Source: Desulfobacterales bacterium
GTDB taxonomy: Bacteria; Desulfobacterota; Desulfobacteria; Desulfobacterales; UBA5616
Reading direction: 5' to 3'
DNA length: 64,000 nucleotides
Assembly: GCA_046483495.1 (NCBI GenBank)
Contig: JAWODC010000009.1
Span: 1-64,000, forward strand
This document shows, one piece after another, positions 1 through 64,000 of this stretch; position 1 is the first letter of the stretch; each line of letters begins with the position of its first letter. The notes under the pieces are model-generated. The model worked only from the letters and a program-made list of their open reading frames with translations, had not been told where the DNA came from and did no database searches. Made by a program: the position numbers and the translations under genes.

Positions 1-156
1 AACATCAATTTCAAATCAGAGGAGGCCGTTCCACAGTTACGCACTCTCGATATCACACATTGCGGCTGATTGGCAAATGCTAAATTCGTTCCGTGGTGAA
101 TGGATGATCATGGCTTGATAAAGGTTTGGATTTGTGCGAAATAGGTTGGGAGATGG

Positions 157-248
157 GTGAACAGTGAACAGTGAACAGTGAACGGTGAACAGTGTGAAAA
201 AACGGGTTATGGGCTATAGCCCATAACCCATAACCCTTAACCCGTTTT
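157..248. repeat. Composite intergenic repeat: (GTGAAC[A/G])x5, then inverted GGGTTAT/ATAACCC arms
   Basis: GTGAACA-type units at 157-191. Perfect 26-bp palindrome GGGTTATGGGCTA|TAGCCCATAACCC at 204-229. AAAACGGGTTA (199-209) is complementary to TAACCCGTTTT (238-248). Confidence 0.95.
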
Positions 249-263
249 CCCCGGGGAGCCAAC

Positions 264-2954
264 GTGAAAAACCCGGAAATAACCGAAAAAATCACCCTCA
301 TCACGACCCACATCAACGCGGATTTCGACGCTGCGGCATCCCTGCTGGCTGCGCAGAAACTGTACCCGGGGGCAGTGGTGATCTTCCCGGGCTCCCAGGA
401 AAAAAACATACGCAATTTCTTCATCGACTCCATGGGATACCTGTTCAACCGGGGCGATATCGATGACATCGACATGAACCGGATCGACCGGCTGGTCCTG
501 GTGGACACCCGTCAGCCCGGCCGAATAGGAGAAGTGGCATCCCTGCTGGACAGGTCGGATATCGAAATACATATTTACGATCACCACCCGCATATGGAAA
601 ATGACATCAAGGGCGACCTGGATGTCTACCGGCCCACGGGCGCGACGGTGACCATTCTGACCGATATTATCAGGGAAAAAGGCATCGATATATCCGCGGA
701 CGAGGCGACGGTCATGTGTCTCGGGCTGTACGAGGACACGGGCTCATTCACCTTTTCCTCGACGACGGAGCAGGACTTTTTGGCGGCGGCGCATCTCGTG
801 GCCAAGGGAGCCGACCTGAACGTGGTGTCGGACATGATTTCACGGGATTTCAGCCATGAGCAGATCAACATATTGAATGACATGATCCAATCCGCCGCCC
901 GCTACATTATCAACGGCATCGAATTGATGGTGACCACGATCACCTCCGACACGTATATCCCCGATTTCGCGTTTCTCGTGCACAAGATGGTCAAGATGGA
1001 AAACATCGATGCTCTTTTCGCCGTCGCCCAGATGGGGAACAAGATCTACCTGGTCGCCCGAAGCCGAACGCCGGATGTCGATGTGCTTGAGATTCTCAGC
1101 GAGTTCGGCGGCGGGGGGCACGCCTATGCTTCGGCGGCCTCGGTTAAGAATCAGACCCTGGCTCAAACGGAGAACCGGCTGTTGGACATGCTGTACAAAA
1201 AAGTTTCCCCAAAGCGGCAGGCGAAAGACCTCATGTCCTCCCCCCCGATTACGGTCGACGCCCGGATCTCCTGCAGAGAGGCGGCGGATATTCTAACCCG
1301 CTACAACATCAATGCGCTGATCGTCTTGAAGTCGGAAGACGGGAAAAAGGCGCCTGCCGGCTACATCACCCGGCAGGTTATCGAAAAGGCCCTCTTTCAC
1401 GGTTTGAAGGAAGTGCCTGTGCAGGACTACATGTCCAGTGAATTGGCCACCGTGGGGCCTTCGGCGGGGCTTGCCGAGATTCAGGAGAAGATCATCGAAA
1501 ACAAGCAGCGCATTCTTCCGGTGATCGACCGAAACGACATACTGGGGGTTATCACCCGCACCGACCTGTTGAATATCCTGGTCCGGCAGACCCGGAAAGA
1601 AGCTTCCGGACGCCTCAAGGACCCGTACCGGGAATCCGTGAGCGCACGCAAGCGAAATATCCTTAAATTCATGAAGGAAAGACTGCCGGACCGCATCATC
1701 CAGGTGCTGAAAAGCATTGGTGAAACGGCAAAGGAAAACGGCATGAGCGCCTATGTCGTCGGCGGATTTGTCCGGGACCTGTTTCTTTACCGGAAAAATG
1801 AGGATATCGACATCGTCATCGAAGGCGACGGCATCCTGTTTTCGAGGAAATACGGCAAAATTTACGGGGCAAGGGTCCACGCGCATGAAAAGTTCGGCAC
1901 CGCCGTTATCGTATTCAATGACGGCTTCAAGATCGATGTGGCTTCCGCCCGAATGGAGTACTACCAGTTTCCGGCGGCATTGCCCACCGTTGAAATGGGC
2001 TCCATCAAACTCGATTTATTCAGGCGCGATTTCACGATCAATACGCTGGCCATTCGGTTGGACCCCGGACAATTCGGCATGCTCATCGATTTCTTTTCCG
2101 CTCATCGGGATATCAAGGACAAGGTGATCCGCGTTCTGCACAATTTGAGCTTCGTTGAAGACCCCACGCGGGTTTTTCGGGCCATCCGGTTCGAGCAGCG
2201 GTTCGGATTCACCATCGGTAAGCTGACGGCGGGACTGATCGAAAATGCCGTAAAAATGGATTTCTTCAAACAATTGAGCGGCAGGCGGGTTTTCACGGAG
2301 ATCAAACTGATTCTCCAGGAAGAAAATCCTGTCCCGGCGCTGGTTCGGCTGAACGATTACGACCTGTTCAACTTTATTCACCCGGCCATTACACCGGACA
2401 AGGAAACGTTCGAGAAGCTGGATTCCGCCAAAAAGGTGCTGTCATGGTTTGATTTGCTTTTTCTCGAAGAATCATATATGAAGTGGGCCGTTTATTTTTT
2501 GGTTCTCTTGCGGGAATGCGATAAACAAACGACGGAGGCCATATGCGAACGGCTCGAGCTGTCGCCGAAAAACCGGACCTTTTTCGTAAAGGAGCGGCTT
2601 GAAGCCGATGCCTGCCTGGGCTGGTTTCAGCGGCAGTCCGATGTGGAGAACAGTGAGATTTACAAAATGCTGTCGGGTTTTCGGACCGAGCACACCCTGT
2701 ACATGATGGCGCTGGCGGAGAAAGAATCGATAAAGCGGTCGATTTCCCACTACTTTACCCATCTGCGGTTTATCAGGCCGCTGATCAAAGGCGAGGACTT
2801 AATGCGTTTGGGGTATAAACCGGGGCCGATTTACAGGGAGATCCTCACCGCTATTCTCAACGAGAAGTTGAATGGGCGGCTTAAGACGAAGGTCGAGGAA
2901 TTGTCTTTCGCCGCTCGGGTTGGGAAGGCGTTGGTTGAAGATGGTGAAGCGTAA
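264..2954 (+). CDS. tRNA nucleotidyltransferase (CCA- or A-adding) with N-terminal DHH/DHHA1 and CBS domains
   Basis: DHH motifs THINADFD, YDHH and GGGGH; CBS pair; class II NTase motifs VGGFVRD, DIDI, RRDFTIN and EDPTR. GTG start with GGGAG RBS. Confidence 0.9.
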   Translation: MKNPEITEKITLITTHINADFDAAASLLAAQKLYPGAVVIFPGSQEKNIRNFFIDSMGYLFNRGDIDDIDMNRIDRLVLVDTRQPGRIGEVASLLDRSDIEIHIYDHHPHMENDIKGDLDVYRPTGATVTILTDIIREKGIDISADEATVMCLGLYEDTGSFTFSSTTEQDFLAAAHLVAKGADLNVVSDMISRDFSHEQINILNDMIQSAARYIINGIELMVTTITSDTYIPDFAFLVHKMVKMENIDALFAVAQMGNKIYLVARSRTPDVDVLEILSEFGGGGHAYASAASVKNQTLAQTENRLLDMLYKKVSPKRQAKDLMSSPPITVDARISCREAADILTRYNINALIVLKSEDGKKAPAGYITRQVIEKALFHGLKEVPVQDYMSSELATVGPSAGLAEIQEKIIENKQRILPVIDRNDILGVITRTDLLNILVRQTRKEASGRLKDPYRESVSARKRNILKFMKERLPDRIIQVLKSIGETAKENGMSAYVVGGFVRDLFLYRKNEDIDIVIEGDGILFSRKYGKIYGARVHAHEKFGTAVIVFNDGFKIDVASARMEYYQFPAALPTVEMGSIKLDLFRRDFTINTLAIRLDPGQFGMLIDFFSAHRDIKDKVIRVLHNLSFVEDPTRVFRAIRFEQRFGFTIGKLTAGLIENAVKMDFFKQLSGRRVFTEIKLILQEENPVPALVRLNDYDLFNFIHPAITPDKETFEKLDSAKKVLSWFDLLFLEESYMKWAVYFLVLLRECDKQTTEAICERLELSPKNRTFFVKERLEADACLGWFQRQSDVENSEIYKMLSGFRTEHTLYMMALAEKESIKRSISHYFTHLRFIRPLIKGEDLMRLGYKPGPIYREILTAILNEKLNGRLKTKVEELSFAARVGKALVEDGEA

Positions 2955-2988
2955 AAAACAGGTTATGGGGGTTTAACGCTCAGGGATC

Positions 2989-3165
2989 AATTCAAAATTC
3001 AACATTCAACATTCAAAGCGGGGCGGCGTATCGGATAGGCGGATCATTGCTCCTGAACAGTACGATGATCCGAGGATGATTGTAAAAACCACGAAGAGCA
3101 CGAAGGACACGAAGATTTTTTAAAAACATTTTTTTTTCTTCGTGCTCTTCGTGCTTCGTGGTGAA
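2989..3165 (+). repeat. Element A copy 1: TTCAA(A/C)A heptamers, conserved core and CACGAAG/CTTCGTG hairpin
   Basis: Collinear with the reverse complement of 20477-20664. Core GCGGGGCGGCGTATCGGATAGGCGGATCATTGCTCCT; inverted ACCACGAAG...CTTCGTGGT at 3088-3162. Confidence 0.9.
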
Positions 3166-3219
3166 GTAAAAATATAACCTAATCCGGACCGTTCACTGTT
3201 CGAATTCACGGAGTAATCG

Positions 3220-4203
3220 ATGACGAAAAAAAGGATCCTGAGCGGCATGAGGCCCACGGGGCCCCTGCACCTGGGAAATTATCACGGCGCTCTTGCCAAT
3301 TGGGTGAAAATGCAGGACGAGTACGAATGTTTTTTCTTTATCGCCGATTGGCATGCGCTGACCAGCGACTATGAAAACCCCTCGGCGATTTCCGAAAACG
3401 TGCGTCAGATGATGATCGACTGGCTCAGCGCCGGGCTCACGCCGGAAAAAAGCACGCTCTTCGTGCAGTCCCGGATCAAGGAGCATGCCGAGCTGTTTCT
3501 GATCCTGGCCATGATCACGCCGGTGCCGTGGCTGGAGCGAAATCCCACCTACAAGGACCAGATTGTACAGATGAGCAACAAGGACCTGTCCACGTTCGGG
3601 TTTTTGGGATACCCCGTGCTCCAGGCGGCCGATATCATCATGTACATGGCCGACGCGGTTCCCGTGGGCGTGGATCAGGTGCCGCATGTCGAAATCACCC
3701 GTGAAATTGCGCGCCGCTTCAACCATCTTTACGGCAAACTGTTTCCCGAGCCCATGTCGGTCCTGACCGAAACCCCGAAAATACTGGGGCTGGACCGGCG
3801 GAAAATGAGCAAGAGCTACGACAATGCCATTTACCTGGCCGACAGTCCTGCCGAGATCCGGTCCAAAGCGGCCCGAATGATAACCGATCCGAACCGGGCG
3901 CGGAAAAGTGATCCCGGAGATCCTGAAATCTGCAATGTTTTCGAGTTCCACAAGCTGTACAGCGATCCTGAAACGGTCTCCGAAATTGAGCGGGATTGCC
4001 GGCGGGCCGCTGTCGGGTGCGTGGCGTGCAAGAAGCGGATGGCCGAGAATCTCGTCGCCGCCCTTGAGCCGATCCAAAGCCGGCGGCGGTATTATGAAGA
4101 AAACGATGCGTTGATCCGGGAGATTATGGAAGAGGGGTGCCGGAAGGCCCGGAGCCTCGCTCGACAGACTATGGCGGCGGTTCGGGGGGCTGTGGGGATG
4201 TGA
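3220..4203 (+). CDS. trpS: Tryptophan--tRNA ligase
   Basis: SGMRPTG, HLGN (HIGH-type), YPVLQAADI, GVDQ and KMSKS motifs. Confidence 0.97.
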   Translation: MTKKRILSGMRPTGPLHLGNYHGALANWVKMQDEYECFFFIADWHALTSDYENPSAISENVRQMMIDWLSAGLTPEKSTLFVQSRIKEHAELFLILAMITPVPWLERNPTYKDQIVQMSNKDLSTFGFLGYPVLQAADIIMYMADAVPVGVDQVPHVEITREIARRFNHLYGKLFPEPMSVLTETPKILGLDRRKMSKSYDNAIYLADSPAEIRSKAARMITDPNRARKSDPGDPEICNVFEFHKLYSDPETVSEIERDCRRAAVGCVACKKRMAENLVAALEPIQSRRRYYEENDALIREIMEEGCRKARSLARQTMAAVRGAVGM

Positions 4204-4211
4204 AAAAAAAC

Positions 4212-4280
4212 GGGTTATGGGTTATAGGTCATAGGTCATAGGTCATAGGTTATGGGTCACAGGTTATGGGTTATGGGTGA
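4212..4280. repeat. About 10 tandem G-rich heptamers (RGGTYAY)
   Basis: gggttat gggttat aggtcat x3 aggttat gggtcac aggttat gggttat gggtga, starting 8 bp after the trpS stop. Confidence 0.95.
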
Positions 4281-4460
4281 GGATCGGTTCTGATTTAAAA
4301 TAAACAGTCATGAAATTAAACCAGCCGTGAGCGAAGCGAACGGCACTTTTGTTGACTTGTTGAAAATTAAACCTCTACGATTAGTGGATGCGCGGCGCAG
4401 CAACTCCCCTTCACCCCTGGAGGGGGAAGGCCGGGATGGGGGGGAATAAAGTCCCGATCC
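4281..4460 (+). mobile_element. MITE-like element B, internally deleted copy
   Basis: Ends GGATCGG...CCGATCC. Contains CCGTGAGCGAAGCGAACGG and the CCTTCACCCCTGGAGGGGGAAGGCCGGGATGGGG motif shared with 39416-39728 and 45817-45966. No transposase, so mobility is inferred. Confidence 0.65.
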
Positions 4461-4502
4461 GCCGACGATTTGCAATTTTGACAGGAGAATCAGGAGTACA
4501 GC

Positions 4503-4952
4503 GTGGAAACACCGATAGACATCACCCGGATCATGGCCTATTTGCCTCACCGGTATCCCTTTCTGCTGGTCGATCGTATAACTGAAATCGTCCCGGGCGA
4601 AAAGGTCGTTGCCCTGAAGAATGTCACTATCAATGAGCCGTTCTTCCAGGGCCATTTTCCGGGGGTTCCGGTGATGCCGGGGGTGCTGATCGTCGAGGCC
4701 ATGTGCCAGGCGGGTGCGGTCCTGGCCTATGCCGGCAACCCGCAGGAGGACCCCGGCTCCCACATCATCTATTTGACGGGACTGGACAAGGTTCGGTTTA
4801 GAAAACCGGTGGTTCCGGGTGATCAGCTGGTCATGGAAGTGGTTCAGGTAAAGCAGCGGGCCAAGGTTATCAAAATGTCGGGAACGGCGTATGTGAACCG
4901 GGAGCGTGTGGCGGAAGCGGATCTGATGGCTACGGTCGGGGTCGAAGAATAA
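4503..4952 (+). CDS. fabZ: 3-hydroxyacyl-ACP dehydratase
   Basis: [11 protein letters not shown] and [18 protein letters not shown] motifs; GTG start with AGGAG RBS. Confidence 0.97.
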
Positions 4953-4962
4953 TACATCCGGG

Positions 4963-5201
4963 AAGCTGAAGGCTGGAAGCACGAAATCCGAAAATGGAAA
5001 TTCGAAACAAACATTCAAAATTCAAAATTCAAAATTCAAAATTCAAAATGGGGCTTCATATCGATATCGGCATAGTTGCTCCCATACAACACGATGAACG
5101 AGGGTCATTTTAAAAACCACGCGAATTTACAATGTTTCGCAAATGCCAAAAATGATGAATAAAAAAGGAACGGATCACCCTTCACGATTTACGATTCACG
5201 A
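4963..5201 (+). repeat. Element A copy 2, with GCTGAAG units, (TTCAAAA)x5 and a TTYACGA x3 tail
   Basis: TTCAAAA x5 at 5014-5048; diverged core to about 5121; ttcacga tttacga ttcacga at 5181-5201, just before the lpxA RBS. Confidence 0.9.
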
Positions 5202-5218
5202 TAATCAGGAGTCGACGA

Positions 5219-5989
5219 ATGATACACCCGACGGCAATCATCGACAAGCAAGCGCAAATAGGAAACAACGTGGAAATCGGTCCCTATACCATTGTCCGGG
5301 ATAATGTCGTCATCGGCGACAATTCGGTCATCGGGCCTCATGTAGTCATCGAGCGAAACGTCTCTATCGGGTCATGGTGCCGGATTTTTCAGTTTGCATC
5401 CGTGGGTGCGATTCCCCAGGATTTGAAATACAGGGGAGAGGAGACCTACGTAACCATCGGCGACCACACGGTGGTCCGGGAATTCGTCACCATCAACCGG
5501 GGCACCGAGTTGGGCGGCGGCAGGACGGAAATCGGCGACAGTTGTCTCTTGATGGCGTATTGCCACATCGCCCATGACTGCCGCATCGGCAAGCTGGGAA
5601 TCCTGGCGAACTGCGCCACACTGGCCGGGCATGTCACGCTGGGCGATTACGTCAGTATCGGTGGGTTGACGGCCGTCCATCAATTCGTCACTATCGGCAA
5701 TTACGCATATATCGGCGGTGCGTCGGCCGTGGTCAAAGATATCCCTCCGTACGTACTGGCCGCCGGAGACCGCGCCCGGCTTCAGGGGCTGAATAAAGTC
5801 GGGCTCAAGCGGCATGGGTTTTCGGATGAGGTGATCGGGCCGATCAAAAAAGCGTACCGGATTATTTTTCGCCTCGGTCTGACGCGGAAGGAGGCTGTCG
5901 AAAGGGTCAAGGCCGAAGTGGAGCAAACGCCCGAGGTGGGGTATTTGCTCGATTTTGTCAGGGGTTCCGAACGGGGGATTACGAGGTGA
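5219..5989 (+). CDS. lpxA: UDP-N-acetylglucosamine O-acyltransferase
   Basis: MIHPTAII start, hexapeptide repeats, PQDLKY, HIAHDC and GLN.VGLKR. Confidence 0.97.
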   Translation: MIHPTAIIDKQAQIGNNVEIGPYTIVRDNVVIGDNSVIGPHVVIERNVSIGSWCRIFQFASVGAIPQDLKYRGEETYVTIGDHTVVREFVTINRGTELGGGRTEIGDSCLLMAYCHIAHDCRIGKLGILANCATLAGHVTLGDYVSIGGLTAVHQFVTIGNYAYIGGASAVVKDIPPYVLAAGDRARLQGLNKVGLKRHGFSDEVIGPIKKAYRIIFRLGLTRKEAVERVKAEVEQTPEVGYLLDFVRGSERGITR

Positions 5990-5997
5990 AATAACGG

Positions 5998-6191
5998 GTG
6001 AACGGTGAACAGTGACGCTTCTTGGGCTGAAGGTCTTGAACAAAGGAGAAAACACGAAATTCGAAGCACTAAACAAATTCGAAATTCAAAATTCAAAATT
6101 CAAAACGGGGCGCCGTATCGGAATAGGCGGATAACTGCTCCTAAATAACCCATAACCTATAACCCATAACCCATAGCCCATAGCCCATAGC
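5998..6191 (+). repeat. GTGAAC units, element A copy 3 (6051-6146) and (ATARCCY)x7
   Basis: GTGAACG GTGAACA after the lpxA stop; TTCAAAA x3 plus core CGGGGCGCCGTATCGGAATAGGCGG; C-rich heptamers at 6145-6191 before the lpxI start. Confidence 0.9.
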
Positions 6192-6198
6192 ATTTTTT

Positions 6199-7011
6199 AT
6201 GAAACCCATAGGCATCATAGCGGGGAACGGCCGGTTACCCAAACTTTTTGCGAAAAAGGCCAAATCGAACGGCTTTTCGGTGCATGTCGCGGCGATCAAA
6301 GGCGAGGCCGATCCCGAAATCGAAATGCAGGCCGACTCGACGGCCTGGCTGGCGCTCGGCCGGTTCGAGAAAATGGTTGCCTATTTCAAGGCGCACCGGG
6401 TCGAAAACGCCGTCATGCTGGGGGGTGTGGACAAGACGAAGATTTTTTCACGCGTGGAGCCGGATGCCAGGACGATTTCCATTTTGGCCGATATGGGCCA
6501 CACGCATGACGATGCCCTGTTGAGAGCCTTTGCGGATGCATTAGCCGCGGATGGGATCGAGGTTCTGCCGTCCACACTGCTTCTGCCGGAGCTGCTCGCC
6601 GAGAAAGGGTGCTGGACCGTGCGCGAACCGACAGCGGGAGAATACGCCGACATCGAGATCGGCTTTCGGGCCGCCAAGAAAATCGGCGAACTGGACATCG
6701 GCCAGAGCGTAGTGGTCGCCGGCGGGTCCGTGTTGGCGGTCGAGGCTGTGGACGGCACCGATGCCACCATTTTAAGGGGCGGGAAACTGGCTGACGGCCC
6801 CTGTGTTGTCGTGAAAGTCAGCAAGCCCGGCCAGGACTTGCGCTTCGATGTGCCCGCGGTGGGTTGCGAAACGATTCGGGTCATGGCACGGGCAGGCGCC
6901 TCCGTACTGGCCGTCGAAGCCGGTCGGGCGCTGGTGTTCGACAAAAAGGAAATGGTCGGCCTGGCCGATGCCGCCGGCATTGCCGTCGTGGCGGTTACGG
7001 GAGGATCATGA
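6199..7011 (+). CDS. lpxI: UDP-2,3-diacylglucosamine diphosphatase
   Basis: IIAGNG.LP, LDIGQ, AVEAVDGTD and KPGQDLRFDVP motifs; sits between lpxA and lpxB. Confidence 0.93.
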   Translation: MKPIGIIAGNGRLPKLFAKKAKSNGFSVHVAAIKGEADPEIEMQADSTAWLALGRFEKMVAYFKAHRVENAVMLGGVDKTKIFSRVEPDARTISILADMGHTHDDALLRAFADALAADGIEVLPSTLLLPELLAEKGCWTVREPTAGEYADIEIGFRAAKKIGELDIGQSVVVAGGSVLAVEAVDGTDATILRGGKLADGPCVVVKVSKPGQDLRFDVPAVGCETIRVMARAGASVLAVEAGRALVFDKKEMVGLADAAGIAVVAVTGGS

Positions 7012-8141
7012 CGGAAGCATCGATGATGATCATAACCGGAGAGGCATCGGGTGATCTGCACGGTGCGAACCTGGTAAAAGCGGTTCACCGCATCGATCCG
7101 GGTGTTGTTTTTTTCGGGATCGGCGGAGCCGGGCTGAAGGAGGCGGGGGCGGACCTGTTCTGTGATATCCGCGTCCTTTCCGTAATGGGTCTGACGGAGG
7201 TTTTGCCCAAGGCCGCCGCTCTGGTCCGTGCGCTTTCTGCAGCCAAACGGGTCCTGCGCACGCGGCGGCCGGATGTGCTGATTCTCATCGATTTTCCGGA
7301 TTTCAACCTGAACCTGGCGAAGACCGCCAAGCGTTTGAACATTCCCGTTTTATATTATATCAGTCCCAAAGTGTGGGCGTGGCGTTCAGGACGCGTCGAA
7401 AAAATCAGGTCCCGGGTGGACCGGCTGGCGATTATCCTGCCGTTCGAAGAGCGGTTCTATAAAGCGCATGATGTCGCGGCCGACTATGTCGGGCACCCGC
7501 TGCTGGACACGGCATCGGCGGATGGGCCGTTTTACGGCGATGCGGAGAATCCCGGCCGGAAAAAGGTCATCGGCCTTTTGCCGGGGTCGCGGGAAAAGGA
7601 AGTAACCGCAATCCTGCCCGTGATGATGGCGGCCGCATGCCGTCTTTCATCCCTGGACCGGGAGCTTACGTTTCTCGTTTCGAAAGCGCCGAGCATGGAC
7701 CCGGTGCTGATCGAAAGGATCATTGCGCCTTATCGATCCACGGTTCAATGCGACGTCACGGACCGGGAAGCGGCGGAGATATTCTCGGCATGTGGATTCC
7801 TGATGGCGGCATCCGGAACGGTTACCCTGGAGGCGGCCATTGCCGGGGTCCCGATGGTGGTGCTGTACAAAATGTCCCGGTTGAGCTATGGATTGGCAAG
7901 ACGGCTCGTTCGACTGGAGCATGCCTGCCTGGTCAACCTCATTGCCGAAAAGGAGGTGGTGCCCGAGCTTTTGCAGCATGACGCCGAGCCGAAAACGGTT
8001 GCACAGACGGTGTGGCAACTGTTAAAAGATCCCGGTGCGCTGGAGGCGATGACCGTCGAACTGAAAGCCGTCAGGAAAAAGATAGGCAGCCCGGGCGCAT
8101 CCGAACGTGTGGCCCGAATGGCAATGGACATGGTGAGATGA
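7008..8141 (+). CDS. lpxB: Lipid-A-disaccharide synthase
   Basis: GEASGD, IDFPDFN, SPKVWAWR, LLPGSR and SGTVTLE. Start trimmed to the ATGA overlap at 7008. Confidence 0.96.
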   Translation: MTEASMMIITGEASGDLHGANLVKAVHRIDPGVVFFGIGGAGLKEAGADLFCDIRVLSVMGLTEVLPKAAALVRALSAAKRVLRTRRPDVLILIDFPDFNLNLAKTAKRLNIPVLYYISPKVWAWRSGRVEKIRSRVDRLAIILPFEERFYKAHDVAADYVGHPLLDTASADGPFYGDAENPGRKKVIGLLPGSREKEVTAILPVMMAAACRLSSLDRELTFLVSKAPSMDPVLIERIIAPYRSTVQCDVTDREAAEIFSACGFLMAASGTVTLEAAIAGVPMVVLYKMSRLSYGLARRLVRLEHACLVNLIAEKEVVPELLQHDAEPKTVAQTVWQLLKDPGALEAMTVELKAVRKKIGSPGASERVARMAMDMVR

Positions 8142-8815
8142 AAACGTCCGGTTCATATCTCCAGGATGCGAAATACAATGCGTTCGGTGTCCTGGGCAAG
8201 CTGTTCATCGATGGGCTGTTCTCGACCGCCGCCATCGAAGTCGAAGGATGGGAGGATGTGGAACAGCATTTCGAGGCGGGGCGTTTTTTGCTCGCTTTCT
8301 GGCACTCGCGGCTGCTGCTGCCCAGCTATGTGCATAAACGGCTGGGCGTCGTGGTGCTGGTGAGCCAATCCAGGGACGGTGAAATCATTTCGCGGATTTT
8401 GCACCATCAGGGCCAGAAAACGGTTCGGGGGTCGTCCACCCGCGGCGGCCTTCGCGCCTTGGCCGGCATGATCAGAACAATGAAGGAGGCGGGTGCTTCG
8501 GGTGCGGTCACCCCGGACGGGCCCCAAGGCCCCCGGTTCAGGGTGAAGCCCGGCGTCATGATGGTGGCCAGGAAGACGGGGTATCCCATCATCCCGATAA
8601 GCTACAGCGCCGATAAAGTGAAGCTGTTTGCCAGCTGGGACCGGTTCATGCTGCCGTACCCGTTTTCCACCTGCCGGCTGGTATACGGACGGCCGATGTA
8701 CGTGCCGCGGAAGGCCGGCGCGGCTGAAGAGGAAGTCCGGCGCATTCAGCTGGAGGAAGAGCTTAACCGGATCACCCGCAAGGTGGACCGGTATTTTCAT
8801 CACGAGATCGTATGA
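8138..8815 (+). CDS. Lysophospholipid acyltransferase family protein (DUF374-like)
   Basis: FWH, S.SRDGE, VRGSS.RGG, TPDGP.GP and SWDRF..P.PF. Start at the ATGA overlap with lpxB. Confidence 0.85.
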   Translation: MKTSGSYLQDAKYNAFGVLGKLFIDGLFSTAAIEVEGWEDVEQHFEAGRFLLAFWHSRLLLPSYVHKRLGVVVLVSQSRDGEIISRILHHQGQKTVRGSSTRGGLRALAGMIRTMKEAGASGAVTPDGPQGPRFRVKPGVMMVARKTGYPIIPISYSADKVKLFASWDRFMLPYPFSTCRLVYGRPMYVPRKAGAAEEEVRRIQLEEELNRITRKVDRYFHHEIV

Positions 8816-8816
8816 C

Positions 8817-10580
8817 ATGATTACAGACAAACTGCTGCACCGCATAAAACCCCGGCATCGAACCATTCTGGGAATGATCTTTGAGAACCGGTATCGACTG
8901 CTCCTCGCAATGGTGTGCATGCTGGTCATTGCTGCGACAACGGCGGGCATCGCGTACATGGTAAAACCGGTGATCGACCGGATATTCATCCAAAAAGACA
9001 TGGACATGCTCAAGCTCCTTCCCTTTGCCGTGGTGCTGATCAGCCTTTTGAAAAACCTTGCTACTTACGGACAGACGTACTTGATGCAGTATGTCGGCCA
9101 GCAAATCATCTGGGATCTTCGGAACCGCTTGTACGGCCATATTCTGGATATGCCGATTGCCTTTTTCCACCGGGAGAAAACCGGGACCCTAATGGCCCGG
9201 GTGACCAGTGATGTGGCAATCGTTAAAAACATGGTGTCCTCCTCGGTGACCGGTGCATTGAAAGACTGTTTCAGTATTATCGGGTTGACCGCCGTCATCT
9301 TTTACCAGGACTGGCAAATGGCTGTTATCGCCCTGGTCGTCATTCCCCTTATATTTATGCCCGTGGTGAAAATCGGCCGCCGCGTCCGGCGGGTCGCCAT
9401 GCGGCGCCAGGAAAGCGTCGGGGATTTGAGTGCGTTCCTTCACGAGACCTTTGCCGGGAACAAAATCGTCAAGGCTTTCGGCATGGAATCCTATGAGAAA
9501 AAACGGTTTCTGGCAAAAAGCGGCAGGCTGTTCAAAATGGAGTTGAAGCAGGTCCGCGCAAAGGCCCTTTCCTCGCCTTTCATTGACTTTCTGGGGTATA
9601 TCGCCATCGCCGTCATTATTTTTTACGGGGGATTCAAGGTGATCGCGGGCGAATCCACGCCCGGCACCTTCTTCTCCTTTATCGCGGCCGTAGGCATGCT
9701 CTACGAACCGATTAAAAAGTTGAGCCAGGTCAACAACACGGTTCAGGAAGGATTGGCGGCGGTGGACCGGATTTTCGACGTAATGGAAAGCCGGTCGGAA
9801 ATCCGTGAAGCTGAAAATCCGATCGTGCTGCAGACCGGACCTCACAGGGTGTCGTTTAAGCACGTCTTCTTCAAGTATGATTCGGAATATGTTCTGAACG
9901 ATATCAACCTCGAGGTAAAACCCGGTGAAATCGTGGCGCTGGCCGGTATGAGCGGGGGCGGGAAAACCACCCTGGTCAACCTGATCCCCCGGTTTTACGA
10001 TGTCAGCGAGGGCTCTGTTGAAATCGACGGTATCGACGTCCGGAACATTGGATTGGCATCCTTGAGGCGGCAGATCGCCGTGGTCACCCAGGAGCCGATC
10101 CTGTTCAACGACACGGTCTACAACAACATCGCTTACGGCAATACGGCGGCAACCCGGGAAGATGTTGAAAATGCGGCGAAAGCGGCTTATGCATACGATT
10201 TCATCCGGGGTTTTCCCGATGGATTCGATACGGTCATCGGTGAGCTGGGTGCCCGCCTTTCCGGAGGTGAAAAGCAGCGGATGTGCGTGGCCAGGGCCCT
10301 GTTGAAAAACGCTCCGATCCTGATCCTGGACGAGGCGACGTCCTCGCTGGATTCGGAATCCGAGGCGCTTGTGCAGAAGGCCCTTGACAATCTCATGCGG
10401 GGCAGGACAACCTTCGTGATCGCACACCGCCTGTCCACAATTTTAAATGCCGATAACATACTGATGATCGTAAACGGACAAGTTGTCGAACAGGGCAGCC
10501 ACGGCGACCTGCTGAATCTGAAACAGGAATACTTCAAATTGTACAACATGCAATACCGGCACGCGTCAAAAAGCGTCTGA
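8817..10580 (+). CDS. msbA: Lipid A export ABC transporter
   Basis: Membrane domain plus NBD (GMSGGGKT, LSGGEKQR, ILILDEAT, IAHRLS) in the lipid A operon. Start trimmed to MITDK. Confidence 0.9.
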   Translation: MITDKLLHRIKPRHRTILGMIFENRYRLLLAMVCMLVIAATTAGIAYMVKPVIDRIFIQKDMDMLKLLPFAVVLISLLKNLATYGQTYLMQYVGQQIIWDLRNRLYGHILDMPIAFFHREKTGTLMARVTSDVAIVKNMVSSSVTGALKDCFSIIGLTAVIFYQDWQMAVIALVVIPLIFMPVVKIGRRVRRVAMRRQESVGDLSAFLHETFAGNKIVKAFGMESYEKKRFLAKSGRLFKMELKQVRAKALSSPFIDFLGYIAIAVIIFYGGFKVIAGESTPGTFFSFIAAVGMLYEPIKKLSQVNNTVQEGLAAVDRIFDVMESRSEIREAENPIVLQTGPHRVSFKHVFFKYDSEYVLNDINLEVKPGEIVALAGMSGGGKTTLVNLIPRFYDVSEGSVEIDGIDVRNIGLASLRRQIAVVTQEPILFNDTVYNNIAYGNTAATREDVENAAKAAYAYDFIRGFPDGFDTVIGELGARLSGGEKQRMCVARALLKNAPILILDEATSSLDSESEALVQKALDNLMRGRTTFVIAHRLSTILNADNILMIVNGQVVEQGSHGDLLNLKQEYFKLYNMQYRHASKSV

Positions 10581-10597
10581 TCGGGGGGGGCGGCACA

Positions 10598-11197
10598 TTG
10601 AATCTGAGGTTTATCAGAAAAAACAGAATCGTCGTATCACGGATTGCGGCGATTATCCTGTTAATGGTGTTCGTTTTTACGCGAACCGATATCGAAAATA
10701 CGTTCGTCAGGGTTTTCATGAATTCGGCGGGCCTGCTGCTGATTACCGTGGGGGCCTTCGGGCGCATCTGGTCGTCCATGTTCATTTGCGGATACAAGCG
10801 GAGAAAAATTATCGACACCGGACCCTATGCGATTACGAGAAACCCGCTCTATCTTTTCAGCTTCATCGCCGCTTTGGGGATTTCCCTTACAACATTGAAC
10901 GTTATCTTCATCATCCTGATGATCATGCTCTTCATCGGCTATTATGTCCTTGTCGTTATCAGCGAGGAGAAAAATCTCGAGCGGATCCATGGAAAACCCT
11001 ACCTGGACTATCTGGCGAATACACCGCGATTTTTTCCCAACTTCAAGAAGTTCGTGCTGCCGGAACGGTACGATGTCGATGTAAAGACCTATTCACGAGC
11101 GTTTCTCGATGCCGTCTGGTTCTTTGTCGCTTACGTGATGATCGATATCGTGAAGCTGCTTCAACAACAGCATGTCATTCCTTTGGTGTTCGGGTAA
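10598..11197 (+). CDS. Isoprenylcysteine carboxyl methyltransferase (ICMT/PEMT) family membrane protein; candidate lipid A methyltransferase
   Basis: Hydrophobic, with GPYAITRNPLY, EE..L...G..Y..Y and PRFFP motifs; TTG start. Confidence 0.8.
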   Translation: MNLRFIRKNRIVVSRIAAIILLMVFVFTRTDIENTFVRVFMNSAGLLLITVGAFGRIWSSMFICGYKRRKIIDTGPYAITRNPLYLFSFIAALGISLTTLNVIFIILMIMLFIGYYVLVVISEEKNLERIHGKPYLDYLANTPRFFPNFKKFVLPERYDVDVKTYSRAFLDAVWFFVAYVMIDIVKLLQQQHVIPLVFG

Positions 11198-11215
11198 CCC
11201 GCCGCTCGGTGGCTT

Positions 11216-12355
11216 ATGACCATGTTTTCGATCTTATATCGCTACGTATTTACGGGGATGATGGGTCCTTTTGCCGTCAATCTCGTATTTTTCAGCCTGA
11301 TTTTTCTCACCACGAAACTGCTTGAGATCACCAATCTGATCGTGAATTACCGCATCGGGTTTTTCAATATCCTGATGCTGTTCATGTATTCCATGCCGGC
11401 GTTTTTGGTGTTCGTGATTCCCATGTCCGTGATGATGGGGGTGCTGCTGACCTTTCTGCGCATGTCGACGGACAACGAAATTCTGGCCCTGAAGTCAGGC
11501 GGCGTCAGTCTTTACCGAATGCTGCCGCCGGTTGCTGCATTTTCAGTCATCGGCGCCGTTCTAACGGCGGTGATGACGTTCTGGGGTATGCCGTGGGGGA
11601 ATTCGGCTTTCGAGGACGTGGTGTATCGGATGTCGACGGCCAATCCCAACATCGCATTGAAAGAACGAACCTTCAATGATGCCTTCGACGATGTCCTGCT
11701 GTACGCAGACACGATCGACCTGAAAGAAAACACGATGCAGGATATTTTCATCGAAGACCGGCGAAGCGCCGGTCAGGTCGGCACCATCATCGCCGACAAG
11801 GGCAAGCTGATCGGCAAACCGAAGGATTTCGTGGTGGCGATGCGGCTCTATGACGGGCTCATCAACCGGGTCGACATCGAAAAAAAGACGAGCAGCACCA
11901 CGACGTTTCACACCTACGACATGGCAATCAGCCTGAAAAATGCCGCGGCGGCATCGGAAAAACGAAAGGATAAAGACGAAGAGGAGATGCGTTTCTCGGA
12001 GCTGCGGCAATTCATTGCCGGTGCAAAGGAGAAAAATACGGATTATTACAAGGCGCTGATCGAATTTCACAACAAGTTTTCCATTCCTGCGGCATGCCTT
12101 GTGCTCGGGCTGCTCGCCGTACCCCTCGGTGTCCGGGCGAAGGCCCGGAAAAAATCGTACGGTTTGGGATTGGGTCTGTTTTTCTTTCTCTGTTATTATG
12201 CTCTGATGTCCCTGGGATGGGTGCTGGGGGAGTCCGGCACGTATCCGCCGGCTATCGGCATCTGGGTGCCGAATGTCGTTATGGGTGGGGTGGCCGTTTT
12301 TATGTTCGTTCGTTCGGCTGCTGAGAAGCCTTTGGGGTTTTGGAAGAGGGGATAA
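11216..12355 (+). CDS. lptF: LPS export permease LptF
   Basis: RMSTDNEILALKSGG motif; 3+3 TM helices around a periplasmic domain; paired with lptG. Confidence 0.92.
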   Translation: MTMFSILYRYVFTGMMGPFAVNLVFFSLIFLTTKLLEITNLIVNYRIGFFNILMLFMYSMPAFLVFVIPMSVMMGVLLTFLRMSTDNEILALKSGGVSLYRMLPPVAAFSVIGAVLTAVMTFWGMPWGNSAFEDVVYRMSTANPNIALKERTFNDAFDDVLLYADTIDLKENTMQDIFIEDRRSAGQVGTIIADKGKLIGKPKDFVVAMRLYDGLINRVDIEKKTSSTTTFHTYDMAISLKNAAAASEKRKDKDEEEMRFSELRQFIAGAKEKNTDYYKALIEFHNKFSIPAACLVLGLLAVPLGVRAKARKKSYGLGLGLFFFLCYYALMSLGWVLGESGTYPPAIGIWVPNVVMGGVAVFMFVRSAAEKPLGFWKRG

Positions 12356-12357
12356 GA

Positions 12358-12444
12358 GTGGTTAAGTGGTTAGGTGGTTAGGTCAAAAGCAGTGAACCAT
12401 GAAGAGTGAACAGTTTGAAAAAACGGGTAATGGGTGATGGGTGA
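12358..12444. repeat. GTGGTTAG octamer, GTGAAC and GGGT(A/G)AT module
   Basis: Matches the reverse complement of 22665-22795, including the TCAAAAGCAGTGAACC linker. Confidence 0.9.
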
Positions 12445-12647
12445 GGATCGGTTCTGATTTAAGAAAAGCATTCGGGATCGAAATCGAAATCGGTATCGGT
12501 ATCGGTATCGAAATTCAAAAAAGAAAAAAACCGATCCCGATCCCGATTTCGATTTCGATGAGAAGCGAGCGTAGAACGTAAAATGTACGGCGAAGCCGCT
12601 TAATTTTGACCAAATAACAAACCGTGAGCGAAGCGAACGGCAACTTT
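12445..12647 (+). mobile_element. MITE-like element B, left part (ATCGGT/ATCCCG hexamer hairpin)
   Basis: Near-identical to 39416-39617 over about 200 bp; followed by C-rich heptamers at 12655-12703. Confidence 0.7.
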
Positions 12648-12709
12648 CTTTAATCCGTAACCCATAACCTATAGCCTATTACCCATAGCCTATAGCCCAT
12701 AGCTTTTCA

Positions 12710-13798
12710 ATGCCGATACTATACAAATACATCCTCAAAGAAATCGCAAAATACTTCACCATCGTGCTCGCGGCGGTGATGGGCGTATACCTCATGGTCG
12801 ATTTCTTCGAAAAAGTCGACAATTTCGTCTCTTCGGGTGTCGAAACCCGAAAGGCGGTCGCGCTGTTTATTTACAACCTGCCGCTGATCGTCACCCAGGT
12901 CTTGCCGTTTGCACTTCTGCTGGCCGTCCTTGTAGCGCTGGGCGTCATGAACCGGAACAATGAAATCATCGCCTTGAAAAGCGGCGGCATCGGCATCATC
13001 CACCTGATTAAACCAGTCATCGCCGTAAGCCTTCTGATGACGGTCGTGCTGTTTCTTCTTTCCGAAACGGTCATCCCCATCACCGCCCCGAAGGCAAACC
13101 GCATATGGATTCAAGACATCAAGAAAAAGGACATGACCACCACCCGGGAAAAGAATATTTGGATACGGGACAAGCGCCGGATCGCGCACATCACGTATTA
13201 CAATGCCGTCAAACAAACGGCCTTCGATGTAAGCCTGTATTTCTTCGACGACCGGTTCAACCTCATCCGGCGCCTCGATGCCGAAACCGGTGTATTCGAA
13301 GAGGAAAAATGGCGGCTCTACAACGTGGTCGACCAGGTCCGCGACCCGGAGGACACGGCATTTCGGACACGGGTGTACGCCTCCAAAACGGAGCAGCTGG
13401 GCCTTTCACCGGCGGACCTGCGCCGCATCTCGAGGAAATCCGAAGAAATGGGATTCGTCGAGCTTTATGAATACGTCGAAAAAATGAAGGCCGATGAATA
13501 TGACGTCACCACTTTGCGTGTCGATCTCCATGCAAAGGCCGCATTTCCCTTCATCTGTGTCATTATGGGTCTTCTTGGAACCGGCATCGGCGTCCGAAAG
13601 AGCACCCGGGAGGGGATGCCCGTGGGCATTGCCTACGGCATCGGCATTGCCTTTCTGTATTGGATGTTTCACAGCTTCAGCGTATCGCTGGGATACGGCG
13701 GGCTTCTGCCGCCGGTGGTTGCCGCCTGGGCGGCCGACGCGGTATTTTTAAGCTGGGCGATCTACTTTATTATCGACAGCGCTTTCGAGGGCGGATGA
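12710..13798 (+). CDS. lptG: LPS export permease LptG
   Basis: NNEIIALKSGG and LLPPVVAAW motifs; LptF/G architecture. Confidence 0.92.
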   Translation: MPILYKYILKEIAKYFTIVLAAVMGVYLMVDFFEKVDNFVSSGVETRKAVALFIYNLPLIVTQVLPFALLLAVLVALGVMNRNNEIIALKSGGIGIIHLIKPVIAVSLLMTVVLFLLSETVIPITAPKANRIWIQDIKKKDMTTTREKNIWIRDKRRIAHITYYNAVKQTAFDVSLYFFDDRFNLIRRLDAETGVFEEEKWRLYNVVDQVRDPEDTAFRTRVYASKTEQLGLSPADLRRISRKSEEMGFVELYEYVEKMKADEYDVTTLRVDLHAKAAFPFICVIMGLLGTGIGVRKSTREGMPVGIAYGIGIAFLYWMFHSFSVSLGYGGLLPPVVAAWAADAVFLSWAIYFIIDSAFEGG

Positions 13799-14946
13799 AG
13801 CATTTAAAATACGATATGCAAGCCGTCATGGACGGCACCCGGAAGCCCCGGCCGCCTATTGCCGTATTGCTTTTCATGCTGTCCAAGGTGTATCATGGGG
13901 TTGTTTTCGCGCGCAACCGTCTGTATGATCGGCGGATCATGCCGATCCGAAAACTGCCCTGCCGGGTGGTTTCCATCGGCAACATCTGCGTGGGGGGCAC
14001 CGGAAAAACCCCCATGACCGTGTACACGGCCCGGCTTCTGAAAGCCATGGGCTGCACGGTGAGCGTCATCAGTCGGGGCTACAAGGGAAAGGCCGAAAAG
14101 GCCGGAGGAATCGTGTCGGACGGCGAGTCCGTTTTGATGGATGCGGCTCATGCCGGTGACGAGCCCCGCATGATGGCGGGGATGCTGAAGGGGGTTCCCG
14201 TGATCATCGGCAGCGACCGGTATGCTGCGGGGATGAAGGCGGTGTCGGACTTCGGCGCCGAGATATTGGTTCTCGACGACGGCTTTCAGCACCGAAGAGT
14301 GTTTCGGGATGCCGATCTGGTGCTGCTCGATTATCGAAGGCCCTTCGGCAATTCGAGGCTGCTCCCCAGGGGACGGCTGCGGGAGCCCGTCGAGGCGATG
14401 GCCCGAAGCCACGGCATCGTCGCAACCCGATGCGGCGGGGAAGGCATCCAAACCATGCGGGAGCATTTTGCCCGGCAAAGGGTGCCCCGTGACAAACCGT
14501 GGTTTTTTGCACGGCACGAGGTGTTCATCGATCGTTATGTGGATGAATGGGAACCCGCAGGGGCGGGATTGATAACCGCCCGTCACGACTCGCCGGCAAG
14601 CGGCCGCATCCGGGATCTGAAGCTTCTGCGGCAGAAGCGGGTGTTCGGGTTTTCCGCCATTGCAGACAACCGGGGCTTTTTCGAAACGCTTTGCCGCTGT
14701 TCCGGGGAAGTCGTCGGGTTTTCGGGATTTCCGGATCATTACCGATATCGAAAAAGCGATGTCGATGCGATCATCCGTGCGGCCGGCGAAAAGAACGCCG
14801 GCATCATCGTGACAACGCGGAAAGACGCCGTGAAACTGCTTCCCGGCATGGCATGGCCCATTCCATGTGCTGTTCTCGGCTTGAATATCGTCATGGCGAA
14901 TGAAGACGAGTTCGCGGCGTTTCTGAAAGAGCGGATCGGAAAATGA
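13795..14946 (+). CDS. lpxK: Tetraacyldisaccharide 4'-kinase
   Basis: [39 protein letters not shown] and FPDHY. Start at the ATGA overlap. Confidence 0.96.
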
Positions 14947-14974
14947 AACGGGCTTCCGGCAGAAAGGGACGGAC

Positions 14975-15559
14975 ATGTTTGAAAACGATCTTGACGAGCA
15001 TATCGACTGCTTCAACCGGCTCGATACCCTGAAAAATGTCATCGTGGGTGCCGGATCCGATCTTGCCGCTGCATTGAAAAGCGGCCGGAAAATCCTGATT
15101 TGCGGCAACGGCGGATCGGCTGCGGACGCCCAGCATTTCGCCGGTGAAATCGTCGGACGCTTTACCCGTGAACGCAGAGCCTGGCCGGCCATGGCCTTGA
15201 CCACGGACAGCTCCATTGTCAGCGCGCTTGCCAACGATTACGGGTATGAAACGGTGTTTGCGCGTCAGGTGGAGGCCCACGGCTGTCCGGGGGATGTGCT
15301 GATCGGTATTTCAACGTCCGGAAATTCGGAAAATGTGATACGGGCTCTTGAAACGGCAAAGGCCGGCGGCATGAAAACCATCTCACTTTCCGGGGCCGGC
15401 GGCGGCGCCTTGAAGGAAACGGCCGACATCGGCATCGTGGTGCCGGCGGAAAAAACGGCGCGTATTCAGGAAGCCCATATTTTCATTCTCCACTGCTGGG
15501 CCGAAATGATCGAAACCATCATGTTGAAGGGCGAGGCGGTCGATGCGGGATTATCCTGA
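14975..15559 (+). CDS. gmhA: Sedoheptulose-7-phosphate isomerase
   Basis: [23 protein letters not shown] and RIQEAH. Confidence 0.96.
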
Positions 15560-16991
15560 TTTTGCACATAACACGGTCCTGGTCATGGGTGATGTGATGC
15601 TGGACCGGTACTACTGGGGGGAGGTGGCGCGGATTTCGCCCGAGGCGCCCGTTCCCGTCGTTCATGTCAGGCAAAAATCATTGATGCCGGGCGGGAGCGG
15701 CAATGTGGCCATGAACCTGGCCGGGTTGGGGTGCCGCACGATGCTGCTCGGCGTCTGCGGGGATGACGGGGAAGGGGAGGCATTGGCGTCCGCCATCGCA
15801 TCGATGAACATCCACACACGGATCTTGCCGGTGAAGGGACGGTCCACCACCGTCAAGTCCCGGATCATCGGGCGGGGACAGCAGCTGCTGCGAATGGATG
15901 AAGAGCAGACCGGACCGCTGACCGATGACATGTATGAGCGGCTCTTCGCGGCATTCGAGGCGTGTGCCGACCGGGCGGATGCCGTCATTCTCTCGGATTA
16001 CGGCAAAGGCATCTTCAGCCGTGATTTGGCATTACGGATCATCGAAGCGTGCCGCCGCAGCGGCACGCCGGTGTTTGTCGATCCCAAAGGAAGCGACTGG
16101 GGGCGGTATCGGGGCGCAACCTGCATCACGCCGAATTTTGCCGAATTTGCACGGGTATCGCCGAACCTGATCGATGATGATGCATCCCTGGCCGCTGAAG
16201 CCGGGCGGGTTATGAAAACGTTCGACCTGTCCCATCTGCTGGTAACCCGGGGCGGCAAGGGCATGTCGCTGTTCAGCTCCGAAAAGGGCCCATGCCGCAT
16301 TGTCTCGGAGGCCAGGGAGGTGTACGACGTTTCCGGGGCGGGGGACACGGTGATTGCCACGGCGGCGTTGGCCGTCGGGGCGGGGATCGATATGGAGTCG
16401 GCGGCCCGGCTGGCAAATATCGCAGCCGGTATCGTCGTCGGAAAGCTGGGCACCCGTCCCATTCGTTCGGAAGAGCTCAGGCAGGCCTTTTACGGCCGAA
16501 TGATCGACGGTATGAACAAGACCCTGACGGTCGATGAGGCGGAGGAATTCATCACGCAGTGGCGAAGCGAGGGGAAAAGCATCGTCTTTACGAACGGATG
16601 TTTCGACATTCTCCACAATGGGCACATCAAACTGCTCCATGCCGCGGCAGAAGAAGGCGACCGGCTCGTGGTGGGGCTCAACTCGGACGCATCCGTGAAG
16701 AAGCTGAAAGGGCCGCTTCGTCCGGTCCTGGACCAGGACCAGCGGTCGGCCATCCTGGCCAGCTTGAAGTGCGTCGACATGGTGATCCTCTTTTCCGAGG
16801 AAACGCCCATTGAACTGATCCGTTGCATTCGGCCGGACGTGATCGTCAAGGGCGGGGATTACACGGTGAAAACGGTTATCGGCCACGACATCGTTCAACA
16901 GTACGGCGGGCGGGTCGTCATCTTTCCCCTGGTGGAGGGTTTGAGCACGACCGGTGTCATCGAACAGGTGAAAAACAGCCGGAGCATCTGA
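15543..16991 (+). CDS. hldE: Bifunctional heptose 7-phosphate kinase / heptose 1-phosphate adenylyltransferase
   Basis: RISPEAPVP and DVSGAGDT (kinase domain); [12 protein letters not shown] and KGGDY (adenylyltransferase domain). Confidence 0.96.
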
Positions 16992-16993
16992 AA

Positions 16994-17542
16994 ATGAAAA
17001 AAGCCGTTTTTCTCGACCGGGACGGCATCGTGAATGTCGATACGGGGTATGTTTGTCGCATCGAGGATTTTTGCTTTACCGGGGACATCTTTCCCCTCTG
17101 CCGATTTTTTCAGGACAAGGGCTACCTCATCTTTATCATTACCAACCAGTCGGGCATCGGCAGGGGCTATTACACCATGGACCAGTACGGGGCGCTGACC
17201 GACTGGATGCTGGCGCGCTTCGAGGAGGCCGGCATTGCCGTTTCGAAGGTGTACTTCTGCCCACACCATCCCACCGACGGCATCGGGGAATATAAAATCG
17301 ACTGTCCATGCCGAAAACCGCACCCGGGCATGATCGTCAAGGCCGCCGGGGAATTCAACCTGGACTTGAAAGCGTCCATCCTGATCGGCGACCGCTCGAG
17401 CGACATACATGCCGGCATCCATGCCGGCGTCGGCCGCATGTTTTGGGTGGGCGGAGGCCCCGTAACGGATCTCCATGCCGGATCAGTGACGGTGGTGGAT
17501 GACATGGCCGAACTGATCCGGCAGCTCGAGTCCGGGTTGTGA
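16994..17542 (+). CDS. gmhB: D-glycero-D-manno-heptose 1,7-bisphosphate phosphatase
   Basis: [25 protein letters not shown] and IGD..SD. Confidence 0.95.
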
Positions 17543-17590
17543 ATCCGGGTCGAGTAATCTGAACAGGGGAATCTGAACGGGGGAAAGCCG

Positions 17591-18535
17591 ATGTCGAAAT
17601 ATACGGAAATCGATCTTACGAAGGTTCGCACCTACCCCGCGCTGGAGCGGAAATCGAAGGTGGACACCGCCCGGGAAGCCCAACCGCTATATCCGGGCAT
17701 GACCGTGAAGGCTTTCCTGGAGGCGCTCCCCGGGATTTTGAAGGCCGATGATTTCAAAAGCGTCGTACGGGCCGTGGCGGACGCACGCCGTCTCGAGAAG
17801 CCGGTAATCGTCATGCTCGGGGGACATGTCATAAAGACCGGTTGCAGCCCGGTCCTGGTCGATCTGGCAAAACGCGGCCTCGTCACCCATGTGGCGTCAA
17901 ACGGGTCGGCCGCGATTCACGATAGCGAGCTGGCGCTTTTCGGCCGCACCTCGGAGGATGTGGATGTCCAGCTTGAAACCGGTGATTTCGGCATGGCATC
18001 GGACCTGGCCGATTTTATCAACAACGGGGTGAAAACGGGCGCCGAACGCCGGGAAGGGTTCGGCGAGGCCATTGGACGAAAAATCGTCGAAAGCGGCGCC
18101 CCTTACGCAAGCCGGGCCCTCATCGCCGCCTGCTGGGAACTGAATATTCCGTATACGATCCACGTGGGAGTCGGGACGGATATCGTTCACCAGCACCCGA
18201 GCGCCGACGGGGCGGCGATCGGAGAGGCCTCCCTTCGGGATTTCCGCATCATGGCCGCGGCCGTATCCCGCCTGGGCGGCGGCGGTGTGGTTTTGAACCT
18301 CGGCAGTGCGGTGATCCTTCCCGAGGTGTTTCTCAAGTGCCTTGCCGTGGCCAGAAACACCGGACACGACGTCCGCAACTTCACCACCGCGAATTTCGAC
18401 ATGCTCCAGCACTACCGTCCCGGTGAAAACGTGGTCCGCCGGCCGGTGCTGCCCGGGGGCAGGGGGTATGCGATCACCGGCCACCATGAGATCATGATTC
18501 CCCTTTTGGCCGCCGCTATCCTGGAATACCTTTGA
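17591..18535 (+). CDS. Conserved hypothetical protein, possibly deoxyhypusine-synthase-like fold
   Basis: Clean 314-aa ORF co-oriented after gmhB, with motifs MLGGHVIK, NGSAAIHD, GTDIVHQHP, GSAVILPEVFLK and GHHEIMIPLL. The fold assignment is inference. Confidence 0.7.
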   Translation: MSKYTEIDLTKVRTYPALERKSKVDTAREAQPLYPGMTVKAFLEALPGILKADDFKSVVRAVADARRLEKPVIVMLGGHVIKTGCSPVLVDLAKRGLVTHVASNGSAAIHDSELALFGRTSEDVDVQLETGDFGMASDLADFINNGVKTGAERREGFGEAIGRKIVESGAPYASRALIAACWELNIPYTIHVGVGTDIVHQHPSADGAAIGEASLRDFRIMAAAVSRLGGGGVVLNLGSAVILPEVFLKCLAVARNTGHDVRNFTTANFDMLQHYRPGENVVRRPVLPGGRGYAITGHHEIMIPLLAAAILEYL

Positions 18536-18537
18536 TT

Positions 18538-18601
18538 GTTGGGATCGTTAGGATCGTTTCGAGCGTTTAGATCGTTAAGAACGCTCACAACGATCCCAAC
18601 G
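18538..18601. repeat. Nonamer (GGGATCGTT/AACGATCCC) hairpin between convergent genes
   Basis: GTTGGGATCGTT...AACGATCCCAAC inverted arms. Confidence 0.85.
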
Positions 18602-18604
18602 CCC

Positions 18605-19588
18605 TCACGTCTGTAATTTCCACTCGTAATCGGTTAGGAAACGGTCGATCCTTTTTCGCGAACGATGCCGCCTCTTGATGACCTTTCTCCAGCGCATTAA
18701 CGGATTCTTGATATTGTCGTATCCGGCACGCATAAAGTGCTTGTAAAAATAGTCATCGGCACGGTGATCGGGCAGAACGGCCCAGGGGTGTGTCATCTCA
18801 CGAATATCGCCCAGCGGGATGTCGGCGTATTTCGAGTGTTCCTTGCGGGTGTGGGTGGCCTCGGCTGAGAAGCCGATGTTTGACACAAGGTTGACCTGGG
18901 GAACGATGCACAACCCGTGATTGACCAGGATCGCATAAAACCACTGCCAATCCCAAGTGTCGCTCCCGTTTTCGTAGACGGTGATGAAGTATTTCCATAA
19001 AAAGTTTTGAATATCGAGGTCCCTCGAGAGGTTCTCCATACAGCGGCCGCGCACAAAGTCCGGAAATGTTTTCATGTGCAAATCATAATGCTTCCAGGCT
19101 CTCCGCCAGCTCGCCCATCCCCAGATCCACGGTGCGGATGAGAAGTAATACGCGGCATCGCCGCGTTGAATGCCGTTTTGAAAATTATTGCCCAAAATGG
19201 ACATAATGCGTTCATCGTCACGGTATTTTTCGAGAAGTTGACTGCAGAACGGAAAAAACGAGGCCGCCGGCAGGCAATCGTCCTCGAGAATAATGCCCGA
19301 TTCGACCTGGTCGAAAAACCAGGCGATTGCGGATGAAACCGCCATTCGGCATCCCAGGTTTTGGTCGATAAATCGGTGTCTTACCTCGCAATCCCAATCC
19401 ACCCGGCTGACGATATTCCGGGCGGAACGGCATTTTTCAGCATCCTGGGGTACATTCGGCCGCGGGCCGTCGGCCGCAATATATAAGAAACGGGGCCGGG
19501 CCCGGGCAATGGCCTCAAACACCCGCGCGGTCGTATCGGGGCGGTTGAAGATCAGCAATAAGACAGGGGTATCCTTATAGCTCGACAT
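18605..19588 (-). CDS. GT-A fold glycosyltransferase-like protein (nucleotide-diphospho-sugar transferase family)
   Basis: FNRPD, IAADGPR, NLGC, IILEDDC, WGWASWRRAW and NIGF. Start trimmed to MSSYK after a GAGGTG RBS. Confidence 0.8.
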   Translation of the reverse strand: MSSYKDTPVLLLIFNRPDTTARVFEAIARARPRFLYIAADGPRPNVPQDAEKCRSARNIVSRVDWDCEVRHRFIDQNLGCRMAVSSAIAWFFDQVESGIILEDDCLPAASFFPFCSQLLEKYRDDERIMSILGNNFQNGIQRGDAAYYFSSAPWIWGWASWRRAWKHYDLHMKTFPDFVRGRCMENLSRDLDIQNFLWKYFITVYENGSDTWDWQWFYAILVNHGLCIVPQVNLVSNIGFSAEATHTRKEHSKYADIPLGDIREMTHPWAVLPDHRADDYFYKHFMRAGYDNIKNPLMRWRKVIKRRHRSRKRIDRFLTDYEWKLQT

Positions 19589-19598
19589 GTAATTCACC

Positions 19599-20345
19599 TC
19601 AGATTCTTTTTTCCAAAAAAACCGAAAGAAGCGTTTTAGCGATGACCTCATACCCGTATCGGTTCAAGTACCGAACCGGCGGTGAAGCGAGGACGTCATT
19701 GATCGTATCGCAGTCAAGAGATTCCATTACTACAATCCGTGGGGTATATTTCTCCCAGTTATTCGATTTCAGCACCTCGAAATCCATTCCTTCCGCATCG
19801 ATCGTCATGAAATCGATCATCCGGTTTATTTCAAGATAACGGTCAAGGATATTTGAAAGGGGCAAGATGGGAACCGTTATCGATCCGATCATGTTGGATA
19901 TTCCATTTATTTTTCGTTCTTCTGCGACCGCTTTATTACACGTGTTGAGGGCCGGCTCCTCGAACATGAAGTAGGTCAATTCGTCTGCCTTATCGGCTAC
20001 GCCGACTTCGAGGTTGATGTCGCGGGGACGATGCCGGTTGAACAGGTTTATCGTATTGGGAAGCGGGTCGATGTTGATGCCGTGCCACCCGCGGTTGTAG
20101 AAAATCGCGGTGTTGGAAAACCGAAACGGATGATGGGCCCCGACATCGACGTAAAATCCGTTGCGTTGTTTTTCAAAAATCCGCCTCAGAATACGGTCCT
20201 CACCTTCCTGCGCAAAGGACGCCACCGGTTTTTTTAAATTCAGCCGTCGGCGGGCGGTTTTGCGCCATGTTTTAACAGGCATGCTCTTTGAGCAGATAAA
20301 GAGAAAAAATCGAAACAAACGAATCTCCATGGAATACGATGACAA
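19599..20345 (-). CDS. FkbM family methyltransferase
   Basis: Q.GED, YVDVGAHHP...SNT, GW.GINIDP and IDAEG. The start may be at 20330. Confidence 0.88.
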   Translation of the reverse strand: MSSYSMEIRLFRFFLFICSKSMPVKTWRKTARRRLNLKKPVASFAQEGEDRILRRIFEKQRNGFYVDVGAHHPFRFSNTAIFYNRGWHGINIDPLPNTINLFNRHRPRDINLEVGVADKADELTYFMFEEPALNTCNKAVAEERKINGISNMIGSITVPILPLSNILDRYLEINRMIDFMTIDAEGMDFEVLKSNNWEKYTPRIVVMESLDCDTINDVLASPPVRYLNRYGYEVIAKTLLSVFLEKRI

Positions 20346-20411
20346 TATTCGAGTGGGAAGATCGGGGATGATTTCCTAATAGCAACAAAAATTGGAAAAT
20401 GCAATAGGCTG

Positions 20412-20664
20412 GTGAGTCGTGAATCGTGAATTGTGATCAGTACTATTTTATTCTTTAGCATTTCTTACAAGTTCTTACCACGAAGCTATCGAAGAGGACA
20501 AAGAAAAAAATAAAAAAAGTTTTAAAAAAATCTTCGTGTCCTTCGTTCTCTTCGTGGTTTTTAAAATAATTTTAGGACGATGGTACTGTTTAGGAGCAAT
20601 TGTCCGCCTATTCGATACGGCGCCCTGCTTTGAATTTTGAATTTTGAATTTCGAATTTGTTTCG
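20412..20664 (-). repeat. (GTGAATC)x3 plus element A copy 4 (20477-20664)
   Basis: Reverse complement is collinear with 2989-3165. Confidence 0.9.
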
Positions 20665-20738
20665 GCCCGCCCTGGCGCGACCCCGGTTTTCAGAAAAAAT
20701 AAACATATAATTTCAGCCCCGAATGCCCTCGCCCAATG

Positions 20739-21434
20739 TTATTTCCTGTTCTTTTCAGTCAGCCCGTCCTGAAACAAGACGATGAGCTTCGAATCGAGGC
20801 GATGCTTGGCAACAGCGCGCCGCCACCGTGAAACATACCGGTGTCGAAGCGTCGATTTCAACCCGCGAAACATCCGGGCCTTGTCGAAATCGATAATATA
20901 CGGAAGACCTGCCGCGTCGATGAGCACGTTTCCCGGATGAAGGTCGACGTGCAGGATGCAATGATCGACGAGAATGTTTACCTGCCGGGTCACCTCGGAC
21001 ATCAGGCGATGCGCCTCTGCGGGTGATTTGAATGGGGTCTCGGCAAGGGTGCGATGGTTCTCGATTTCGCCCAGAATGAGACAGCAGGTATAAACATATT
21101 TGCCGCAGGATACGAATGCCACGGGTTCCGGGGCGTTGATCCCCAGCCGCCGGACCCGCTGCAGCCATTCAAATTCCTTTTGGGAGCGGCTTTTGCCCAA
21201 ACCGACGTATGTATCTTTCACCAGAAGACCGATAAGCCCGCCCCTGGCATACGGCTTCACCGCAACCCGTTTTTCGGGAACAATTTCGGCGATGACGACC
21301 TTGCGCCTCCCTGCCATCGGGCTGTCCGGGGGCGCCCCGGGACGGGTTGCCAGGCCGATGATCGTGTCGATGTGCTCGGCGACCCACGGGGCCGTGTAGC
21401 CGATGGTGTATGGGCCTGTTTTTTGTGTTTTCAT
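20739..21434 (-). CDS. Lipopolysaccharide kinase, Kdo kinase (KdkA)-like
   Basis: KPYARGG, EF, P.PVA, HVDLHPGNVL and IIDFDK. Start trimmed to MKTQ. Confidence 0.8.
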   Translation of the reverse strand: MKTQKTGPYTIGYTAPWVAEHIDTIIGLATRPGAPPDSPMAGRRKVVIAEIVPEKRVAVKPYARGGLIGLLVKDTYVGLGKSRSQKEFEWLQRVRRLGINAPEPVAFVSCGKYVYTCCLILGEIENHRTLAETPFKSPAEAHRLMSEVTRQVNILVDHCILHVDLHPGNVLIDAAGLPYIIDFDKARMFRGLKSTLRHRYVSRWRRAVAKHRLDSKLIVLFQDGLTEKNRK

Positions 21435-21445
21435 GTAAATAAGTA

Positions 21446-21655
21446 AATTCGAAACTCGAAGCACGAAATATGAAACAAATTCAAAATTCGAAATTCAAAA
21501 TTCGAAACAAGTAAGAGGATACTATCCTTTTTTTTAAGTCTCACCACGAAGCTTCGTGTTTTTTTTGAATCTAACTTTAAGAATCGTACAATTTTGTTTA
21601 GCTTTGAATTTCGAAATTCGTGCTTTCTCCCTGGGTTTTTTAGTTCACCACGAAC
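21446..21655. repeat. TTC(A/G)AAA inverted-arm element with CACGAAG remnants
   Basis: GAAGCACGAAA..TTCAAAATTCGAAA left arm and TTTGAATTTCGAAATTCGTGCTT right arm; CACCACGAA at about 21542 and 21646. Confidence 0.8.
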
Positions 21656-21659
21656 CCCC

Positions 21660-22664
21660 TCATCTCAACAGCCGTTCCCCCGCCCGAATGACCTCCTCCA
21701 CCGAAACTCCCTCGATGCAGGCCATCGTGCCCGTCGGGCATGTACGGCCGCCATGCCGGCCGCAAGGTTTGCAGTCCAGGCCGGTTTTTTCAACGACGAT
21801 ACTGCTGTTTTTCCAGGGATAATACCCCAGCGCCGGGGTGGTGGCACAGAAAACCGCAACGACAGGCACGTGGAGCGCACAGGCGATGTGCATGGACATG
21901 CTGTCATTGCAGATCACCAGCCGGGCGGTATTCAGAACGGCCATCGCCTCGTCGATTCGGGTTTCGCCGGCCATGTTTATCGCCCCCGTTTCCGATGCGA
22001 TCGTTGCCGAAACTTCCCGGTCTTCCGGTCCTCCCACAAGCAGTACGTCATACCCGCTTCGGATGAAGTGCCGGGCCGTATCGCGGAAGCCTTGCCGGTG
22101 CCATCGTTTGGTGGCCCAGACGCTGCCCGGCACCAGGACGACAGGATTGGGTGATGCATCCAGGATGTTCCGTACATGGCTGCCGATCTCCGTTCTGTCG
22201 GGCGGAAACAACCGCAGGTCGGTGTTCTGATAGGGAAGGGGGATCTCCTTTGCTATCAGCGAGAGGTTGCGCAGCACATCGTGGCTCTTCAGGTCACGGG
22301 GGCGAACCTCCGTGTACAGCCGGTGCAGCCTTGCATCCGAAAACCCGATGCGAACCGGGATACATGCCAGCTTCAATAGCATAGCGGTGCGATAGGATCG
22401 GTGTAATGCGTAGGCACGGTCGAAACCCATCGACCTCAAACGAACCGCCATTTTACAGAGGCCGAAAATGCCGGCTTCGGTTCGGCGCTTGTCGAAGGTG
22501 ATAATGCCGGCCGGCAGGGGATCGCGGCGAACCAGCTCCGCTGACTGCGGGGTCGTCATCAGCCACAGTTCGGCATCCGGAAATGCGCGGTGCAACCCTG
22601 AAATCACCGGTGTCGAGAGAATGGTGTCGCCTAAGAAGCTTGTTTGTACGAGGAGTATTTTCAT
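21660..22664 (-). CDS. GT9 heptosyltransferase (WaaF-like)
   Basis: LGDTILSTP, PGSVWATKRW, NDS...HIA and C.PC motifs. Confidence 0.88.
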   Translation of the reverse strand: MKILLVQTSFLGDTILSTPVISGLHRAFPDAELWLMTTPQSAELVRRDPLPAGIITFDKRRTEAGIFGLCKMAVRLRSMGFDRAYALHRSYRTAMLLKLACIPVRIGFSDARLHRLYTEVRPRDLKSHDVLRNLSLIAKEIPLPYQNTDLRLFPPDRTEIGSHVRNILDASPNPVVLVPGSVWATKRWHRQGFRDTARHFIRSGYDVLLVGGPEDREVSATIASETGAINMAGETRIDEAMAVLNTARLVICNDSMSMHIACALHVPVVAVFCATTPALGYYPWKNSSIVVEKTGLDCKPCGRHGGRTCPTGTMACIEGVSVEEVIRAGERLLR

Positions 22665-22795
22665 TACCCATAACCCATAACATCACCCGATTTTTCACAC
22701 TGTTCACTCTTCACGGTTCACTGCTTTTGAACTAACCACCTAATCACCTAACCACCTAACCACCTAACCACCTAATCACCTAATCACTGTTCACT
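22665..22795. repeat. (CTAAYCAC)x7, TTCAC units and CCCATAA units
   Basis: Octamers at 22732-22787; homologous to 12358-12444. Confidence 0.95.
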
Positions 22796-23835
22796 ACTCC
22801 TCCGCCCCTCCCATAACGCCCAAGCCCCAATTCGATCTTCTCGATCACCGCTTCCGGCGTAATCCGAGTCATCCGGCCTTTCCTGGTTTTGCGGCGGATC
22901 GGTGAGCCTGGATTTTCCGGATCATTGTATTCGTCGATCAGCAGGTCCTGGAATTTCCGATAAGGCCCGCATCGCCGGGGATCGGAATACCCGTAGAGGC
23001 CCACCGTGGGTACGTTCAGGGCCACGGCAGCGTGAAGCGGTCCGGTGTCGGGAGACACCACCAGAGCGGAGCCGGAAAGCTGAAGCATCGTTCGCCGGAT
23101 GGGCTTTTCCAGTGCGATGACCGGTTTGGAATTACAGTTCCGGGTGATGATTCGGGCGAGGTCGGCTTCGCGACGGGTCGGGCCGCCGATCAGCATGGGC
23201 TGACACTCGAGGAAGCGGTCCACGTGATCCATGACAGCGGCGTATCGAGCAGGCAACCAATCCTTGCCGGGATCCGATGAGGCAATGACGAAAGAAACCA
23301 CGGGACGGCCGATGCGGCTGAAAAACCGGTCACGCCATTGCATCTCCTCGCTGGTAAACGTGAAGTTCCACTCGGGTGGAAAGGGATCGATTCCAAGGTA
23401 TTTCAAAAATTCGAAGAACTGGTCCTGGACATGGCCGGGCGTTCGCGGCGGAATATGCCGGTTGGTAAACAGCCAGCTGAGCTCCCGCGATCGTCTGAAA
23501 TCGAACCCCACCTTGATGTCCGCCCGCACGAGTGCCGATAAGAAGCTGGTTCGAAAACTCACCTGGGGTATGACCGCGATTTCGAAACGCTCCTTTTTCA
23601 ATTGTCGGTGAAGATCCGTCCATGCTCGTATTCCGCCAGCGCGCTCGAAGATGATGAATCGTTCGATATTCGGCTGATGTTTTACCATGTCGTAGGACAG
23701 GGGCTGAAGAATCCATGTCAGCCGGGCATCCGGGTACCCTTTTTTCAGCCCGTTGGCCAGGGCCAGGGCATGAACCGTGTCGCCGAGGGCCGACGTCCGG
23801 ATCAAACAGATATGTTCGGCGGAAAAGTTAGGCAT
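22780..23835 (-). CDS. GT9 heptosyltransferase (WaaC/OpsX-like)
   Basis: RTSALGDTVH, KDW and SPDTGPLHAA.A motifs. Confidence 0.88.
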   Translation of the reverse strand: MPNFSAEHICLIRTSALGDTVHALALANGLKKGYPDARLTWILQPLSYDMVKHQPNIERFIIFERAGGIRAWTDLHRQLKKERFEIAVIPQVSFRTSFLSALVRADIKVGFDFRRSRELSWLFTNRHIPPRTPGHVQDQFFEFLKYLGIDPFPPEWNFTFTSEEMQWRDRFFSRIGRPVVSFVIASSDPGKDWLPARYAAVMDHVDRFLECQPMLIGGPTRREADLARIITRNCNSKPVIALEKPIRRTMLQLSGSALVVSPDTGPLHAAVALNVPTVGLYGYSDPRRCGPYRKFQDLLIDEYNDPENPGSPIRRKTRKGRMTRITPEAVIEKIELGLGRYGRGGGVVNSD

Positions 23836-23930
23836 GTGTCGAATCGCAAAGCTGGTTCGGCTTTATTTGGCGTTCCTGGATGCCCTATCTATCTTCAACG
23901 GCGCTGTTATGCAAGTGAAAATGTTTAGGA

Positions 23931-24036
23931 GGCTGAAAGCTAAAAGCTGAAGGGAGGTAAGCACGAAATTCGAAATTCGAAACAAACATTCAAAATTCAA
24001 AATTCAAAATTCAAAACGGGGCAACGTATAGGCGGC
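23931..24036 (+). repeat. GCTGAAA units plus element A copy 5 (truncated core)
   Basis: AAGCACGAAATTCGAAATTCGAAACAAACA(TTCAAAA)x4 CGGGGC, as at 4977 and 6051. Confidence 0.88.
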
Positions 24037-24165
24037 GGGAGACAATTTTGAAGCCGTCGATACCGGCGGAATGCAGAGACTATCGTTTGGGCGGCGGGAA
24101 TTCAAATCGGTTGAAGTTTCAATGAATCTGATATACAAACGATGCCGCATCGATGAGCTGTTAAG

Positions 24166-24300
24166 CGTTGGGATCGTTATGATTGTTTAGAGCGTTTAGA
24201 TGGTTTAGAGCGTTAGAACGTTCACAACGATCCCAACGATCCCAACGGCCCTAACGATCTTAACGATCCTAACGATCAAAACGACCCAAACGCAAACGAC
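24166..24300. repeat. Nonamer hairpin element
   Basis: GGGATCGTT/TAGAGCGTT left arm and AACGATCC(C/T) right arm. Confidence 0.92.
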
Positions 24301-24340
24301 AAAAGCACACGCAAGGCGAGAAAGCAGCCTGGAGGCGCAT

Positions 24341-25513
24341 TTGAAAAATCAAGAAGAGCGCGAAGAATCAAGAGGCGCCATACATATCCTCCACTTGTTG
24401 TCTTCCGGCAAATTTACGGGAGCGGCCGAGCCGGTGCTTAGGCTGGCCCGGGCCCAGCACGAGGCCGGCCATGCGGTGAAACTTGCCGTCAGAAGGAAAA
24501 AACCCGATTATCTGGCTCGAAAAGCCGCGGAATACGCCCTCTCGGTGGATGACGATCTTTCCCTGTCAGTCAAGGCTTGGCCGAGACTTCAGATCAAAAA
24601 TTTAATACGACTTTACCACATCTGGCGATACGGTCACTTCGATATCATTCATTCCCACCTGACAAACGACCACACGTTGGCGGCTCTGGCGCGGCCTAAA
24701 AACACCCGGACACGGCTGGTCCGCACGCTTCATACCGAGCGGGCGCAAGGCCGGTTCCGCAACTGGCAGCTCAAGCGGGCGGACGGGCTGATCGTGGTCG
24801 CGGAAAAATATCGCAAGCGGCTGATCGAGGCCGGATACCTGGACTCCGATCGTATTCTCACCATCAGGGGCTCCGTGGATTGCAGCCGGTTTCATCCCGG
24901 AACGGGCGGGGATGGGATTCGCAGGGAGCTGGGCATCGATTTGGACGCTCCGGTTGCCGGCATCGTTTCCCGGCTCAAGGAGGGGAGGGGGCACGAATGG
25001 CTTCTTGAAGCCTGGAAAGCCGTGCATGAACAGGCTCCCCGGGCCGTTCTCGTCATCGCCGGGCGGGGGCCGTCCTACCGGCACTTGCATGCATTGGCAA
25101 GGCAGGGCCCTTGGAGCGAATCCGTGCGTTTTTTAGGGTTTCGGCAGGACTTGCCTGACGTCTACCGGGCCTTCGATGTGAAGATCATTTTGGCGCCGGG
25201 AAACGACGGGACCTGCAGGGCGGCGCTCGAGGCGATGGCGTCCGGCGTTCCGGTCCTGTCATCGAATGTCGGGGCCTTGGGGGAAATCGTCGACGATGGG
25301 AAAGCCGGGGCCGTGGTCCCAAATCATGATGTCGACGCCCTCTCAGAGGCACTGGTCCGTCTCTTGTCCCAACCGGTGAAATTGGCCGAAATGGGGAAAT
25401 CGGCCCGGCTTGAGGCTGAGCGGGAATTTACCATCGAGCGCCAGGGTGAGCGGGTCGAGGATTTTTATCGTCGGGTCTTGGGTGATTGGCCGCAGACCCT
25501 TACAGACGAATAA
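24341..25513 (+). CDS. GT4 glycosyltransferase
   Basis: GAAE, LGFRQD and ALEAMASGVPV..NVG; GGAGG RBS before the TTG start. Confidence 0.88.
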   Translation: MKNQEEREESRGAIHILHLLSSGKFTGAAEPVLRLARAQHEAGHAVKLAVRRKKPDYLARKAAEYALSVDDDLSLSVKAWPRLQIKNLIRLYHIWRYGHFDIIHSHLTNDHTLAALARPKNTRTRLVRTLHTERAQGRFRNWQLKRADGLIVVAEKYRKRLIEAGYLDSDRILTIRGSVDCSRFHPGTGGDGIRRELGIDLDAPVAGIVSRLKEGRGHEWLLEAWKAVHEQAPRAVLVIAGRGPSYRHLHALARQGPWSESVRFLGFRQDLPDVYRAFDVKIILAPGNDGTCRAALEAMASGVPVLSSNVGALGEIVDDGKAGAVVPNHDVDALSEALVRLLSQPVKLAEMGKSARLEAEREFTIERQGERVEDFYRRVLGDWPQTLTDE

Positions 25514-25517
25514 ATTG

Positions 25518-25748
25518 TGAACAGTGAACAGTGAACGGTGAAACAAGGTGATAGGCAATGGGAGATAGGAGCTGAATGCTCAAAGCTCATATCTCAAAAC
25601 TGCAGCGGATCGGGTCTTAATCCACAGCATGCCCCCTTCCCCACCGGAGGGGGAAGGCCGGGATGGGGGGGAAATAAAATCGGTTCTCATCCGCACCCAT
25701 ACCCCCTAACCGATTACCCCGGACCTGTTTTCCCACGATTCACGACCC
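25518..25748. repeat. Composite: GTGAACA units, collapsed element B (25607-25680), CCCATA and ATTCACG units
   Basis: GGATCGGGTCTTAATCC is fused almost directly to the CCCCTTCCCC..GGGGAAGGCCGGGATGGGG motif; lies between convergent genes. Confidence 0.85.
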
Positions 25749-26366
25749 ACTCCCCGCTATCTTTCCAAACATATAAAACATGTGATACGCCTTAATCCTC
25801 CGCTTCAACACCGTCAATCCCAGTCGGTCCGCGGCTGTTTCAAACCAGTCTGGGAAAAAGCGTACGGCGTCGATGGGGTATCGGTGGTATCGGAAACCGG
25901 GCAGGACCGTGTGGATGATGATGCGGCCGTTGTTTTTCACCAGGGTGCTGATATCGTAAAAGTGCCGACAAGGATCGATCAGGTGTTCCAGAACGGCCTG
26001 GCTGATGATCAGGTCGAATTTTTTTTCCGCCATCGGTGGGGGTTGCTCGAAATTCCAGGTGTAATCCGTATCGGTCAATCCGGCTGTAAAAACCGCCTTG
26101 GCGTGAAGGAGGGTTTTCAGGTGCGCGGCCGTAAGGTTGTTTTCTCCGATAAAAAGCACTTCACCGGGATCGAGGTCACCAGCCCATTTGATAATTTCAC
26201 CATGGTAAAATCCGGATTCATTGGGAAGATTCGCTGCGCGAAAATATTCGTAATCTGCAGAATCGAAGTCGCCGAACAGCTTTTCCCATTGCAGCGCCTG
26301 TTTGGCGTGCTGCTGTCTTAGAAAACCTTTGAGCATCCTTTTCCTGGTCCGGGTGTACAGTCCCAT
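25740..26366 (-). CDS. Class I SAM-dependent methyltransferase
   Basis: FDLIISQAVLEHL.DP and H.YP.D..RF motifs; motif I is degenerate (VLFIG). Confidence 0.75.
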   Translation of the reverse strand: MGLYTRTRKRMLKGFLRQQHAKQALQWEKLFGDFDSADYEYFRAANLPNESGFYHGEIIKWAGDLDPGEVLFIGENNLTAAHLKTLLHAKAVFTAGLTDTDYTWNFEQPPPMAEKKFDLIISQAVLEHLIDPCRHFYDISTLVKNNGRIIIHTVLPGFRYHRYPIDAVRFFPDWFETAADRLGLTVLKRRIKAYHMFYMFGKIAGSGS

Positions 26367-26734
26367 TTTTGAAGCCTCTGTTAATCTTTGAAATTTACCG
26401 GAGCTTATAGGTCTGACTCTGGTTTCGAACCCGCAGATAATATGAACGGATCAGGATTTTCTCACTGCATGAAATGAACTCCGCGAACCTGGAACCATTG
26501 TGAAGAAAAATTCATTTTACATTTTATACGCCTTTGTTCTATATTTAAACAAAAATAGGTTATCAATTCAGATACCGGCGAATTCGGCCCGGAAAAACGC
26601 CTTTTTCCTTATCTTATCCATACCACCTGATGGATCAGCACAAAAAAGCGGCTCCAGGAAATTCCGCGTGCAACAAGCGTTTTTGATTGTCGTCATGAAA
26701 CCCTGCAAGACCAGATGATCTCAATCGCGACGCG

Positions 26735-27577
26735 ATGGGGCCTTTGGAGAGACGTCGAATCGGCTTCAGGAGAAGAAAATTGAAAGGAAAAACGATTTCA
26801 CTGCTTCAAAGCGGCGATTTTATCGGAATGGTTAGGCACTTGTTCAGAAAACGGGTGGTGAATGCATTGGCGTTGCCGCTGTACGCATACATTATACCGC
26901 CATTGACCCGTGCATTGATGCCGGCATGCCGGGATACGCAAATCAACGGCCTGTTCGAAGTGAAAAAAACTTCTGACATTACCGATCATTTGGCCGTTCT
27001 TTTTTGTGAAGTCCTGAAGTCGGACCCATCACTCGTGGTAGAACTGGGCACCCGAAAGGGAGACAGCACCCGCGCGCTCCTGCAGGCGGCCTCGATCGCC
27101 GGGGCGAAAATGATCAGCGTGGACATGATGGATTGCAGTCAATTCGTCGATGACGACAGCATGAAAAACACGTGGCGCTTCGTTCAGGCCGACGATGTGG
27201 CCTTTGCCGGCGAATTTGTCGTTTGGTGCAGGAGCAATGGCTTTCCGGAAACCGTCGATGTCCTGTTTGTCGATACCAGTCATGAATACGAGCACACCCT
27301 GGCTGAAATCCGCGCCTGGTTTCCGTTGCTGTCGGAAAGGGGAAAAGTCATATTCCATGATACGCATATGAAGCGATACGTTAAACGGAAAAACGGGAGC
27401 ATTGTCAAAGGCTGGAATAACGAAAGGGGCGTCATTCGGGCCATTGAAGAGACCCTCGGCCGGGCGTATGATGAAACGGCTCCTTTTATCGATCGGCTGG
27501 GCGGCTGGCTGATCGAGCACCTGCCCTACAGCAGCGGTTTGACCATAATGACGCGGATGGGTGATGAAAAATCATAA
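26735..27577 (+). CDS. Class I SAM-dependent methyltransferase (Methyltransf_24-like)
   Basis: VVELGT..G.ST, DVLFVDTSHEYE and IFHD. Start uncertain. Confidence 0.82.
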   Translation: MGPLERRRIGFRRRKLKGKTISLLQSGDFIGMVRHLFRKRVVNALALPLYAYIIPPLTRALMPACRDTQINGLFEVKKTSDITDHLAVLFCEVLKSDPSLVVELGTRKGDSTRALLQAASIAGAKMISVDMMDCSQFVDDDSMKNTWRFVQADDVAFAGEFVVWCRSNGFPETVDVLFVDTSHEYEHTLAEIRAWFPLLSERGKVIFHDTHMKRYVKRKNGSIVKGWNNERGVIRAIEETLGRAYDETAPFIDRLGGWLIEHLPYSSGLTIMTRMGDEKS

Positions 27578-28607
27578 ACCGGCCATATCCGTGATCGTCC
27601 CTGTTTACAATACCGGTGACCGACTGCGATCCTGTGTCGATTCCATTTTGCAGCAGACATTGACGGACCTTGAAATCATCTTGGTGGATGACGGGTCGGA
27701 TGATCTTGCGACACTTGCACTGTTGGATGAATACCCCGCCATCGACGACCGCATCCGATTGATCCGGAAGGCGAACGGGGGGCAGAGTTCGGCACGAAAC
27801 ACCGGGCTTTTCGAAGCAAGGGGGCGCTATATCGCGTTTGTGGATCACGATGATGTCATTAACCGGCACATGTATGAGGTGCTTTACGGCCCAGCCCGGA
27901 AGGATGATTTCGATGTGGTGGAATGCCGCTATCAACCTCTGCCGTATGCGCTTATGGAAAAGATCGACCTCGACGTCAGACCCTCGGCAGCGCCGCGCCG
28001 CATTAAAATCAAAGTTGACAAAGATTTTCTGGTCGGAAACATTCAGGTGTGGAAACGAATATGCCGCAGGGATTTCCTGCTGGAAAATAACCTCCTATTC
28101 GATGATCTTTCTTGGGAAGAGGACGTTTCGTTTTCTTTCAAGGTTCTGGTTTCCGCAGAGATGATCGGTTATGTGGATGCTGTGCTTTATTTTCATGTCA
28201 CTCACCCCGACAACACCACGCACAAACTAGGGGAACGAATTTTTGACGCATTTAAAGCTCATAATATTATTTTTGATTTTTTAAACGAGAAGGGTTGCAT
28301 TGACCTGTTCAAAGACCAGTATTCGGGGCGTGTGTTGAAAGATGTGCTCTTGAATTTGAATGTTGTCCACCACTCCTGTGAAAAGCGGTTTTTTATGTTT
28401 GCCCATGAGCGAATCGCCGACATGTCCCTGGAAAACTGCAGGCGCTTTTACAGTCGGAGCAAAAAGAAGCTGTTAAGGCTGGTCCAGGAGGGTGATTATG
28501 ATGCGTTTAAACGCTACCAGTCCATTCGGAACTTTCGAAGATCCATCGTTAAGTCCGTTATGAATCCCGGTAAGGTTCTCCACATTAGAGGATACCCGTC
28601 GCCCTAG
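27561..28607 (+). CDS. GT2 glycosyltransferase
   Basis: SVIVPVYN, VDDGS, NGGQSSARN.G, FVD.DD and ED. Confidence 0.92.
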   Translation: MMKNHKPAISVIVPVYNTGDRLRSCVDSILQQTLTDLEIILVDDGSDDLATLALLDEYPAIDDRIRLIRKANGGQSSARNTGLFEARGRYIAFVDHDDVINRHMYEVLYGPARKDDFDVVECRYQPLPYALMEKIDLDVRPSAAPRRIKIKVDKDFLVGNIQVWKRICRRDFLLENNLLFDDLSWEEDVSFSFKVLVSAEMIGYVDAVLYFHVTHPDNTTHKLGERIFDAFKAHNIIFDFLNEKGCIDLFKDQYSGRVLKDVLLNLNVVHHSCEKRFFMFAHERIADMSLENCRRFYSRSKKKLLRLVQEGDYDAFKRYQSIRNFRRSIVKSVMNPGKVLHIRGYPSP

Positions 28608-28980
28608 CACCCGCCTCGCACCTGTTCCTTGTGTGGACGGCTTGCCAGGTATTTTTCCGCTTCCCAAAGGAATGTTTCGATGTCCCTGTCCGGCATCAGC
28701 GGCAGAAAACGACCGATCGTATCTTCGTCCCACTCCCACCAGCGAATCGAAAGAAGGCGGCCGATAAAGGGGTCATCGAAGCGTTTGCCGATTAAACGGC
28801 AGAGTTTCCGGTGGTGATGCCGTAGGGCGGGATGGAACGGGTGTCCACGGACCCCGCACCGATTTCCACACTATCGGCGAGGTAACGCCGGACATGATAA
28901 TGGGCACCCTAGCCGATCCACACATCATTGTCGATGACCACGTCCCCTTTTGTTGCGGGGTGCCGCTGAATATGCTGAGC
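28604..28980 (-). pseudogene. Decayed CatB/Vat-family (hexapeptide) O-acetyltransferase
   Basis: Minus-strand reading HPATKGDVVIDNDVWIG*GA / IIMSGVT / ADSVEIGAGSV..RSIPPYGI..GNSA / LIGKRFDD..LLSIRWWEW. In-frame stop at 28909-28911, about three frameshifts, N-terminal half missing. Confidence 0.85.
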
Positions 28981-29018
28981 CGACTTTCGCACTTACACTA
29001 TAACCGCGAATTTGTTCA

Positions 29019-29936
29019 TTACCTGTTCCGTTTTTTGAGGGTTCGTCTGATCAGGTCAATGAAGCCGCTGAACAGCGAAAAGGGGCGTACGCATCTTATC
29101 GGTAATGTTTTCGCGGTGCTGTATCGCGCCCGAATTTCCTTTTCCATATGCTTATCGAAATCGTATCCAAACCGGTTCATTACATGCAAGGTTATCTTGT
29201 ATTTCGAAATGGAGCCGGGATTTAATTCTTTTTTTGTCTTTAGAGGCCAATTGTCCGTTTTGTCAATCATCATGTCAAAAAAGTCTTGTCTCGGTGGAAG
29301 TAAAAGAAAATCGAGCAATTTTTTCATTTCCGATCGGTCGGCTTTGGAAAACAACGTTTCAAATCGGATCGATAACCAGGGCACAGATGGAAAATCTTCG
29401 CGCAAATCAAACGCCAATTGGTTGATTTCCGTCCACCAAAAGAGGCATTTTTCGAAATCGGTCATCCTATGCCACATGCGGCCGCTGATATCGCTTTGGA
29501 CAACGCCGCAATCGAAGGGGGATATGCTCATTTCCTCGGACCAGTCACCGCGATTGTAAACATTGTGCGTGGTCAGGGAAGCCGCTGTATGGATCGGGTG
29601 CCGGTGCAGGTGAACGACTTTGATGCGGCCGGTAAAATGGGAAAGAAAGAAAGGCAGTACGCCGTAAACCGGCCAACCGGTTTCAATGTAGTGGCGATGC
29701 GTGAGGATGCCTGCGATATCGGATAAATGTGCTTTCAGATCGACGGATAAATTTGCCGACTCTTTTTTTTTATATTTACTGTAATAATATCGAGGTCTGT
29801 ATCGAGCCTGGAATGGTTCATGTCTGACCAGCGCTTTATCGGAATAGGAGGCCTCGAGCTTATCGGCCAAAAACTGAGTACCGCATCTGCCGGTGGAAAC
29901 AAAAAATACAGCGCTATTCGATGTCTTCTTTTCCAA
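29019..29936 (-). CDS. Sulfotransferase-like (P-loop) protein
   Basis: STGRCGT (5'-PSB-like), HEP, VHLHRHP...S (3'-PB-like) and RFE.L. Confidence 0.7.
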   Translation of the reverse strand: MEKKTSNSAVFFVSTGRCGTQFLADKLEASYSDKALVRHEPFQARYRPRYYYSKYKKKESANLSVDLKAHLSDIAGILTHRHYIETGWPVYGVLPFFLSHFTGRIKVVHLHRHPIHTAASLTTHNVYNRGDWSEEMSISPFDCGVVQSDISGRMWHRMTDFEKCLFWWTEINQLAFDLREDFPSVPWLSIRFETLFSKADRSEMKKLLDFLLLPPRQDFFDMMIDKTDNWPLKTKKELNPGSISKYKITLHVMNRFGYDFDKHMEKEIRARYSTAKTLPIRCVRPFSLFSGFIDLIRRTLKKRNR

Positions 29937-30816
29937 TTCGAGCCTGACTGGGAGACTTGATGGTTTTCACTGTAACCGCTTCTGTAGAGTCGGCATTTTC
30001 ATATCCACATTCACAGCGATAATTTTTTCGGTTGATTACATTCATCCTTGCTTTTTGGTAGGGCCTGTTCACCCGCTCGTCGTTATGAAATTTTTCGTGG
30101 AAAAAGTGTAGGGCATACTCCTTTCGAAACGGATTTTTTCCCCGAATGCCCGCCGCGTAAAACCGAACCCCCAGATCATCATCCTCGTTTCCCCATCCGA
30201 TGAATTTTTCATCGAATCCATTCACCATGACAAAATCATCTTTGTAGCATCCAAAACAGCTGGAGCGAAGCTTGGGCCCCAGTCGCCTGAGCTTTATTGC
30301 GTGCAGAAAACGGTACACCCATTCTTTTCGGTATTGACGGCCGGGGATTTTTTTCTGGTCATCGGTTAGAATGGCGGAAAAATCACCTTCTCGAATCTGT
30401 TTTTGAGTGACGCAGCTGTTTTGCTCGTTTGCCAAACGAATCATCCGTCCTACGATGAAACGGTTCTTTTGGGCGGCACCGACAAGCGTTTCAAAATAAT
30501 ATTTGGATAAAACGATATCCGGATCGAAAAAAACTAAAAAATCGCCGTTCGACAGCTTTACCCCATTGTTTCGGCATCGCGCCACCCGAAAACCTGCATC
30601 TTCCTGTCGGACATAGGTTATGGCAAAGGGCGCCTTGTTCATCGTTTCCCGAACAGCGGAAAGAATATCCTCCGATGAGCCGTCATCCGAAATGATCAGT
30701 TCGTCCGGCAGCATCGACTGGGATAGAATGGAAAGCAGGAATTTCTTCAAGAGGTCGGTACGGTTAAAGACCGGTGTGATCAGGGATACCTTCGGTTTGT
30801 GTGCTGCTGTTGTCAT
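29914..30816 (-). CDS. GT2 glycosyltransferase
   Basis: SDDGS, QED.GFR.A..RN, FFD.D and VNGFDE.F.GWG.EDDD. Start trimmed to MTTAA. Confidence 0.9.
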   Translation of the reverse strand: MTTAAHKPKVSLITPVFNRTDLLKKFLLSILSQSMLPDELIISDDGSSEDILSAVRETMNKAPFAITYVRQEDAGFRVARCRNNGVKLSNGDFLVFFDPDIVLSKYYFETLVGAAQKNRFIVGRMIRLANEQNSCVTQKQIREGDFSAILTDDQKKIPGRQYRKEWVYRFLHAIKLRRLGPKLRSSCFGCYKDDFVMVNGFDEKFIGWGNEDDDLGVRFYAAGIRGKNPFRKEYALHFFHEKFHNDERVNRPYQKARMNVINRKNYRCECGYENADSTEAVTVKTIKSPSQARIGKEDIE

Positions 30817-30830
30817 AGGGTTCCTCGTAT

Positions 30831-30908
30831 TGAATCGTAAATCGTGAAAAACAGGTTCTCCTCCACACCCATTACCCATAACCCATCACCTATACCTATA
30901 ACCCGCCC
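30831..30908. repeat. ATCGT(G/A)A and CCCAT(A/C)A heptamer units
   Basis: In transcription direction: G-rich heptamers at the upstream stop, and TTCACGATTTACGATTCA before the GT2 start (same string as 5181-5198). Confidence 0.85.
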
Positions 30909-31285
30909 TTCCTATAATCCACATACTCCTTCTCTTCAATCAACTCCGACCCAAAAGCCAGGTTGATCTTTTTCTTGATTTCTGCACGAATATCGTTGTT
31001 CCGGTAAACGCTGCGGGCCAATGCGATGAATTCATCATCGAAAACCTTTTGCGCCTCCTTTTTTCGAATAGCATCTTCAATATCCCAAAGCGCCAGGTTC
31101 ACCGCCAGCAGGTCGTTATACCATTGGGATTCACGGGTAATGCCGGCTTCTTCCATGCACTTGCCTATGAGGTCGAATTCACGTTTGATATTTTTCCGCT
31201 TATCGGGGTCTTTGATTTTGTCCAGCTTGATTGCCAATATGGTGATTTTATCGACCACTTCGCCAAGGGATACATCTATTTTCAT
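30896..31285 (-). CDS. Conserved hypothetical protein (DUF6165-like)
   Basis: S.GE..DKITIL.IK, N..LWDIED.IR, ARSVY..ND.R..IK..IN and EEK.Y. Confidence 0.8.
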   Translation of the reverse strand: MKIDVSLGEVVDKITILAIKLDKIKDPDKRKNIKREFDLIGKCMEEAGITRESQWYNDLLAVNLALWDIEDAIRKKEAQKVFDDEFIALARSVYRNNDIRAEIKKKINLAFGSELIEEKEYVDYRKGGL

Positions 31286-31367
31286 GGTGTAGGCATCCGT
31301 GTTGAATGGGTTTCTTTGAGTCGAAGGATTTTTTATCGGAGGGATGGGGAAATGTAAAGTTTTTTAT

Positions 31368-31458
31368 GGACTATGGGCTATGGGTTATGGGCTATGGGTT
31401 ATAGGTTATAGGCTACGGGCTATGGGTGATGGGTTAGGGGTTAGGGGTTATGGGTGGG
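31368..31458. repeat. 13 tandem G-rich heptamers, including GGGTTAG GGGTTAG
   Basis: Strict 7-bp periodicity from ggactat to gggtggg. Confidence 0.97.
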
Positions 31459-31508
31459 GTTGAGAGCATTCATACGGGGCTTTGATGATGAAGCGTGAAT
31501 GGGCATGA

Positions 31509-31562
31509 TTGGGATCGTTGGAACGCTCTAAGCGCTCTAAACGCTCAAAACGATCCTAACGC
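31509..31562. repeat. Short nonamer hairpin element
   Basis: TTGGGATCGTT...AACGCTCTA units...AACGATCCTAA. Confidence 0.85.
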
Positions 31563-31643
31563 TAAAAAAGGTTTACTTTTAACGCCATTTTAATTAGACA
31601 AAAAAAATTTCACCTCTCAACCATTCCGGCCGGTGGAGATACG

Positions 31644-32258
31644 ATGATCAGGTTAAAGGACGAACCGCTGCTGATAAAGGGGGGGAATCGGCTCTGTTAC
31701 ATCCATCCGGAGGACGACACGAAAATTCTGAAGGTGCTGAGGCCGGAAAAGACCGCCGAGGCAAAGCGCAGCAAGGCCCCGCTTTATCAAAAATTCCGTC
31801 CGCTTTCGTCATTCGATGACAATCGGTGGGAGTTGCGGGAATTTTCACGATTGGCCAAAAAGGGGGGCCATATCCGGCGGCATTTTCCCGGATGCTTCGG
31901 TGAGGTGCAAACGGACATGGGATGTGCCGTTTGCCAGGAGTTGATTCGATCGGATGACGGCCGTATCGCCCCAAGCCTGCAGGCGTATCTGCAGGATCAG
32001 GGCCCGACACCGAACATCTTAGAAGCCCTGGCGGAGTTTTTTTCGTTTTTGGAGGATAACCGCATCATCGTGCGGGACCTTCGCAGCGGCAATCTGGTTG
32101 TTAAAACAAGTGAATCCCTGCGCATCTACATGATCGACGGCATCGGCAATTCGGATTTCATTCCGATTGCAAATGTCAGCAAAACGTGGGCCGGAATCAA
32201 AATTCGGCGCAATATTGCGGCCTTCCGGCGTAAGTTGGGATCGTTTAGATCGTTATGA
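31644..32258 (+). CDS. YrbL family kinase-like protein
   Basis: G.NR.CY.HP, K..KV, N..E, G.V.TD.G, RDL...N and IDG.G. Confidence 0.8.
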   Translation: MIRLKDEPLLIKGGNRLCYIHPEDDTKILKVLRPEKTAEAKRSKAPLYQKFRPLSSFDDNRWELREFSRLAKKGGHIRRHFPGCFGEVQTDMGCAVCQELIRSDDGRIAPSLQAYLQDQGPTPNILEALAEFFSFLEDNRIIVRDLRSGNLVVKTSESLRIYMIDGIGNSDFIPIANVSKTWAGIKIRRNIAAFRRKLGSFRSL

Positions 32259-32350
32259 TCGTTAGGATCGTTGGGATCGTTGGGATCGTTGGAATCGTTG
32301 GGATCGTTTTAAAACGCTCCAAACGCTCTAAACGATCCCAACGCTCAAAA
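32234..32350. repeat. Nonamer array (NNNATCGTT)x8 plus AACGCTC/AACGATCCC arm
   Basis: Units at 32237-32308; the yrbL-like stop TGA lies within unit 3. Confidence 0.95.
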
Positions 32351-32363
32351 CGGATTGGAAGTC

Positions 32364-33485
32364 ATGAATAAAAACGTTGTCAATATTTGTTTTTTCAACA
32401 GCCGCGTGGCGTGGGGAGGGGGAGAGAAGTGGAATTACGACATGGCCGTGCGCATGCATGAAGACGGGTTCAACACCTTTGTGATTGCAGGGAAAAACAG
32501 CGAATTTTCAAAACGGCTGACAAAGACCCCCGTTCCGTTTGGCACCGTACGTGTATCCAACCTGACCTTTTTGAATCTGTTTAAAATTTACAAGGTACGC
32601 AGCATGTTAGGGCGGAACACCGTCGATGTCATTATTCTGAATCTTTCCGAAGATATTAAATTGGCCGGCATTGCTGCAAGGCTTGCAGGGGTCAGGCATA
32701 TTATTTACAGCAGGGGAATTGCCTCCCCCATAAAGAACAGCCTTTCGAACCGCTTGTTGTTCAAGCATATCGTAACGGAGATACTGACAAATTCCCAAGA
32801 GACCAAACGCACGATCCTGCAAAACAATCCTTCTCTCTTTCCCAAACACAAAATCAAGGTCAACTATCTTGGGATTTCCACTGACAGGTCATGTGAAGAT
32901 CGATCATGTGAACCGAACCCTTTTCATTTTCATAGAGAGCATGAAGATGAAATCCTACTCGGAAACGCGGGGCGGTTGGTTGCTCAAAAAGGCCAGAAAT
33001 ATTTAATTGAAACAGCAAAAAAGCTCAAGGCGCACCGCATCCCATTCAAGCTTCTGATAGCCGGTGAAGGTAAGGGGCTCGGCGAACTGAAACGGCTTGC
33101 TGATGAGCATGGCGTTTCCGACAGCGTTGTATTTTTGGGATTTGTTGAGCATATCGATGGGTTTATGGATGCCATAGACATATTCCTGCTGCCGTCCTTG
33201 TGGGAGGGCTTTGGATATGTCATCGTGGAGGCCATGTCGGCCGGGAAACCCGTGATTGCGTTTAACCGGAGCAGCAACCCGGAAGTCATCGAAAATGGTG
33301 AAACCGGGTATCTCATCGATGATATGAGCATCGATGCCTTTGCCGAAAAGATTGAATTTTTGGCAACGAACAAGGATATCAGGGAGACGATGGGTTCGGA
33401 GGGAAAGAAACGAGCGGAAAAATATTTCGATATCAATGTAAGTTATCGTAATTTTAAAGATTATATTTTATCTTTGGATGACTGA
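32364..33485 (+). CDS. GT4 glycosyltransferase
   Basis: WGGGEKW, GRL..QKG and PS.WEGFG....EAM..GKPV. Confidence 0.9.
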   Translation: MNKNVVNICFFNSRVAWGGGEKWNYDMAVRMHEDGFNTFVIAGKNSEFSKRLTKTPVPFGTVRVSNLTFLNLFKIYKVRSMLGRNTVDVIILNLSEDIKLAGIAARLAGVRHIIYSRGIASPIKNSLSNRLLFKHIVTEILTNSQETKRTILQNNPSLFPKHKIKVNYLGISTDRSCEDRSCEPNPFHFHREHEDEILLGNAGRLVAQKGQKYLIETAKKLKAHRIPFKLLIAGEGKGLGELKRLADEHGVSDSVVFLGFVEHIDGFMDAIDIFLLPSLWEGFGYVIVEAMSAGKPVIAFNRSSNPEVIENGETGYLIDDMSIDAFAEKIEFLATNKDIRETMGSEGKKRAEKYFDINVSYRNFKDYILSLDD

Positions 33486-33496
33486 CGAAAAAAATT

Positions 33497-34252
33497 ATGG
33501 AAAAGCTGACTGCAATTATTCCGACGAAAAATGAAGAAGACAACATCGAAGGGGTTCTAAAATCCGTATCATTTGCCGATGAAGTTATGGTGGTCGATTC
33601 CTTCAGCACGGACAAAACGCTGGAGCTTGCAAAAAAATATACGGATTTTATCATTCAGCGTGAATACCAATACTCGGCATCCCAGAAAAACTGGGCCATT
33701 CCCCGGGCATCGAATCAATGGATACTTTTAGTGGATGCTGATGAACGGGTTACGCCGGAACTAAAATCGGAAATTCAAGCGGTTCTCAAAAGCAATACCG
33801 ACAAATCCGCATTTTGGATTCATCGCAAAAATGCTTTTATGGGGAAACCTGTAAGGTTCAGCGGATGGCAAAATGACAAGGTCATACGTCTTTTTAAGAG
33901 GGATAGCTGCCGCTATGAAGACAAGCATGTTCACGCGGAGATCAAGACCCAGGGCAAAATCGGAAAATTAAAACAACCTCTTATTCATAACACCTATAAA
34001 AGCCTGAAAACGTACCTGGTGAAAATCGATCGGTATACGACATGGAGCGCTTATGACAGGGTTCATAAGACAAAGAATATCAATTTCTTTCATTTAGCCG
34101 TCAAACCCATGTACCGTTTTTTTTCGCATTATATATTAAGGTTGGGCTTCCTGGACGGAAAAACAGGTTTTGTCATTTCAGTATTTTCCGCGTACTCGGT
34201 ATTTTTACGATCGTTGAAGGTGATGCAGATCAAAAAAAATGAAGCTGTATGA
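33497..34252 (+). CDS. GT2 LPS core glycosyltransferase (KdtX/WaaE-like)
   Basis: KNEE.NI, VDSFSTD.T, QKNWA, VDADE, VH and LGFLDG. Confidence 0.9.
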   Translation: MEKLTAIIPTKNEEDNIEGVLKSVSFADEVMVVDSFSTDKTLELAKKYTDFIIQREYQYSASQKNWAIPRASNQWILLVDADERVTPELKSEIQAVLKSNTDKSAFWIHRKNAFMGKPVRFSGWQNDKVIRLFKRDSCRYEDKHVHAEIKTQGKIGKLKQPLIHNTYKSLKTYLVKIDRYTTWSAYDRVHKTKNINFFHLAVKPMYRFFSHYILRLGFLDGKTGFVISVFSAYSVFLRSLKVMQIKKNEAV

Positions 34253-34312
34253 CATCCGCCTGCTATACGCATCCATGCTTCTCATAACGTGTTCCGCGAC
34301 TATTTTTTATAA

Positions 34313-35842
34313 ATGATTCCTGCTGACAATTTGAAAAAACAATTGGAAACCACACTTAGAAAAATAAAATGGCGTTATATTTCGCCCAGCGGACGGGTGT
34401 GGCTTCAACGCTTTTTGAATGAAAATGATGAGCTCCATCCCATCAAAACAATTACCCACCGTTCGATTTACCGCCACTCATCAAAGGTATTCAGCAAACA
34501 TTATACTTACAAGGGCTTACGATCCCTCTATAAATCCTTTTCAGGGGGCAACGCCAATAATGAGGGGCGATTGACGCTTGAAATCCAGAAAAAGGGCATT
34601 CCGGTGCCTGAAGTTTTGGCTTTTGGGTCGATTGCATCAGGCGGTCTGATTCGTGAGGATATTTTCGTGTCAAAGGAGGTTCCTGACGCCTGTACACTGG
34701 CGAAGTTTTTTCATGATGAATTTCAGGAGATGGATTCTTCTGAAAAAAAAGAATGGATTGAGAAGTTCGCGCGATTTACGGCAAATCTGACGGAACATGG
34801 GATTTATCATACGGACTTTTATTTCAACAATGTGCTTGTCGGCGGCAACGAAAAAGATTTCTTTATATTGGATCTCAAAGAGGTGCGTCTCTTTTCCAAA
34901 CCGGTATCCCGGAGAAAAAGAGCTAAACAGCTTGGTATTCTTCATGCAAAATATTTTACCGCGTTCAGCCGCAATGACTGTTTCAGGTTCCTGAACGCGT
35001 ACATGCCCGGGGCTCAAAAAAAGGAAAAAAGGAAGTTTGTCGCACAGATCGACAAGGAATTGTGCAAATACGTCCACACACATTCACAATCGCGATCGAG
35101 GCAAAGCATTTCCACCAATTCGCGATTTTCCAAGGAAACGGCTGATGGTCTGACCGTATACCGAAAGAGACAATCGCAATTGAATCGCGGGATATCAACG
35201 ATTTTCCAAAAGCAGTTGCCGGCACTGAAATCGTCGGGCAAGTGTCAAAAAGACAAACCTTTTCGAATCGGCAACACGTTGTACCGTATCGATAAAGTCG
35301 TGAAGTTATCCTTGCCTGATCGTTTAAGGCTTTTTGCCGGCAGCAAGGAAAAAAGGGTGTGGAAAAACATATGGAGGATTCCCTTTCAGCAGATACCGAT
35401 CCAAGGTCCTGAGATGATGGTCGTTTTAAAAAAAAATAGCTTCATGCACCCGGCTTATATCGTCTCGGAATATCACCCGAAAGCAACCCTGTTTCGTGAG
35501 TACTGCAACCAAACGGACAAAAATCAAAGAATTCAACTGCTTGCGAAACTGGGGAAGTTGTTGGGAAATATGCATCATTTCGGTGTGATACATAATGATC
35601 TGAAATCGTCGAATATCGTGATAACCGAAGATGGAAACATTTGCCTGAAAGGATTTATGCACATCAAAAAGCACAAATCAGCCTCCATTAAAAAAGCTCG
35701 AAAGGATTTGTGCGTATTTCTCGAGGAAATCGAATCGTATCGGCTGGATAACGAAGAGAAGTCCGTATTTATAAATACCTGGAAAAAATGGGCCGGGTTT
35801 GACGATCCGGCTTTCGGCACTTTTCCAAAAGCAGCGGTTTAG
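34313..35842 (+). CDS. Two-domain LPS kinase (Kdo/WaaP/InaA family)
   Basis: Domain 1: GIPVPE, HTDFYFNNVL, ILD. Domain 2: HNDLKSSNI. Confidence 0.75.
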   Translation: MIPADNLKKQLETTLRKIKWRYISPSGRVWLQRFLNENDELHPIKTITHRSIYRHSSKVFSKHYTYKGLRSLYKSFSGGNANNEGRLTLEIQKKGIPVPEVLAFGSIASGGLIREDIFVSKEVPDACTLAKFFHDEFQEMDSSEKKEWIEKFARFTANLTEHGIYHTDFYFNNVLVGGNEKDFFILDLKEVRLFSKPVSRRKRAKQLGILHAKYFTAFSRNDCFRFLNAYMPGAQKKEKRKFVAQIDKELCKYVHTHSQSRSRQSISTNSRFSKETADGLTVYRKRQSQLNRGISTIFQKQLPALKSSGKCQKDKPFRIGNTLYRIDKVVKLSLPDRLRLFAGSKEKRVWKNIWRIPFQQIPIQGPEMMVVLKKNSFMHPAYIVSEYHPKATLFREYCNQTDKNQRIQLLAKLGKLLGNMHHFGVIHNDLKSSNIVITEDGNICLKGFMHIKKHKSASIKKARKDLCVFLEEIESYRLDNEEKSVFINTWKKWAGFDDPAFGTFPKAAV

Positions 35843-36059
35843 CCGTTCGCCTGCGTCGACCGAACTCGCTGAAAAAGTATGCCGACAGCAGCGCCGGCAG
35901 AAAAGCCGCCAATGTAAGCCTTTCCTTTCGGATTGGATTTTCGGCGAAAAAAAAGGATTTGCCATTGCAGGCTATTCCGGGTATTCGGTATTTTAAAATG
36001 AAGTGTTTTTTCGGCTTTATTAGGGAAGAACAGAGCGGTTTGGGCCCGAGAAAAGGGAT

Positions 36060-37115
36060 TTGGATTGGATTTTTCAACGAACCGCTCTGCCCTTCGATAT
36101 CGACGCCGAAAAGTTGATGTTTACATCTTATGCGGCCGAAAAAGGGCGAAGACCTGTGAGAAGGGACGGAGGTAAAGAAAAGGCGGCGACCAAACCGCTG
36201 CTGTCTGCGAAGGGCGTTGCCTTAGGAAGACTGCTCGGCGGCATGGTGTATAGGTTGGACCCCCGGTACAAACACATCGTGAAGCAAAACCTGCAGTTTG
36301 CATTTCCACGAATGCCGGATCATCTCATAAACCGGGCGGCCCTTGGGGTATACCAACAGTTCGGACTCACGCTTGTTGAGCTTCTGAAAATGGCGGCGAT
36401 TTCCCGGGGAGATATTCTGTGCGCCGTGAAAATTCGTGGTCGGGAACACCTGGAGAAAGCGATCGGGCAGGGCGGTGGATTTATCTTTTTTTCCGCCCAC
36501 GTCGGTAACTGGGAAATGGCCCACCTGTTCGCCTCCGTGCTGATCGATGCGGATCTGGCGCTGGTGGCCAAAAAGCTCCCCCACAAAACGCTGAATACCT
36601 ATATCAATCGGCTGCGGTCCAAGTTCGGCAACCGCGTTATCACTAAGAAAGGCGCACTCCCGCACATGTCCCGCGCCCTGAGAAATAAAAAAATCGTTGG
36701 TTTGCTCATCGATCAGGAAACCCGAAACTCGGAGGCCGTGCAGGTCGAATTTTTCAATAAAACCGTCAATGCCACCCCTTCGGCGGCGATGCTGGCCAGG
36801 CGCTACGGCTGCCCGGTGCTGCCGGTTTTCTGCGTCAGGGAAAAGAATTTTCGGCAGCACGTGCTGGTGGTGAGGCCGCCGATGAATCTCGTCAGGACAA
36901 AGGATATTCACGAAGATGTCCGGATGAACACGCAGATGATGACCGATGAGATCGAAAGCATCGTGAGGATGTATCCCACCCAGTGGTTTTGGTTTCACAA
37001 GCGGTGGAAGCGCCACTATCCCCATCTGTACCAACGCGAAATCGCCCGCAACCATCGTCGGGAAAAAAAGAAAAGGGCGGGGCTTTCAAAGCCGGATTTC
37101 TTAAAGGATGCATAA
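36060..37115 (+). CDS. Lipid A secondary acyltransferase (LpxL/HtrB family)
   Basis: H.GNWE, L.DQ, V.FF and P.QW.W.HKRWK. The start may be ATG 36117. Confidence 0.9.
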   Translation: MDWIFQRTALPFDIDAEKLMFTSYAAEKGRRPVRRDGGKEKAATKPLLSAKGVALGRLLGGMVYRLDPRYKHIVKQNLQFAFPRMPDHLINRAALGVYQQFGLTLVELLKMAAISRGDILCAVKIRGREHLEKAIGQGGGFIFFSAHVGNWEMAHLFASVLIDADLALVAKKLPHKTLNTYINRLRSKFGNRVITKKGALPHMSRALRNKKIVGLLIDQETRNSEAVQVEFFNKTVNATPSAAMLARRYGCPVLPVFCVREKNFRQHVLVVRPPMNLVRTKDIHEDVRMNTQMMTDEIESIVRMYPTQWFWFHKRWKRHYPHLYQREIARNHRREKKKRAGLSKPDFLKDA

Positions 37116-38607
37116 GGCATTTGAACATGTAAACTGGCGTTACACGGCATGCAGCCATCCAAGTGTAGGAGACCTGTTCAGCGGGCACAAGGCCGAATTG
37201 ACACCGGTCAAGATTTCCCCAAGGCGTTGTGTATACCGCCACCCCCACGGCTTCTACCTCAAATGGATGAAATACCGGGGGGTAAAGTCCACTTTCAAAT
37301 CCGTGTTGGGAGGAGGTGCGTCAAGAGAAAAGCGGCTGTATTCGGCTTTGGCCCGCCGCGGTGTGCCGGTTCCTGAATTATTTGCCCTGGGCGATTATGC
37401 ATCGGCAGGAATTTACGGCGAAGTCCTGGTGACGCGCGAAGTGCGCGACGCATTGACCTTGCAGATCTTTATTCATACGGAATACCAGCGGCTTGCCCCC
37501 GCCCGAAAGCGCGGTCTTGTCAAAGCATTCGCCTTGTTTGTGCGGATGCTTTTCGAACAAGGGGTATATCACCGGGATTTTCACCTGAATAATGTGCTCG
37601 TCCGGATGGGTGCCGGCGATGTCCAATTCTGGATGCTGGACGTGACGGAGGTCGTTCTTTTTTCCCGTCCGATGCCTTGGAAGAAAAGAGTGCGGATTCT
37701 CGGGCTGGTTTTGTCAAAATGTTGGTTCTTGGTGAGCCGAAGCGTCCGTTTCAGGTTTCTCCGCTATCTGGTCCCTCAGTGCAGCCGAGCGGAACGGGCC
37801 CGAATGACCCGGGACATCGGATGTGAGGCGTGCAAGTGCATCCATGCCGCCTCCCAGCACAGGTCGAGATACAGCGTCTTTACCAATTCGCAATTTTATA
37901 AAGAAAAGGCCGGACGGATGAAACTATACCGGAAGCGCCGTATTCGTCTCGATATCGAAAAACCGGACGTGTTGTTCAGGGCGACGGCCGAAAACGACCA
38001 AAAATGTCTCATGTCCGGCAAAATCGACATCGACGGGAAAGCCTACGGCATCGAAAAGTTTTCGACCCGGTCCTTTTGGGATGGCGTTTTAAACGTCTTC
38101 GGCTGGAGCAGGGGGAAGGCCAAATGGAAGAATGCGTGCCGGTTTCCGGTTCAGGTCGTCCAGGCGCCGGACCCCCTGATGATGATTCGTGTGAGAGACG
38201 GCCTGTTCAAGGAGACAGCCTTTTTGGTGTCATCCTGTATCTCGGAAGTGCTGCCGTTGGATGAATACTGGCGGTGCATACGTGCAGACGAAAAAAAAAG
38301 GCTAAGCGCCAGGTTGGGTATGGTGATCGGAACGCTTTATTTTTTCGGCGTTTTGCACCGGCAGTTGAGCTTGTCGCATATTGGGGTGTGCCGTGGACAG
38401 TTGCATGGGAGCATTGTTATTCGGGGCATCCAGGACTTTCACAAACGAAATCGGATAAACGTTTTTGCAGCTAAAAAAAACATCACGGCGTTTCTCGATG
38501 AAATGAAACGAAACGGCGCCGACCCGAAGGAGATGCAGATACTGAAAAACTGCTTGGGCAAATGGGCCGGATTGGGCCTGAGGGGAGGTTTTGAAACCAC
38601 TTATTAG
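37108..38607 (+). CDS. Two-domain LPS kinase, paralog of 34313-35842
   Basis: GVPVPE, HRDFHLNNVL and MLD. Shares the linker SRxS..TNS.F.KE and C-terminal KWAG with the paralog. Confidence 0.75.
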   Translation: MHKAFEHVNWRYTACSHPSVGDLFSGHKAELTPVKISPRRCVYRHPHGFYLKWMKYRGVKSTFKSVLGGGASREKRLYSALARRGVPVPELFALGDYASAGIYGEVLVTREVRDALTLQIFIHTEYQRLAPARKRGLVKAFALFVRMLFEQGVYHRDFHLNNVLVRMGAGDVQFWMLDVTEVVLFSRPMPWKKRVRILGLVLSKCWFLVSRSVRFRFLRYLVPQCSRAERARMTRDIGCEACKCIHAASQHRSRYSVFTNSQFYKEKAGRMKLYRKRRIRLDIEKPDVLFRATAENDQKCLMSGKIDIDGKAYGIEKFSTRSFWDGVLNVFGWSRGKAKWKNACRFPVQVVQAPDPLMMIRVRDGLFKETAFLVSSCISEVLPLDEYWRCIRADEKKRLSARLGMVIGTLYFFGVLHRQLSLSHIGVCRGQLHGSIVIRGIQDFHKRNRINVFAAKKNITAFLDEMKRNGADPKEMQILKNCLGKWAGLGLRGGFETTY

Positions 38608-38625
38608 GCAGGAAGGATTTGTATT

Positions 38626-38799
38626 ATGGCCATCAATTCCGAGTTGCTGAACATATTGGCATGCCCGAAGTGCAAGGGCGGACTGCGCCTGAATAATGAG
38701 AAAAACGGGCTGATTTGTGACAATTGCAAACTGCTGTACGAAATTCGGGATGATATTCCGATCATGCTGATCGACGAGGCGAAACCCATCGCATCATAG
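38626..38799 (+). CDS. Trm112/YcaR family protein (57 aa, not in the ORF track)
   Basis: MAINSELLNILACPKCKG..LICDNC.L.Y.IRDDIPIMLIDEA; AAGGA RBS. Confidence 0.92.
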   Translation: MAINSELLNILACPKCKGGLRLNNEKNGLICDNCKLLYEIRDDIPIMLIDEAKPIAS

Positions 38800-38808
38800 G
38801 CGGTAACG

Positions 38809-39348
38809 ATGAGCATCCCATCCCCCCCCGTGCCTGCCAAGCTGGTAATCGGCATTCTGCTGCAAGAGCAGTCCCCGGCGGCAGCGGTCATTGCCGCTAT
38901 GGAGGCTGAATTCGGCTCCCTGGATATCGTCAGCCGGTGGTTTGCCTTTGATTACACCCGATATTACGATGAGGAAATGGGGAGCGGGCTTAAGAGACGA
39001 ATGATGTCGTTCGAGCGGTTAATCCAACAGGACGATTTGCCGGACATCAAGCGGTTTACGAATGATATTGAAAATCGTTATGCGATAAGCGGTGCACGGC
39101 GGGTCAATATCGATCCCGGATACCTGGTGCCGGAGCGCTTCGTTCTGGCGACCGGAAAGAATTTTACGCACCGGGTATATTTGGCAAAGGGCATTTATGC
39201 GGATTTGACCTTGATTTTTTCAAAAGGCCGATTTCAGACGCTGCCCTGGACCTACCCGGATTATGCGGACGGGGATATTCAGCGGTTCTTGATGAAGGTT
39301 CGGGAAAAGTATAAGGTGGATGTCAAAAGGGCGGGTTATGGGGTATAG
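38809..39348 (+). CDS. DUF4416 family protein
   Basis: T.YY..EMG, R.VNIDPGY, LAT.K.F.HR.Y and WTYPDY. Confidence 0.85.
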   Translation: MSIPSPPVPAKLVIGILLQEQSPAAAVIAAMEAEFGSLDIVSRWFAFDYTRYYDEEMGSGLKRRMMSFERLIQQDDLPDIKRFTNDIENRYAISGARRVNIDPGYLVPERFVLATGKNFTHRVYLAKGIYADLTLIFSKGRFQTLPWTYPDYADGDIQRFLMKVREKYKVDVKRAGYGV

Positions 39349-39415
39349 GCGATAGGCTATGGGTGATGGGTGAGGGGTTATGGGTGATGGGTGATGGGCG
39401 ATGGACTATGGGTGA
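39333..39415. repeat. About 12 tandem G-rich heptamers overlapping the DUF4416 stop
   Basis: gggttat ggggtat aggcgat aggctat gggtgat and further units. Confidence 0.95.
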
Positions 39416-39728
39416 GGATCGGTTCTGATTTAAGAAAAGCATTCGGTGTCGGGATCGAAATCGGTATCGGTATCGGTATCGAAATTTGAAAAAGAAAAAA
39501 ACCGATCCCGATCCCGATTTCGATTTTGATGAGAAGAGAGTGTAGAAGGTAAAATCTACGGAGAAGCCGGTTATTTTTGACCAAGCAACAAACCGTGAGC
39601 AAAGCGAACGGCAATTTTATTTACTTGTTGAAAATTAAGTTATTACGATCAATGGACTGGCGGCGCAACAACTCTCCTTCACCCCTGGAGGGGGAAGGCC
39701 GGGATGGGGGGGAATAAAGACCCGATCC
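39416..39728 (+). mobile_element. MITE-like element B, complete copy (313 bp)
   Basis: Termini GGATCGGTTCT...AGACCCGATCC; contains all sub-modules; flanked by GGGTGAT arrays on the left and CCCATAA arrays on the right. Confidence 0.7.
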
Positions 39729-39770
39729 ACACCCATAACCCATAACCCAAAACCCAAAACAAGGAAAACC

Positions 39771-40655
39771 ATGATCAAAAGCATGACAGGATACGCCGTG
39801 TCCGATGTGGAGAGGGACGGGATTTCGGTGAGCATCGAAATCCGGTCATACAACAGCCGGCATTTGGATCCGGTGGTGCGCCTGCCGTATGGATACACGG
39901 TCCTGGAACAGCACATCAAGGCAATCGTTCCGGAACATATCACCCGGGGGCGGGTTGAGATCGCCGTTCGAATTAAGGATGAATCGGAGGAGGCGTTCCG
40001 GTTCGACGTGAATGGGGTAAAAGCGAAGGCGTATTACAAGGCGCTTTGTGCGTTGAATGAAGAGCTTGGAATGGATGAACGGCCGAGCCTTGATATGGTC
40101 TTAAAGGCAGGGGACATCCTGGTGCCCGCGGAGGTAGGTGACCTCATCATGGAAAAAACCTGGCCCGCCGTTGAAGTGTGTTTACGTGATGCCTTCGAAA
40201 AACATAACCACGCCCGCGAAAAAGAAGGTGAATTTATGTATCGTGATTTCGACGGTCGGCTGGCGGTTCTCACAGATGTTATCGATCGAATCGAAGAGTC
40301 GACAGGCGGTCTTTTGACAGCGTACCAGGAGCGCCTTAAAAATAGAATCGCAGCGCTGACCGGGGGAATGGTAGAGATCGATCCGGCAAGGATAAGCCAG
40401 GAGGCCGCCTTTCTTGCCGATAAAAGTGATATATCGGAAGAAATCACCCGGGCGAAAAGCCACGTGAACCAATTTAAGTCATTGATGGATTCCGATGAAC
40501 CGGCAGGGCGGAATCTGAATTTTTTATTGCAGGAGGTCAATCGCGAATTCAATACGATGGGGTCGAAAGCGCAGAGTGCGGATATTGCGCACATGGTTGT
40601 CGTCGTCAAAACAGAGCTGGAGAAAATCAGGGAGCAGGTTCAGAATATCGAATAA
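39771..40655 (+). CDS. yicC: YicC/YloC family endoribonuclease
   Basis: SMTGY, DISEEI.R, GR.L.FL.QE.NRE.NT.GSK and EKIREQVQNIE. Confidence 0.95.
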   Translation: MIKSMTGYAVSDVERDGISVSIEIRSYNSRHLDPVVRLPYGYTVLEQHIKAIVPEHITRGRVEIAVRIKDESEEAFRFDVNGVKAKAYYKALCALNEELGMDERPSLDMVLKAGDILVPAEVGDLIMEKTWPAVEVCLRDAFEKHNHAREKEGEFMYRDFDGRLAVLTDVIDRIEESTGGLLTAYQERLKNRIAALTGGMVEIDPARISQEAAFLADKSDISEEITRAKSHVNQFKSLMDSDEPAGRNLNFLLQEVNREFNTMGSKAQSADIAHMVVVVKTELEKIREQVQNIE

Positions 40656-40736
40656 TCGGGGCCGCCTGATCGATTTATAAGGTCCGGATAAGGACAGTTG
40701 CAATTCAAACGAAATCGAAGCCGGAGAGGACACTGT

Positions 40737-41003
40737 ATGGAAAAGCATTTGTTGAATATCGGATTCGGCAGCACAGTCGTCGCGGGGCGGGTGCTTGCTA
40801 TCGTGGCCCCTAATTCCGCGCCCATGAAGCGCATGAAGGATGAGGCGAAAAGTGAAAGGCGTCTGATCGACGCTACGCACGGCCGGAGGACGCGTGCCAT
40901 TATCGTATTGGACAGCAACCATGTGGTGCTGTCCGCCATACAGGCGGAGACCCTCTCCCAGCGATATATCGAACTGATCAGATCCATGGAGAACGCCCGA
41001 TGA
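40737..41003 (+). CDS. remA: DUF370/RemA family regulator
   Basis: LNIGFG, SAP.KR, IDAT.GRRTRA and LSA.Q.ET. Start trimmed to MEKH. Confidence 0.9.
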
Positions 41004-41623
41004 CGGGAAAAACACCGGGGCCGGAAATTGACCGCAGCCGGCCGGGCGGTTCGCCGCAAGGCCGGCTTTTCGTTATTTCTGCGCCTTCCGGGGCCGGAAA
41101 AACCACGCTTTGCCGGGTTCTGCTGGAACATTTTCCGGATATGGTGTATTCGGTTTCCGCCACCACGCGAAAGCCCCGGAAGGAGGAAACGCATGGTGTG
41201 GACTATTTTTTCATCAGCCGGGAGGAATTCGAGGAAAAGATCCGACAGCAAAAATGGGCGGAATGGGCGCGTGTCCATGATCATTATTACGGCACATCGG
41301 TTGAATGTATCGAAAGGCACATTGCACAGGGGGAAAACGTCCTCTTGGATATCGATGTCCAGGGAACGAGGCAGATTCTGCGCCGATATCCGGACAGCAT
41401 CACCATTTTTATATTGCCTCCCAGCATTGAGGCGTTGCGGGAGCGGATGGTCAAGCGGGGAACGGATGATTTCGAGGTCATCGAGAAGCGGATGCAGAGC
41501 GCGAAAGAAGAAATGGCTCAGAAGGATATGTACCGGCATGTAATCGTCAACGACACGTTGGAGGATGCCGCCGCTGAATTGATTTCGCTGGTAAAATCCT
41601 ATTTGGTGCCCATGCGGAAATGA
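41000..41623 (+). CDS. gmk: Guanylate kinase
   Basis: [26 protein letters not shown] and DVQG. Confidence 0.97.
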
Positions 41624-41805
41624 GAAAATTCGATTCCGTTCAAGGCGGCCGGAAAATGATAACCGCAGGAAACTCGACGTACTCAGAGAATGCAGACTTT
41701 CGCCGGCGGCAGAAACGGAGTGATCAGCCGTTTCGGAATGGGCGCTGGTTGAACCAAAACGGTTACGATGGTGATCCACCGATGGTAAAGAAAGCAGACT
41801 GGTAA

Positions 41806-42555
41806 ATGGTCGGCAAAGAAGACATACTATTCGGCATTCATCCGGTGTCCGAAGTTCTCCGGGCGGGCAGACGGATGGTCTACGAAATATATGTCGCATC
41901 CGAGAAAGCGTCGAAGCGGATCGATCGCATGACTGCATCCGCCGCAGAAATGAAAAAGCCGGTGACGCGGGTGAGTACGGGCAAACTGACGGCGCTGACC
42001 GGCACTCCGGGCCACCAGGGTGCAGCGGCGCGAGTAGGAGCTTATCCCTATGCGGATCTCGATGCCGTGATCGAGTCCGATGCAAGAACTGTCCCACTGG
42101 TGCTTTTGCTGGATCATATTATGGATCCCCAAAACCTGGGTGCGATCATCCGGACGGCGCTCTGCGCCGGCGTCAACGGCATCATCATCCCCAAGGACCG
42201 GTCCGCCGGCGCCACGCCGGCCGTCAGCAAGGCCTCGGCAGGGGCCCTGGAGCATATCCGGCTGTGCCGAATGGTCAACATGGTAAACACCATGAAAACT
42301 CTGAAGGCGGCGGGTTTTTGGATGATGGGGTTGGACCGGGAAGGAAAGGATCAGATATACGCCGTCGGACTGACCGGCCGGACCGGAATCGTCATCGGCG
42401 GTGAAGACACGGGAATCCGCCCGTTGGTGAAGAAACACTGCGACGTGCTGATGGCGATTCCTCAGCAGACGGCATTCAATTCCTTGAATGCCTCCGCCGC
42501 GGCCGCCGTTGTCCTTTATGAGGCTTATCGGCAGCGTATCACTCATAACCCCTAA
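41806..42555 (+). CDS. rlmB: 23S rRNA (G2251-2'-O)-methyltransferase
   Basis: HQG, DPQNLGAI.R, KASAGA, GGE..G and SLNAS.A. Confidence 0.93.
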   Translation: MVGKEDILFGIHPVSEVLRAGRRMVYEIYVASEKASKRIDRMTASAAEMKKPVTRVSTGKLTALTGTPGHQGAAARVGAYPYADLDAVIESDARTVPLVLLLDHIMDPQNLGAIIRTALCAGVNGIIIPKDRSAGATPAVSKASAGALEHIRLCRMVNMVNTMKTLKAAGFWMMGLDREGKDQIYAVGLTGRTGIVIGGEDTGIRPLVKKHCDVLMAIPQQTAFNSLNASAAAAVVLYEAYRQRITHNP

Positions 42556-42572
42556 CCCCTAACTCATAACCT
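42543..42572. repeat. Four C-rich heptamers spanning the rlmB stop
   Basis: tcataac ccctaac ccctaac tcataac. Confidence 0.85.
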
Positions 42573-42581
42573 TTTACTAAT

Positions 42582-43805
42582 ATGAAAATAACAATCTCAA
42601 ACGACCAAAAATTGCACGTCCCGGATCATCCGATGATCCCCTACATCGAGGGCGACGGAACCGGACCGGACATATGGCGTGCCGCGAAAAAGGTGATCGA
42701 TGCCGCGGTTGACGCGGCGTTCGGCGGCACCAGGGCCATTGATTGGCTGGAGGTCTATGCCGGGGAAAAAGCGTTTGCAAAGACGGGCGAATGGCTGCCC
42801 CGAAAAAGCCTGGATACCATGCACGAATACGTCGTGTCCATCAAGGGGCCGCTGACCACGCCCGTGGGGCAGGGCATCAGGAGCTTGAACGTGGCCATAC
42901 GGCAGGCGCTGGACCTCTATGCCTGCGTGCGTCCCGTCGCCTACATCGATGCCGTTCCATCCCCGATGAAGCATCCCGAAACGGTGAACATGGTGATTTT
43001 CCGTGAAAACACAGAGGATGTATATGCCGGCATCGAATATGAAAGCGGCAGCCCGGAAGCGGCTTCCGTAATTTCATTCTTGAGGGACCAGATGGGCGCG
43101 GATCTGCCCAATGACGCGGGCATCGGCATCAAGCCCATCAGCGAGAAAAATACAAAGCGCTTGGCGGCAAAGGCGATTGCCTACGCGATCGAGCACCGGC
43201 TGCCCTCGGTTACGCTGATGCACAAGGGAAACATCATGAAATTCACCGAAGGGGCGTTTGCCCGGTGGGGGTATGATGTGGCGCGTGAAAAATTTTCCGA
43301 TCGGACCATTTTCGAATCGGAACTCGGAGCCGGACCCGTTCCGGAAGGCAAGGTCGTCATCAAGGACCGCATTGCCGACATGCTGTTCCAGCAGGTTTTG
43401 TTGAGGCCCGAGGAATACCACGTCATTGCCACCCCGAACCTGAACGGGGATTACCTTTCCGATGCACTCGCCGCACAAGTGGGGGGATTGGGTATGGCAC
43501 CCGGAGGCAATATCGGAGACGGCACGGCCGTATTCGAGGCCACCCATGGGACGGCCCCCAAATACGCGGGCCTGGACAAGGTCAATCCGGGGTCGCTGAT
43601 TTTGTCCGGGGCCATGATGCTGGATTATATCGGCTGGCCGGAGGCCTCCGCCCGCATTCGGCAGGCCCTTCGGGACACCATTCGGGCGGGCAGGGTTACC
43701 TATGACCTCGCCCGGCAGATGCAGGGGGCTGAAACCTTGAAGTGCTCTGAATTCGCCGAATCGATCGTGGACGGGATTACCTCTCTTTCAGATGATGGGC
43801 ATTAA
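42582..43805 (+). CDS. icd: Isocitrate dehydrogenase (NADP)
   Basis: [46 protein letters not shown] and HGTAPKYAG. Confidence 0.97.
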
Positions 43806-44634
43806 AACGTTTGCCGCATTATCTGCACAAGCGGCGGTGGAGGCGCTTTTTCCTTTAAAGTGCCTGGTTTGCGGATCGTTGTACCATCGGGATGCCGGCA
43901 GCGCGCATGCCGCGGCGGAATCTGCAAAAACGGATGAAACGGTGCGTCGAAAAGCCCTTTTTTGCCAGCTGATGGCTCCTTATGTCTGTCCGGCCTGCAT
44001 GCTGGATTTTACGCCGATATCGGCTCCCCTGTGCCCGAAATGCGGAGTGATGTTCGAGACGCGCTCCGGGGAAAATCATCTTTGCGGCGAGTGCTTGAAA
44101 ACCGAGCGGGTATACGGAATTGCACGTTCCCTCGGCGAATATGAATCCGTTTTAATGGCGGCGATCCACTGCCTGAAATACAGGGCGAAAGCACGCCTTG
44201 CCGGTCCGCTGGGCAAGCTGCTGTTTATGGTTTTGGTGACCTGTTGGGACGTGGGTGACATCGACGTGGTTGTTCCGGTTCCGCTTCATGCCCGAAAAAT
44301 GAGGAAGCGCGGATTCAATCAATCGGCCCTGCTGGTGAGGAATTGGCCTGAATGGGCCGCCGGCCTGGCCGGATGCCGTACGTTGTCGGTCGACACCCGA
44401 TCGGTGATCCGGCAGCGGCAGACGATATCGCAGACAGGACTGTCAAAAAGAGATCGCATGGAAAACGTCAAGCACGCCTTTTATGTCAATACGCCCGCCG
44501 GCGTTGGGGACAAACGGGTATTGCTGGTTGACGACGTGTACACCACCGGTGCGACCGTCAGCGAGTGCGCCAAGGTGCTGAAAAAAGCCGGGGCCGTGAA
44601 TGTGGATGTGTTGACTTTGGCGAGAACGGGGTGA
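43792..44634 (+). CDS. ComF family protein (double zinc ribbon plus PRT domain)
   Basis: Four CxxC pairs, VPVPLH..RGFNQS and [12 protein letters not shown]. Confidence 0.92.
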
Positions 44635-45437
44635 AAAAAACGGCAACCATGATGATTCGATATTCAGACACCGGCGTTCCCTATTACCAATTTTCTCATT
44701 TCAGCCAAATCGATTTTCTCCGCCACGGCATTTTCACCCGCCACGGCGGGGTCAGCCCCGTCCCGTTCGACAGTCTCAACATCGCCCGAAGCGTCGGCGA
44801 TAAACCTGACCATGTCAACCGAAATCGGCGCATCATTTCTGACGCCATGGGCGTTTCGGAAATGACGTTCATTCACCAGGTTCACGGAACGGATGTGCGG
44901 GTGCTTGCCCACGAGGGATTCGCCGGATCGGGTTTGCAAGCCGGTACGACAACGGGCGATGCCATGGTCACGGATACACCCGGCAAAAACCTGGTGATTC
45001 AGGTGGCCGACTGCCAGGCGGTAATGATGGTGGACCCGGTTTTGCGGGTGATTGCCAACGTCCATGCCGGCTGGCGGGGCGTTGTTCTCGATATCATCGG
45101 GAAAACCGTTGCCGTGATGAAAGATCGCTTCGGGTGCCGGCCCGATCGAATGCTGGCCGGAACAGGCCCTTCACTGGGGCCTTGCTGCGCGGAGTTCATC
45201 CATTATCGACGGGAGATTCCAAAAACGTTTTGGCGCTACATGAATCATGAGGTATACGTCGATTTATGGGCGATCAGCCGCGACCAGATCATCAGCGCCG
45301 GGGTGCCGGAAGATAACATCGAATCGAGCGGCATATGCACCCGGTGCAGGTCGGATGATTTTTTTTCGTACCGCAAGCATAAGACCACCGGTAGGTTTGC
45401 GGCTGTTATCGGGATAGGGGATGATGGTAATGGGTGA
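44631..45437 (+). CDS. pgeF: Peptidoglycan editing factor / YfiH family
   Basis: TR.GGVS, QVHG, ADC, HAGWRG, GPS.GPCC and FFSYR. Start at the GTGA overlap. Confidence 0.92.
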   Translation: MKKTATMMIRYSDTGVPYYQFSHFSQIDFLRHGIFTRHGGVSPVPFDSLNIARSVGDKPDHVNRNRRIISDAMGVSEMTFIHQVHGTDVRVLAHEGFAGSGLQAGTTTGDAMVTDTPGKNLVIQVADCQAVMMVDPVLRVIANVHAGWRGVVLDIIGKTVAVMKDRFGCRPDRMLAGTGPSLGPCCAEFIHYRREIPKTFWRYMNHEVYVDLWAISRDQIISAGVPEDNIESSGICTRCRSDDFFSYRKHKTTGRFAAVIGIGDDGNG

Positions 45438-45542
45438 GGGGTGATGGATCAGGGTTGATGGGCGAATCGTGAATCGTGCAAGGGGGCGTTTGGATCGCGG
45501 CCCTTAGCTTTAAGCTGAAGGCTCAGAGCTCCAATTCAAAGA

Positions 45543-45966
45543 GGATCGGGTCTTAATCCCCCCCATCCCGGCCTTCCCCCTCCAGTGGGGAAGGGGCCAT
45601 GTAGCGACAGATGACCATTTATCCAATGTACGTTTTTTTATCAGTCCGTTCAGGCGACTGCTTCGCGCCGCTTGTAAATAAGAAGGTGGTTTGTTTAAAC
45701 GATAAATTCACAGGAGGTGATTTATTGTTGTTTAAAAAAACATATTTCAAGATGCTCTGATGAAAAAAACAAATTGAATAGAAAAACACCTTTCACAACC
45801 TTGAGAGATATGACCATGACCAAAAAACAAACCGTGAGCAAAGCGAACGGCACTTTTATTTACTTATTGAAAAATAAGGCATTACGATCAGTGGACTTGC
45901 GGTGCAACATGTCCCCTTCACCCCTGGAGGGGGAAGGCCGGGATGGGGGGGATAAAGATCCGATCC
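45543..45966. mobile_element. 424-bp MITE-like element with about 60-bp terminal inverted repeats (element B family)
   Basis: 45543-45602 is the near-exact reverse complement of 45907-45966. G-rich heptamers lie upstream (about 45411-45480) and CCCATAA arrays downstream (45970-46013). Confidence 0.72.
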
Positions 45967-46029
45967 ACACCCATAACCCATAACCCATAGCCCTAAGTCC
46001 ATAACCCATCACCTTTTTAAGGAAACCAA

Positions 46030-46827
46030 ATGGAATTCCAAAAACTCCGGATCATAAGCACAACCCGCATCGGCAGCCAATATGTCAAACTGACGCTGGC
46101 GTGCGGTGCAGCTTACGCGGAGGCCGCACCCGGCCGGTTTGTAATGGTGAGGATACCGGGGAATATCGATCCCCTGTTGAGTCGGCCGTTTTCCATACAT
46201 GATATCCATGTCTCCGAATCAGGACCGTGCGCGTTGGACATACTTTTTAAAATTATCGGAAAAGGCACTGAAAAACTCGCACGGCTGAAGACAGGTGACC
46301 GCTTGGAGGTGTTGGGACCGCTGGGAAAAGGATTTACGATACCGGATTCCGCTTCAACCGTTTATGCCGCCGCCGGAGGCATCGGCATAGCCCCGATACC
46401 ATTTTTGGTGAAGCACCTGTCAACATCCGGAATTTCTAAAAACGGTATTGTAGTATTTGCCGGTGCAGGAACAAAAGAGGATATCCTGTGCCTCGAGACG
46501 CTGTCCCAAATGGCATCTCATGTCCACGTGACGACGGATGACGGCAGTTTTGGAGAAAAGGGGCTGGTGACCGGCAGACTCGAAAAGGCTGTGAAAACCC
46601 AACCTCCGGATATGGTTTATGCCTGCGGCCCTTTGGACATGCTGAAAACCGTGGCACGGATCGCATCGAAATACCGGGTAAACGGTCAGATTTCCCTGGA
46701 GGCCATGATGGCCTGCGGTCTAGGGGCGTGCCTGGGCTGTGCCGTAAAAAACAGCAAACATCCGGATAGCTATGCCCGCGTCTGCGTGGACGGGCCGGTT
46801 TTCGATTTGAGCGATTTTGGGTTCTGA
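46030..46827 (+). CDS. pyrK: Dihydroorotate dehydrogenase electron transfer subunit
   Basis: L.RPFSI, GPLG.GF, GGIGIAP, TDDGS.G, ACGP, MACG.GAC.GC and RVC.DGPVF. Confidence 0.88.
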   Translation: MEFQKLRIISTTRIGSQYVKLTLACGAAYAEAAPGRFVMVRIPGNIDPLLSRPFSIHDIHVSESGPCALDILFKIIGKGTEKLARLKTGDRLEVLGPLGKGFTIPDSASTVYAAAGGIGIAPIPFLVKHLSTSGISKNGIVVFAGAGTKEDILCLETLSQMASHVHVTTDDGSFGEKGLVTGRLEKAVKTQPPDMVYACGPLDMLKTVARIASKYRVNGQISLEAMMACGLGACLGCAVKNSKHPDSYARVCVDGPVFDLSDFGF

Positions 46828-46942
46828 GGTTCGTTAGTATCGTTTAGATCGTTCAGATCGTTGAGATCGTTTTGAACGCTCCTAAAGCTCCTAACCATCC
46901 TAACGATCCTAACGATCCAAACGATCTCAACAATCCAAACGA
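46828..46942. repeat. Nonamer hairpin element
   Basis: About five (NNNATCGTT)-type units, then about five (AACGATCCN)-type units, starting at the pyrK stop. Confidence 0.92.
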
Positions 46943-46949
46943 ATATCGA

Positions 46950-46978
46950 TTGACTCGCCAAAATTCCTGTGTTAGGGT
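46950..46978 (+). promoter_or_regulatory. Putative sigma70 promoter of the atp Fo genes
   Basis: TTGACT-17 bp-TAGGGT with a TG extension. Confidence 0.55.
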
Positions 46979-47063
46979 CCTTCCTTCTTTGTGACCGGCG
47001 ATGTGTCCGGCGCGTATGGAAAAAGAACAGGACACGCTGTTTTCGTTCGCGGAGTTCTTTGCC

Positions 47064-47291
47064 ATGAAAGCTTCCAAGCGGGAAAGCCGCCGTTGGATCA
47101 GGGAATTGACATACTACAGCACGGTGGGCTTGTCGTTGGCCCTTTCCATATTCATCGGTCTGGGCATCGGCATTTATATGGATCGAAGATTCGATACAAC
47201 GCCCTGGTTCACACTGATCGGCCTCGGGCTTGGCATCATTGCCGGATTCCGCAACATCGCCATGGCAATAAAAAAGATACGGAAATTTTAA
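47064..47291 (+). CDS. AtpZ/AtpI family protein
   Basis: Two TM helices with a G.G..MD..F.T.PW motif; GGAG RBS. Confidence 0.88.
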   Translation: MKASKRESRRWIRELTYYSTVGLSLALSIFIGLGIGIYMDRRFDTTPWFTLIGLGLGIIAGFRNIAMAIKKIRKF

Positions 47292-47295
47292 GACG

Positions 47296-47682
47296 GTGGA
47301 AATTCAACAACGTTTGCTGATATTCGTGACCCGCGCCAATTGGGTGCTGCTCATGGTGACCAGCACCGCGGCAGGGCTGATTGCGTCGCCCAAATTCGCC
47401 ATGGGCACGCTTTTCGGCGGGTTGATCGTTACCATCAATTTTCACCTGCTCTACCGAACCTTGAAAAAAGCGTTTGCACCGCCGCGTTTATCTTCGCATA
47501 ACGTAGTGCTGGCAAAGTATTATGCGCGGTTCACCCTAAGCGGCGTTATTATATTTTTGTTGATATCGAATCAGATTGTCAGTCCCGTCGGACTTTTCGT
47601 GGGGCTTTCGGTTGTGGTGGCAAGCATCACGTTGGCGGCGATTGTCGAGCTTACAAAATTAATATTCAAGGAGGCAGTGTAA
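47296..47682 (+). CDS. atpI: ATP synthase subunit I
   Basis: Four-TM protein immediately before atpB. Confidence 0.82.
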   Translation: MEIQQRLLIFVTRANWVLLMVTSTAAGLIASPKFAMGTLFGGLIVTINFHLLYRTLKKAFAPPRLSSHNVVLAKYYARFTLSGVIIFLLISNQIVSPVGLFVGLSVVVASITLAAIVELTKLIFKEAV

Positions 47683-47684
47683 GG

Positions 47685-48374
47685 ATGGAGCATCCGTATC
47701 TATTTTTTACGAAACTGTTCGAGATTATCGGCCTGGGGCATTTTGCCCATGCATATCCCCACGTCATTTACTCCTGGGTGGTCATGGCCCTGTTAATCGG
47801 TCTTGGAGTTGTCGCGACCAAAAGCATTCAGATGATTCCCGGAAAAGCGCAGAACGTTTTTGAAATCATTGTCAAGGGCATCGAAGATTTCATGATCGAC
47901 AACACCGGAGAGGAAGGCCGGTGGTTTTTCCCGATCGTCGCCACCATCTTTATCTATATTTTTACCAGCAATCTCATCGGGCTGGTCCCGGGTTTTTTCC
48001 CGCCGACCGCCAGCATCAATACGCCGCTTTCCTGTGCCCTGGTGGTGTTCGTGCTGACCCATTACATCGGCGTCAAATACCACGGCGTAAAATACATCAA
48101 ACACTTTCTGGGTCCGGTCTGGTGGATGATTCCCATCATTTTACCCATTGAAATTATCGGTCACCTTGCCCGGGTCCTGTCGCTGACGTTCCGGCTTTTC
48201 GGAAACATGATGGGCCACGAACTGGTATTAGCGATTCTTTTCGCGCTGGCCGGTGCGTTTTTGGCGCCGTTGCCTATTATGGCACTGGGCATTTTCATTG
48301 CCCTGGTCCAGGCGTTTGTGTTCTTTTTGCTTTCCATCATGTACTTCAGCGGTTCCATGGAGCATGCGCATTAG
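47685..48374 (+). CDS. atpB: ATP synthase Fo subunit a
   Basis: NLIGL.PG, PPTA.IN, SL.FRLFGNM and QAFVF.LL. Confidence 0.97.
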   Translation: MEHPYLFFTKLFEIIGLGHFAHAYPHVIYSWVVMALLIGLGVVATKSIQMIPGKAQNVFEIIVKGIEDFMIDNTGEEGRWFFPIVATIFIYIFTSNLIGLVPGFFPPTASINTPLSCALVVFVLTHYIGVKYHGVKYIKHFLGPVWWMIPIILPIEIIGHLARVLSLTFRLFGNMMGHELVLAILFALAGAFLAPLPIMALGIFIALVQAFVFFLLSIMYFSGSMEHAH

Positions 48375-48519
48375 AAACCATCGGGTTCGAGCCGACGCCG
48401 TGAAACGGGTGGGAATGGTAATTCCCGAAACATCGGAAGCCGGTTCGCCCGCACATTAATTTGTTGTCGGTAATGGAAGAAGCCGAATATTAATCTATTT
48501 AAAAGGAGGAATTTTCAGC

Positions 48520-48792
48520 ATGGAAGCACTACAATTTTTTATTGCCAGTGTAACGGCGGCAGGTTTCGGAATCGCCATCGCGGCATTTGGTTGCGGTATC
48601 GGCCAGGGTATAGGATTGAAGTCCGCTGTTGAAGGCATTGCCAGAAACCCGGAGTCCTCAGCCAAGGTGACGGTTACCATGCTCATCGGTCTTGCTATGA
48701 TCGAATCATTGTGTATTTATGCGCTGGTTGTTTCGTTGATTCTTATCTATGCGCATCCCCAGGCAGCCGCAATTGCAGGTCTGCTGGGGTAA
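48520..48792 (+). CDS. atpE: ATP synthase Fo subunit c
   Basis: GIGQG, ARNPE and IESLCIY; AAGGAGG RBS. Confidence 0.97.
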   Translation: MEALQFFIASVTAAGFGIAIAAFGCGIGQGIGLKSAVEGIARNPESSAKVTVTMLIGLAMIESLCIYALVVSLILIYAHPQAAAIAGLLG

Positions 48793-48822
48793 GATTGTCT
48801 CAACGGCCGCCTTTAAGTAACG

Positions 48823-48866
48823 ATAAGGCCGAACCGCCGATGTCGGGCGGTTCGGCCTTATTCTTT
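48823..48866 (+). terminator. Rho-independent terminator after atpE
   Basis: 16-bp perfect stem ATAAGGCCGAACCGCC/GGCGGTTCGGCCTTAT followed by TCTTT. Confidence 0.8.
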
Positions 48867-48934
48867 GGTTCATCAGGGTCATTGATATTCCTGACCAAGA
48901 CCCAATTTGCTCCAAACCCCTGCTGATTGAAGAA

Positions 48935-48990
48935 ACCGCGAAGAACACGAAGATTTAAGTTTTCTTCGTGCTCTTCGTGTTCGTGGTGAA
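48935..48990. repeat. CACGAAG/CTTCGTG hairpin (element A right module)
   Basis: ACCGCGAAGAACACGAAGA...TCTTCGTGCTCTTCGTGTTCGTGGTGAA, similar to 3088-3165. Confidence 0.85.
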
Positions 48991-48998
48991 CTTCAACG

Positions 48999-51827
48999 CT
49001 ATCGCGACAAGACTTTTTTCAGGAATTGACCGGTATAGGAACTCGGGTGACGGCTGATTTCTTCAGGCGTTCCGGTGCAGACGACATACCCCCCGCGGTC
49101 GCCGCCTTCCGGGCCCAGGTCGATGACATGGTCTGCGAATTTTATCACATCCAGGTTGTGTTCGATGACGATGACCGTATTCCCCGCATCAACGAAACGT
49201 GATAGAACATCGAGCAGCTTTTTGATGTCGTCGATGTGCAGCCCGGTGGTGGGCTCATCCAAGATGTATACGGTTTGGCCGGTTCCTTTTTTGCTCAATT
49301 CCCTGGCGAGTTTCACCCGTTGGGCTTCCCCCCCGGAAAGGGTGGTGGCGGGTTGCCCGAGGTGAATGTATCCCAATCCTACATCGATCAGTGTCTGCAG
49401 TTTTGTCCGGATATTGCCAAGGTTCTCGAAAAAGCGTGAGGCCTGGTTCACGGTCATGTCCAGCACGTCGGCAATGGTTTTGCCCTTATATTTTACTTCG
49501 AGCGACTCCCTGTTGTACCGTTTGCCTCGGCATACATCGCATGTCACATAAATGTCCGGCAGAAAGTGCATCTCTATTTTTATGACGCCGTCTCCTCCGC
49601 AGGCTTCACAACGGCCGCCCTTGACATTGAAGCTGAATCGTCCGGCCTTGTATCCACGCCTTCGGGCTTCGGGGGTTTTTGAAAAGAGTTCTCGTATAAA
49701 TGTAAATACGCCGGTATACGTTCCCGGATTGGAACGCGGGGTTCTGCCGATGGGGGATTGGTCAATATTGACAATGTGGTTGACATGTTCATAACCCAAA
49801 ATGTCCTGATGCGAACCTGACCGTATGCCCGCACCGTAGATTTTCTGCCGAAGGGCGTTATAAAGCGTTTCGATGACCAGACTGGATTTGCCCGAACCGG
49901 ATACACCCGTAATACATGTAAAACAGCCCAATGGAAATCCCACATCGATATGCTTCAGGTTATTCTGGGAGGCCTGAATGATCCTTAGTTCGCCGCGATT
50001 TTTCCGCCGCCGGCGTTCCGGAGTCCGGATGTATTTCCGGCCGGAAAGATACTGCCCGGTGAGCGAATCTTCCTCGTGGAGCAGGGCCTTCGGTGTGCCT
50101 GCAAAAACAATATGACCGCCGTTTATGCCGGCGCCGGGTCCCATATCAATGACATAATCCGAGGACAATATGGTGTCTTCATCATGTTCGACAACAAGGA
50201 CCGTGTTGTCCAGATCCCGCATTTTTTTGAGCGTTGCAAGAAGACGTTCATTATCCCGCTGGTGAAGGCCGATGCTGGGTTCGTCCAACACGTAGAGAAC
50301 CCCGGTAAGTTTTGAACCGATTTGGGTTGCCAGTCGAATTCGCTGGCTTTCCCCCCCGGAAAGGGTGTACGCGGGTCGGTCCATCGTGAGATACGACAAG
50401 CCGACGTTATGCAGAAAGCCGAATCGCTCGCGAACTTCCTTGAGAATGGGTGCGGCGATCTGCTGCTGCTTACCGGATAAAAGGGGCGCGGCAAAAAAAT
50501 CGATGCATTTTTCAATCGTCATGGCGGTGATTTCGGCGATCGTTTTGCCGCTGACGCGTACATGGCGGGCGGCACGGTTTAACCTGGCGCCGCCGCATTC
50601 GGGACACGTCCTGAAGTTCATGTAACTTCTGATTTCTTCACGGGCTGAAGGGGATTCCGTTTCGATATATTTGCGCTGGAGCTTGGGAATAATGCCCTCG
50701 AAGCTTTTCTGGTAGGTGAAGCGGCGGTTGTTGCGCTCGAAGGAAAACGTGATGTTTTCATTTCCGGATCCATACAACAGCGCTTTTTTGAATGCATCCG
50801 GCATCTCCTTGTACGGCGTGTGAATGTCGGCGCCGTAATGGGCGGTCAATGATTCGATGAATTCGTAAAAATGAACGGTGCCGCGATTCGACCATGGGGC
50901 TGCGGCCCCTTCCCTTAGCGTGAGATCGGGATTCGGGATGATCAGGTCGGAATCGATTTCCGTGATGGCGCTCATGCCGTCACATTTAGGGCAGGCACCC
51001 TGGGGAGAATTGAAAGAGAAGCTTGCCGGGGTCATTTCCGGATAAGCCGTTTGGCACAGGCTGCAAACGGCCTTTTCAGAAAATACCATGGGATCTTCCG
51101 AGGGCCGATCCGGAAGGTCGACGAGAACGATGCCGTCTGCGAGTGACATGGCCAATTCAAGCGAATCGGCCAAACGGTTTTTAACGGTCGATTTTACCAC
51201 AAGGCGGTCGATTACGATCTGGATTTCATGTGGACGGCTCTTGTTCATTTTTCCGGCATCTTCGATATCCATAATCTCACCGTCAATGCGAACCCGGGCG
51301 AACCCTTCTTTTTTCAACCGGTTCAACACGGCTTTGGAAGTATGATCCTTTTCTGCATTCAGAGGGGAAAGAATAAGAATACGGGTCCCCTCGGAGAGCG
51401 ACATGACCGTGTCTACAATCTGATCGATGGTCTGGGTCGTGATCGGTTTGTCACACACATGACAATAAAGCGTACCGATACGGGCGAACAGCAGTCTGAG
51501 GTAATCATAAATTTCGGTGACTGTTCCGACAGTCGATCTCGGGTTATGGGCGGCGGTCTTTTGTTCGATGGCGATAGCTGGGGAAAGCCCCTCAATGAGA
51601 TCGACGTCCGGCTTTTCCATTCTTTCTAAAAATTGACGCGCATACGTCGAAAGCGATTCGACATATCGACGTTGGCCCTCGGCATAAAGCGTATTAAATG
51701 CCAGTGTCGACTTGCCTGATCCGGATATGCCGGTCACGACAACGAGGCGGTTTTTTGGAATGTCTATGTCGATGTTCTTCAGATTGTGCTGTCTGGCCCC
51801 GCGAATGATAATGGAATTTTCCGACAT
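48999..51827 (-). CDS. uvrA: Excinuclease ABC subunit A
   Basis: GARQHNLK, two ABC domains, EGQRRYVESLS and zinc fingers. Confidence 0.98.
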   Translation of the reverse strand: MSENSIIIRGARQHNLKNIDIDIPKNRLVVVTGISGSGKSTLAFNTLYAEGQRRYVESLSTYARQFLERMEKPDVDLIEGLSPAIAIEQKTAAHNPRSTVGTVTEIYDYLRLLFARIGTLYCHVCDKPITTQTIDQIVDTVMSLSEGTRILILSPLNAEKDHTSKAVLNRLKKEGFARVRIDGEIMDIEDAGKMNKSRPHEIQIVIDRLVVKSTVKNRLADSLELAMSLADGIVLVDLPDRPSEDPMVFSEKAVCSLCQTAYPEMTPASFSFNSPQGACPKCDGMSAITEIDSDLIIPNPDLTLREGAAAPWSNRGTVHFYEFIESLTAHYGADIHTPYKEMPDAFKKALLYGSGNENITFSFERNNRRFTYQKSFEGIIPKLQRKYIETESPSAREEIRSYMNFRTCPECGGARLNRAARHVRVSGKTIAEITAMTIEKCIDFFAAPLLSGKQQQIAAPILKEVRERFGFLHNVGLSYLTMDRPAYTLSGGESQRIRLATQIGSKLTGVLYVLDEPSIGLHQRDNERLLATLKKMRDLDNTVLVVEHDEDTILSSDYVIDMGPGAGINGGHIVFAGTPKALLHEEDSLTGQYLSGRKYIRTPERRRRKNRGELRIIQASQNNLKHIDVGFPLGCFTCITGVSGSGKSSLVIETLYNALRQKIYGAGIRSGSHQDILGYEHVNHIVNIDQSPIGRTPRSNPGTYTGVFTFIRELFSKTPEARRRGYKAGRFSFNVKGGRCEACGGDGVIKIEMHFLPDIYVTCDVCRGKRYNRESLEVKYKGKTIADVLDMTVNQASRFFENLGNIRTKLQTLIDVGLGYIHLGQPATTLSGGEAQRVKLARELSKKGTGQTVYILDEPTTGLHIDDIKKLLDVLSRFVDAGNTVIVIEHNLDVIKFADHVIDLGPEGGDRGGYVVCTGTPEEISRHPSSYTGQFLKKVLSR

Positions 51828-52378
51828 ATCGATGATTGGAATGTTGATTCAGGGTTTGTTAAATGAAGTCCGGTTGAATTGCCATGCCGTAATATACAGG
51901 CCCCACGGCCGATGATCAAACGAATTTGTCCGTCAACGATTGGAATGCTCGACGTAAGATAAACGATGATTGAGAAGAAAGCTCAAAAAGGTGAGATATT
52001 GAGAGATAATCCAAGCTAAATCTATTTTAAAGGATAGCCGGTATCGGCAACGCCCCATCGGATCTGTTTAAATTACTTATAAAAAACCGGGATCGGAAAA
52101 ATACAGTTATTTAGAGCATTTGATGGAAGTAAAAGAAATAATTATAATAAATACAAATAGATAGAAATTGTTAATAACTTTTTTCAAATTTATGCCTAAA
52201 TCCAATTTATCCGGTTTGACTTTTTCATACCGCCATACTAAACATGCAGCCATCTTTGATTCAGCTTATCGAAAACCTGGAATAAACCTTCCATACGTAG
52301 TTTTTCATTAATTTTTTCGTATTGGTCTGCTGTTCTACTCATTGTCGTGTTGTATGTAAATGTGAGGATTTTTGCTCA

Positions 52379-53722
52379 ATGGAAAATGTATGGAATGACG
52401 CGAAAGAGGCGCTGAGGCAACGTATTCCGACGCACAGTTACCGGATGTGGATCGAACCGATTGTCTTCTCCGATGCAAAGAATGGCCGTTTCGTACTTTT
52501 CTGCCCCAATCAGTTTTCGAAAAAGCGGGTGATGGAACAATACGGTCATGCCATTGCATCTGAAATCAATCTAGCGGCGAATGCCTCTTGTGAAGTTGTA
52601 TTTGCAGTGACTCCCAAAAAAAATGGATCGCATAAAAGTGACTTTGTCGACAAGCAGATGCCGCTTCCGCATATCCATACATCGTCGTTTTCCGGCAGAC
52701 ACCTGAGAAATGATTTTACCTTTGACCAATTCGTGGTGGGTGACAGCAATGATTTCGCGTATTCCGCCGCTTTATCTTTAGCGGCAAAAAAAATAAGCCG
52801 GCAGCAGTCGCTTCTGTTGTTTTCAAAAACAGGTATGGGCAAAAGTCATCTGTCCCAGGCCGTGGGCCATTATATTATAGAGAAGTTTCCCAAAGAGCAT
52901 GTTTATTATATCACCGCAGAAGATTTTACCAATGAAGTGGTCCAATCTTTTCGAAGCAATTCCGTGGAGCAGTTTAAGAAAAAATACCGTAATGGTTGCG
53001 ATGTATTGCTGCTGGAAGATATCCATTATCTTAGTGGAAAAGAACGAACCCAGATGGAGCTTGCAATGACGCTGGAATTTCTTTTTTCAATGGACAAGAA
53101 AGTAATTTTTTCAAGCTCCCTCCCCCCTCATGAAATTCCAAAACTCGATGACAAATTGCGGTCTCACTTTTCCAGCGGTATCGTTTCCCATATCGAATCG
53201 CCATGCTACCGGACTCGTGTACGGATTCTGCAGAAAAAGGCCCAGGTAAACGGTTTCCATCATTTGCAGGGTGATATAATCGAATATCTGGCAAGCGAAT
53301 TGACGGAAGACATCCGCCAGCTGGAAAGCGGACTGATCGGAGTGGCGACAAAATCTTCCCTTATGGGTATACCGATCAATCTCAAACTTGCCGAGAGTGT
53401 CATTAAGAATATCGTGAAGACGAGGAAAAGCATCACGATCGATGTCATTAAAAAGCTGGTGTGCAAGCATTACGGCATTACCTTGGCCGATATCGTATCC
53501 CGCTCCCGCAAACAGTGCTTTACCCGCCCCCGGCAGATGGCCATTTACCTGTCGCGGAAGTATACGGACTCCCCGCTGCAAACCATCGGACGGCAATTCA
53601 ACCGATACCATGCAACAGCGCTTCATGCCATAAATTCGGTTGAACGTGGGGTTAAAAACAACACCGATGTCAAGAAGCAGGTTCTGCTGTTAAGCGAAAA
53701 ACTGGAAGCGGGGAAGTTTTGA
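52379..53722 (+). CDS. dnaA: DnaA-family replication initiator (divergent paralog, not in oriC context)
   Basis: Domain I W..WI.P; FTFDQFVVG.SN; G.GKSHL; T.EDF.NE; domain IV PRQMAIYL.R. Start trimmed to MENVW after a GAGGA RBS. Confidence 0.88.
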   Translation: MENVWNDAKEALRQRIPTHSYRMWIEPIVFSDAKNGRFVLFCPNQFSKKRVMEQYGHAIASEINLAANASCEVVFAVTPKKNGSHKSDFVDKQMPLPHIHTSSFSGRHLRNDFTFDQFVVGDSNDFAYSAALSLAAKKISRQQSLLLFSKTGMGKSHLSQAVGHYIIEKFPKEHVYYITAEDFTNEVVQSFRSNSVEQFKKKYRNGCDVLLLEDIHYLSGKERTQMELAMTLEFLFSMDKKVIFSSSLPPHEIPKLDDKLRSHFSSGIVSHIESPCYRTRVRILQKKAQVNGFHHLQGDIIEYLASELTEDIRQLESGLIGVATKSSLMGIPINLKLAESVIKNIVKTRKSITIDVIKKLVCKHYGITLADIVSRSRKQCFTRPRQMAIYLSRKYTDSPLQTIGRQFNRYHATALHAINSVERGVKNNTDVKKQVLLLSEKLEAGKF

Positions 53723-53794
53723 TCATATGTCGTCGACAAATCGTCTTCCGGTGGAGAAAACCGGGATGACCGGATCGTCACCCCTCTGGTATCC

Positions 53795-55180
53795 ATGCCG
53801 CTAGCCAATTCCGACTTTAAAAAAATTCAGCGCATTGTAGGCAAAGACTATTGCAGCCGCAAGAAAGAAGATCTTGTCTGCTACGGATATGATGCGACCG
53901 GACAAACATGCCTTCCTGAAGCCGTCGTATTCCCGGGATCGTCGCAAGAGATTTCAGAAATCTTTACAATTGCGGGGGCTGCTGATATACCGGTGACGCC
54001 CCGGGGCGCAGGGTCCGGATTGAGCGGTGGGGCCGTTTGTGTGAATGGCGGACTCGTATTGGTTATGACCCGGTTTAACAGAATGATTCACATTGACGGG
54101 GAGAACCTGACGGCAGACGTCGAACCCGGCGTTGTTGTCGGTCATTTCCATGCTGCGGTTGAAAAGAAGGGGTTGTTTTACCCGCCTGACCCGGCCAGTT
54201 CGGATTTTTCAACCCTGGGAGGCAATCTCGCTGAGTGCGCCGGGGGGCCGAGAGCCGTCAAGTACGGGGTGACCCGGGATTACGTGTTGGGCCTGGAAGC
54301 CGTCATTCCCACGGGAGAAATGATCAACACCGGCGTCAGAACAGCCAAAGGTGTGGTCGGATACGACCTGACCCGGCTTTTGGTGGGATCTGAGGGTACA
54401 CTGGCTGTAATTACCCGGATGACCCTTCGATTACTCCCGCTGCCGGAGTCGGTCCGAACGATGACGGCTGTATTCGATGACATGGAAACGGCGGCAGAGG
54501 CCGTTTCAGGAATCATTAAACACGGTATTCTTCCCAGGACGATCGAGTATATGGATCAGACGTCCATCCGATGTGTGAACACCTATATGCAATCCGAATT
54601 GCCTGTGGATGCCGGCGCACTGTTGCTGCTCGAGGTCGACGGGATGAAAAGTGATGTCGACGCCGCACTCGGACGATTGACTGTCGTGTGCCGAAACGCC
54701 GGCGCCGTGGAGACGCGGATTGCGGGAACCCGGACGGATGTTTCACGGCTGTGGGCGGCAAGGAAATCCATCAACCCGGCGCTCTTCCAGTATGCTCCCC
54801 ATAAAATCAATGAAGATATCGTGGTCCCCAGAAACAAAATACCGGACATGGTGAGAAAGATTATCGCCTTAAAGAACAAAACCGGTCTGACCATCGCCAG
54901 CTACGGGCATGCCGGAGATGGTAATATTCATGTGAACATCATGCTGGACAAGCGGGACGCAACTGCCCTGAAAAAGGCGGATGCCGCAATAGAAGAATTA
55001 TTTGATTACACCCTGGCGGTCGGGGGAAGCATTTCGGGCGAGCATGGTGTAGGGACGACGAAATCGGCGTTCATACACAAAGAAATCGGGCCCACGGAGC
55101 TGATGCTGATGAAACGCATTAAATCCGTGTTCGATCCCAAGGGAATTTTAAATCCGGGGAAAATGTTTCAGGGGCAGTGA
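53795..55180 (+). CDS. FAD-linked oxidase, GlcD/D-lactate dehydrogenase family
   Basis: PRGAGSG, YPPDP.S, KYGVTRDYV, GSEGTL, GHAGDGN.H, SGEHGVG and DP.GILNPGK. Confidence 0.92.
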   Translation: MPLANSDFKKIQRIVGKDYCSRKKEDLVCYGYDATGQTCLPEAVVFPGSSQEISEIFTIAGAADIPVTPRGAGSGLSGGAVCVNGGLVLVMTRFNRMIHIDGENLTADVEPGVVVGHFHAAVEKKGLFYPPDPASSDFSTLGGNLAECAGGPRAVKYGVTRDYVLGLEAVIPTGEMINTGVRTAKGVVGYDLTRLLVGSEGTLAVITRMTLRLLPLPESVRTMTAVFDDMETAAEAVSGIIKHGILPRTIEYMDQTSIRCVNTYMQSELPVDAGALLLLEVDGMKSDVDAALGRLTVVCRNAGAVETRIAGTRTDVSRLWAARKSINPALFQYAPHKINEDIVVPRNKIPDMVRKIIALKNKTGLTIASYGHAGDGNIHVNIMLDKRDATALKKADAAIEELFDYTLAVGGSISGEHGVGTTKSAFIHKEIGPTELMLMKRIKSVFDPKGILNPGKMFQGQ

Positions 55181-55249
55181 CCGGTGAACGGATTGCATGG
55201 AAAAGTGAACCGAACCCAGTAGCTGCACGCCATGCCCATCAAAAAAAGG

Positions 55250-55277
55250 TTGACATATACCCAAAAATCACTATGGT
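55250..55277 (+). promoter_or_regulatory. Putative sigma70 promoter directly abutting the suhB start
   Basis: TTGACA-16 bp-TATGGT, with the ATG 9 bp downstream. Confidence 0.55.
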
Positions 55278-55285
55278 TACCCCAA

Positions 55286-56062
55286 ATGAATTTGGATCTG
55301 GTGAAAGATATCGGCATTGATGCCGCCCGTAAAGGTGCTGATGTAACGCGTTCTTTTTTGGGAAAAACACGCATAGTGAAAAAGGGTGCTATCGATCTGG
55401 TTACCCAGGCGGATAAAGAGTCGGAACGAATAATTATCAACACGATCTTAAGCACGTTCCCCGATCATACCATTCTGGCGGAAGAAAGCGGCCGCCACGG
55501 CCATGAAGCGCCGTATCTCTGGATTATCGACCCTTTGGACGGTACAACGAATTTTGCACATGAAATACAGCATTATTCCGTTTCGATTGCATTTGCCGTA
55601 AATGGTGAGATTGCAGTCGGGATCGTGCTCAATCCCACATCCGACGAACTTTTTACCGCCGTTTCCGGCCAGGGCGCACACCTCAATGGCCGGACCATAA
55701 GCGTGTCGAGCGTGCGCGATGTCGGCAACAGCCTCCTGGTTACCGGCTTCCCCTATAATTTCAAAGCGATATTTTCCCAAGTCATCGGCCGGTTTTCGAA
55801 CTGTCTGAAAGCGGCCCAGGGAATTCGCCGATTCGGTTCGGCGGCCCTGGATTTATGCGATATCGCCTGCGGACGGTTCGATGGTTTCTGGGAGCAGAAT
55901 TTACATCCATGGGATACCGCAGCCGGGTGTTTGATTGCATCAGAAGCCGGGGCCCGCATCAGTGATTTTTCAAATAACCCGTTCGATATTTATGGAAACG
56001 AGATATTGGCCACCAACGGAAGCATACATCAAGAAATGATTTCGCTATTAAGGATCGAATAA
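55286..56062 (+). CDS. suhB: Inositol monophosphatase family protein
   Basis: DLVT.AD, AEE, WIIDPLDGTTNF, GSAALD and WD.AAG. Start trimmed to MNLDL. Confidence 0.92.
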   Translation: MNLDLVKDIGIDAARKGADVTRSFLGKTRIVKKGAIDLVTQADKESERIIINTILSTFPDHTILAEESGRHGHEAPYLWIIDPLDGTTNFAHEIQHYSVSIAFAVNGEIAVGIVLNPTSDELFTAVSGQGAHLNGRTISVSSVRDVGNSLLVTGFPYNFKAIFSQVIGRFSNCLKAAQGIRRFGSAALDLCDIACGRFDGFWEQNLHPWDTAAGCLIASEAGARISDFSNNPFDIYGNEILATNGSIHQEMISLLRIE

Positions 56063-56065
56063 CCG

Positions 56066-56272
56066 ATGAATACTTTTCAGAAAGAATTGAACCACGGAAT
56101 CTCCGCGGGAAACCACCTGGGGTGTTTCGGAAACTTCACGATGATTGACCCGATATGCAGAAAGCATTGTGCATTGAGACTCCGATGCGCGATCGAGTCG
56201 GATCACAAGGAGCAAATGGAAATATTGGAAGATTTGGCCTCATTTAGTGAGCTTAACCTGAAGGGCCACTAA
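56066..56272 (+). CDS. Small Cys-rich hypothetical protein
   Basis: Starts 3 bp after the suhB stop with AAGGA upstream; C-x10-C-x3-C-x5-C pattern. Confidence 0.6.
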   Translation: MNTFQKELNHGISAGNHLGCFGNFTMIDPICRKHCALRLRCAIESDHKEQMEILEDLASFSELNLKGH

Positions 56273-56468
56273 GCCGGAGAGGCTGACCCTCAACGATTAA
56301 CGACGCGTAAGTCCCGAAGAGGAAGAGATCTTCTTCGGGTTGCGGCTGTTTTGATTTGCGCGATGGGATCGTTTCGATCGTCAGGACCCTTCACAATGTA
56401 CCCAACGATCGAAGCGCGTAACGAGCTCTTCAACGTCCCTCATATACACCTATCTATCCCCCGCCTTT

Positions 56469-58118
56469 TTACTGTTCAAAACCCACTGCAAGCGCGGCTT
56501 CCCCAAGATAATCCTGAATTCTATCCACCAAAGGCTCGAGTGTGGATGCCTCGATTGCGGAAACGGGTACGCCGCCGATGCGTTCGCGGAGAAGTTCCAC
56601 CGTGGATGAATCGACCAGGTCCATTTTGTTCAGCACGGGGATGATATGGATGTCGTTTAAATTCAAATCATCGAGAATGCAGTTTACTGAAGTCATTTGT
56701 TCTTTGAACCGGGGATTGCTGATATCGATCACATGGAGCAGTAGGTCGGCGTTTTCAAGTTCTTCAAGGGTTGCACGAAACGCCACACGCAAATCTTCCG
56801 GAAGATCTTTGATGAATCCTACGGTATCCGTGATGATGACTTCCAGGTCCCGCGGAAAGCGCAGCCGCCGACTCGACGGATCGAGCGTGGCGAAAAGACG
56901 ATCTTCCGCCCGAATTCGGCTATCGGTCAAGGTGTTGAGAAGGGTTGACTTCCCGGCATTGGTGTATCCGATTATGGATATAATCGGCAGCTTCTTCTTT
57001 TTGCGCTTGGACCGCTGCATGCGCCGGTTCGACCGCACTTTTTCCAATGATTTTTCCAGATGGGTGATACGTTCGCGTGCCCGCCGGCGGTTGATTTCGA
57101 GTTTCGTTTCACCGGGCCCGCGTCCGCCGATGCCTCCAGTCAAGCGGGACATGGCGGTGTTTTTGGTCACCAGCCTGGGTAGCAGGTATTTCAATTGGGC
57201 CAGTTCCACCTGAAGTTTGCCCTCGCGGCTGCGGGCTTGCTGGGCGAATATGTCCAGGATCAGCTGGGTACGGTCGATCACTTTGATTTCGACCTGATCG
57301 GTAATGGAACGGATCTGCCCGGGGGATAATTCCTGGTCGAAAATCAGCATGGACGCCCCTTTTTGAAGGGCGAGAATGGTCAATTCTTTTATTTTCCCGG
57401 AGCCCAGGACAAATTTTGGGTCAGCCTTGCGCCGGTGTTGAATGACGGAACCCACCACCTTGATGCCGGAGGATTTCGCCAATTCTTTCAATTCATCCAT
57501 CGATGCCGCGGCTTCGGATTTCGGTGCTTCTGTGACACTGATCAGGAGGGCAAATTCCTTCCGCCTTCCACCCGGTTGAGCAGGGCGCGAAACGGCCAGT
57601 TCCGATTCCAGAGCACGGATGATGGCCATGCAGCCGATATTCAGGTCGGGTGTTCGAATGGGAGGAAGTACCTCGTAAGCGGTATTGTCGAAATTCGTCG
57701 GGATCACGTGGGCGATGTGCACCTTGTCGGGTTCACCGTTTGGGTTTACGGCGATGGCCGCCATCAGATCCAGGCGCAGCAAGGCAAGGTCGGTTAAGTC
57801 GTCCCGGCTCAATGCACCGTGGTCCGGATGCGTATGCACACATCGGAGTCCGGAAAGGCGGCCCGGTGCGCTTCGGTACTCGGGGGTTTCCGGAATAAAA
57901 ATGTCGTAGTAGCTGCCGATGATAACGTATTCGATTTTGCCGCGCCGATTGATGAGAAGCCCTACCTGCCGGTGAATTTCATGGGACAGAAGCGATATTT
58001 CTCGTGCTACTTCGGGTGTTACCGGGTACTCTGGAGGAATTCGTCGCCGGTAGAGGTTTTCCAATCGTTTTATTTGGCTTTTTTTAAGCCCTTTACGTGT
58101 TCCAAAAGGCTTTTTCAT
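56469..58118 (-). CDS. hflX: GTPase HflX with N-terminal extension
   Basis: ILDIFA, GPGETKLE, GYTNAGKSTL, LFATLDP, DTVGFI and NKMD. Start trimmed to MKKPF. Confidence 0.96.
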   Translation of the reverse strand: MKKPFGTRKGLKKSQIKRLENLYRRRIPPEYPVTPEVAREISLLSHEIHRQVGLLINRRGKIEYVIIGSYYDIFIPETPEYRSAPGRLSGLRCVHTHPDHGALSRDDLTDLALLRLDLMAAIAVNPNGEPDKVHIAHVIPTNFDNTAYEVLPPIRTPDLNIGCMAIIRALESELAVSRPAQPGGRRKEFALLISVTEAPKSEAAASMDELKELAKSSGIKVVGSVIQHRRKADPKFVLGSGKIKELTILALQKGASMLIFDQELSPGQIRSITDQVEIKVIDRTQLILDIFAQQARSREGKLQVELAQLKYLLPRLVTKNTAMSRLTGGIGGRGPGETKLEINRRRARERITHLEKSLEKVRSNRRMQRSKRKKKKLPIISIIGYTNAGKSTLLNTLTDSRIRAEDRLFATLDPSSRRLRFPRDLEVIITDTVGFIKDLPEDLRVAFRATLEELENADLLLHVIDISNPRFKEQMTSVNCILDDLNLNDIHIIPVLNKMDLVDSSTVELLRERIGGVPVSAIEASTLEPLVDRIQDYLGEAALAVGFEQ

Positions 58119-58149
58119 ATCCTTAACATAAGCATGATGAATACCAAAA

Positions 58150-59523
58150 TCAAGATATGATATCGCCGGATGAGAAATTTTCAAAGCGGGTATAGGCATT
58201 TAAAAAGGCGAGGGTCACGGATCCGGTAGGGCCGTTTCGCTGTTTTGAAAGAATGATTTCCGCGGTTCCTTTATGGGGATTGGTTTCTTCGGTATTGTAA
58301 ACTTCGTCTCGATAGATGAATGCCACAAGATCGGCATCCTGCTCGAGTGCCCCGGATTCTCTTAAGTCTGAAAGTTTGGGGCGCTTATCGTTTCTTTGTT
58401 CGAGCATGCGATTAAGCTGGGACAAGGCAATTACCGGCACGTTGAGCTCCTTGGCAAGAGCCTTCAACGAGCGTGAAATGTCCGATATTTCGAGATCTCG
58501 CCGCTCCAGGGTTCGGCTTGAGCGCATCAACTGCAGGTAATCGATAATAATCATTCCGATATCCTGATCCATTTTCAAGCGCCTGGCCTTGGCCCGAATT
58601 TCCGTAGCGGAAATAACGGGAGAGTCGTCGATAAAAATCGGTGACTCCGACAAAATGCCGGCGGCCTCGGTAATATTCTCCCAATCCTCCATGCTGAAAA
58701 ATCCGCTTCGCAGGCGCGATGAATCCACACGCGCATCCGAGCAAAGCATGCGAAGGGACAGCTGTTCCTTCGCCATTTCAAGCGAAAAAACAGCTGTGGG
58801 CGTATGATTCGAAACGGCGGCGTTTCTGGCGATGTTCAAGGCCAGCGCAGTTTTACCCATACTCGGACGTGCTGCAATGATAATCAGGTCGGCCTTCTGA
58901 AATCCGGAAGTGAGCCTATCAAGATCCTTGAACCCGGATGGAATGCCCGTTATCAGTGATTTTTTTTCTTGTTTTTCTTCCAGCTCGACAATGTTTGATT
59001 CGATAATGCCGCTGATGGGATAAAAGGATTGGCGGGTCTTGTTTTCCGAAACGTCAAAAATGGACCTTTCCGCAAATTCCACGATTTCTTCCAGCTCGAG
59101 GCTGTCTTCAAAACAGCGGCGGGCGATTTCATTGGATTTCTCGATCAGCTTTCTCAAGCAGGATTTTTCGTAAATAATTTTCGCGTAATGCGGGGCATTG
59201 ACGGCAAGCGGCACCGAATCAATAAGGCCTGCAAGATAGGTCGCCCCGCCGATTTCTTCGAGCTGGTCCTTCGATTTAAGATAGCCGGTCAGGGTGATTA
59301 AATCGATGGGTTCGTCCTTTTCAAAAAGGGCGAGCATGGATTTGAAAATTTTTTTATGGGCGCTTCGGTAGAAATCGTCTGCTGAGACCAATTCGATAAT
59401 CTCGAGAAGCGTCCCATTATCGAAGAGAATGGCGCTGAGAAGTGATGCTTCCGCTTCCACGTTCTGGGGTGGGAGCATTACGGGGGTCTGGTTTTGTTTC
59501 GAGTGCGTGCGTAATTGATTCAT
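58150..59523 (-). CDS. dnaB: Replicative DNA helicase
   Basis: PPQN.EAE, AARPSMGKT, FSLEM, IDYLQL, LSQLNR, DLRESG.LEQDAD and KQRNGP. Start trimmed to MNQLR. Confidence 0.98.
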   Translation of the reverse strand: MNQLRTHSKQNQTPVMLPPQNVEAEASLLSAILFDNGTLLEIIELVSADDFYRSAHKKIFKSMLALFEKDEPIDLITLTGYLKSKDQLEEIGGATYLAGLIDSVPLAVNAPHYAKIIYEKSCLRKLIEKSNEIARRCFEDSLELEEIVEFAERSIFDVSENKTRQSFYPISGIIESNIVELEEKQEKKSLITGIPSGFKDLDRLTSGFQKADLIIIAARPSMGKTALALNIARNAAVSNHTPTAVFSLEMAKEQLSLRMLCSDARVDSSRLRSGFFSMEDWENITEAAGILSESPIFIDDSPVISATEIRAKARRLKMDQDIGMIIIDYLQLMRSSRTLERRDLEISDISRSLKALAKELNVPVIALSQLNRMLEQRNDKRPKLSDLRESGALEQDADLVAFIYRDEVYNTEETNPHKGTAEIILSKQRNGPTGSVTLAFLNAYTRFENFSSGDIIS

Positions 59524-59757
59524 GTTTATACCAAAATATTCCTGCAAAGGGGAGGGTGAACTGTATGAAAACAGGCGTTTCTCTACACTGTCAAGCGGTG
59601 TATTGCCGGGTGCGGATAATGGGTCAACACCACTCGTCCAATGCTGCTGTGTCGGAGCGGGAGGTCCGGCGGGCTTTACATATGTTCCCATATGCCGGTT
59701 TAAACGCCGGAACCAACCCTGCCGGCAAATTCGTGATGACGTTGTGTCCGGTATACG

Positions 59758-60204
59758 TCAGGCTTCCGGAACAACTTCCACGGTGATACAGGGTTCTACA
59801 TCCCTGTAAACACGGATGGGAACCTCAAATGTTCCCACCGTTTTGATGGGGTCCTTGAGCAGGACCATCCGTCTGTGCACCTCCACATTCTGTTTGGAAA
59901 GTGCATTGACAATGTCCTTTACGGTAACGGATCCGTAAAGTTTGTCCGCTTCGACCACCTTTGCCGGTATCGTAACGGACACCCCTTGGAGCCTTTCAGC
60001 CATTTCGGTGGCAATTTTTCGCTCCTTGGCGATTTGAAGGTCGAATTTGGATTTTTGCTGGTCTATGATTTTTCGATTTTGAGGGGTGTCCATGACCGCT
60101 TTATTCTGGGGAAGCAGGTAATTGCGCGCGTAACCATCGGCAACATTTACGGTGCTCCCGATAATTCCTAAGGATTCAATGGTTTCTTTTAATATAATTT
60201 TCAC
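59758..60204 (-). CDS. rplI: 50S ribosomal protein L9
   Basis: V.DGYARNYL.P and KLYGSVT; GTG start with GGAGG RBS. Confidence 0.97.
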   Translation of the reverse strand: MKIILKETIESLGIIGSTVNVADGYARNYLLPQNKAVMDTPQNRKIIDQQKSKFDLQIAKERKIATEMAERLQGVSVTIPAKVVEADKLYGSVTVKDIVNALSKQNVEVHRRMVLLKDPIKTVGTFEVPIRVYRDVEPCITVEVVPEA

Positions 60205-60283
60205 TTTTTTCCTCCAAAAGGGTGATGCGGGTTGTTCAGCATCGCCCGGGGTGGTCAAATTAATGCAATTGGTTCTGACCGAC

Positions 60284-61216
60284 TCAGTCCACGGTTTCGA
60301 CCGCCTTTAATTTGCGGACATCCAGCCAGGCGTCGAAAAAGCCTATCCCTGCGATAAAAAGCAGGAATATCTGCTGAAAGACAATCAGGAGGTATAAAAC
60401 CGTTTTTAACATCACCGGCAGCTTCTTTTTTTCAAAGAAAAAGGAAACGATGGCGATGCCATGTAAAAAATAGATCACGAACAAAACCAGCAATGCGTTC
60501 ATTCCGAAAAGTGTAATCCGACTATCCGGAATCACCAGCATGATTCCTGCCGCGACAACCACCCATATCAGCATTTCGGGCGATTTCCATCGGTTAAACG
60601 GCCCAAAATCCGGAAATCGCATCCCCTTCATCGCATACAACGATTTTGCTGCAAGCACATTCACCCACGAGATAAACAAGGTGCCGGCCATCACGATGCC
60701 GGGCACGATGCGAACAAGCACGTACTGAATACGCGGCATGGACCGTTCAAGCATTTGAACGGTTTCTTCAGGGATGCCCATTTCCTTATAAAGCATCAGT
60801 GTGTGATTCAGATTGGCCGCAACAAAATCAGATAATCGGACTGCCACATTCACGTCGGAAACGAGATTGTAAAAGAACACCAGTATCGATGATGCGACCC
60901 ACACCGCGAGGTTCGGGTAAAAAACACATTTTTCCAGGGGAGCCGACATTTCAAGCCATTCGCCCAACCCGAAACCGAGAATGAACAGCGCGGTTAGAAA
61001 TAGGACATCAAACGTGATGCCGCCGGTTATCAGCATCATAACGATAATGACGCTGACCGGAATTACAGCGGCATCCTTACGTCCGAGCCTTGTCCGATAA
61101 AACATGATCGGCAAAGGGATCAATACGACAAAGAAGAAACCGATGATCGGAACGGCAAACGATATCGCGATAATAATAATCGTCAGGGCAATGCCCGTTG
61201 TTATATCCTTTGTCAT
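60284..61216 (-). CDS. YybS/DUF2232 family membrane protein
   Basis: Polytopic membrane protein between rpsR and rplI, with C-terminal G.FD.W.D.R. Confidence 0.85.
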   Translation of the reverse strand: MTKDITTGIALTIIIIAISFAVPIIGFFFVVLIPLPIMFYRTRLGRKDAAVIPVSVIIVMMLITGGITFDVLFLTALFILGFGLGEWLEMSAPLEKCVFYPNLAVWVASSILVFFYNLVSDVNVAVRLSDFVAANLNHTLMLYKEMGIPEETVQMLERSMPRIQYVLVRIVPGIVMAGTLFISWVNVLAAKSLYAMKGMRFPDFGPFNRWKSPEMLIWVVVAAGIMLVIPDSRITLFGMNALLVLFVIYFLHGIAIVSFFFEKKKLPVMLKTVLYLLIVFQQIFLLFIAGIGFFDAWLDVRKLKAVETVD

Positions 61217-61292
61217 AATCCGTCGGCAGGTTTGCCTGAAAAGGCGTTAAACACTGCTTCGTTCATTCCGGACCTTCGTGCCATATGGCCGG

Positions 61293-61562
61293 CTAGGTAT
61301 CAAGTGTGCCGACATACGGGAGCAGTGCAATCGTTCTGGCCCGCTTTATCGCATGCGTAAGAGCCCTTTGATGTCTTGCGCAGGTTCCTGAAATGCGCCG
61401 GGGTATAATTTTCCCTCTTTCCGTGATGAAGTACTTCAAGAGCTTCTGGTCTTTATAGTCAATCACGAGGCTGCTGTCTGCACAGAATCGGCACACTTTT
61501 CGCCTATGGTAGATGCGTTTTCTGGCCGGTTTCGCCCTTCGAGGTCTGGCATTATCATTCAT
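61293..61562 (-). CDS. rpsR: 30S ribosomal protein S18
   Basis: [23 protein letters not shown] and AIKRAR..ALLPY (zinc-binding type). Confidence 0.98.
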
Positions 61563-62046
61563 TGGGCACCTCCTCACCTGCAGCGCTCATCCGCTCATCC
61601 GTTTGGGACGCCTCGGATGCTGTCGACGGAGCCTCTGAAGCGGGTTCCGTTTTCTGGGCTTCAGCTTCAGCCTCGGCCTGATCAGTCGCTTCGGCACTCG
61701 ATGCGGCTGCTTTTTCCCCGGCTTCGTCGATTTCCTTTTGAATCTCTGCCGGATCTGCTTTTTCGTCGATCAAGACGGTCATGTACTTCAGAATGCGATC
61801 ATCGATTCTGCAGAATCGTTCTATCTCATCCACGAGCGAACCGCTGCCGCAGTAATCGAACCGGACATAATATCCCCGTGTTCTTTTTTTGATTTCATAG
61901 GCAAGTCTTCGCGAACCCCATTCATCCACGAGAACCGTCATTCCGTTCTTATCCGAAATCAACCCGGTGACTCGGTCAAACACCGGCTTACGGCTCTCTT
62001 CGGATAGTTCCGAGTCCATGATCATAATCGTTTCGTATCTTCTCAT
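61555..62046 (-). CDS. rpsF: 30S ribosomal protein S6
   Basis: MRRYE and [10 protein letters not shown]...GYY, with an acidic tail. Confidence 0.97.
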
Positions 62047-62050
62047 TAAA

Positions 62051-62095
62051 CCTCCTTATGGCTGTAAATCCCCGGCTGTATGCCGGAGCAAGGAA
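62051..62095 (-). promoter_or_regulatory. Putative S6:S18 ribosomal leader
   Basis: TTCCTTG-CTCCGGC-ATACA-GCCGGGG-ATTTACAG-CCA-T-AAGGAGG: outer stem sequesters the SD, with an inner hairpin and an unpaired CCR. Confidence 0.7.
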
Positions 62096-62143
62096 TAGGG
62101 GCGCCCGCCCCTCGACCACGCTTCATCAACACGAAAATTTATT

Positions 62144-62173
62144 CTTTTAACACCAGATAAAATCGCCTGTCAA
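62144..62173 (-). promoter_or_regulatory. Putative sigma70 promoter of the rpsF operon
   Basis: TTGACA-18 bp-TAAAAG on the minus strand. Confidence 0.4.
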
Positions 62174-62260
62174 GGCACATTTTCGAACGGAAAAACCGGC
62201 GGTCAGCGGAAAAAATGAAACGTCAAACGTCGTGATGATGGCCGTCACCCATAACATGAA

Positions 62261-62545
62261 TCATTCCACGCAGATGATATCTTTATTGGCCTCGTAAGTC
62301 CTCAGGCCGATGCCTTTCACTTTCATGATCTCCTGGGGTTCAGTAAAGGGACCCACGTTTTCCCGGTAGTCGATGATCCGCTGTGCGTATCGCGGACCGA
62401 TACGATTCAGGGTGGTCAATTCCTCCAAGCCGGCTGTATTGATATTGATTTTGACCGCCGTTTCTTCGGATACGGCCGGATACGGAAACAGCATCACAAT
62501 CATCAAAATCGCCAGCAGCGGTGTCATTGAGGCAATTCGTTTCAT
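62261..62545 (-). CDS. comEA: ComEA-like helix-hairpin-helix DNA-binding protein
   Basis: Signal peptide, ININTA..EEL, IG...AQRII.YR...GPF and VKGIG. Confidence 0.88.
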   Translation of the reverse strand: MKRIASMTPLLAILMIVMLFPYPAVSEETAVKININTAGLEELTTLNRIGPRYAQRIIDYRENVGPFTEPQEIMKVKGIGLRTYEANKDIICVE

Positions 62546-62605
62546 TGTAAACCTCCTTTTGTAAGTGGCGGTAAGTTGTTTATGAGTGACAGGCCATTAG
62601 CGGTT

Positions 62606-62633
62606 ATAATAGAATTTATAAAATAAAAGTCAA
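62606..62633 (-). promoter_or_regulatory. Putative sigma70 promoter of comEA
   Basis: TTGACT-16 bp-TATTAT with an AT-rich upstream region. Confidence 0.45.
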
Positions 62634-62721
62634 CTACAAAATACGTAAAAATTACATCAGAAAACGACATATAGTTATAAAAAATATAAAATACAATAGA
62701 TTATAGAAAAAGCAACATACC

Positions 62722-62792
62722 ATCGAAATCGGGATCGGTATCGGTATCGAAATTAAAAAAGAAAAAAACGATCCCGATTTCGATTTCGATGG
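62722..62792. repeat. Isolated hexamer-hairpin module of element B
   Basis: ATCGAAATCGGGATCGGTATCGGTATCGAAATT-A-rich-CGATCCCGATTTCGATTTCGATG, as at 12477-12560 and 39454-39531. Confidence 0.9.
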
Positions 62793-62906
62793 GAAGGAAC
62801 GTGCGACAGGTGGCGCGCAGAGGAATCCGTCAAGCGGGAGAAAAAATCGGTAAAGTGAGAATGGTATGAAAGCGTGGACCGGTTATGGGTGTCGATGTTG
62901 CCCGGA

Positions 62907-63797
62907 TTACTGCAGGGACAACAGGTGTGATCTCAAGTTGGCCTTTTTGTTGCCGATTCCGATTTTCGTGCGTATTTTTTTTCGGTGGGTTTCGATGGTC
63001 CTGCCGGACAGATTCATCAACTCCGCAATTTGTTTTGTCGTTTTCCCCTGCTTGATGAGATTGGCGACCTGGATTTCCATGGGTGTGAGCTTCATGAATT
63101 TCAAGGACATATCCCTGACAAAAGGAGAAATGATATCGTCGATATTCAACTCGATGACATTTACCAAAGCATACTGAAGTGCGCTGAGTTCCGTTTCCTT
63201 TAATTTTGCGATATAGGGCTTGATCAATTCCTTGACATTGTAAATCATTTTTTCTTCCGTCTCCACCCGATCCTCGTCCCTTTTCTTCAACAATACCCTC
63301 AGCGCCGTGTTGGACTCTTCCAGCATCATTTTTTTCATTTCGAGGTTTTCGTTGGATTTGGACAATTCGCTGATCTGCGCCGACTGCTTGGTGACATCAC
63401 GCGCAATGCCGCCGATCATCTTGATCTCACCCTGCTGAGATAATGGAAATTTAATGACGTGGTAAATTCTTTTTTGGCCGGCTTTTTCTTCCATGGTTTT
63501 TAACTTATCGATGACATCGCCGGACAGAACTTTTTTGTGCTCTTCGATTATGTTTTCGGCTGTTCTTTTCGGTACGGTTTTATGGGCAGGCTTCCCTAAA
63601 TGACCGTTTTTTTCTAATTTCCCGTACATTACCTGATTCATGTAGATGAAATGATTTTTTTCATCCAGTATGTAGGCCTCGCAGTCGAGTTGGTCCAAAA
63701 ACGCCGAGAAACGGCTTTCCACCTCCTTAAGATGGTTCACCTGGTTTTGCAACTCGGCGATCTCTATTTCAAGTTCCCTGTTAGATGAATTCGCCAT
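62907..63797 (-). CDS. PAS domain / LuxR-type HTH transcriptional regulator
   Basis: PAS (KFPL..IGGIARDVT), coiled coil EESNTAL.VLL, and HTH LTP.E.QVA..GKTTK.IA..S..TIE.HR..IR.K. Confidence 0.9.
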   Translation of the reverse strand: MANSSNRELEIEIAELQNQVNHLKEVESRFSAFLDQLDCEAYILDEKNHFIYMNQVMYGKLEKNGHLGKPAHKTVPKRTAENIIEEHKKVLSGDVIDKLKTMEEKAGQKRIYHVIKFPLSQQGEIKMIGGIARDVTKQSAQISELSKSNENLEMKKMMLEESNTALRVLLKKRDEDRVETEEKMIYNVKELIKPYIAKLKETELSALQYALVNVIELNIDDIISPFVRDMSLKFMKLTPMEIQVANLIKQGKTTKQIAELMNLSGRTIETHRKKIRTKIGIGNKKANLRSHLLSLQ

Positions 63798-64000
63798 GTG
63801 TTTTTCTCCAACAAGAATTTTGGTTAATTTTAGGTCCGACCCATAAGCCTTGCATTTTCACCCACACAACGATATATAAATCATTATCAAACATTTGTCA
63901 AAACAACCCTGCGGTATTTTTTATAAATTTATAATGTTAAACGAAATGACGGTGACAAAAAAAGATGGTCCGCGGATTCGGAACGCGATTTTTCGGATTC

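Follow-up and report, generated by a model that had tools for sequence, protein, structure and literature searches.

Repeat-bearing gene junctions in the window

The window, a 64,000-nucleotide stretch of a Desulfobacterales genome (G000), carries among others the gene of the CCA-adding enzyme, trpS, fabZ, lpxA, lpxI and uvrA, and short-tandem-repeat arrays were counted in 20 of its 39 spacers of at least 40 nt, against 129 of 2,281 spacers genome-wide, so that the window is a hot spot (Table 1). The original prediction placed G-rich repeats (G-form) at or just behind stop codons and their complements (C-form) just before start codons. All 24 of its positions (12 on the stop side, 11 on the start side and one inside the exception at 22664) carried the motif and strand assigned to them, and tandem arrays were also detected by TRF; the stop-side arrays at 32237, 39333 and 45430 begin within a gene end. 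The C-form motif at 3190 is degenerate, and the array at 42543 is placed at a stop codon and also precedes a start. The label "G-rich" does not suit the TTCAAAA family, which has no G but obeys the same geometry.

Table 1. Repeat inserts and examples of flanking codon shifts in the window
Position	Strand	Feature
157..243		B> (GTGAACA) and A> arms followed by an A< arm, upstream of the CCA-adding enzyme gene (start at 264)
2835..2954	+	G/T codon halo example: final ~120 nt of the CCA gene (statistics pooled over genes)
2955..3219		CCA-trpS spacer: short A-type arm, E> array, module N1, H hairpin, degenerate C-form arm
4204..4502		trpS-fabZ spacer: A> arm, modules M1, M4, M5, M6; inversion breakpoint relative to G001 and G003
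4953..5218		fabZ-lpxA spacer: D-like and E> arms, module N2, C< arm
5990..6198		lpxA-lpxI spacer: B> arm, module K, E>, A< arm; arms do not match
6199..6260	+	C/A codon halo example: initial ~60 nt of lpxI (statistics pooled over genes)
12356..12709		lptF-lptG spacer: nested F>, B>, A>, M1, I hairpin, M3, M4, A<
18534..18604		Empty G-family pair (GGGATCGTT...AACGATCCC), convergent spacer
20283..20738		C>, H hairpin, N1, E<; flanked by minus-strand genes
21435..21659		E>, H, degenerate E<; flanked by kdkA-like and waaF-like genes
22662..22790	-	Isolated half-element, along the mRNA B, F, B, A, up to the ATG at 22664; exception of the original prediction
23836..24340		Divergent spacer: D>, E>, G-family pair
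25514..25739		Convergent spacer: B>, D-like, M6-type hairpin, minus-strand C-type arm
30817..30904		C-type and A< arms; flanked by minus-strand genes
31286..31643		Divergent spacer: A> array of 13 units plus G-family pair
32234..32354		Empty G-family pair, beginning within the upstream gene end
39333..39770		Fullest composite: A>, M1, I hairpin, M3, M4, M5, M6, A<
42543..42571		Lone A< array at the rlmB stop, before icd
45426..46029		A>, C>, D-like, M6-, M4, M5, M6+, A<: DUF559-type hairpin pair without gene
46828..46942		Empty G-family pair 3′ of a pyrK-like stop
48930..48990		H hairpin ahead of the uvrA stop, convergent spacer
62722..62795		Lone I hairpin (ATCGGT...ACCGAT)
before 4203, 4952, 5989, 12355, 45437, 46827		Further G/T halo examples (pooled statistics, not per gene)
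after 5219, 12710, 46030		Further C/A halo examples (pooled statistics, not per gene)

A genome-wide search with regular expressions for ten families returned 268 raw intergenic matches in 631 kb, against 1 to 7 (mean 3.3) in 20 order-3 Markov simulations, and the motif excess is thus real. Merging gave 284 arrays, of which 239 occupy internal spacers, 24 lie in spacers at contig edges and 21 fall inside genes. Contigs from 4 of 13 public runs were compared over 1-4990, none spanning 4203-4503; a contig of run X1, which may be the source sample, equalled 2887-3096 with 0 differences across an array. Runs with a small share are no evidence on habitat or expression. The arrays of the window are real.

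Probable gain and mosaic structure of the inserts

The comparison with relatives that the original prediction had proposed gave short, array-free orthologous spacers in four of them. The fabZ-lpxA spacer measures 266 nt here, and the corresponding match gaps were 0, 6, 15 and 0 nt; the CCA-trpS spacers of two relatives were far shorter and lacked arrays, and 164 kb of relatives' DNA held six short A-type matches. This comparison of sequences suggests that the inserts were likely gained by this lineage at once-tight gene junctions.

The inserts are mosaics of shared blocks with shared junctions, and their two arms are often unmatched, with no family common to both in 24 of 43 two-armed spacers. 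Module copies show 82-88% mean identity and are clustered (75 observed, 31 expected). One inner block carries short inverted ends, GGATCGG(T/G)TCT, in both orientations and with varying length and content; for its comparison with MITEs, target duplications are unreadable at this divergence. No Rfam family matched the window. An inversion seen in the assembly against G001 and G003 starts and ends in spacers of this kind (4204..4502 and C6:12113-12591), and these two share at most 41 identical bases. The 147 bp preceding the arms at 157..243 are also present in contig C6 and continue there into other arms, which makes an assembly fork.

Strand-symmetric geometry of the arms

The stop/start rule of the original prediction was borne out genome-wide: of the arrays no more than 60 nt from a stop, 81 of 91 had the G-form, and of those equally close to a start, 34 of 39 had the C-form. 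Beyond the window, the rule held for 93 of 106 arrays next to gene ends. Same-family pairs on opposite strands had the G-form on the left and the C-form on the right in 36/36 cases. A G-first geometry was seen in 184 of 239 arrays (148 of 197 outside the window) and in 17/17 in genome G059; in divergent spacers it held for 26 of 40 in G000 (p = 0.08), and G059 contained clear divergent cases. The arrays, runs of 6-9-base repeats in mirror image, are outer arms of non-coding, mostly cargo-less inserts between housekeeping genes, with the G-form first on both strands, and we are confident in this identity of the arms and in their geometry.

Because a G-arm followed by a C-arm is its own reverse complement, the stop/start rule on both strands, in convergent as well as divergent spacers, arises from one layout. 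The conclusion drawn from polarity in the original prediction, a transcription-coupled or RNA-level mechanism, does not follow, since a strand-symmetric layout carries no information on transcription; the rule is mostly not transcription polarity. In co-directional spacers the G-forms were 87:71 sense to antisense (p = 0.23; 41:38 per spacer), so polarity along the mRNA strand was rejected. Replichore polarity was likewise rejected (114:95 leading to lagging, p = 0.21), with local third-position skew as a proxy for the leading/lagging assignment and 54 arrays unassigned. In contig C69 this skew was positive in 14 of 15 bins without a switch at dnaA, and the window is therefore not called origin-proximal.

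A smaller link to transcription remains in arm-stop distance, unpaired arms, module orientation and a stronger halo at stops. Arms lie closer to stops (median 9 nt) than to starts (median 58 nt), unpaired arms carry the G-form on the mRNA at 58:34 without family I (p = 0.016) and 59:42 with it (p = 0.11), and inner modules are sense-oriented in 20 of 25 spacers.

A codon halo in the flanking genes

At four-fold sites in the last 20 codons before arms (57 genes), G+T reached 0.69 against 0.51, a difference found in 0 of 20,000 permutations. Two-fold sites behaved alike, with T over C at 150:64 and G over A at 110:75 against 3462:2831 and 2137:3614, and were mirrored at starts. Synonymous switches relative to orthologs (53:18 and 52:14; controls 47:58 and 76:85) show that the shift is derived. 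It corresponds to C-to-T, C-to-G and A-to-G on the strand reading into the insert and fades by about 120 nt; in 40-nt bins from the arm, values were 0.73, 0.65 and 0.62 on the stop side and 0.56, 0.61 and 0.52 on the start side. The mirrored halo after starts was weak, its ortholog test was marginal (p = 0.047 and 0.11), and the stop side exceeded the start side (p of about 4e-4, with counts rebuilt from rounded fractions).

The halo was strongest at co-directional stops (0.73) and weaker in convergent spacers (p = 0.006), where it was still 0.62 against 0.52 (p = 0.002), while divergent starts had no significant halo (0.43 against 0.48, 7 genes). By arm family it was strong at B (0.73) and E (0.75), whose arms differ in composition, and at D, and small at G (0.54) and C (0.52); another palindrome family with 114 copies stayed near baseline (0.54), as did other inverted repeats (0.51). 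The halo was repeated in G059, where the start-side halo was as large as that at stops (0.27 against 0.46, 4 genes), and genes upstream of relatives' four-helix-bundle cassettes gave 0.61 against 0.49. Among metagenomic arrays, those of GTGAACA had no significant halo (0.59 against 0.55), whereas GGGAATC arrays showed one at stops (0.61 against 0.49; 18 genes, p = 0.005, without a repeat-free gene-end control from those genomes) and none that was significant on the start side.

Cargo between arms

The suggestion that the repeats are scars of oriented elements served by a protein encoded elsewhere agrees with our data in that the arms delimit oriented inserts whose cargo is found elsewhere, and three of the candidates named in advance, four-helix-bundle genes (in relatives), DUF559 and a GxxExxY-like gene, do lie between such arms. 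A search of 41 genomes found four-helix-bundle genes in 32, mostly flanked on each side by repeat runs, and G exceeded C upstream of 27 of 30 such loci in relatives and C exceeded G downstream of 22 of 30. G000 itself (96.7% complete) gave 0 matches to TIGR02436/PF05635, a best E of 0.07 in tblastn with 26 proteins from relatives, and no GxxExxY genes. Its arms enclose copied hairpin modules and, at C39:8132-8446, a DUF559 gene between M6 hairpins inside A arms, and also surround toxin-antitoxin pairs; DUF559 was present in only 10 of 41 genomes and absent from most with arms. When array spacers were compared with 1,399 ORFs of relatives, coding matches were limited to DUF559 at C39 and a small uncalled gene at C86:15554, the remaining matches being repeat translations. 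Two Y1/RAYT-like genes (C18:11181, C94:36687) had no arrays or modules of these families alongside. A reverse transcriptase was rejected as driver: one group II intron-like enzyme is present, and no link was found.

Origin of the arms and halo

We tentatively take the junctions to be recurrent break-and-patch sites with single-strand mutation, a reading that we place slightly below even. The inserts would likely be refreshed by breakage near the inner hairpins and subsequent copying from other copies, with the DUF559 nuclease encoded between M6 hairpins or host hairpin nucleases as candidates for the cut. Resection on both sides would expose single-stranded 3′ tails, precisely on the strands that read inward, and deamination of these tails could account for the halo as well as for the G-first composition of the arms. 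Tails invading homologous modules elsewhere could produce the mosaics, local clustering and inversion, primer-end slippage may expand the 6-9-mers, and insertion right behind stops, together with read-through expression of cargo, may leave the residual transcription link. The mutation pattern was found in the coding flanks, with C-to-T and A-to-G inward, a sign change at the centre and decay with distance. It was not found at non-coding sites, as private substitutions in inner modules showed no strand bias (38 C-to-T plus A-to-G and 38 G-to-A plus T-to-C on the inward strand), which counts against break-and-patch, although the overwritten centre of an insert may not keep such a bias. The asymmetric halo, its weakening in convergent spacers, the weak G and C families, the lack of a significant halo at metagenomic GTGAACA arrays, the marginal start test and the scarcity of DUF559 also count against it, as does the fact that RecBCD resection normally runs far beyond 120 nt.

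Selection at the RNA level, rather unlikely in our estimate, is a strong rival because the inner modules are without mutational bias. Inserts would place 100-600 untranslated nt in operons, C would be removed and G added at stops to counter Rho loading, and the next start would be kept A/C-rich and unpaired, so that arms and halo would be compensatory rather than mutational. The rho gene is present, the arms sit tight to stops, and the halo peaks at co-directional stops and weakens in convergent spacers; however, it persists at convergent stops, where termination should be harmless, it is independent of arm composition (B, D and E strong, G weak), unlike what avoidance of arm pairing would give, and the G-first geometry of divergent spacers in G000 and G059 is left unexplained. 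Transcription-associated mutagenesis, through polymerase pausing or R-loops at the insert with deamination of the non-template strand and a start halo from weaker antisense transcription, is improbable. It would account for the excess of the stop side, for divergent starts without a significant halo and for mostly sense inner modules, but module substitutions lack a sense-strand bias (29:30), the arms are unbiased toward the mRNA strand, and the start halo of G059 equals its stop halo in size.

The fold-out put forward in the original prediction can be read as arms that pair in the mRNA to unite stop and start and that serve as a substrate of RNase III or a binding site for a protein, on the model of 23S rRNA intervening sequences. 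Two spacers with matched A arms fold into long closing stems, 12340-12730 (z = -5.5) and 39330-39790 (z = -5.4), and the accessible part of a report on Coxiella describes heptamers in the RNase III-cut stem of such a sequence (PMC4990558). As a general explanation it is quite improbable, since most two-armed spacers share no family between their arms, spacer ends pair at their own locus barely better than when swapped (a mean rank of 0.41, with 9 of 57 reaching the top tenth), sense and antisense strands fold alike, the sense strand being the better folder in just 34 of 73 co-directional spacers, and relatives run the same operons without inserts. Folding as a side effect at matched sites can coexist with break-and-patch. 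Specific pairing between the end of the upstream gene and the start of the downstream one was rejected, the coding flanks showing none (rank 0.52). An assembly or gene-calling artefact, which the metagenome-type assembly, 15 of 188 contig ends near modules and a home-made gene caller might suggest, is extremely improbable given the identity of the X1 contig across an array, the same geometry in G059, a halo in ortholog-aligned codons and the little identity between the inversion spacers.

Going further, one undescribed cut-and-extend pathway might lie behind bacterial heptamer arrays, a proposal that we regard as unlikely: small cassette proteins would open junctions just behind stops, each of the two 3′ ends would be extended by G/T-rich repeats, a head-to-head joint like that of a telomere fusion would follow, and about 40 codons of the adjoining housekeeping gene would be recoded per cycle. 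The cassette proteins named for it are a DUF559-type nuclease, an Avd-like four-helix bundle and GxxExxY. If true, it would unite the heptamer excess, the stop/start rule and intervening-sequence (IVS) cassettes as one process.

The strand-symmetric geometry removes a misleading clue about heptamer arrays described without a function, and the derived, distance-decaying synonymous shift can be measured as a footprint that tells mutation from selection, and it makes the origin of the repeats testable. If break-and-patch is true, these non-coding inserts change the sequence of adjacent essential genes (lipid A, tRNA and LPS genes) and seed rearrangements.

Comparison with known systems

REP, BIME and REPIN elements with RAYT are small palindromic modules in mosaics behind stop codons. 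The M6 modules resemble them in clustering around a small nuclease gene (DUF559), but the present arms are tandem repeats and no RAYT-like gene is flanked by them. Cyanobacterial STRR are comparable lineage-specific intergenic heptamer arrays. Strand-coordinated mutation clusters arise in single-stranded DNA at resected breaks, and leading strands carry a G+T skew; the halo is alike in its C-to-T and A-to-G changes on the putatively exposed strand and its sign flip at the centre, and differs in its scale of about 120 nt and its tie to a bacterial repeat insert.

ORF-bearing 23S rRNA intervening sequences encode S23p (PF05635/TIGR02436), according to the accessible part of PMC4990558. They share with our inserts inverted short-tandem arms with the purine/G-rich arm first (here in all same-family pairs and in the flanks of most of the 30 loci of relatives), and family G and B units adjoin four-helix-bundle genes elsewhere (L056; 5 of 29 small ORFs behind GTGAACA arrays). 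In contrast to these cassettes, this genome is without such a gene or remnant, its arms are often unmatched, and the window sites are spacers between protein genes, in mRNA rather than rRNA. The TAACTGA repeats of Beggiatoaceae are, in the accessible portion of that study, mostly direct repeats before starts (MacGregor 2015, PMC4679880); they are likewise lineage-specific intergenic heptamer arrays oriented relative to start codons, whereas the arms here are paired and nested. Titles and abstract openings included none that linked heptamer arms to four-helix-bundle genes or described a codon halo, although supplements may hold such data.

The closest parallel is provided by the GGGAATC and GGGGA(C/T)T heptamers of Xanthomonas and Nostoc, which are intergenic, include many inverted pairs and have no known function (Rehm et al. 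2015, PMC4692102). The part of that report available to us places the G-rich form on the coding strand near stops and on the non-coding strand near starts at any gene orientation, without leading/lagging bias, so the positional rule itself was already published, and our counts on both points agree with it. Quadruplex-capable runs are missing from most units here, GGG being present, by inspection, only in families A and G. In the same part of the report each genome has one motif, positions are conserved between species, and a codon halo, cargo or block copying is not reported; here, ten nested families occur at lineage-specific positions. The codon skew that reaches into neighbouring genes is the new element here.

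Array distribution and polarity

The 4.19-Mb genome (94 contigs; completeness, 96.7%) was annotated with a purpose-written gene caller, yielding 3563 genes at 85% coding, with approximate starts; the window (contig C69, positions 1-64000) carries genes for the CCA enzyme, trpS, lipid A/LPS biosynthesis, icd, atp, uvrA, dnaA, dnaB, and ribosomal proteins. Arrays were searched with regular expressions for ten motif families defined after inspection of the window, the label "G-form" being that of the original prediction. The array positions predicted for the window were borne out, and the genome-wide count gave 268 raw intergenic matches compared with a simulated mean of 3.3 (20 simulations). Merging yielded 284 arrays, 21 of them inside genes. 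The 129 array-bearing spacers, 20 of which lie in the window, were clustered, with 75 having another within 5 kb (random draws, n = 2000: mean, 31; maximum, 52).

The stop/start polarity of the arrays, originally taken as a sign of an RNA-level or transcription-coupled mechanism, is the geometry of inserts consisting of arms and inner modules within a spacer. A G-form arm followed by a complementary arm reads identically on either strand, and the G-form therefore follows stops and the C-form precedes starts in all spacer types. On the plus strand, arrays lay G-form left/C-form right in every spacer type (between two plus genes, 81 of 101; between two minus genes, 45 of 57; convergent, 32 of 41; divergent, 26 of 40); same-family pairs on opposite strands were G-first in 36 of 36 cases, 27 of these beyond the window. 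This layout was also seen in G059, another genome from this order (17 of 17 at 10 loci), and, among public-collection loci flanked by two genes, the G-form was closer to the gene lying 5′ of it for 53 of 63 GGGAATC and 42 of 55 GTGAACA arrays. The proposed link to transcription failed for arm strand (87 G-forms on the mRNA strand and 71 antisense; 41:38 when counted by spacer) and for folding (sense better than antisense in just 34 of 73 spacers), and the leading versus lagging strand comparison of G-forms was null in this genome (114:95). What stood of that link were direction-dependent features: the median arm distance was 9 nt to stops and 58 nt to starts, unpaired arms outside family I favored the stop side (58:34), and in 20 of 25 spacers the non-palindromic inner modules were oriented as in the mRNA, although their copies are non-independent and this orientation may also be that of the leading strand.

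Architecture and history of the inserts

The inserts are nested mosaics, typically ordered as G-form arms of families F, B (GTGAACA), and A, then modules M1, the family I hairpin (ATCGGT...ACCGAT), M3, M4, M5, and M6, and finally a C-form A arm. Identical junction sequences recur across separate insert sites, and module copies share a mean identity of 82-88%. The comparison of orthologous spacers suggested originally revealed short, array-free junctions in four relatives (the congener G001, G003, G004, and G005), as illustrated by the fabZ-lpxA spacer, which measures 266 nt here and 0, 6, 15, and 0 nt, respectively, in these genomes. Relative to G001 and G003, an inversion has moved lpxD away from fabZ and trpS away from scpA, and its two end spacers have at most 41 identical bases in common. 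The fork at the window start, between its own contig (C69) and contig C6, may be a sign of arm-set turnover, graded as suggestive only because this assembly often forks at places remote from modules as well.

Coordinates and contents of the loci discussed (genome under study unless stated; C, contig; L, locus)
Feature	Location	Observation
Window start	C69, first 147 bp	Followed by different arm sets in C69 and C6
Arrays	C69:157-334	Contig depth in public sequencing run X1 sums to thousands, pointing to many organisms of the sample with such units
trpS-fabZ spacer	C69:4204-4502	Inversion end; A, M1, M4, M6
lpxD-scpA spacer (L078)	C6:12113-12591	Inversion end; A, M1, M4, M6
Exception to polarity named in the original prediction	C69:22664	Lone left half of an insert
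Composite	C69:39350-39765	No match in G001; pieces common to 18 other genomes of 60
AT-rich spacer 5′ of dnaA	C69:51828-52330	Third-position skew without a switch; origin may be elsewhere
Second, unrelated palindromic family (~150 bp, 114 matches)	includes C6:561-715	Served as control only
DUF559 gene (L070)	C39:7850-9130	In a tandem of hairpin modules, own 3′ end partly duplicated; resembles a REPIN-like cluster
Toxin-antitoxin pairs (L076)	C38, 9976-14827	Three pairs interspersed with sugar-nucleotide genes; arms and modules in intervening spacers
Small uncalled gene (~66 aa) in array-bearing spacer	C86:15554	68% identity to an ORF near a G003 four-helix-bundle locus (L040)
IS110-family transposase (L079)	C89, 336-1733	Adjoins a stretch with several array-bearing spacers
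M6-like hairpins	G005 C200	Adjoin DUF559
gmd 3′ junction (L175)	G005 C204	(CGCAGATTA)n arm, then gene with GxxExxY motif (by eye)
Palindromic element	G059 L157, L160	Different element, within A-family or related arms of up to 189 nt

Cargo genes

Searches for four-helix-bundle and GxxExxY genes found none in this genome, nor a four-helix-bundle gene in its congener. TIGR02436 genes occurred in 32 of 41 genomes searched, and among the 30 loci printed, most were flanked on each side by short-period repeats, the upstream ones being G-rich. Four-helix-bundle genes were co-directional with their neighbors (upstream, 18 of 21; downstream, 19 of 22), one such locus (L056) has family G arms, and of 29 small ORFs behind GTGAACA arrays 5 matched the four-helix-bundle family. 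The 21 four-helix-bundle matches in G004, of which those listed are N-terminal pieces of 27-53 residues, many close to contig ends, might represent a multi-copy or decaying cassette. All three DUF559 copies of the genome under study adjoin an M6 hairpin; only one has a full open frame (C39:8132-8446), and it is bracketed by M6 hairpins within A arms. Of the three L076 toxin-antitoxin pairs, two are VapBC, and the third joins a YefM-like antitoxin to a RelE-like partner (assigned by eye, without a family match). The gmd 3′ junction holds arms plus a toxin-antitoxin pair in this genome, a different repeat unit and the GxxExxY-motif gene in G005, and a short spacer in G001 and G004.

Codon halo beside the arrays

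Synonymous codons were shifted in genes beside arrays. Four-fold sites of the final 30 nt were 75% G+T for 57 array-adjacent genes compared with 52% for 1614 control ends, returning to baseline by 120-150 nt, and 34% compared with 47% in the first 30 nt of 34 array-adjacent genes; in gene-level permutations over 60 nt (n = 20000), the stop value was reached by 0 and the start value by 64. Both transitions contributed, the T:C and G:A ratios being raised at stops and lowered at starts. Codon comparisons with relatives mark this shift as derived: synonymous switches to G/T versus C/A within the last 20 codons were 53:18 against G001 (15 genes; controls, 47:58; p = 1e-4) and 52:14 against G003 (14 genes; controls, 76:85; p = 1.5e-5), and in the first 20 codons 15:33 (controls, 43:44; p = 0.047) and 13:26 (controls, 86:90; p = 0.11), respectively. 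Stop-side ratios were non-significant against G004 (8:5, 3 genes) and G005 (14:5, 6 genes). The halo persisted beyond C69 and C6 (0.67) and in convergent spacers (0.62), and was also seen upstream of the relatives' four-helix-bundle cassettes (0.61 versus 0.49) and in G059 (0.62 versus 0.48 at 7 stops; 0.27 versus 0.46 at 4 starts). Beside the unrelated palindromic family and other inverted repeats the halo was small (0.54 and 0.51; plain ends, 0.50). Its slight extent beside families G and C and the non-significant result beside metagenome GTGAACA arrays count against generality.

Origin of the halo and relation to known arrays

Depletion of C and A along the inward strand, with a sign flip at the insert center, is the mark expected from deaminated resected 3′ tails. 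We tentatively favor, at somewhat less than even confidence, recurrent breakage at inserts and refilling from other copies (break-and-patch), in which a putative cut would expose 3′ tails on strands reading into the insert, and their deamination would remove C and A there. Such tails would also account for the copying of blocks and for arms that do not match, as well as for clustering and the inversion. Because the halo takes many substitutions, insert sites would have been long occupied, and refilling could explain this occupancy together with young-looking contents. Unbiased private changes in inner modules (38:38) and the stronger halo on the stop side were counted against this reading. The stop-side excess fits selection on RNA against Rho loading, and a rho gene is present; the halo in convergent spacers and its independence of arm sequence fit such selection less well. 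It is the leading rival, less likely than break-and-patch.

Transcription-associated deamination appears improbable. Fold-out as the main function of the arms is more doubtful still: a long closing RNA stem is possible where left and right arms match, but 24 of 43 two-armed spacers have no family common to both arms, and own-locus pairing of spacer ends hardly exceeds swapped pairing. An artifact is scarcely credible.

Such arrays also occur in cyanobacteria, a group not known to have Rho. In the literature covered, mostly titles and abstracts, with parts of PMC4692102, PMC4679880, and PMC4990558, we found neither a paper linking heptamer arms with the four-helix-bundle cassette nor a description of a codon halo beside such arms. 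Both the arrays and the rule for their placement are already known from other bacteria, the same rule having been published for Xanthomonas and Nostoc arrays by Rehm et al. (PMC4692102).
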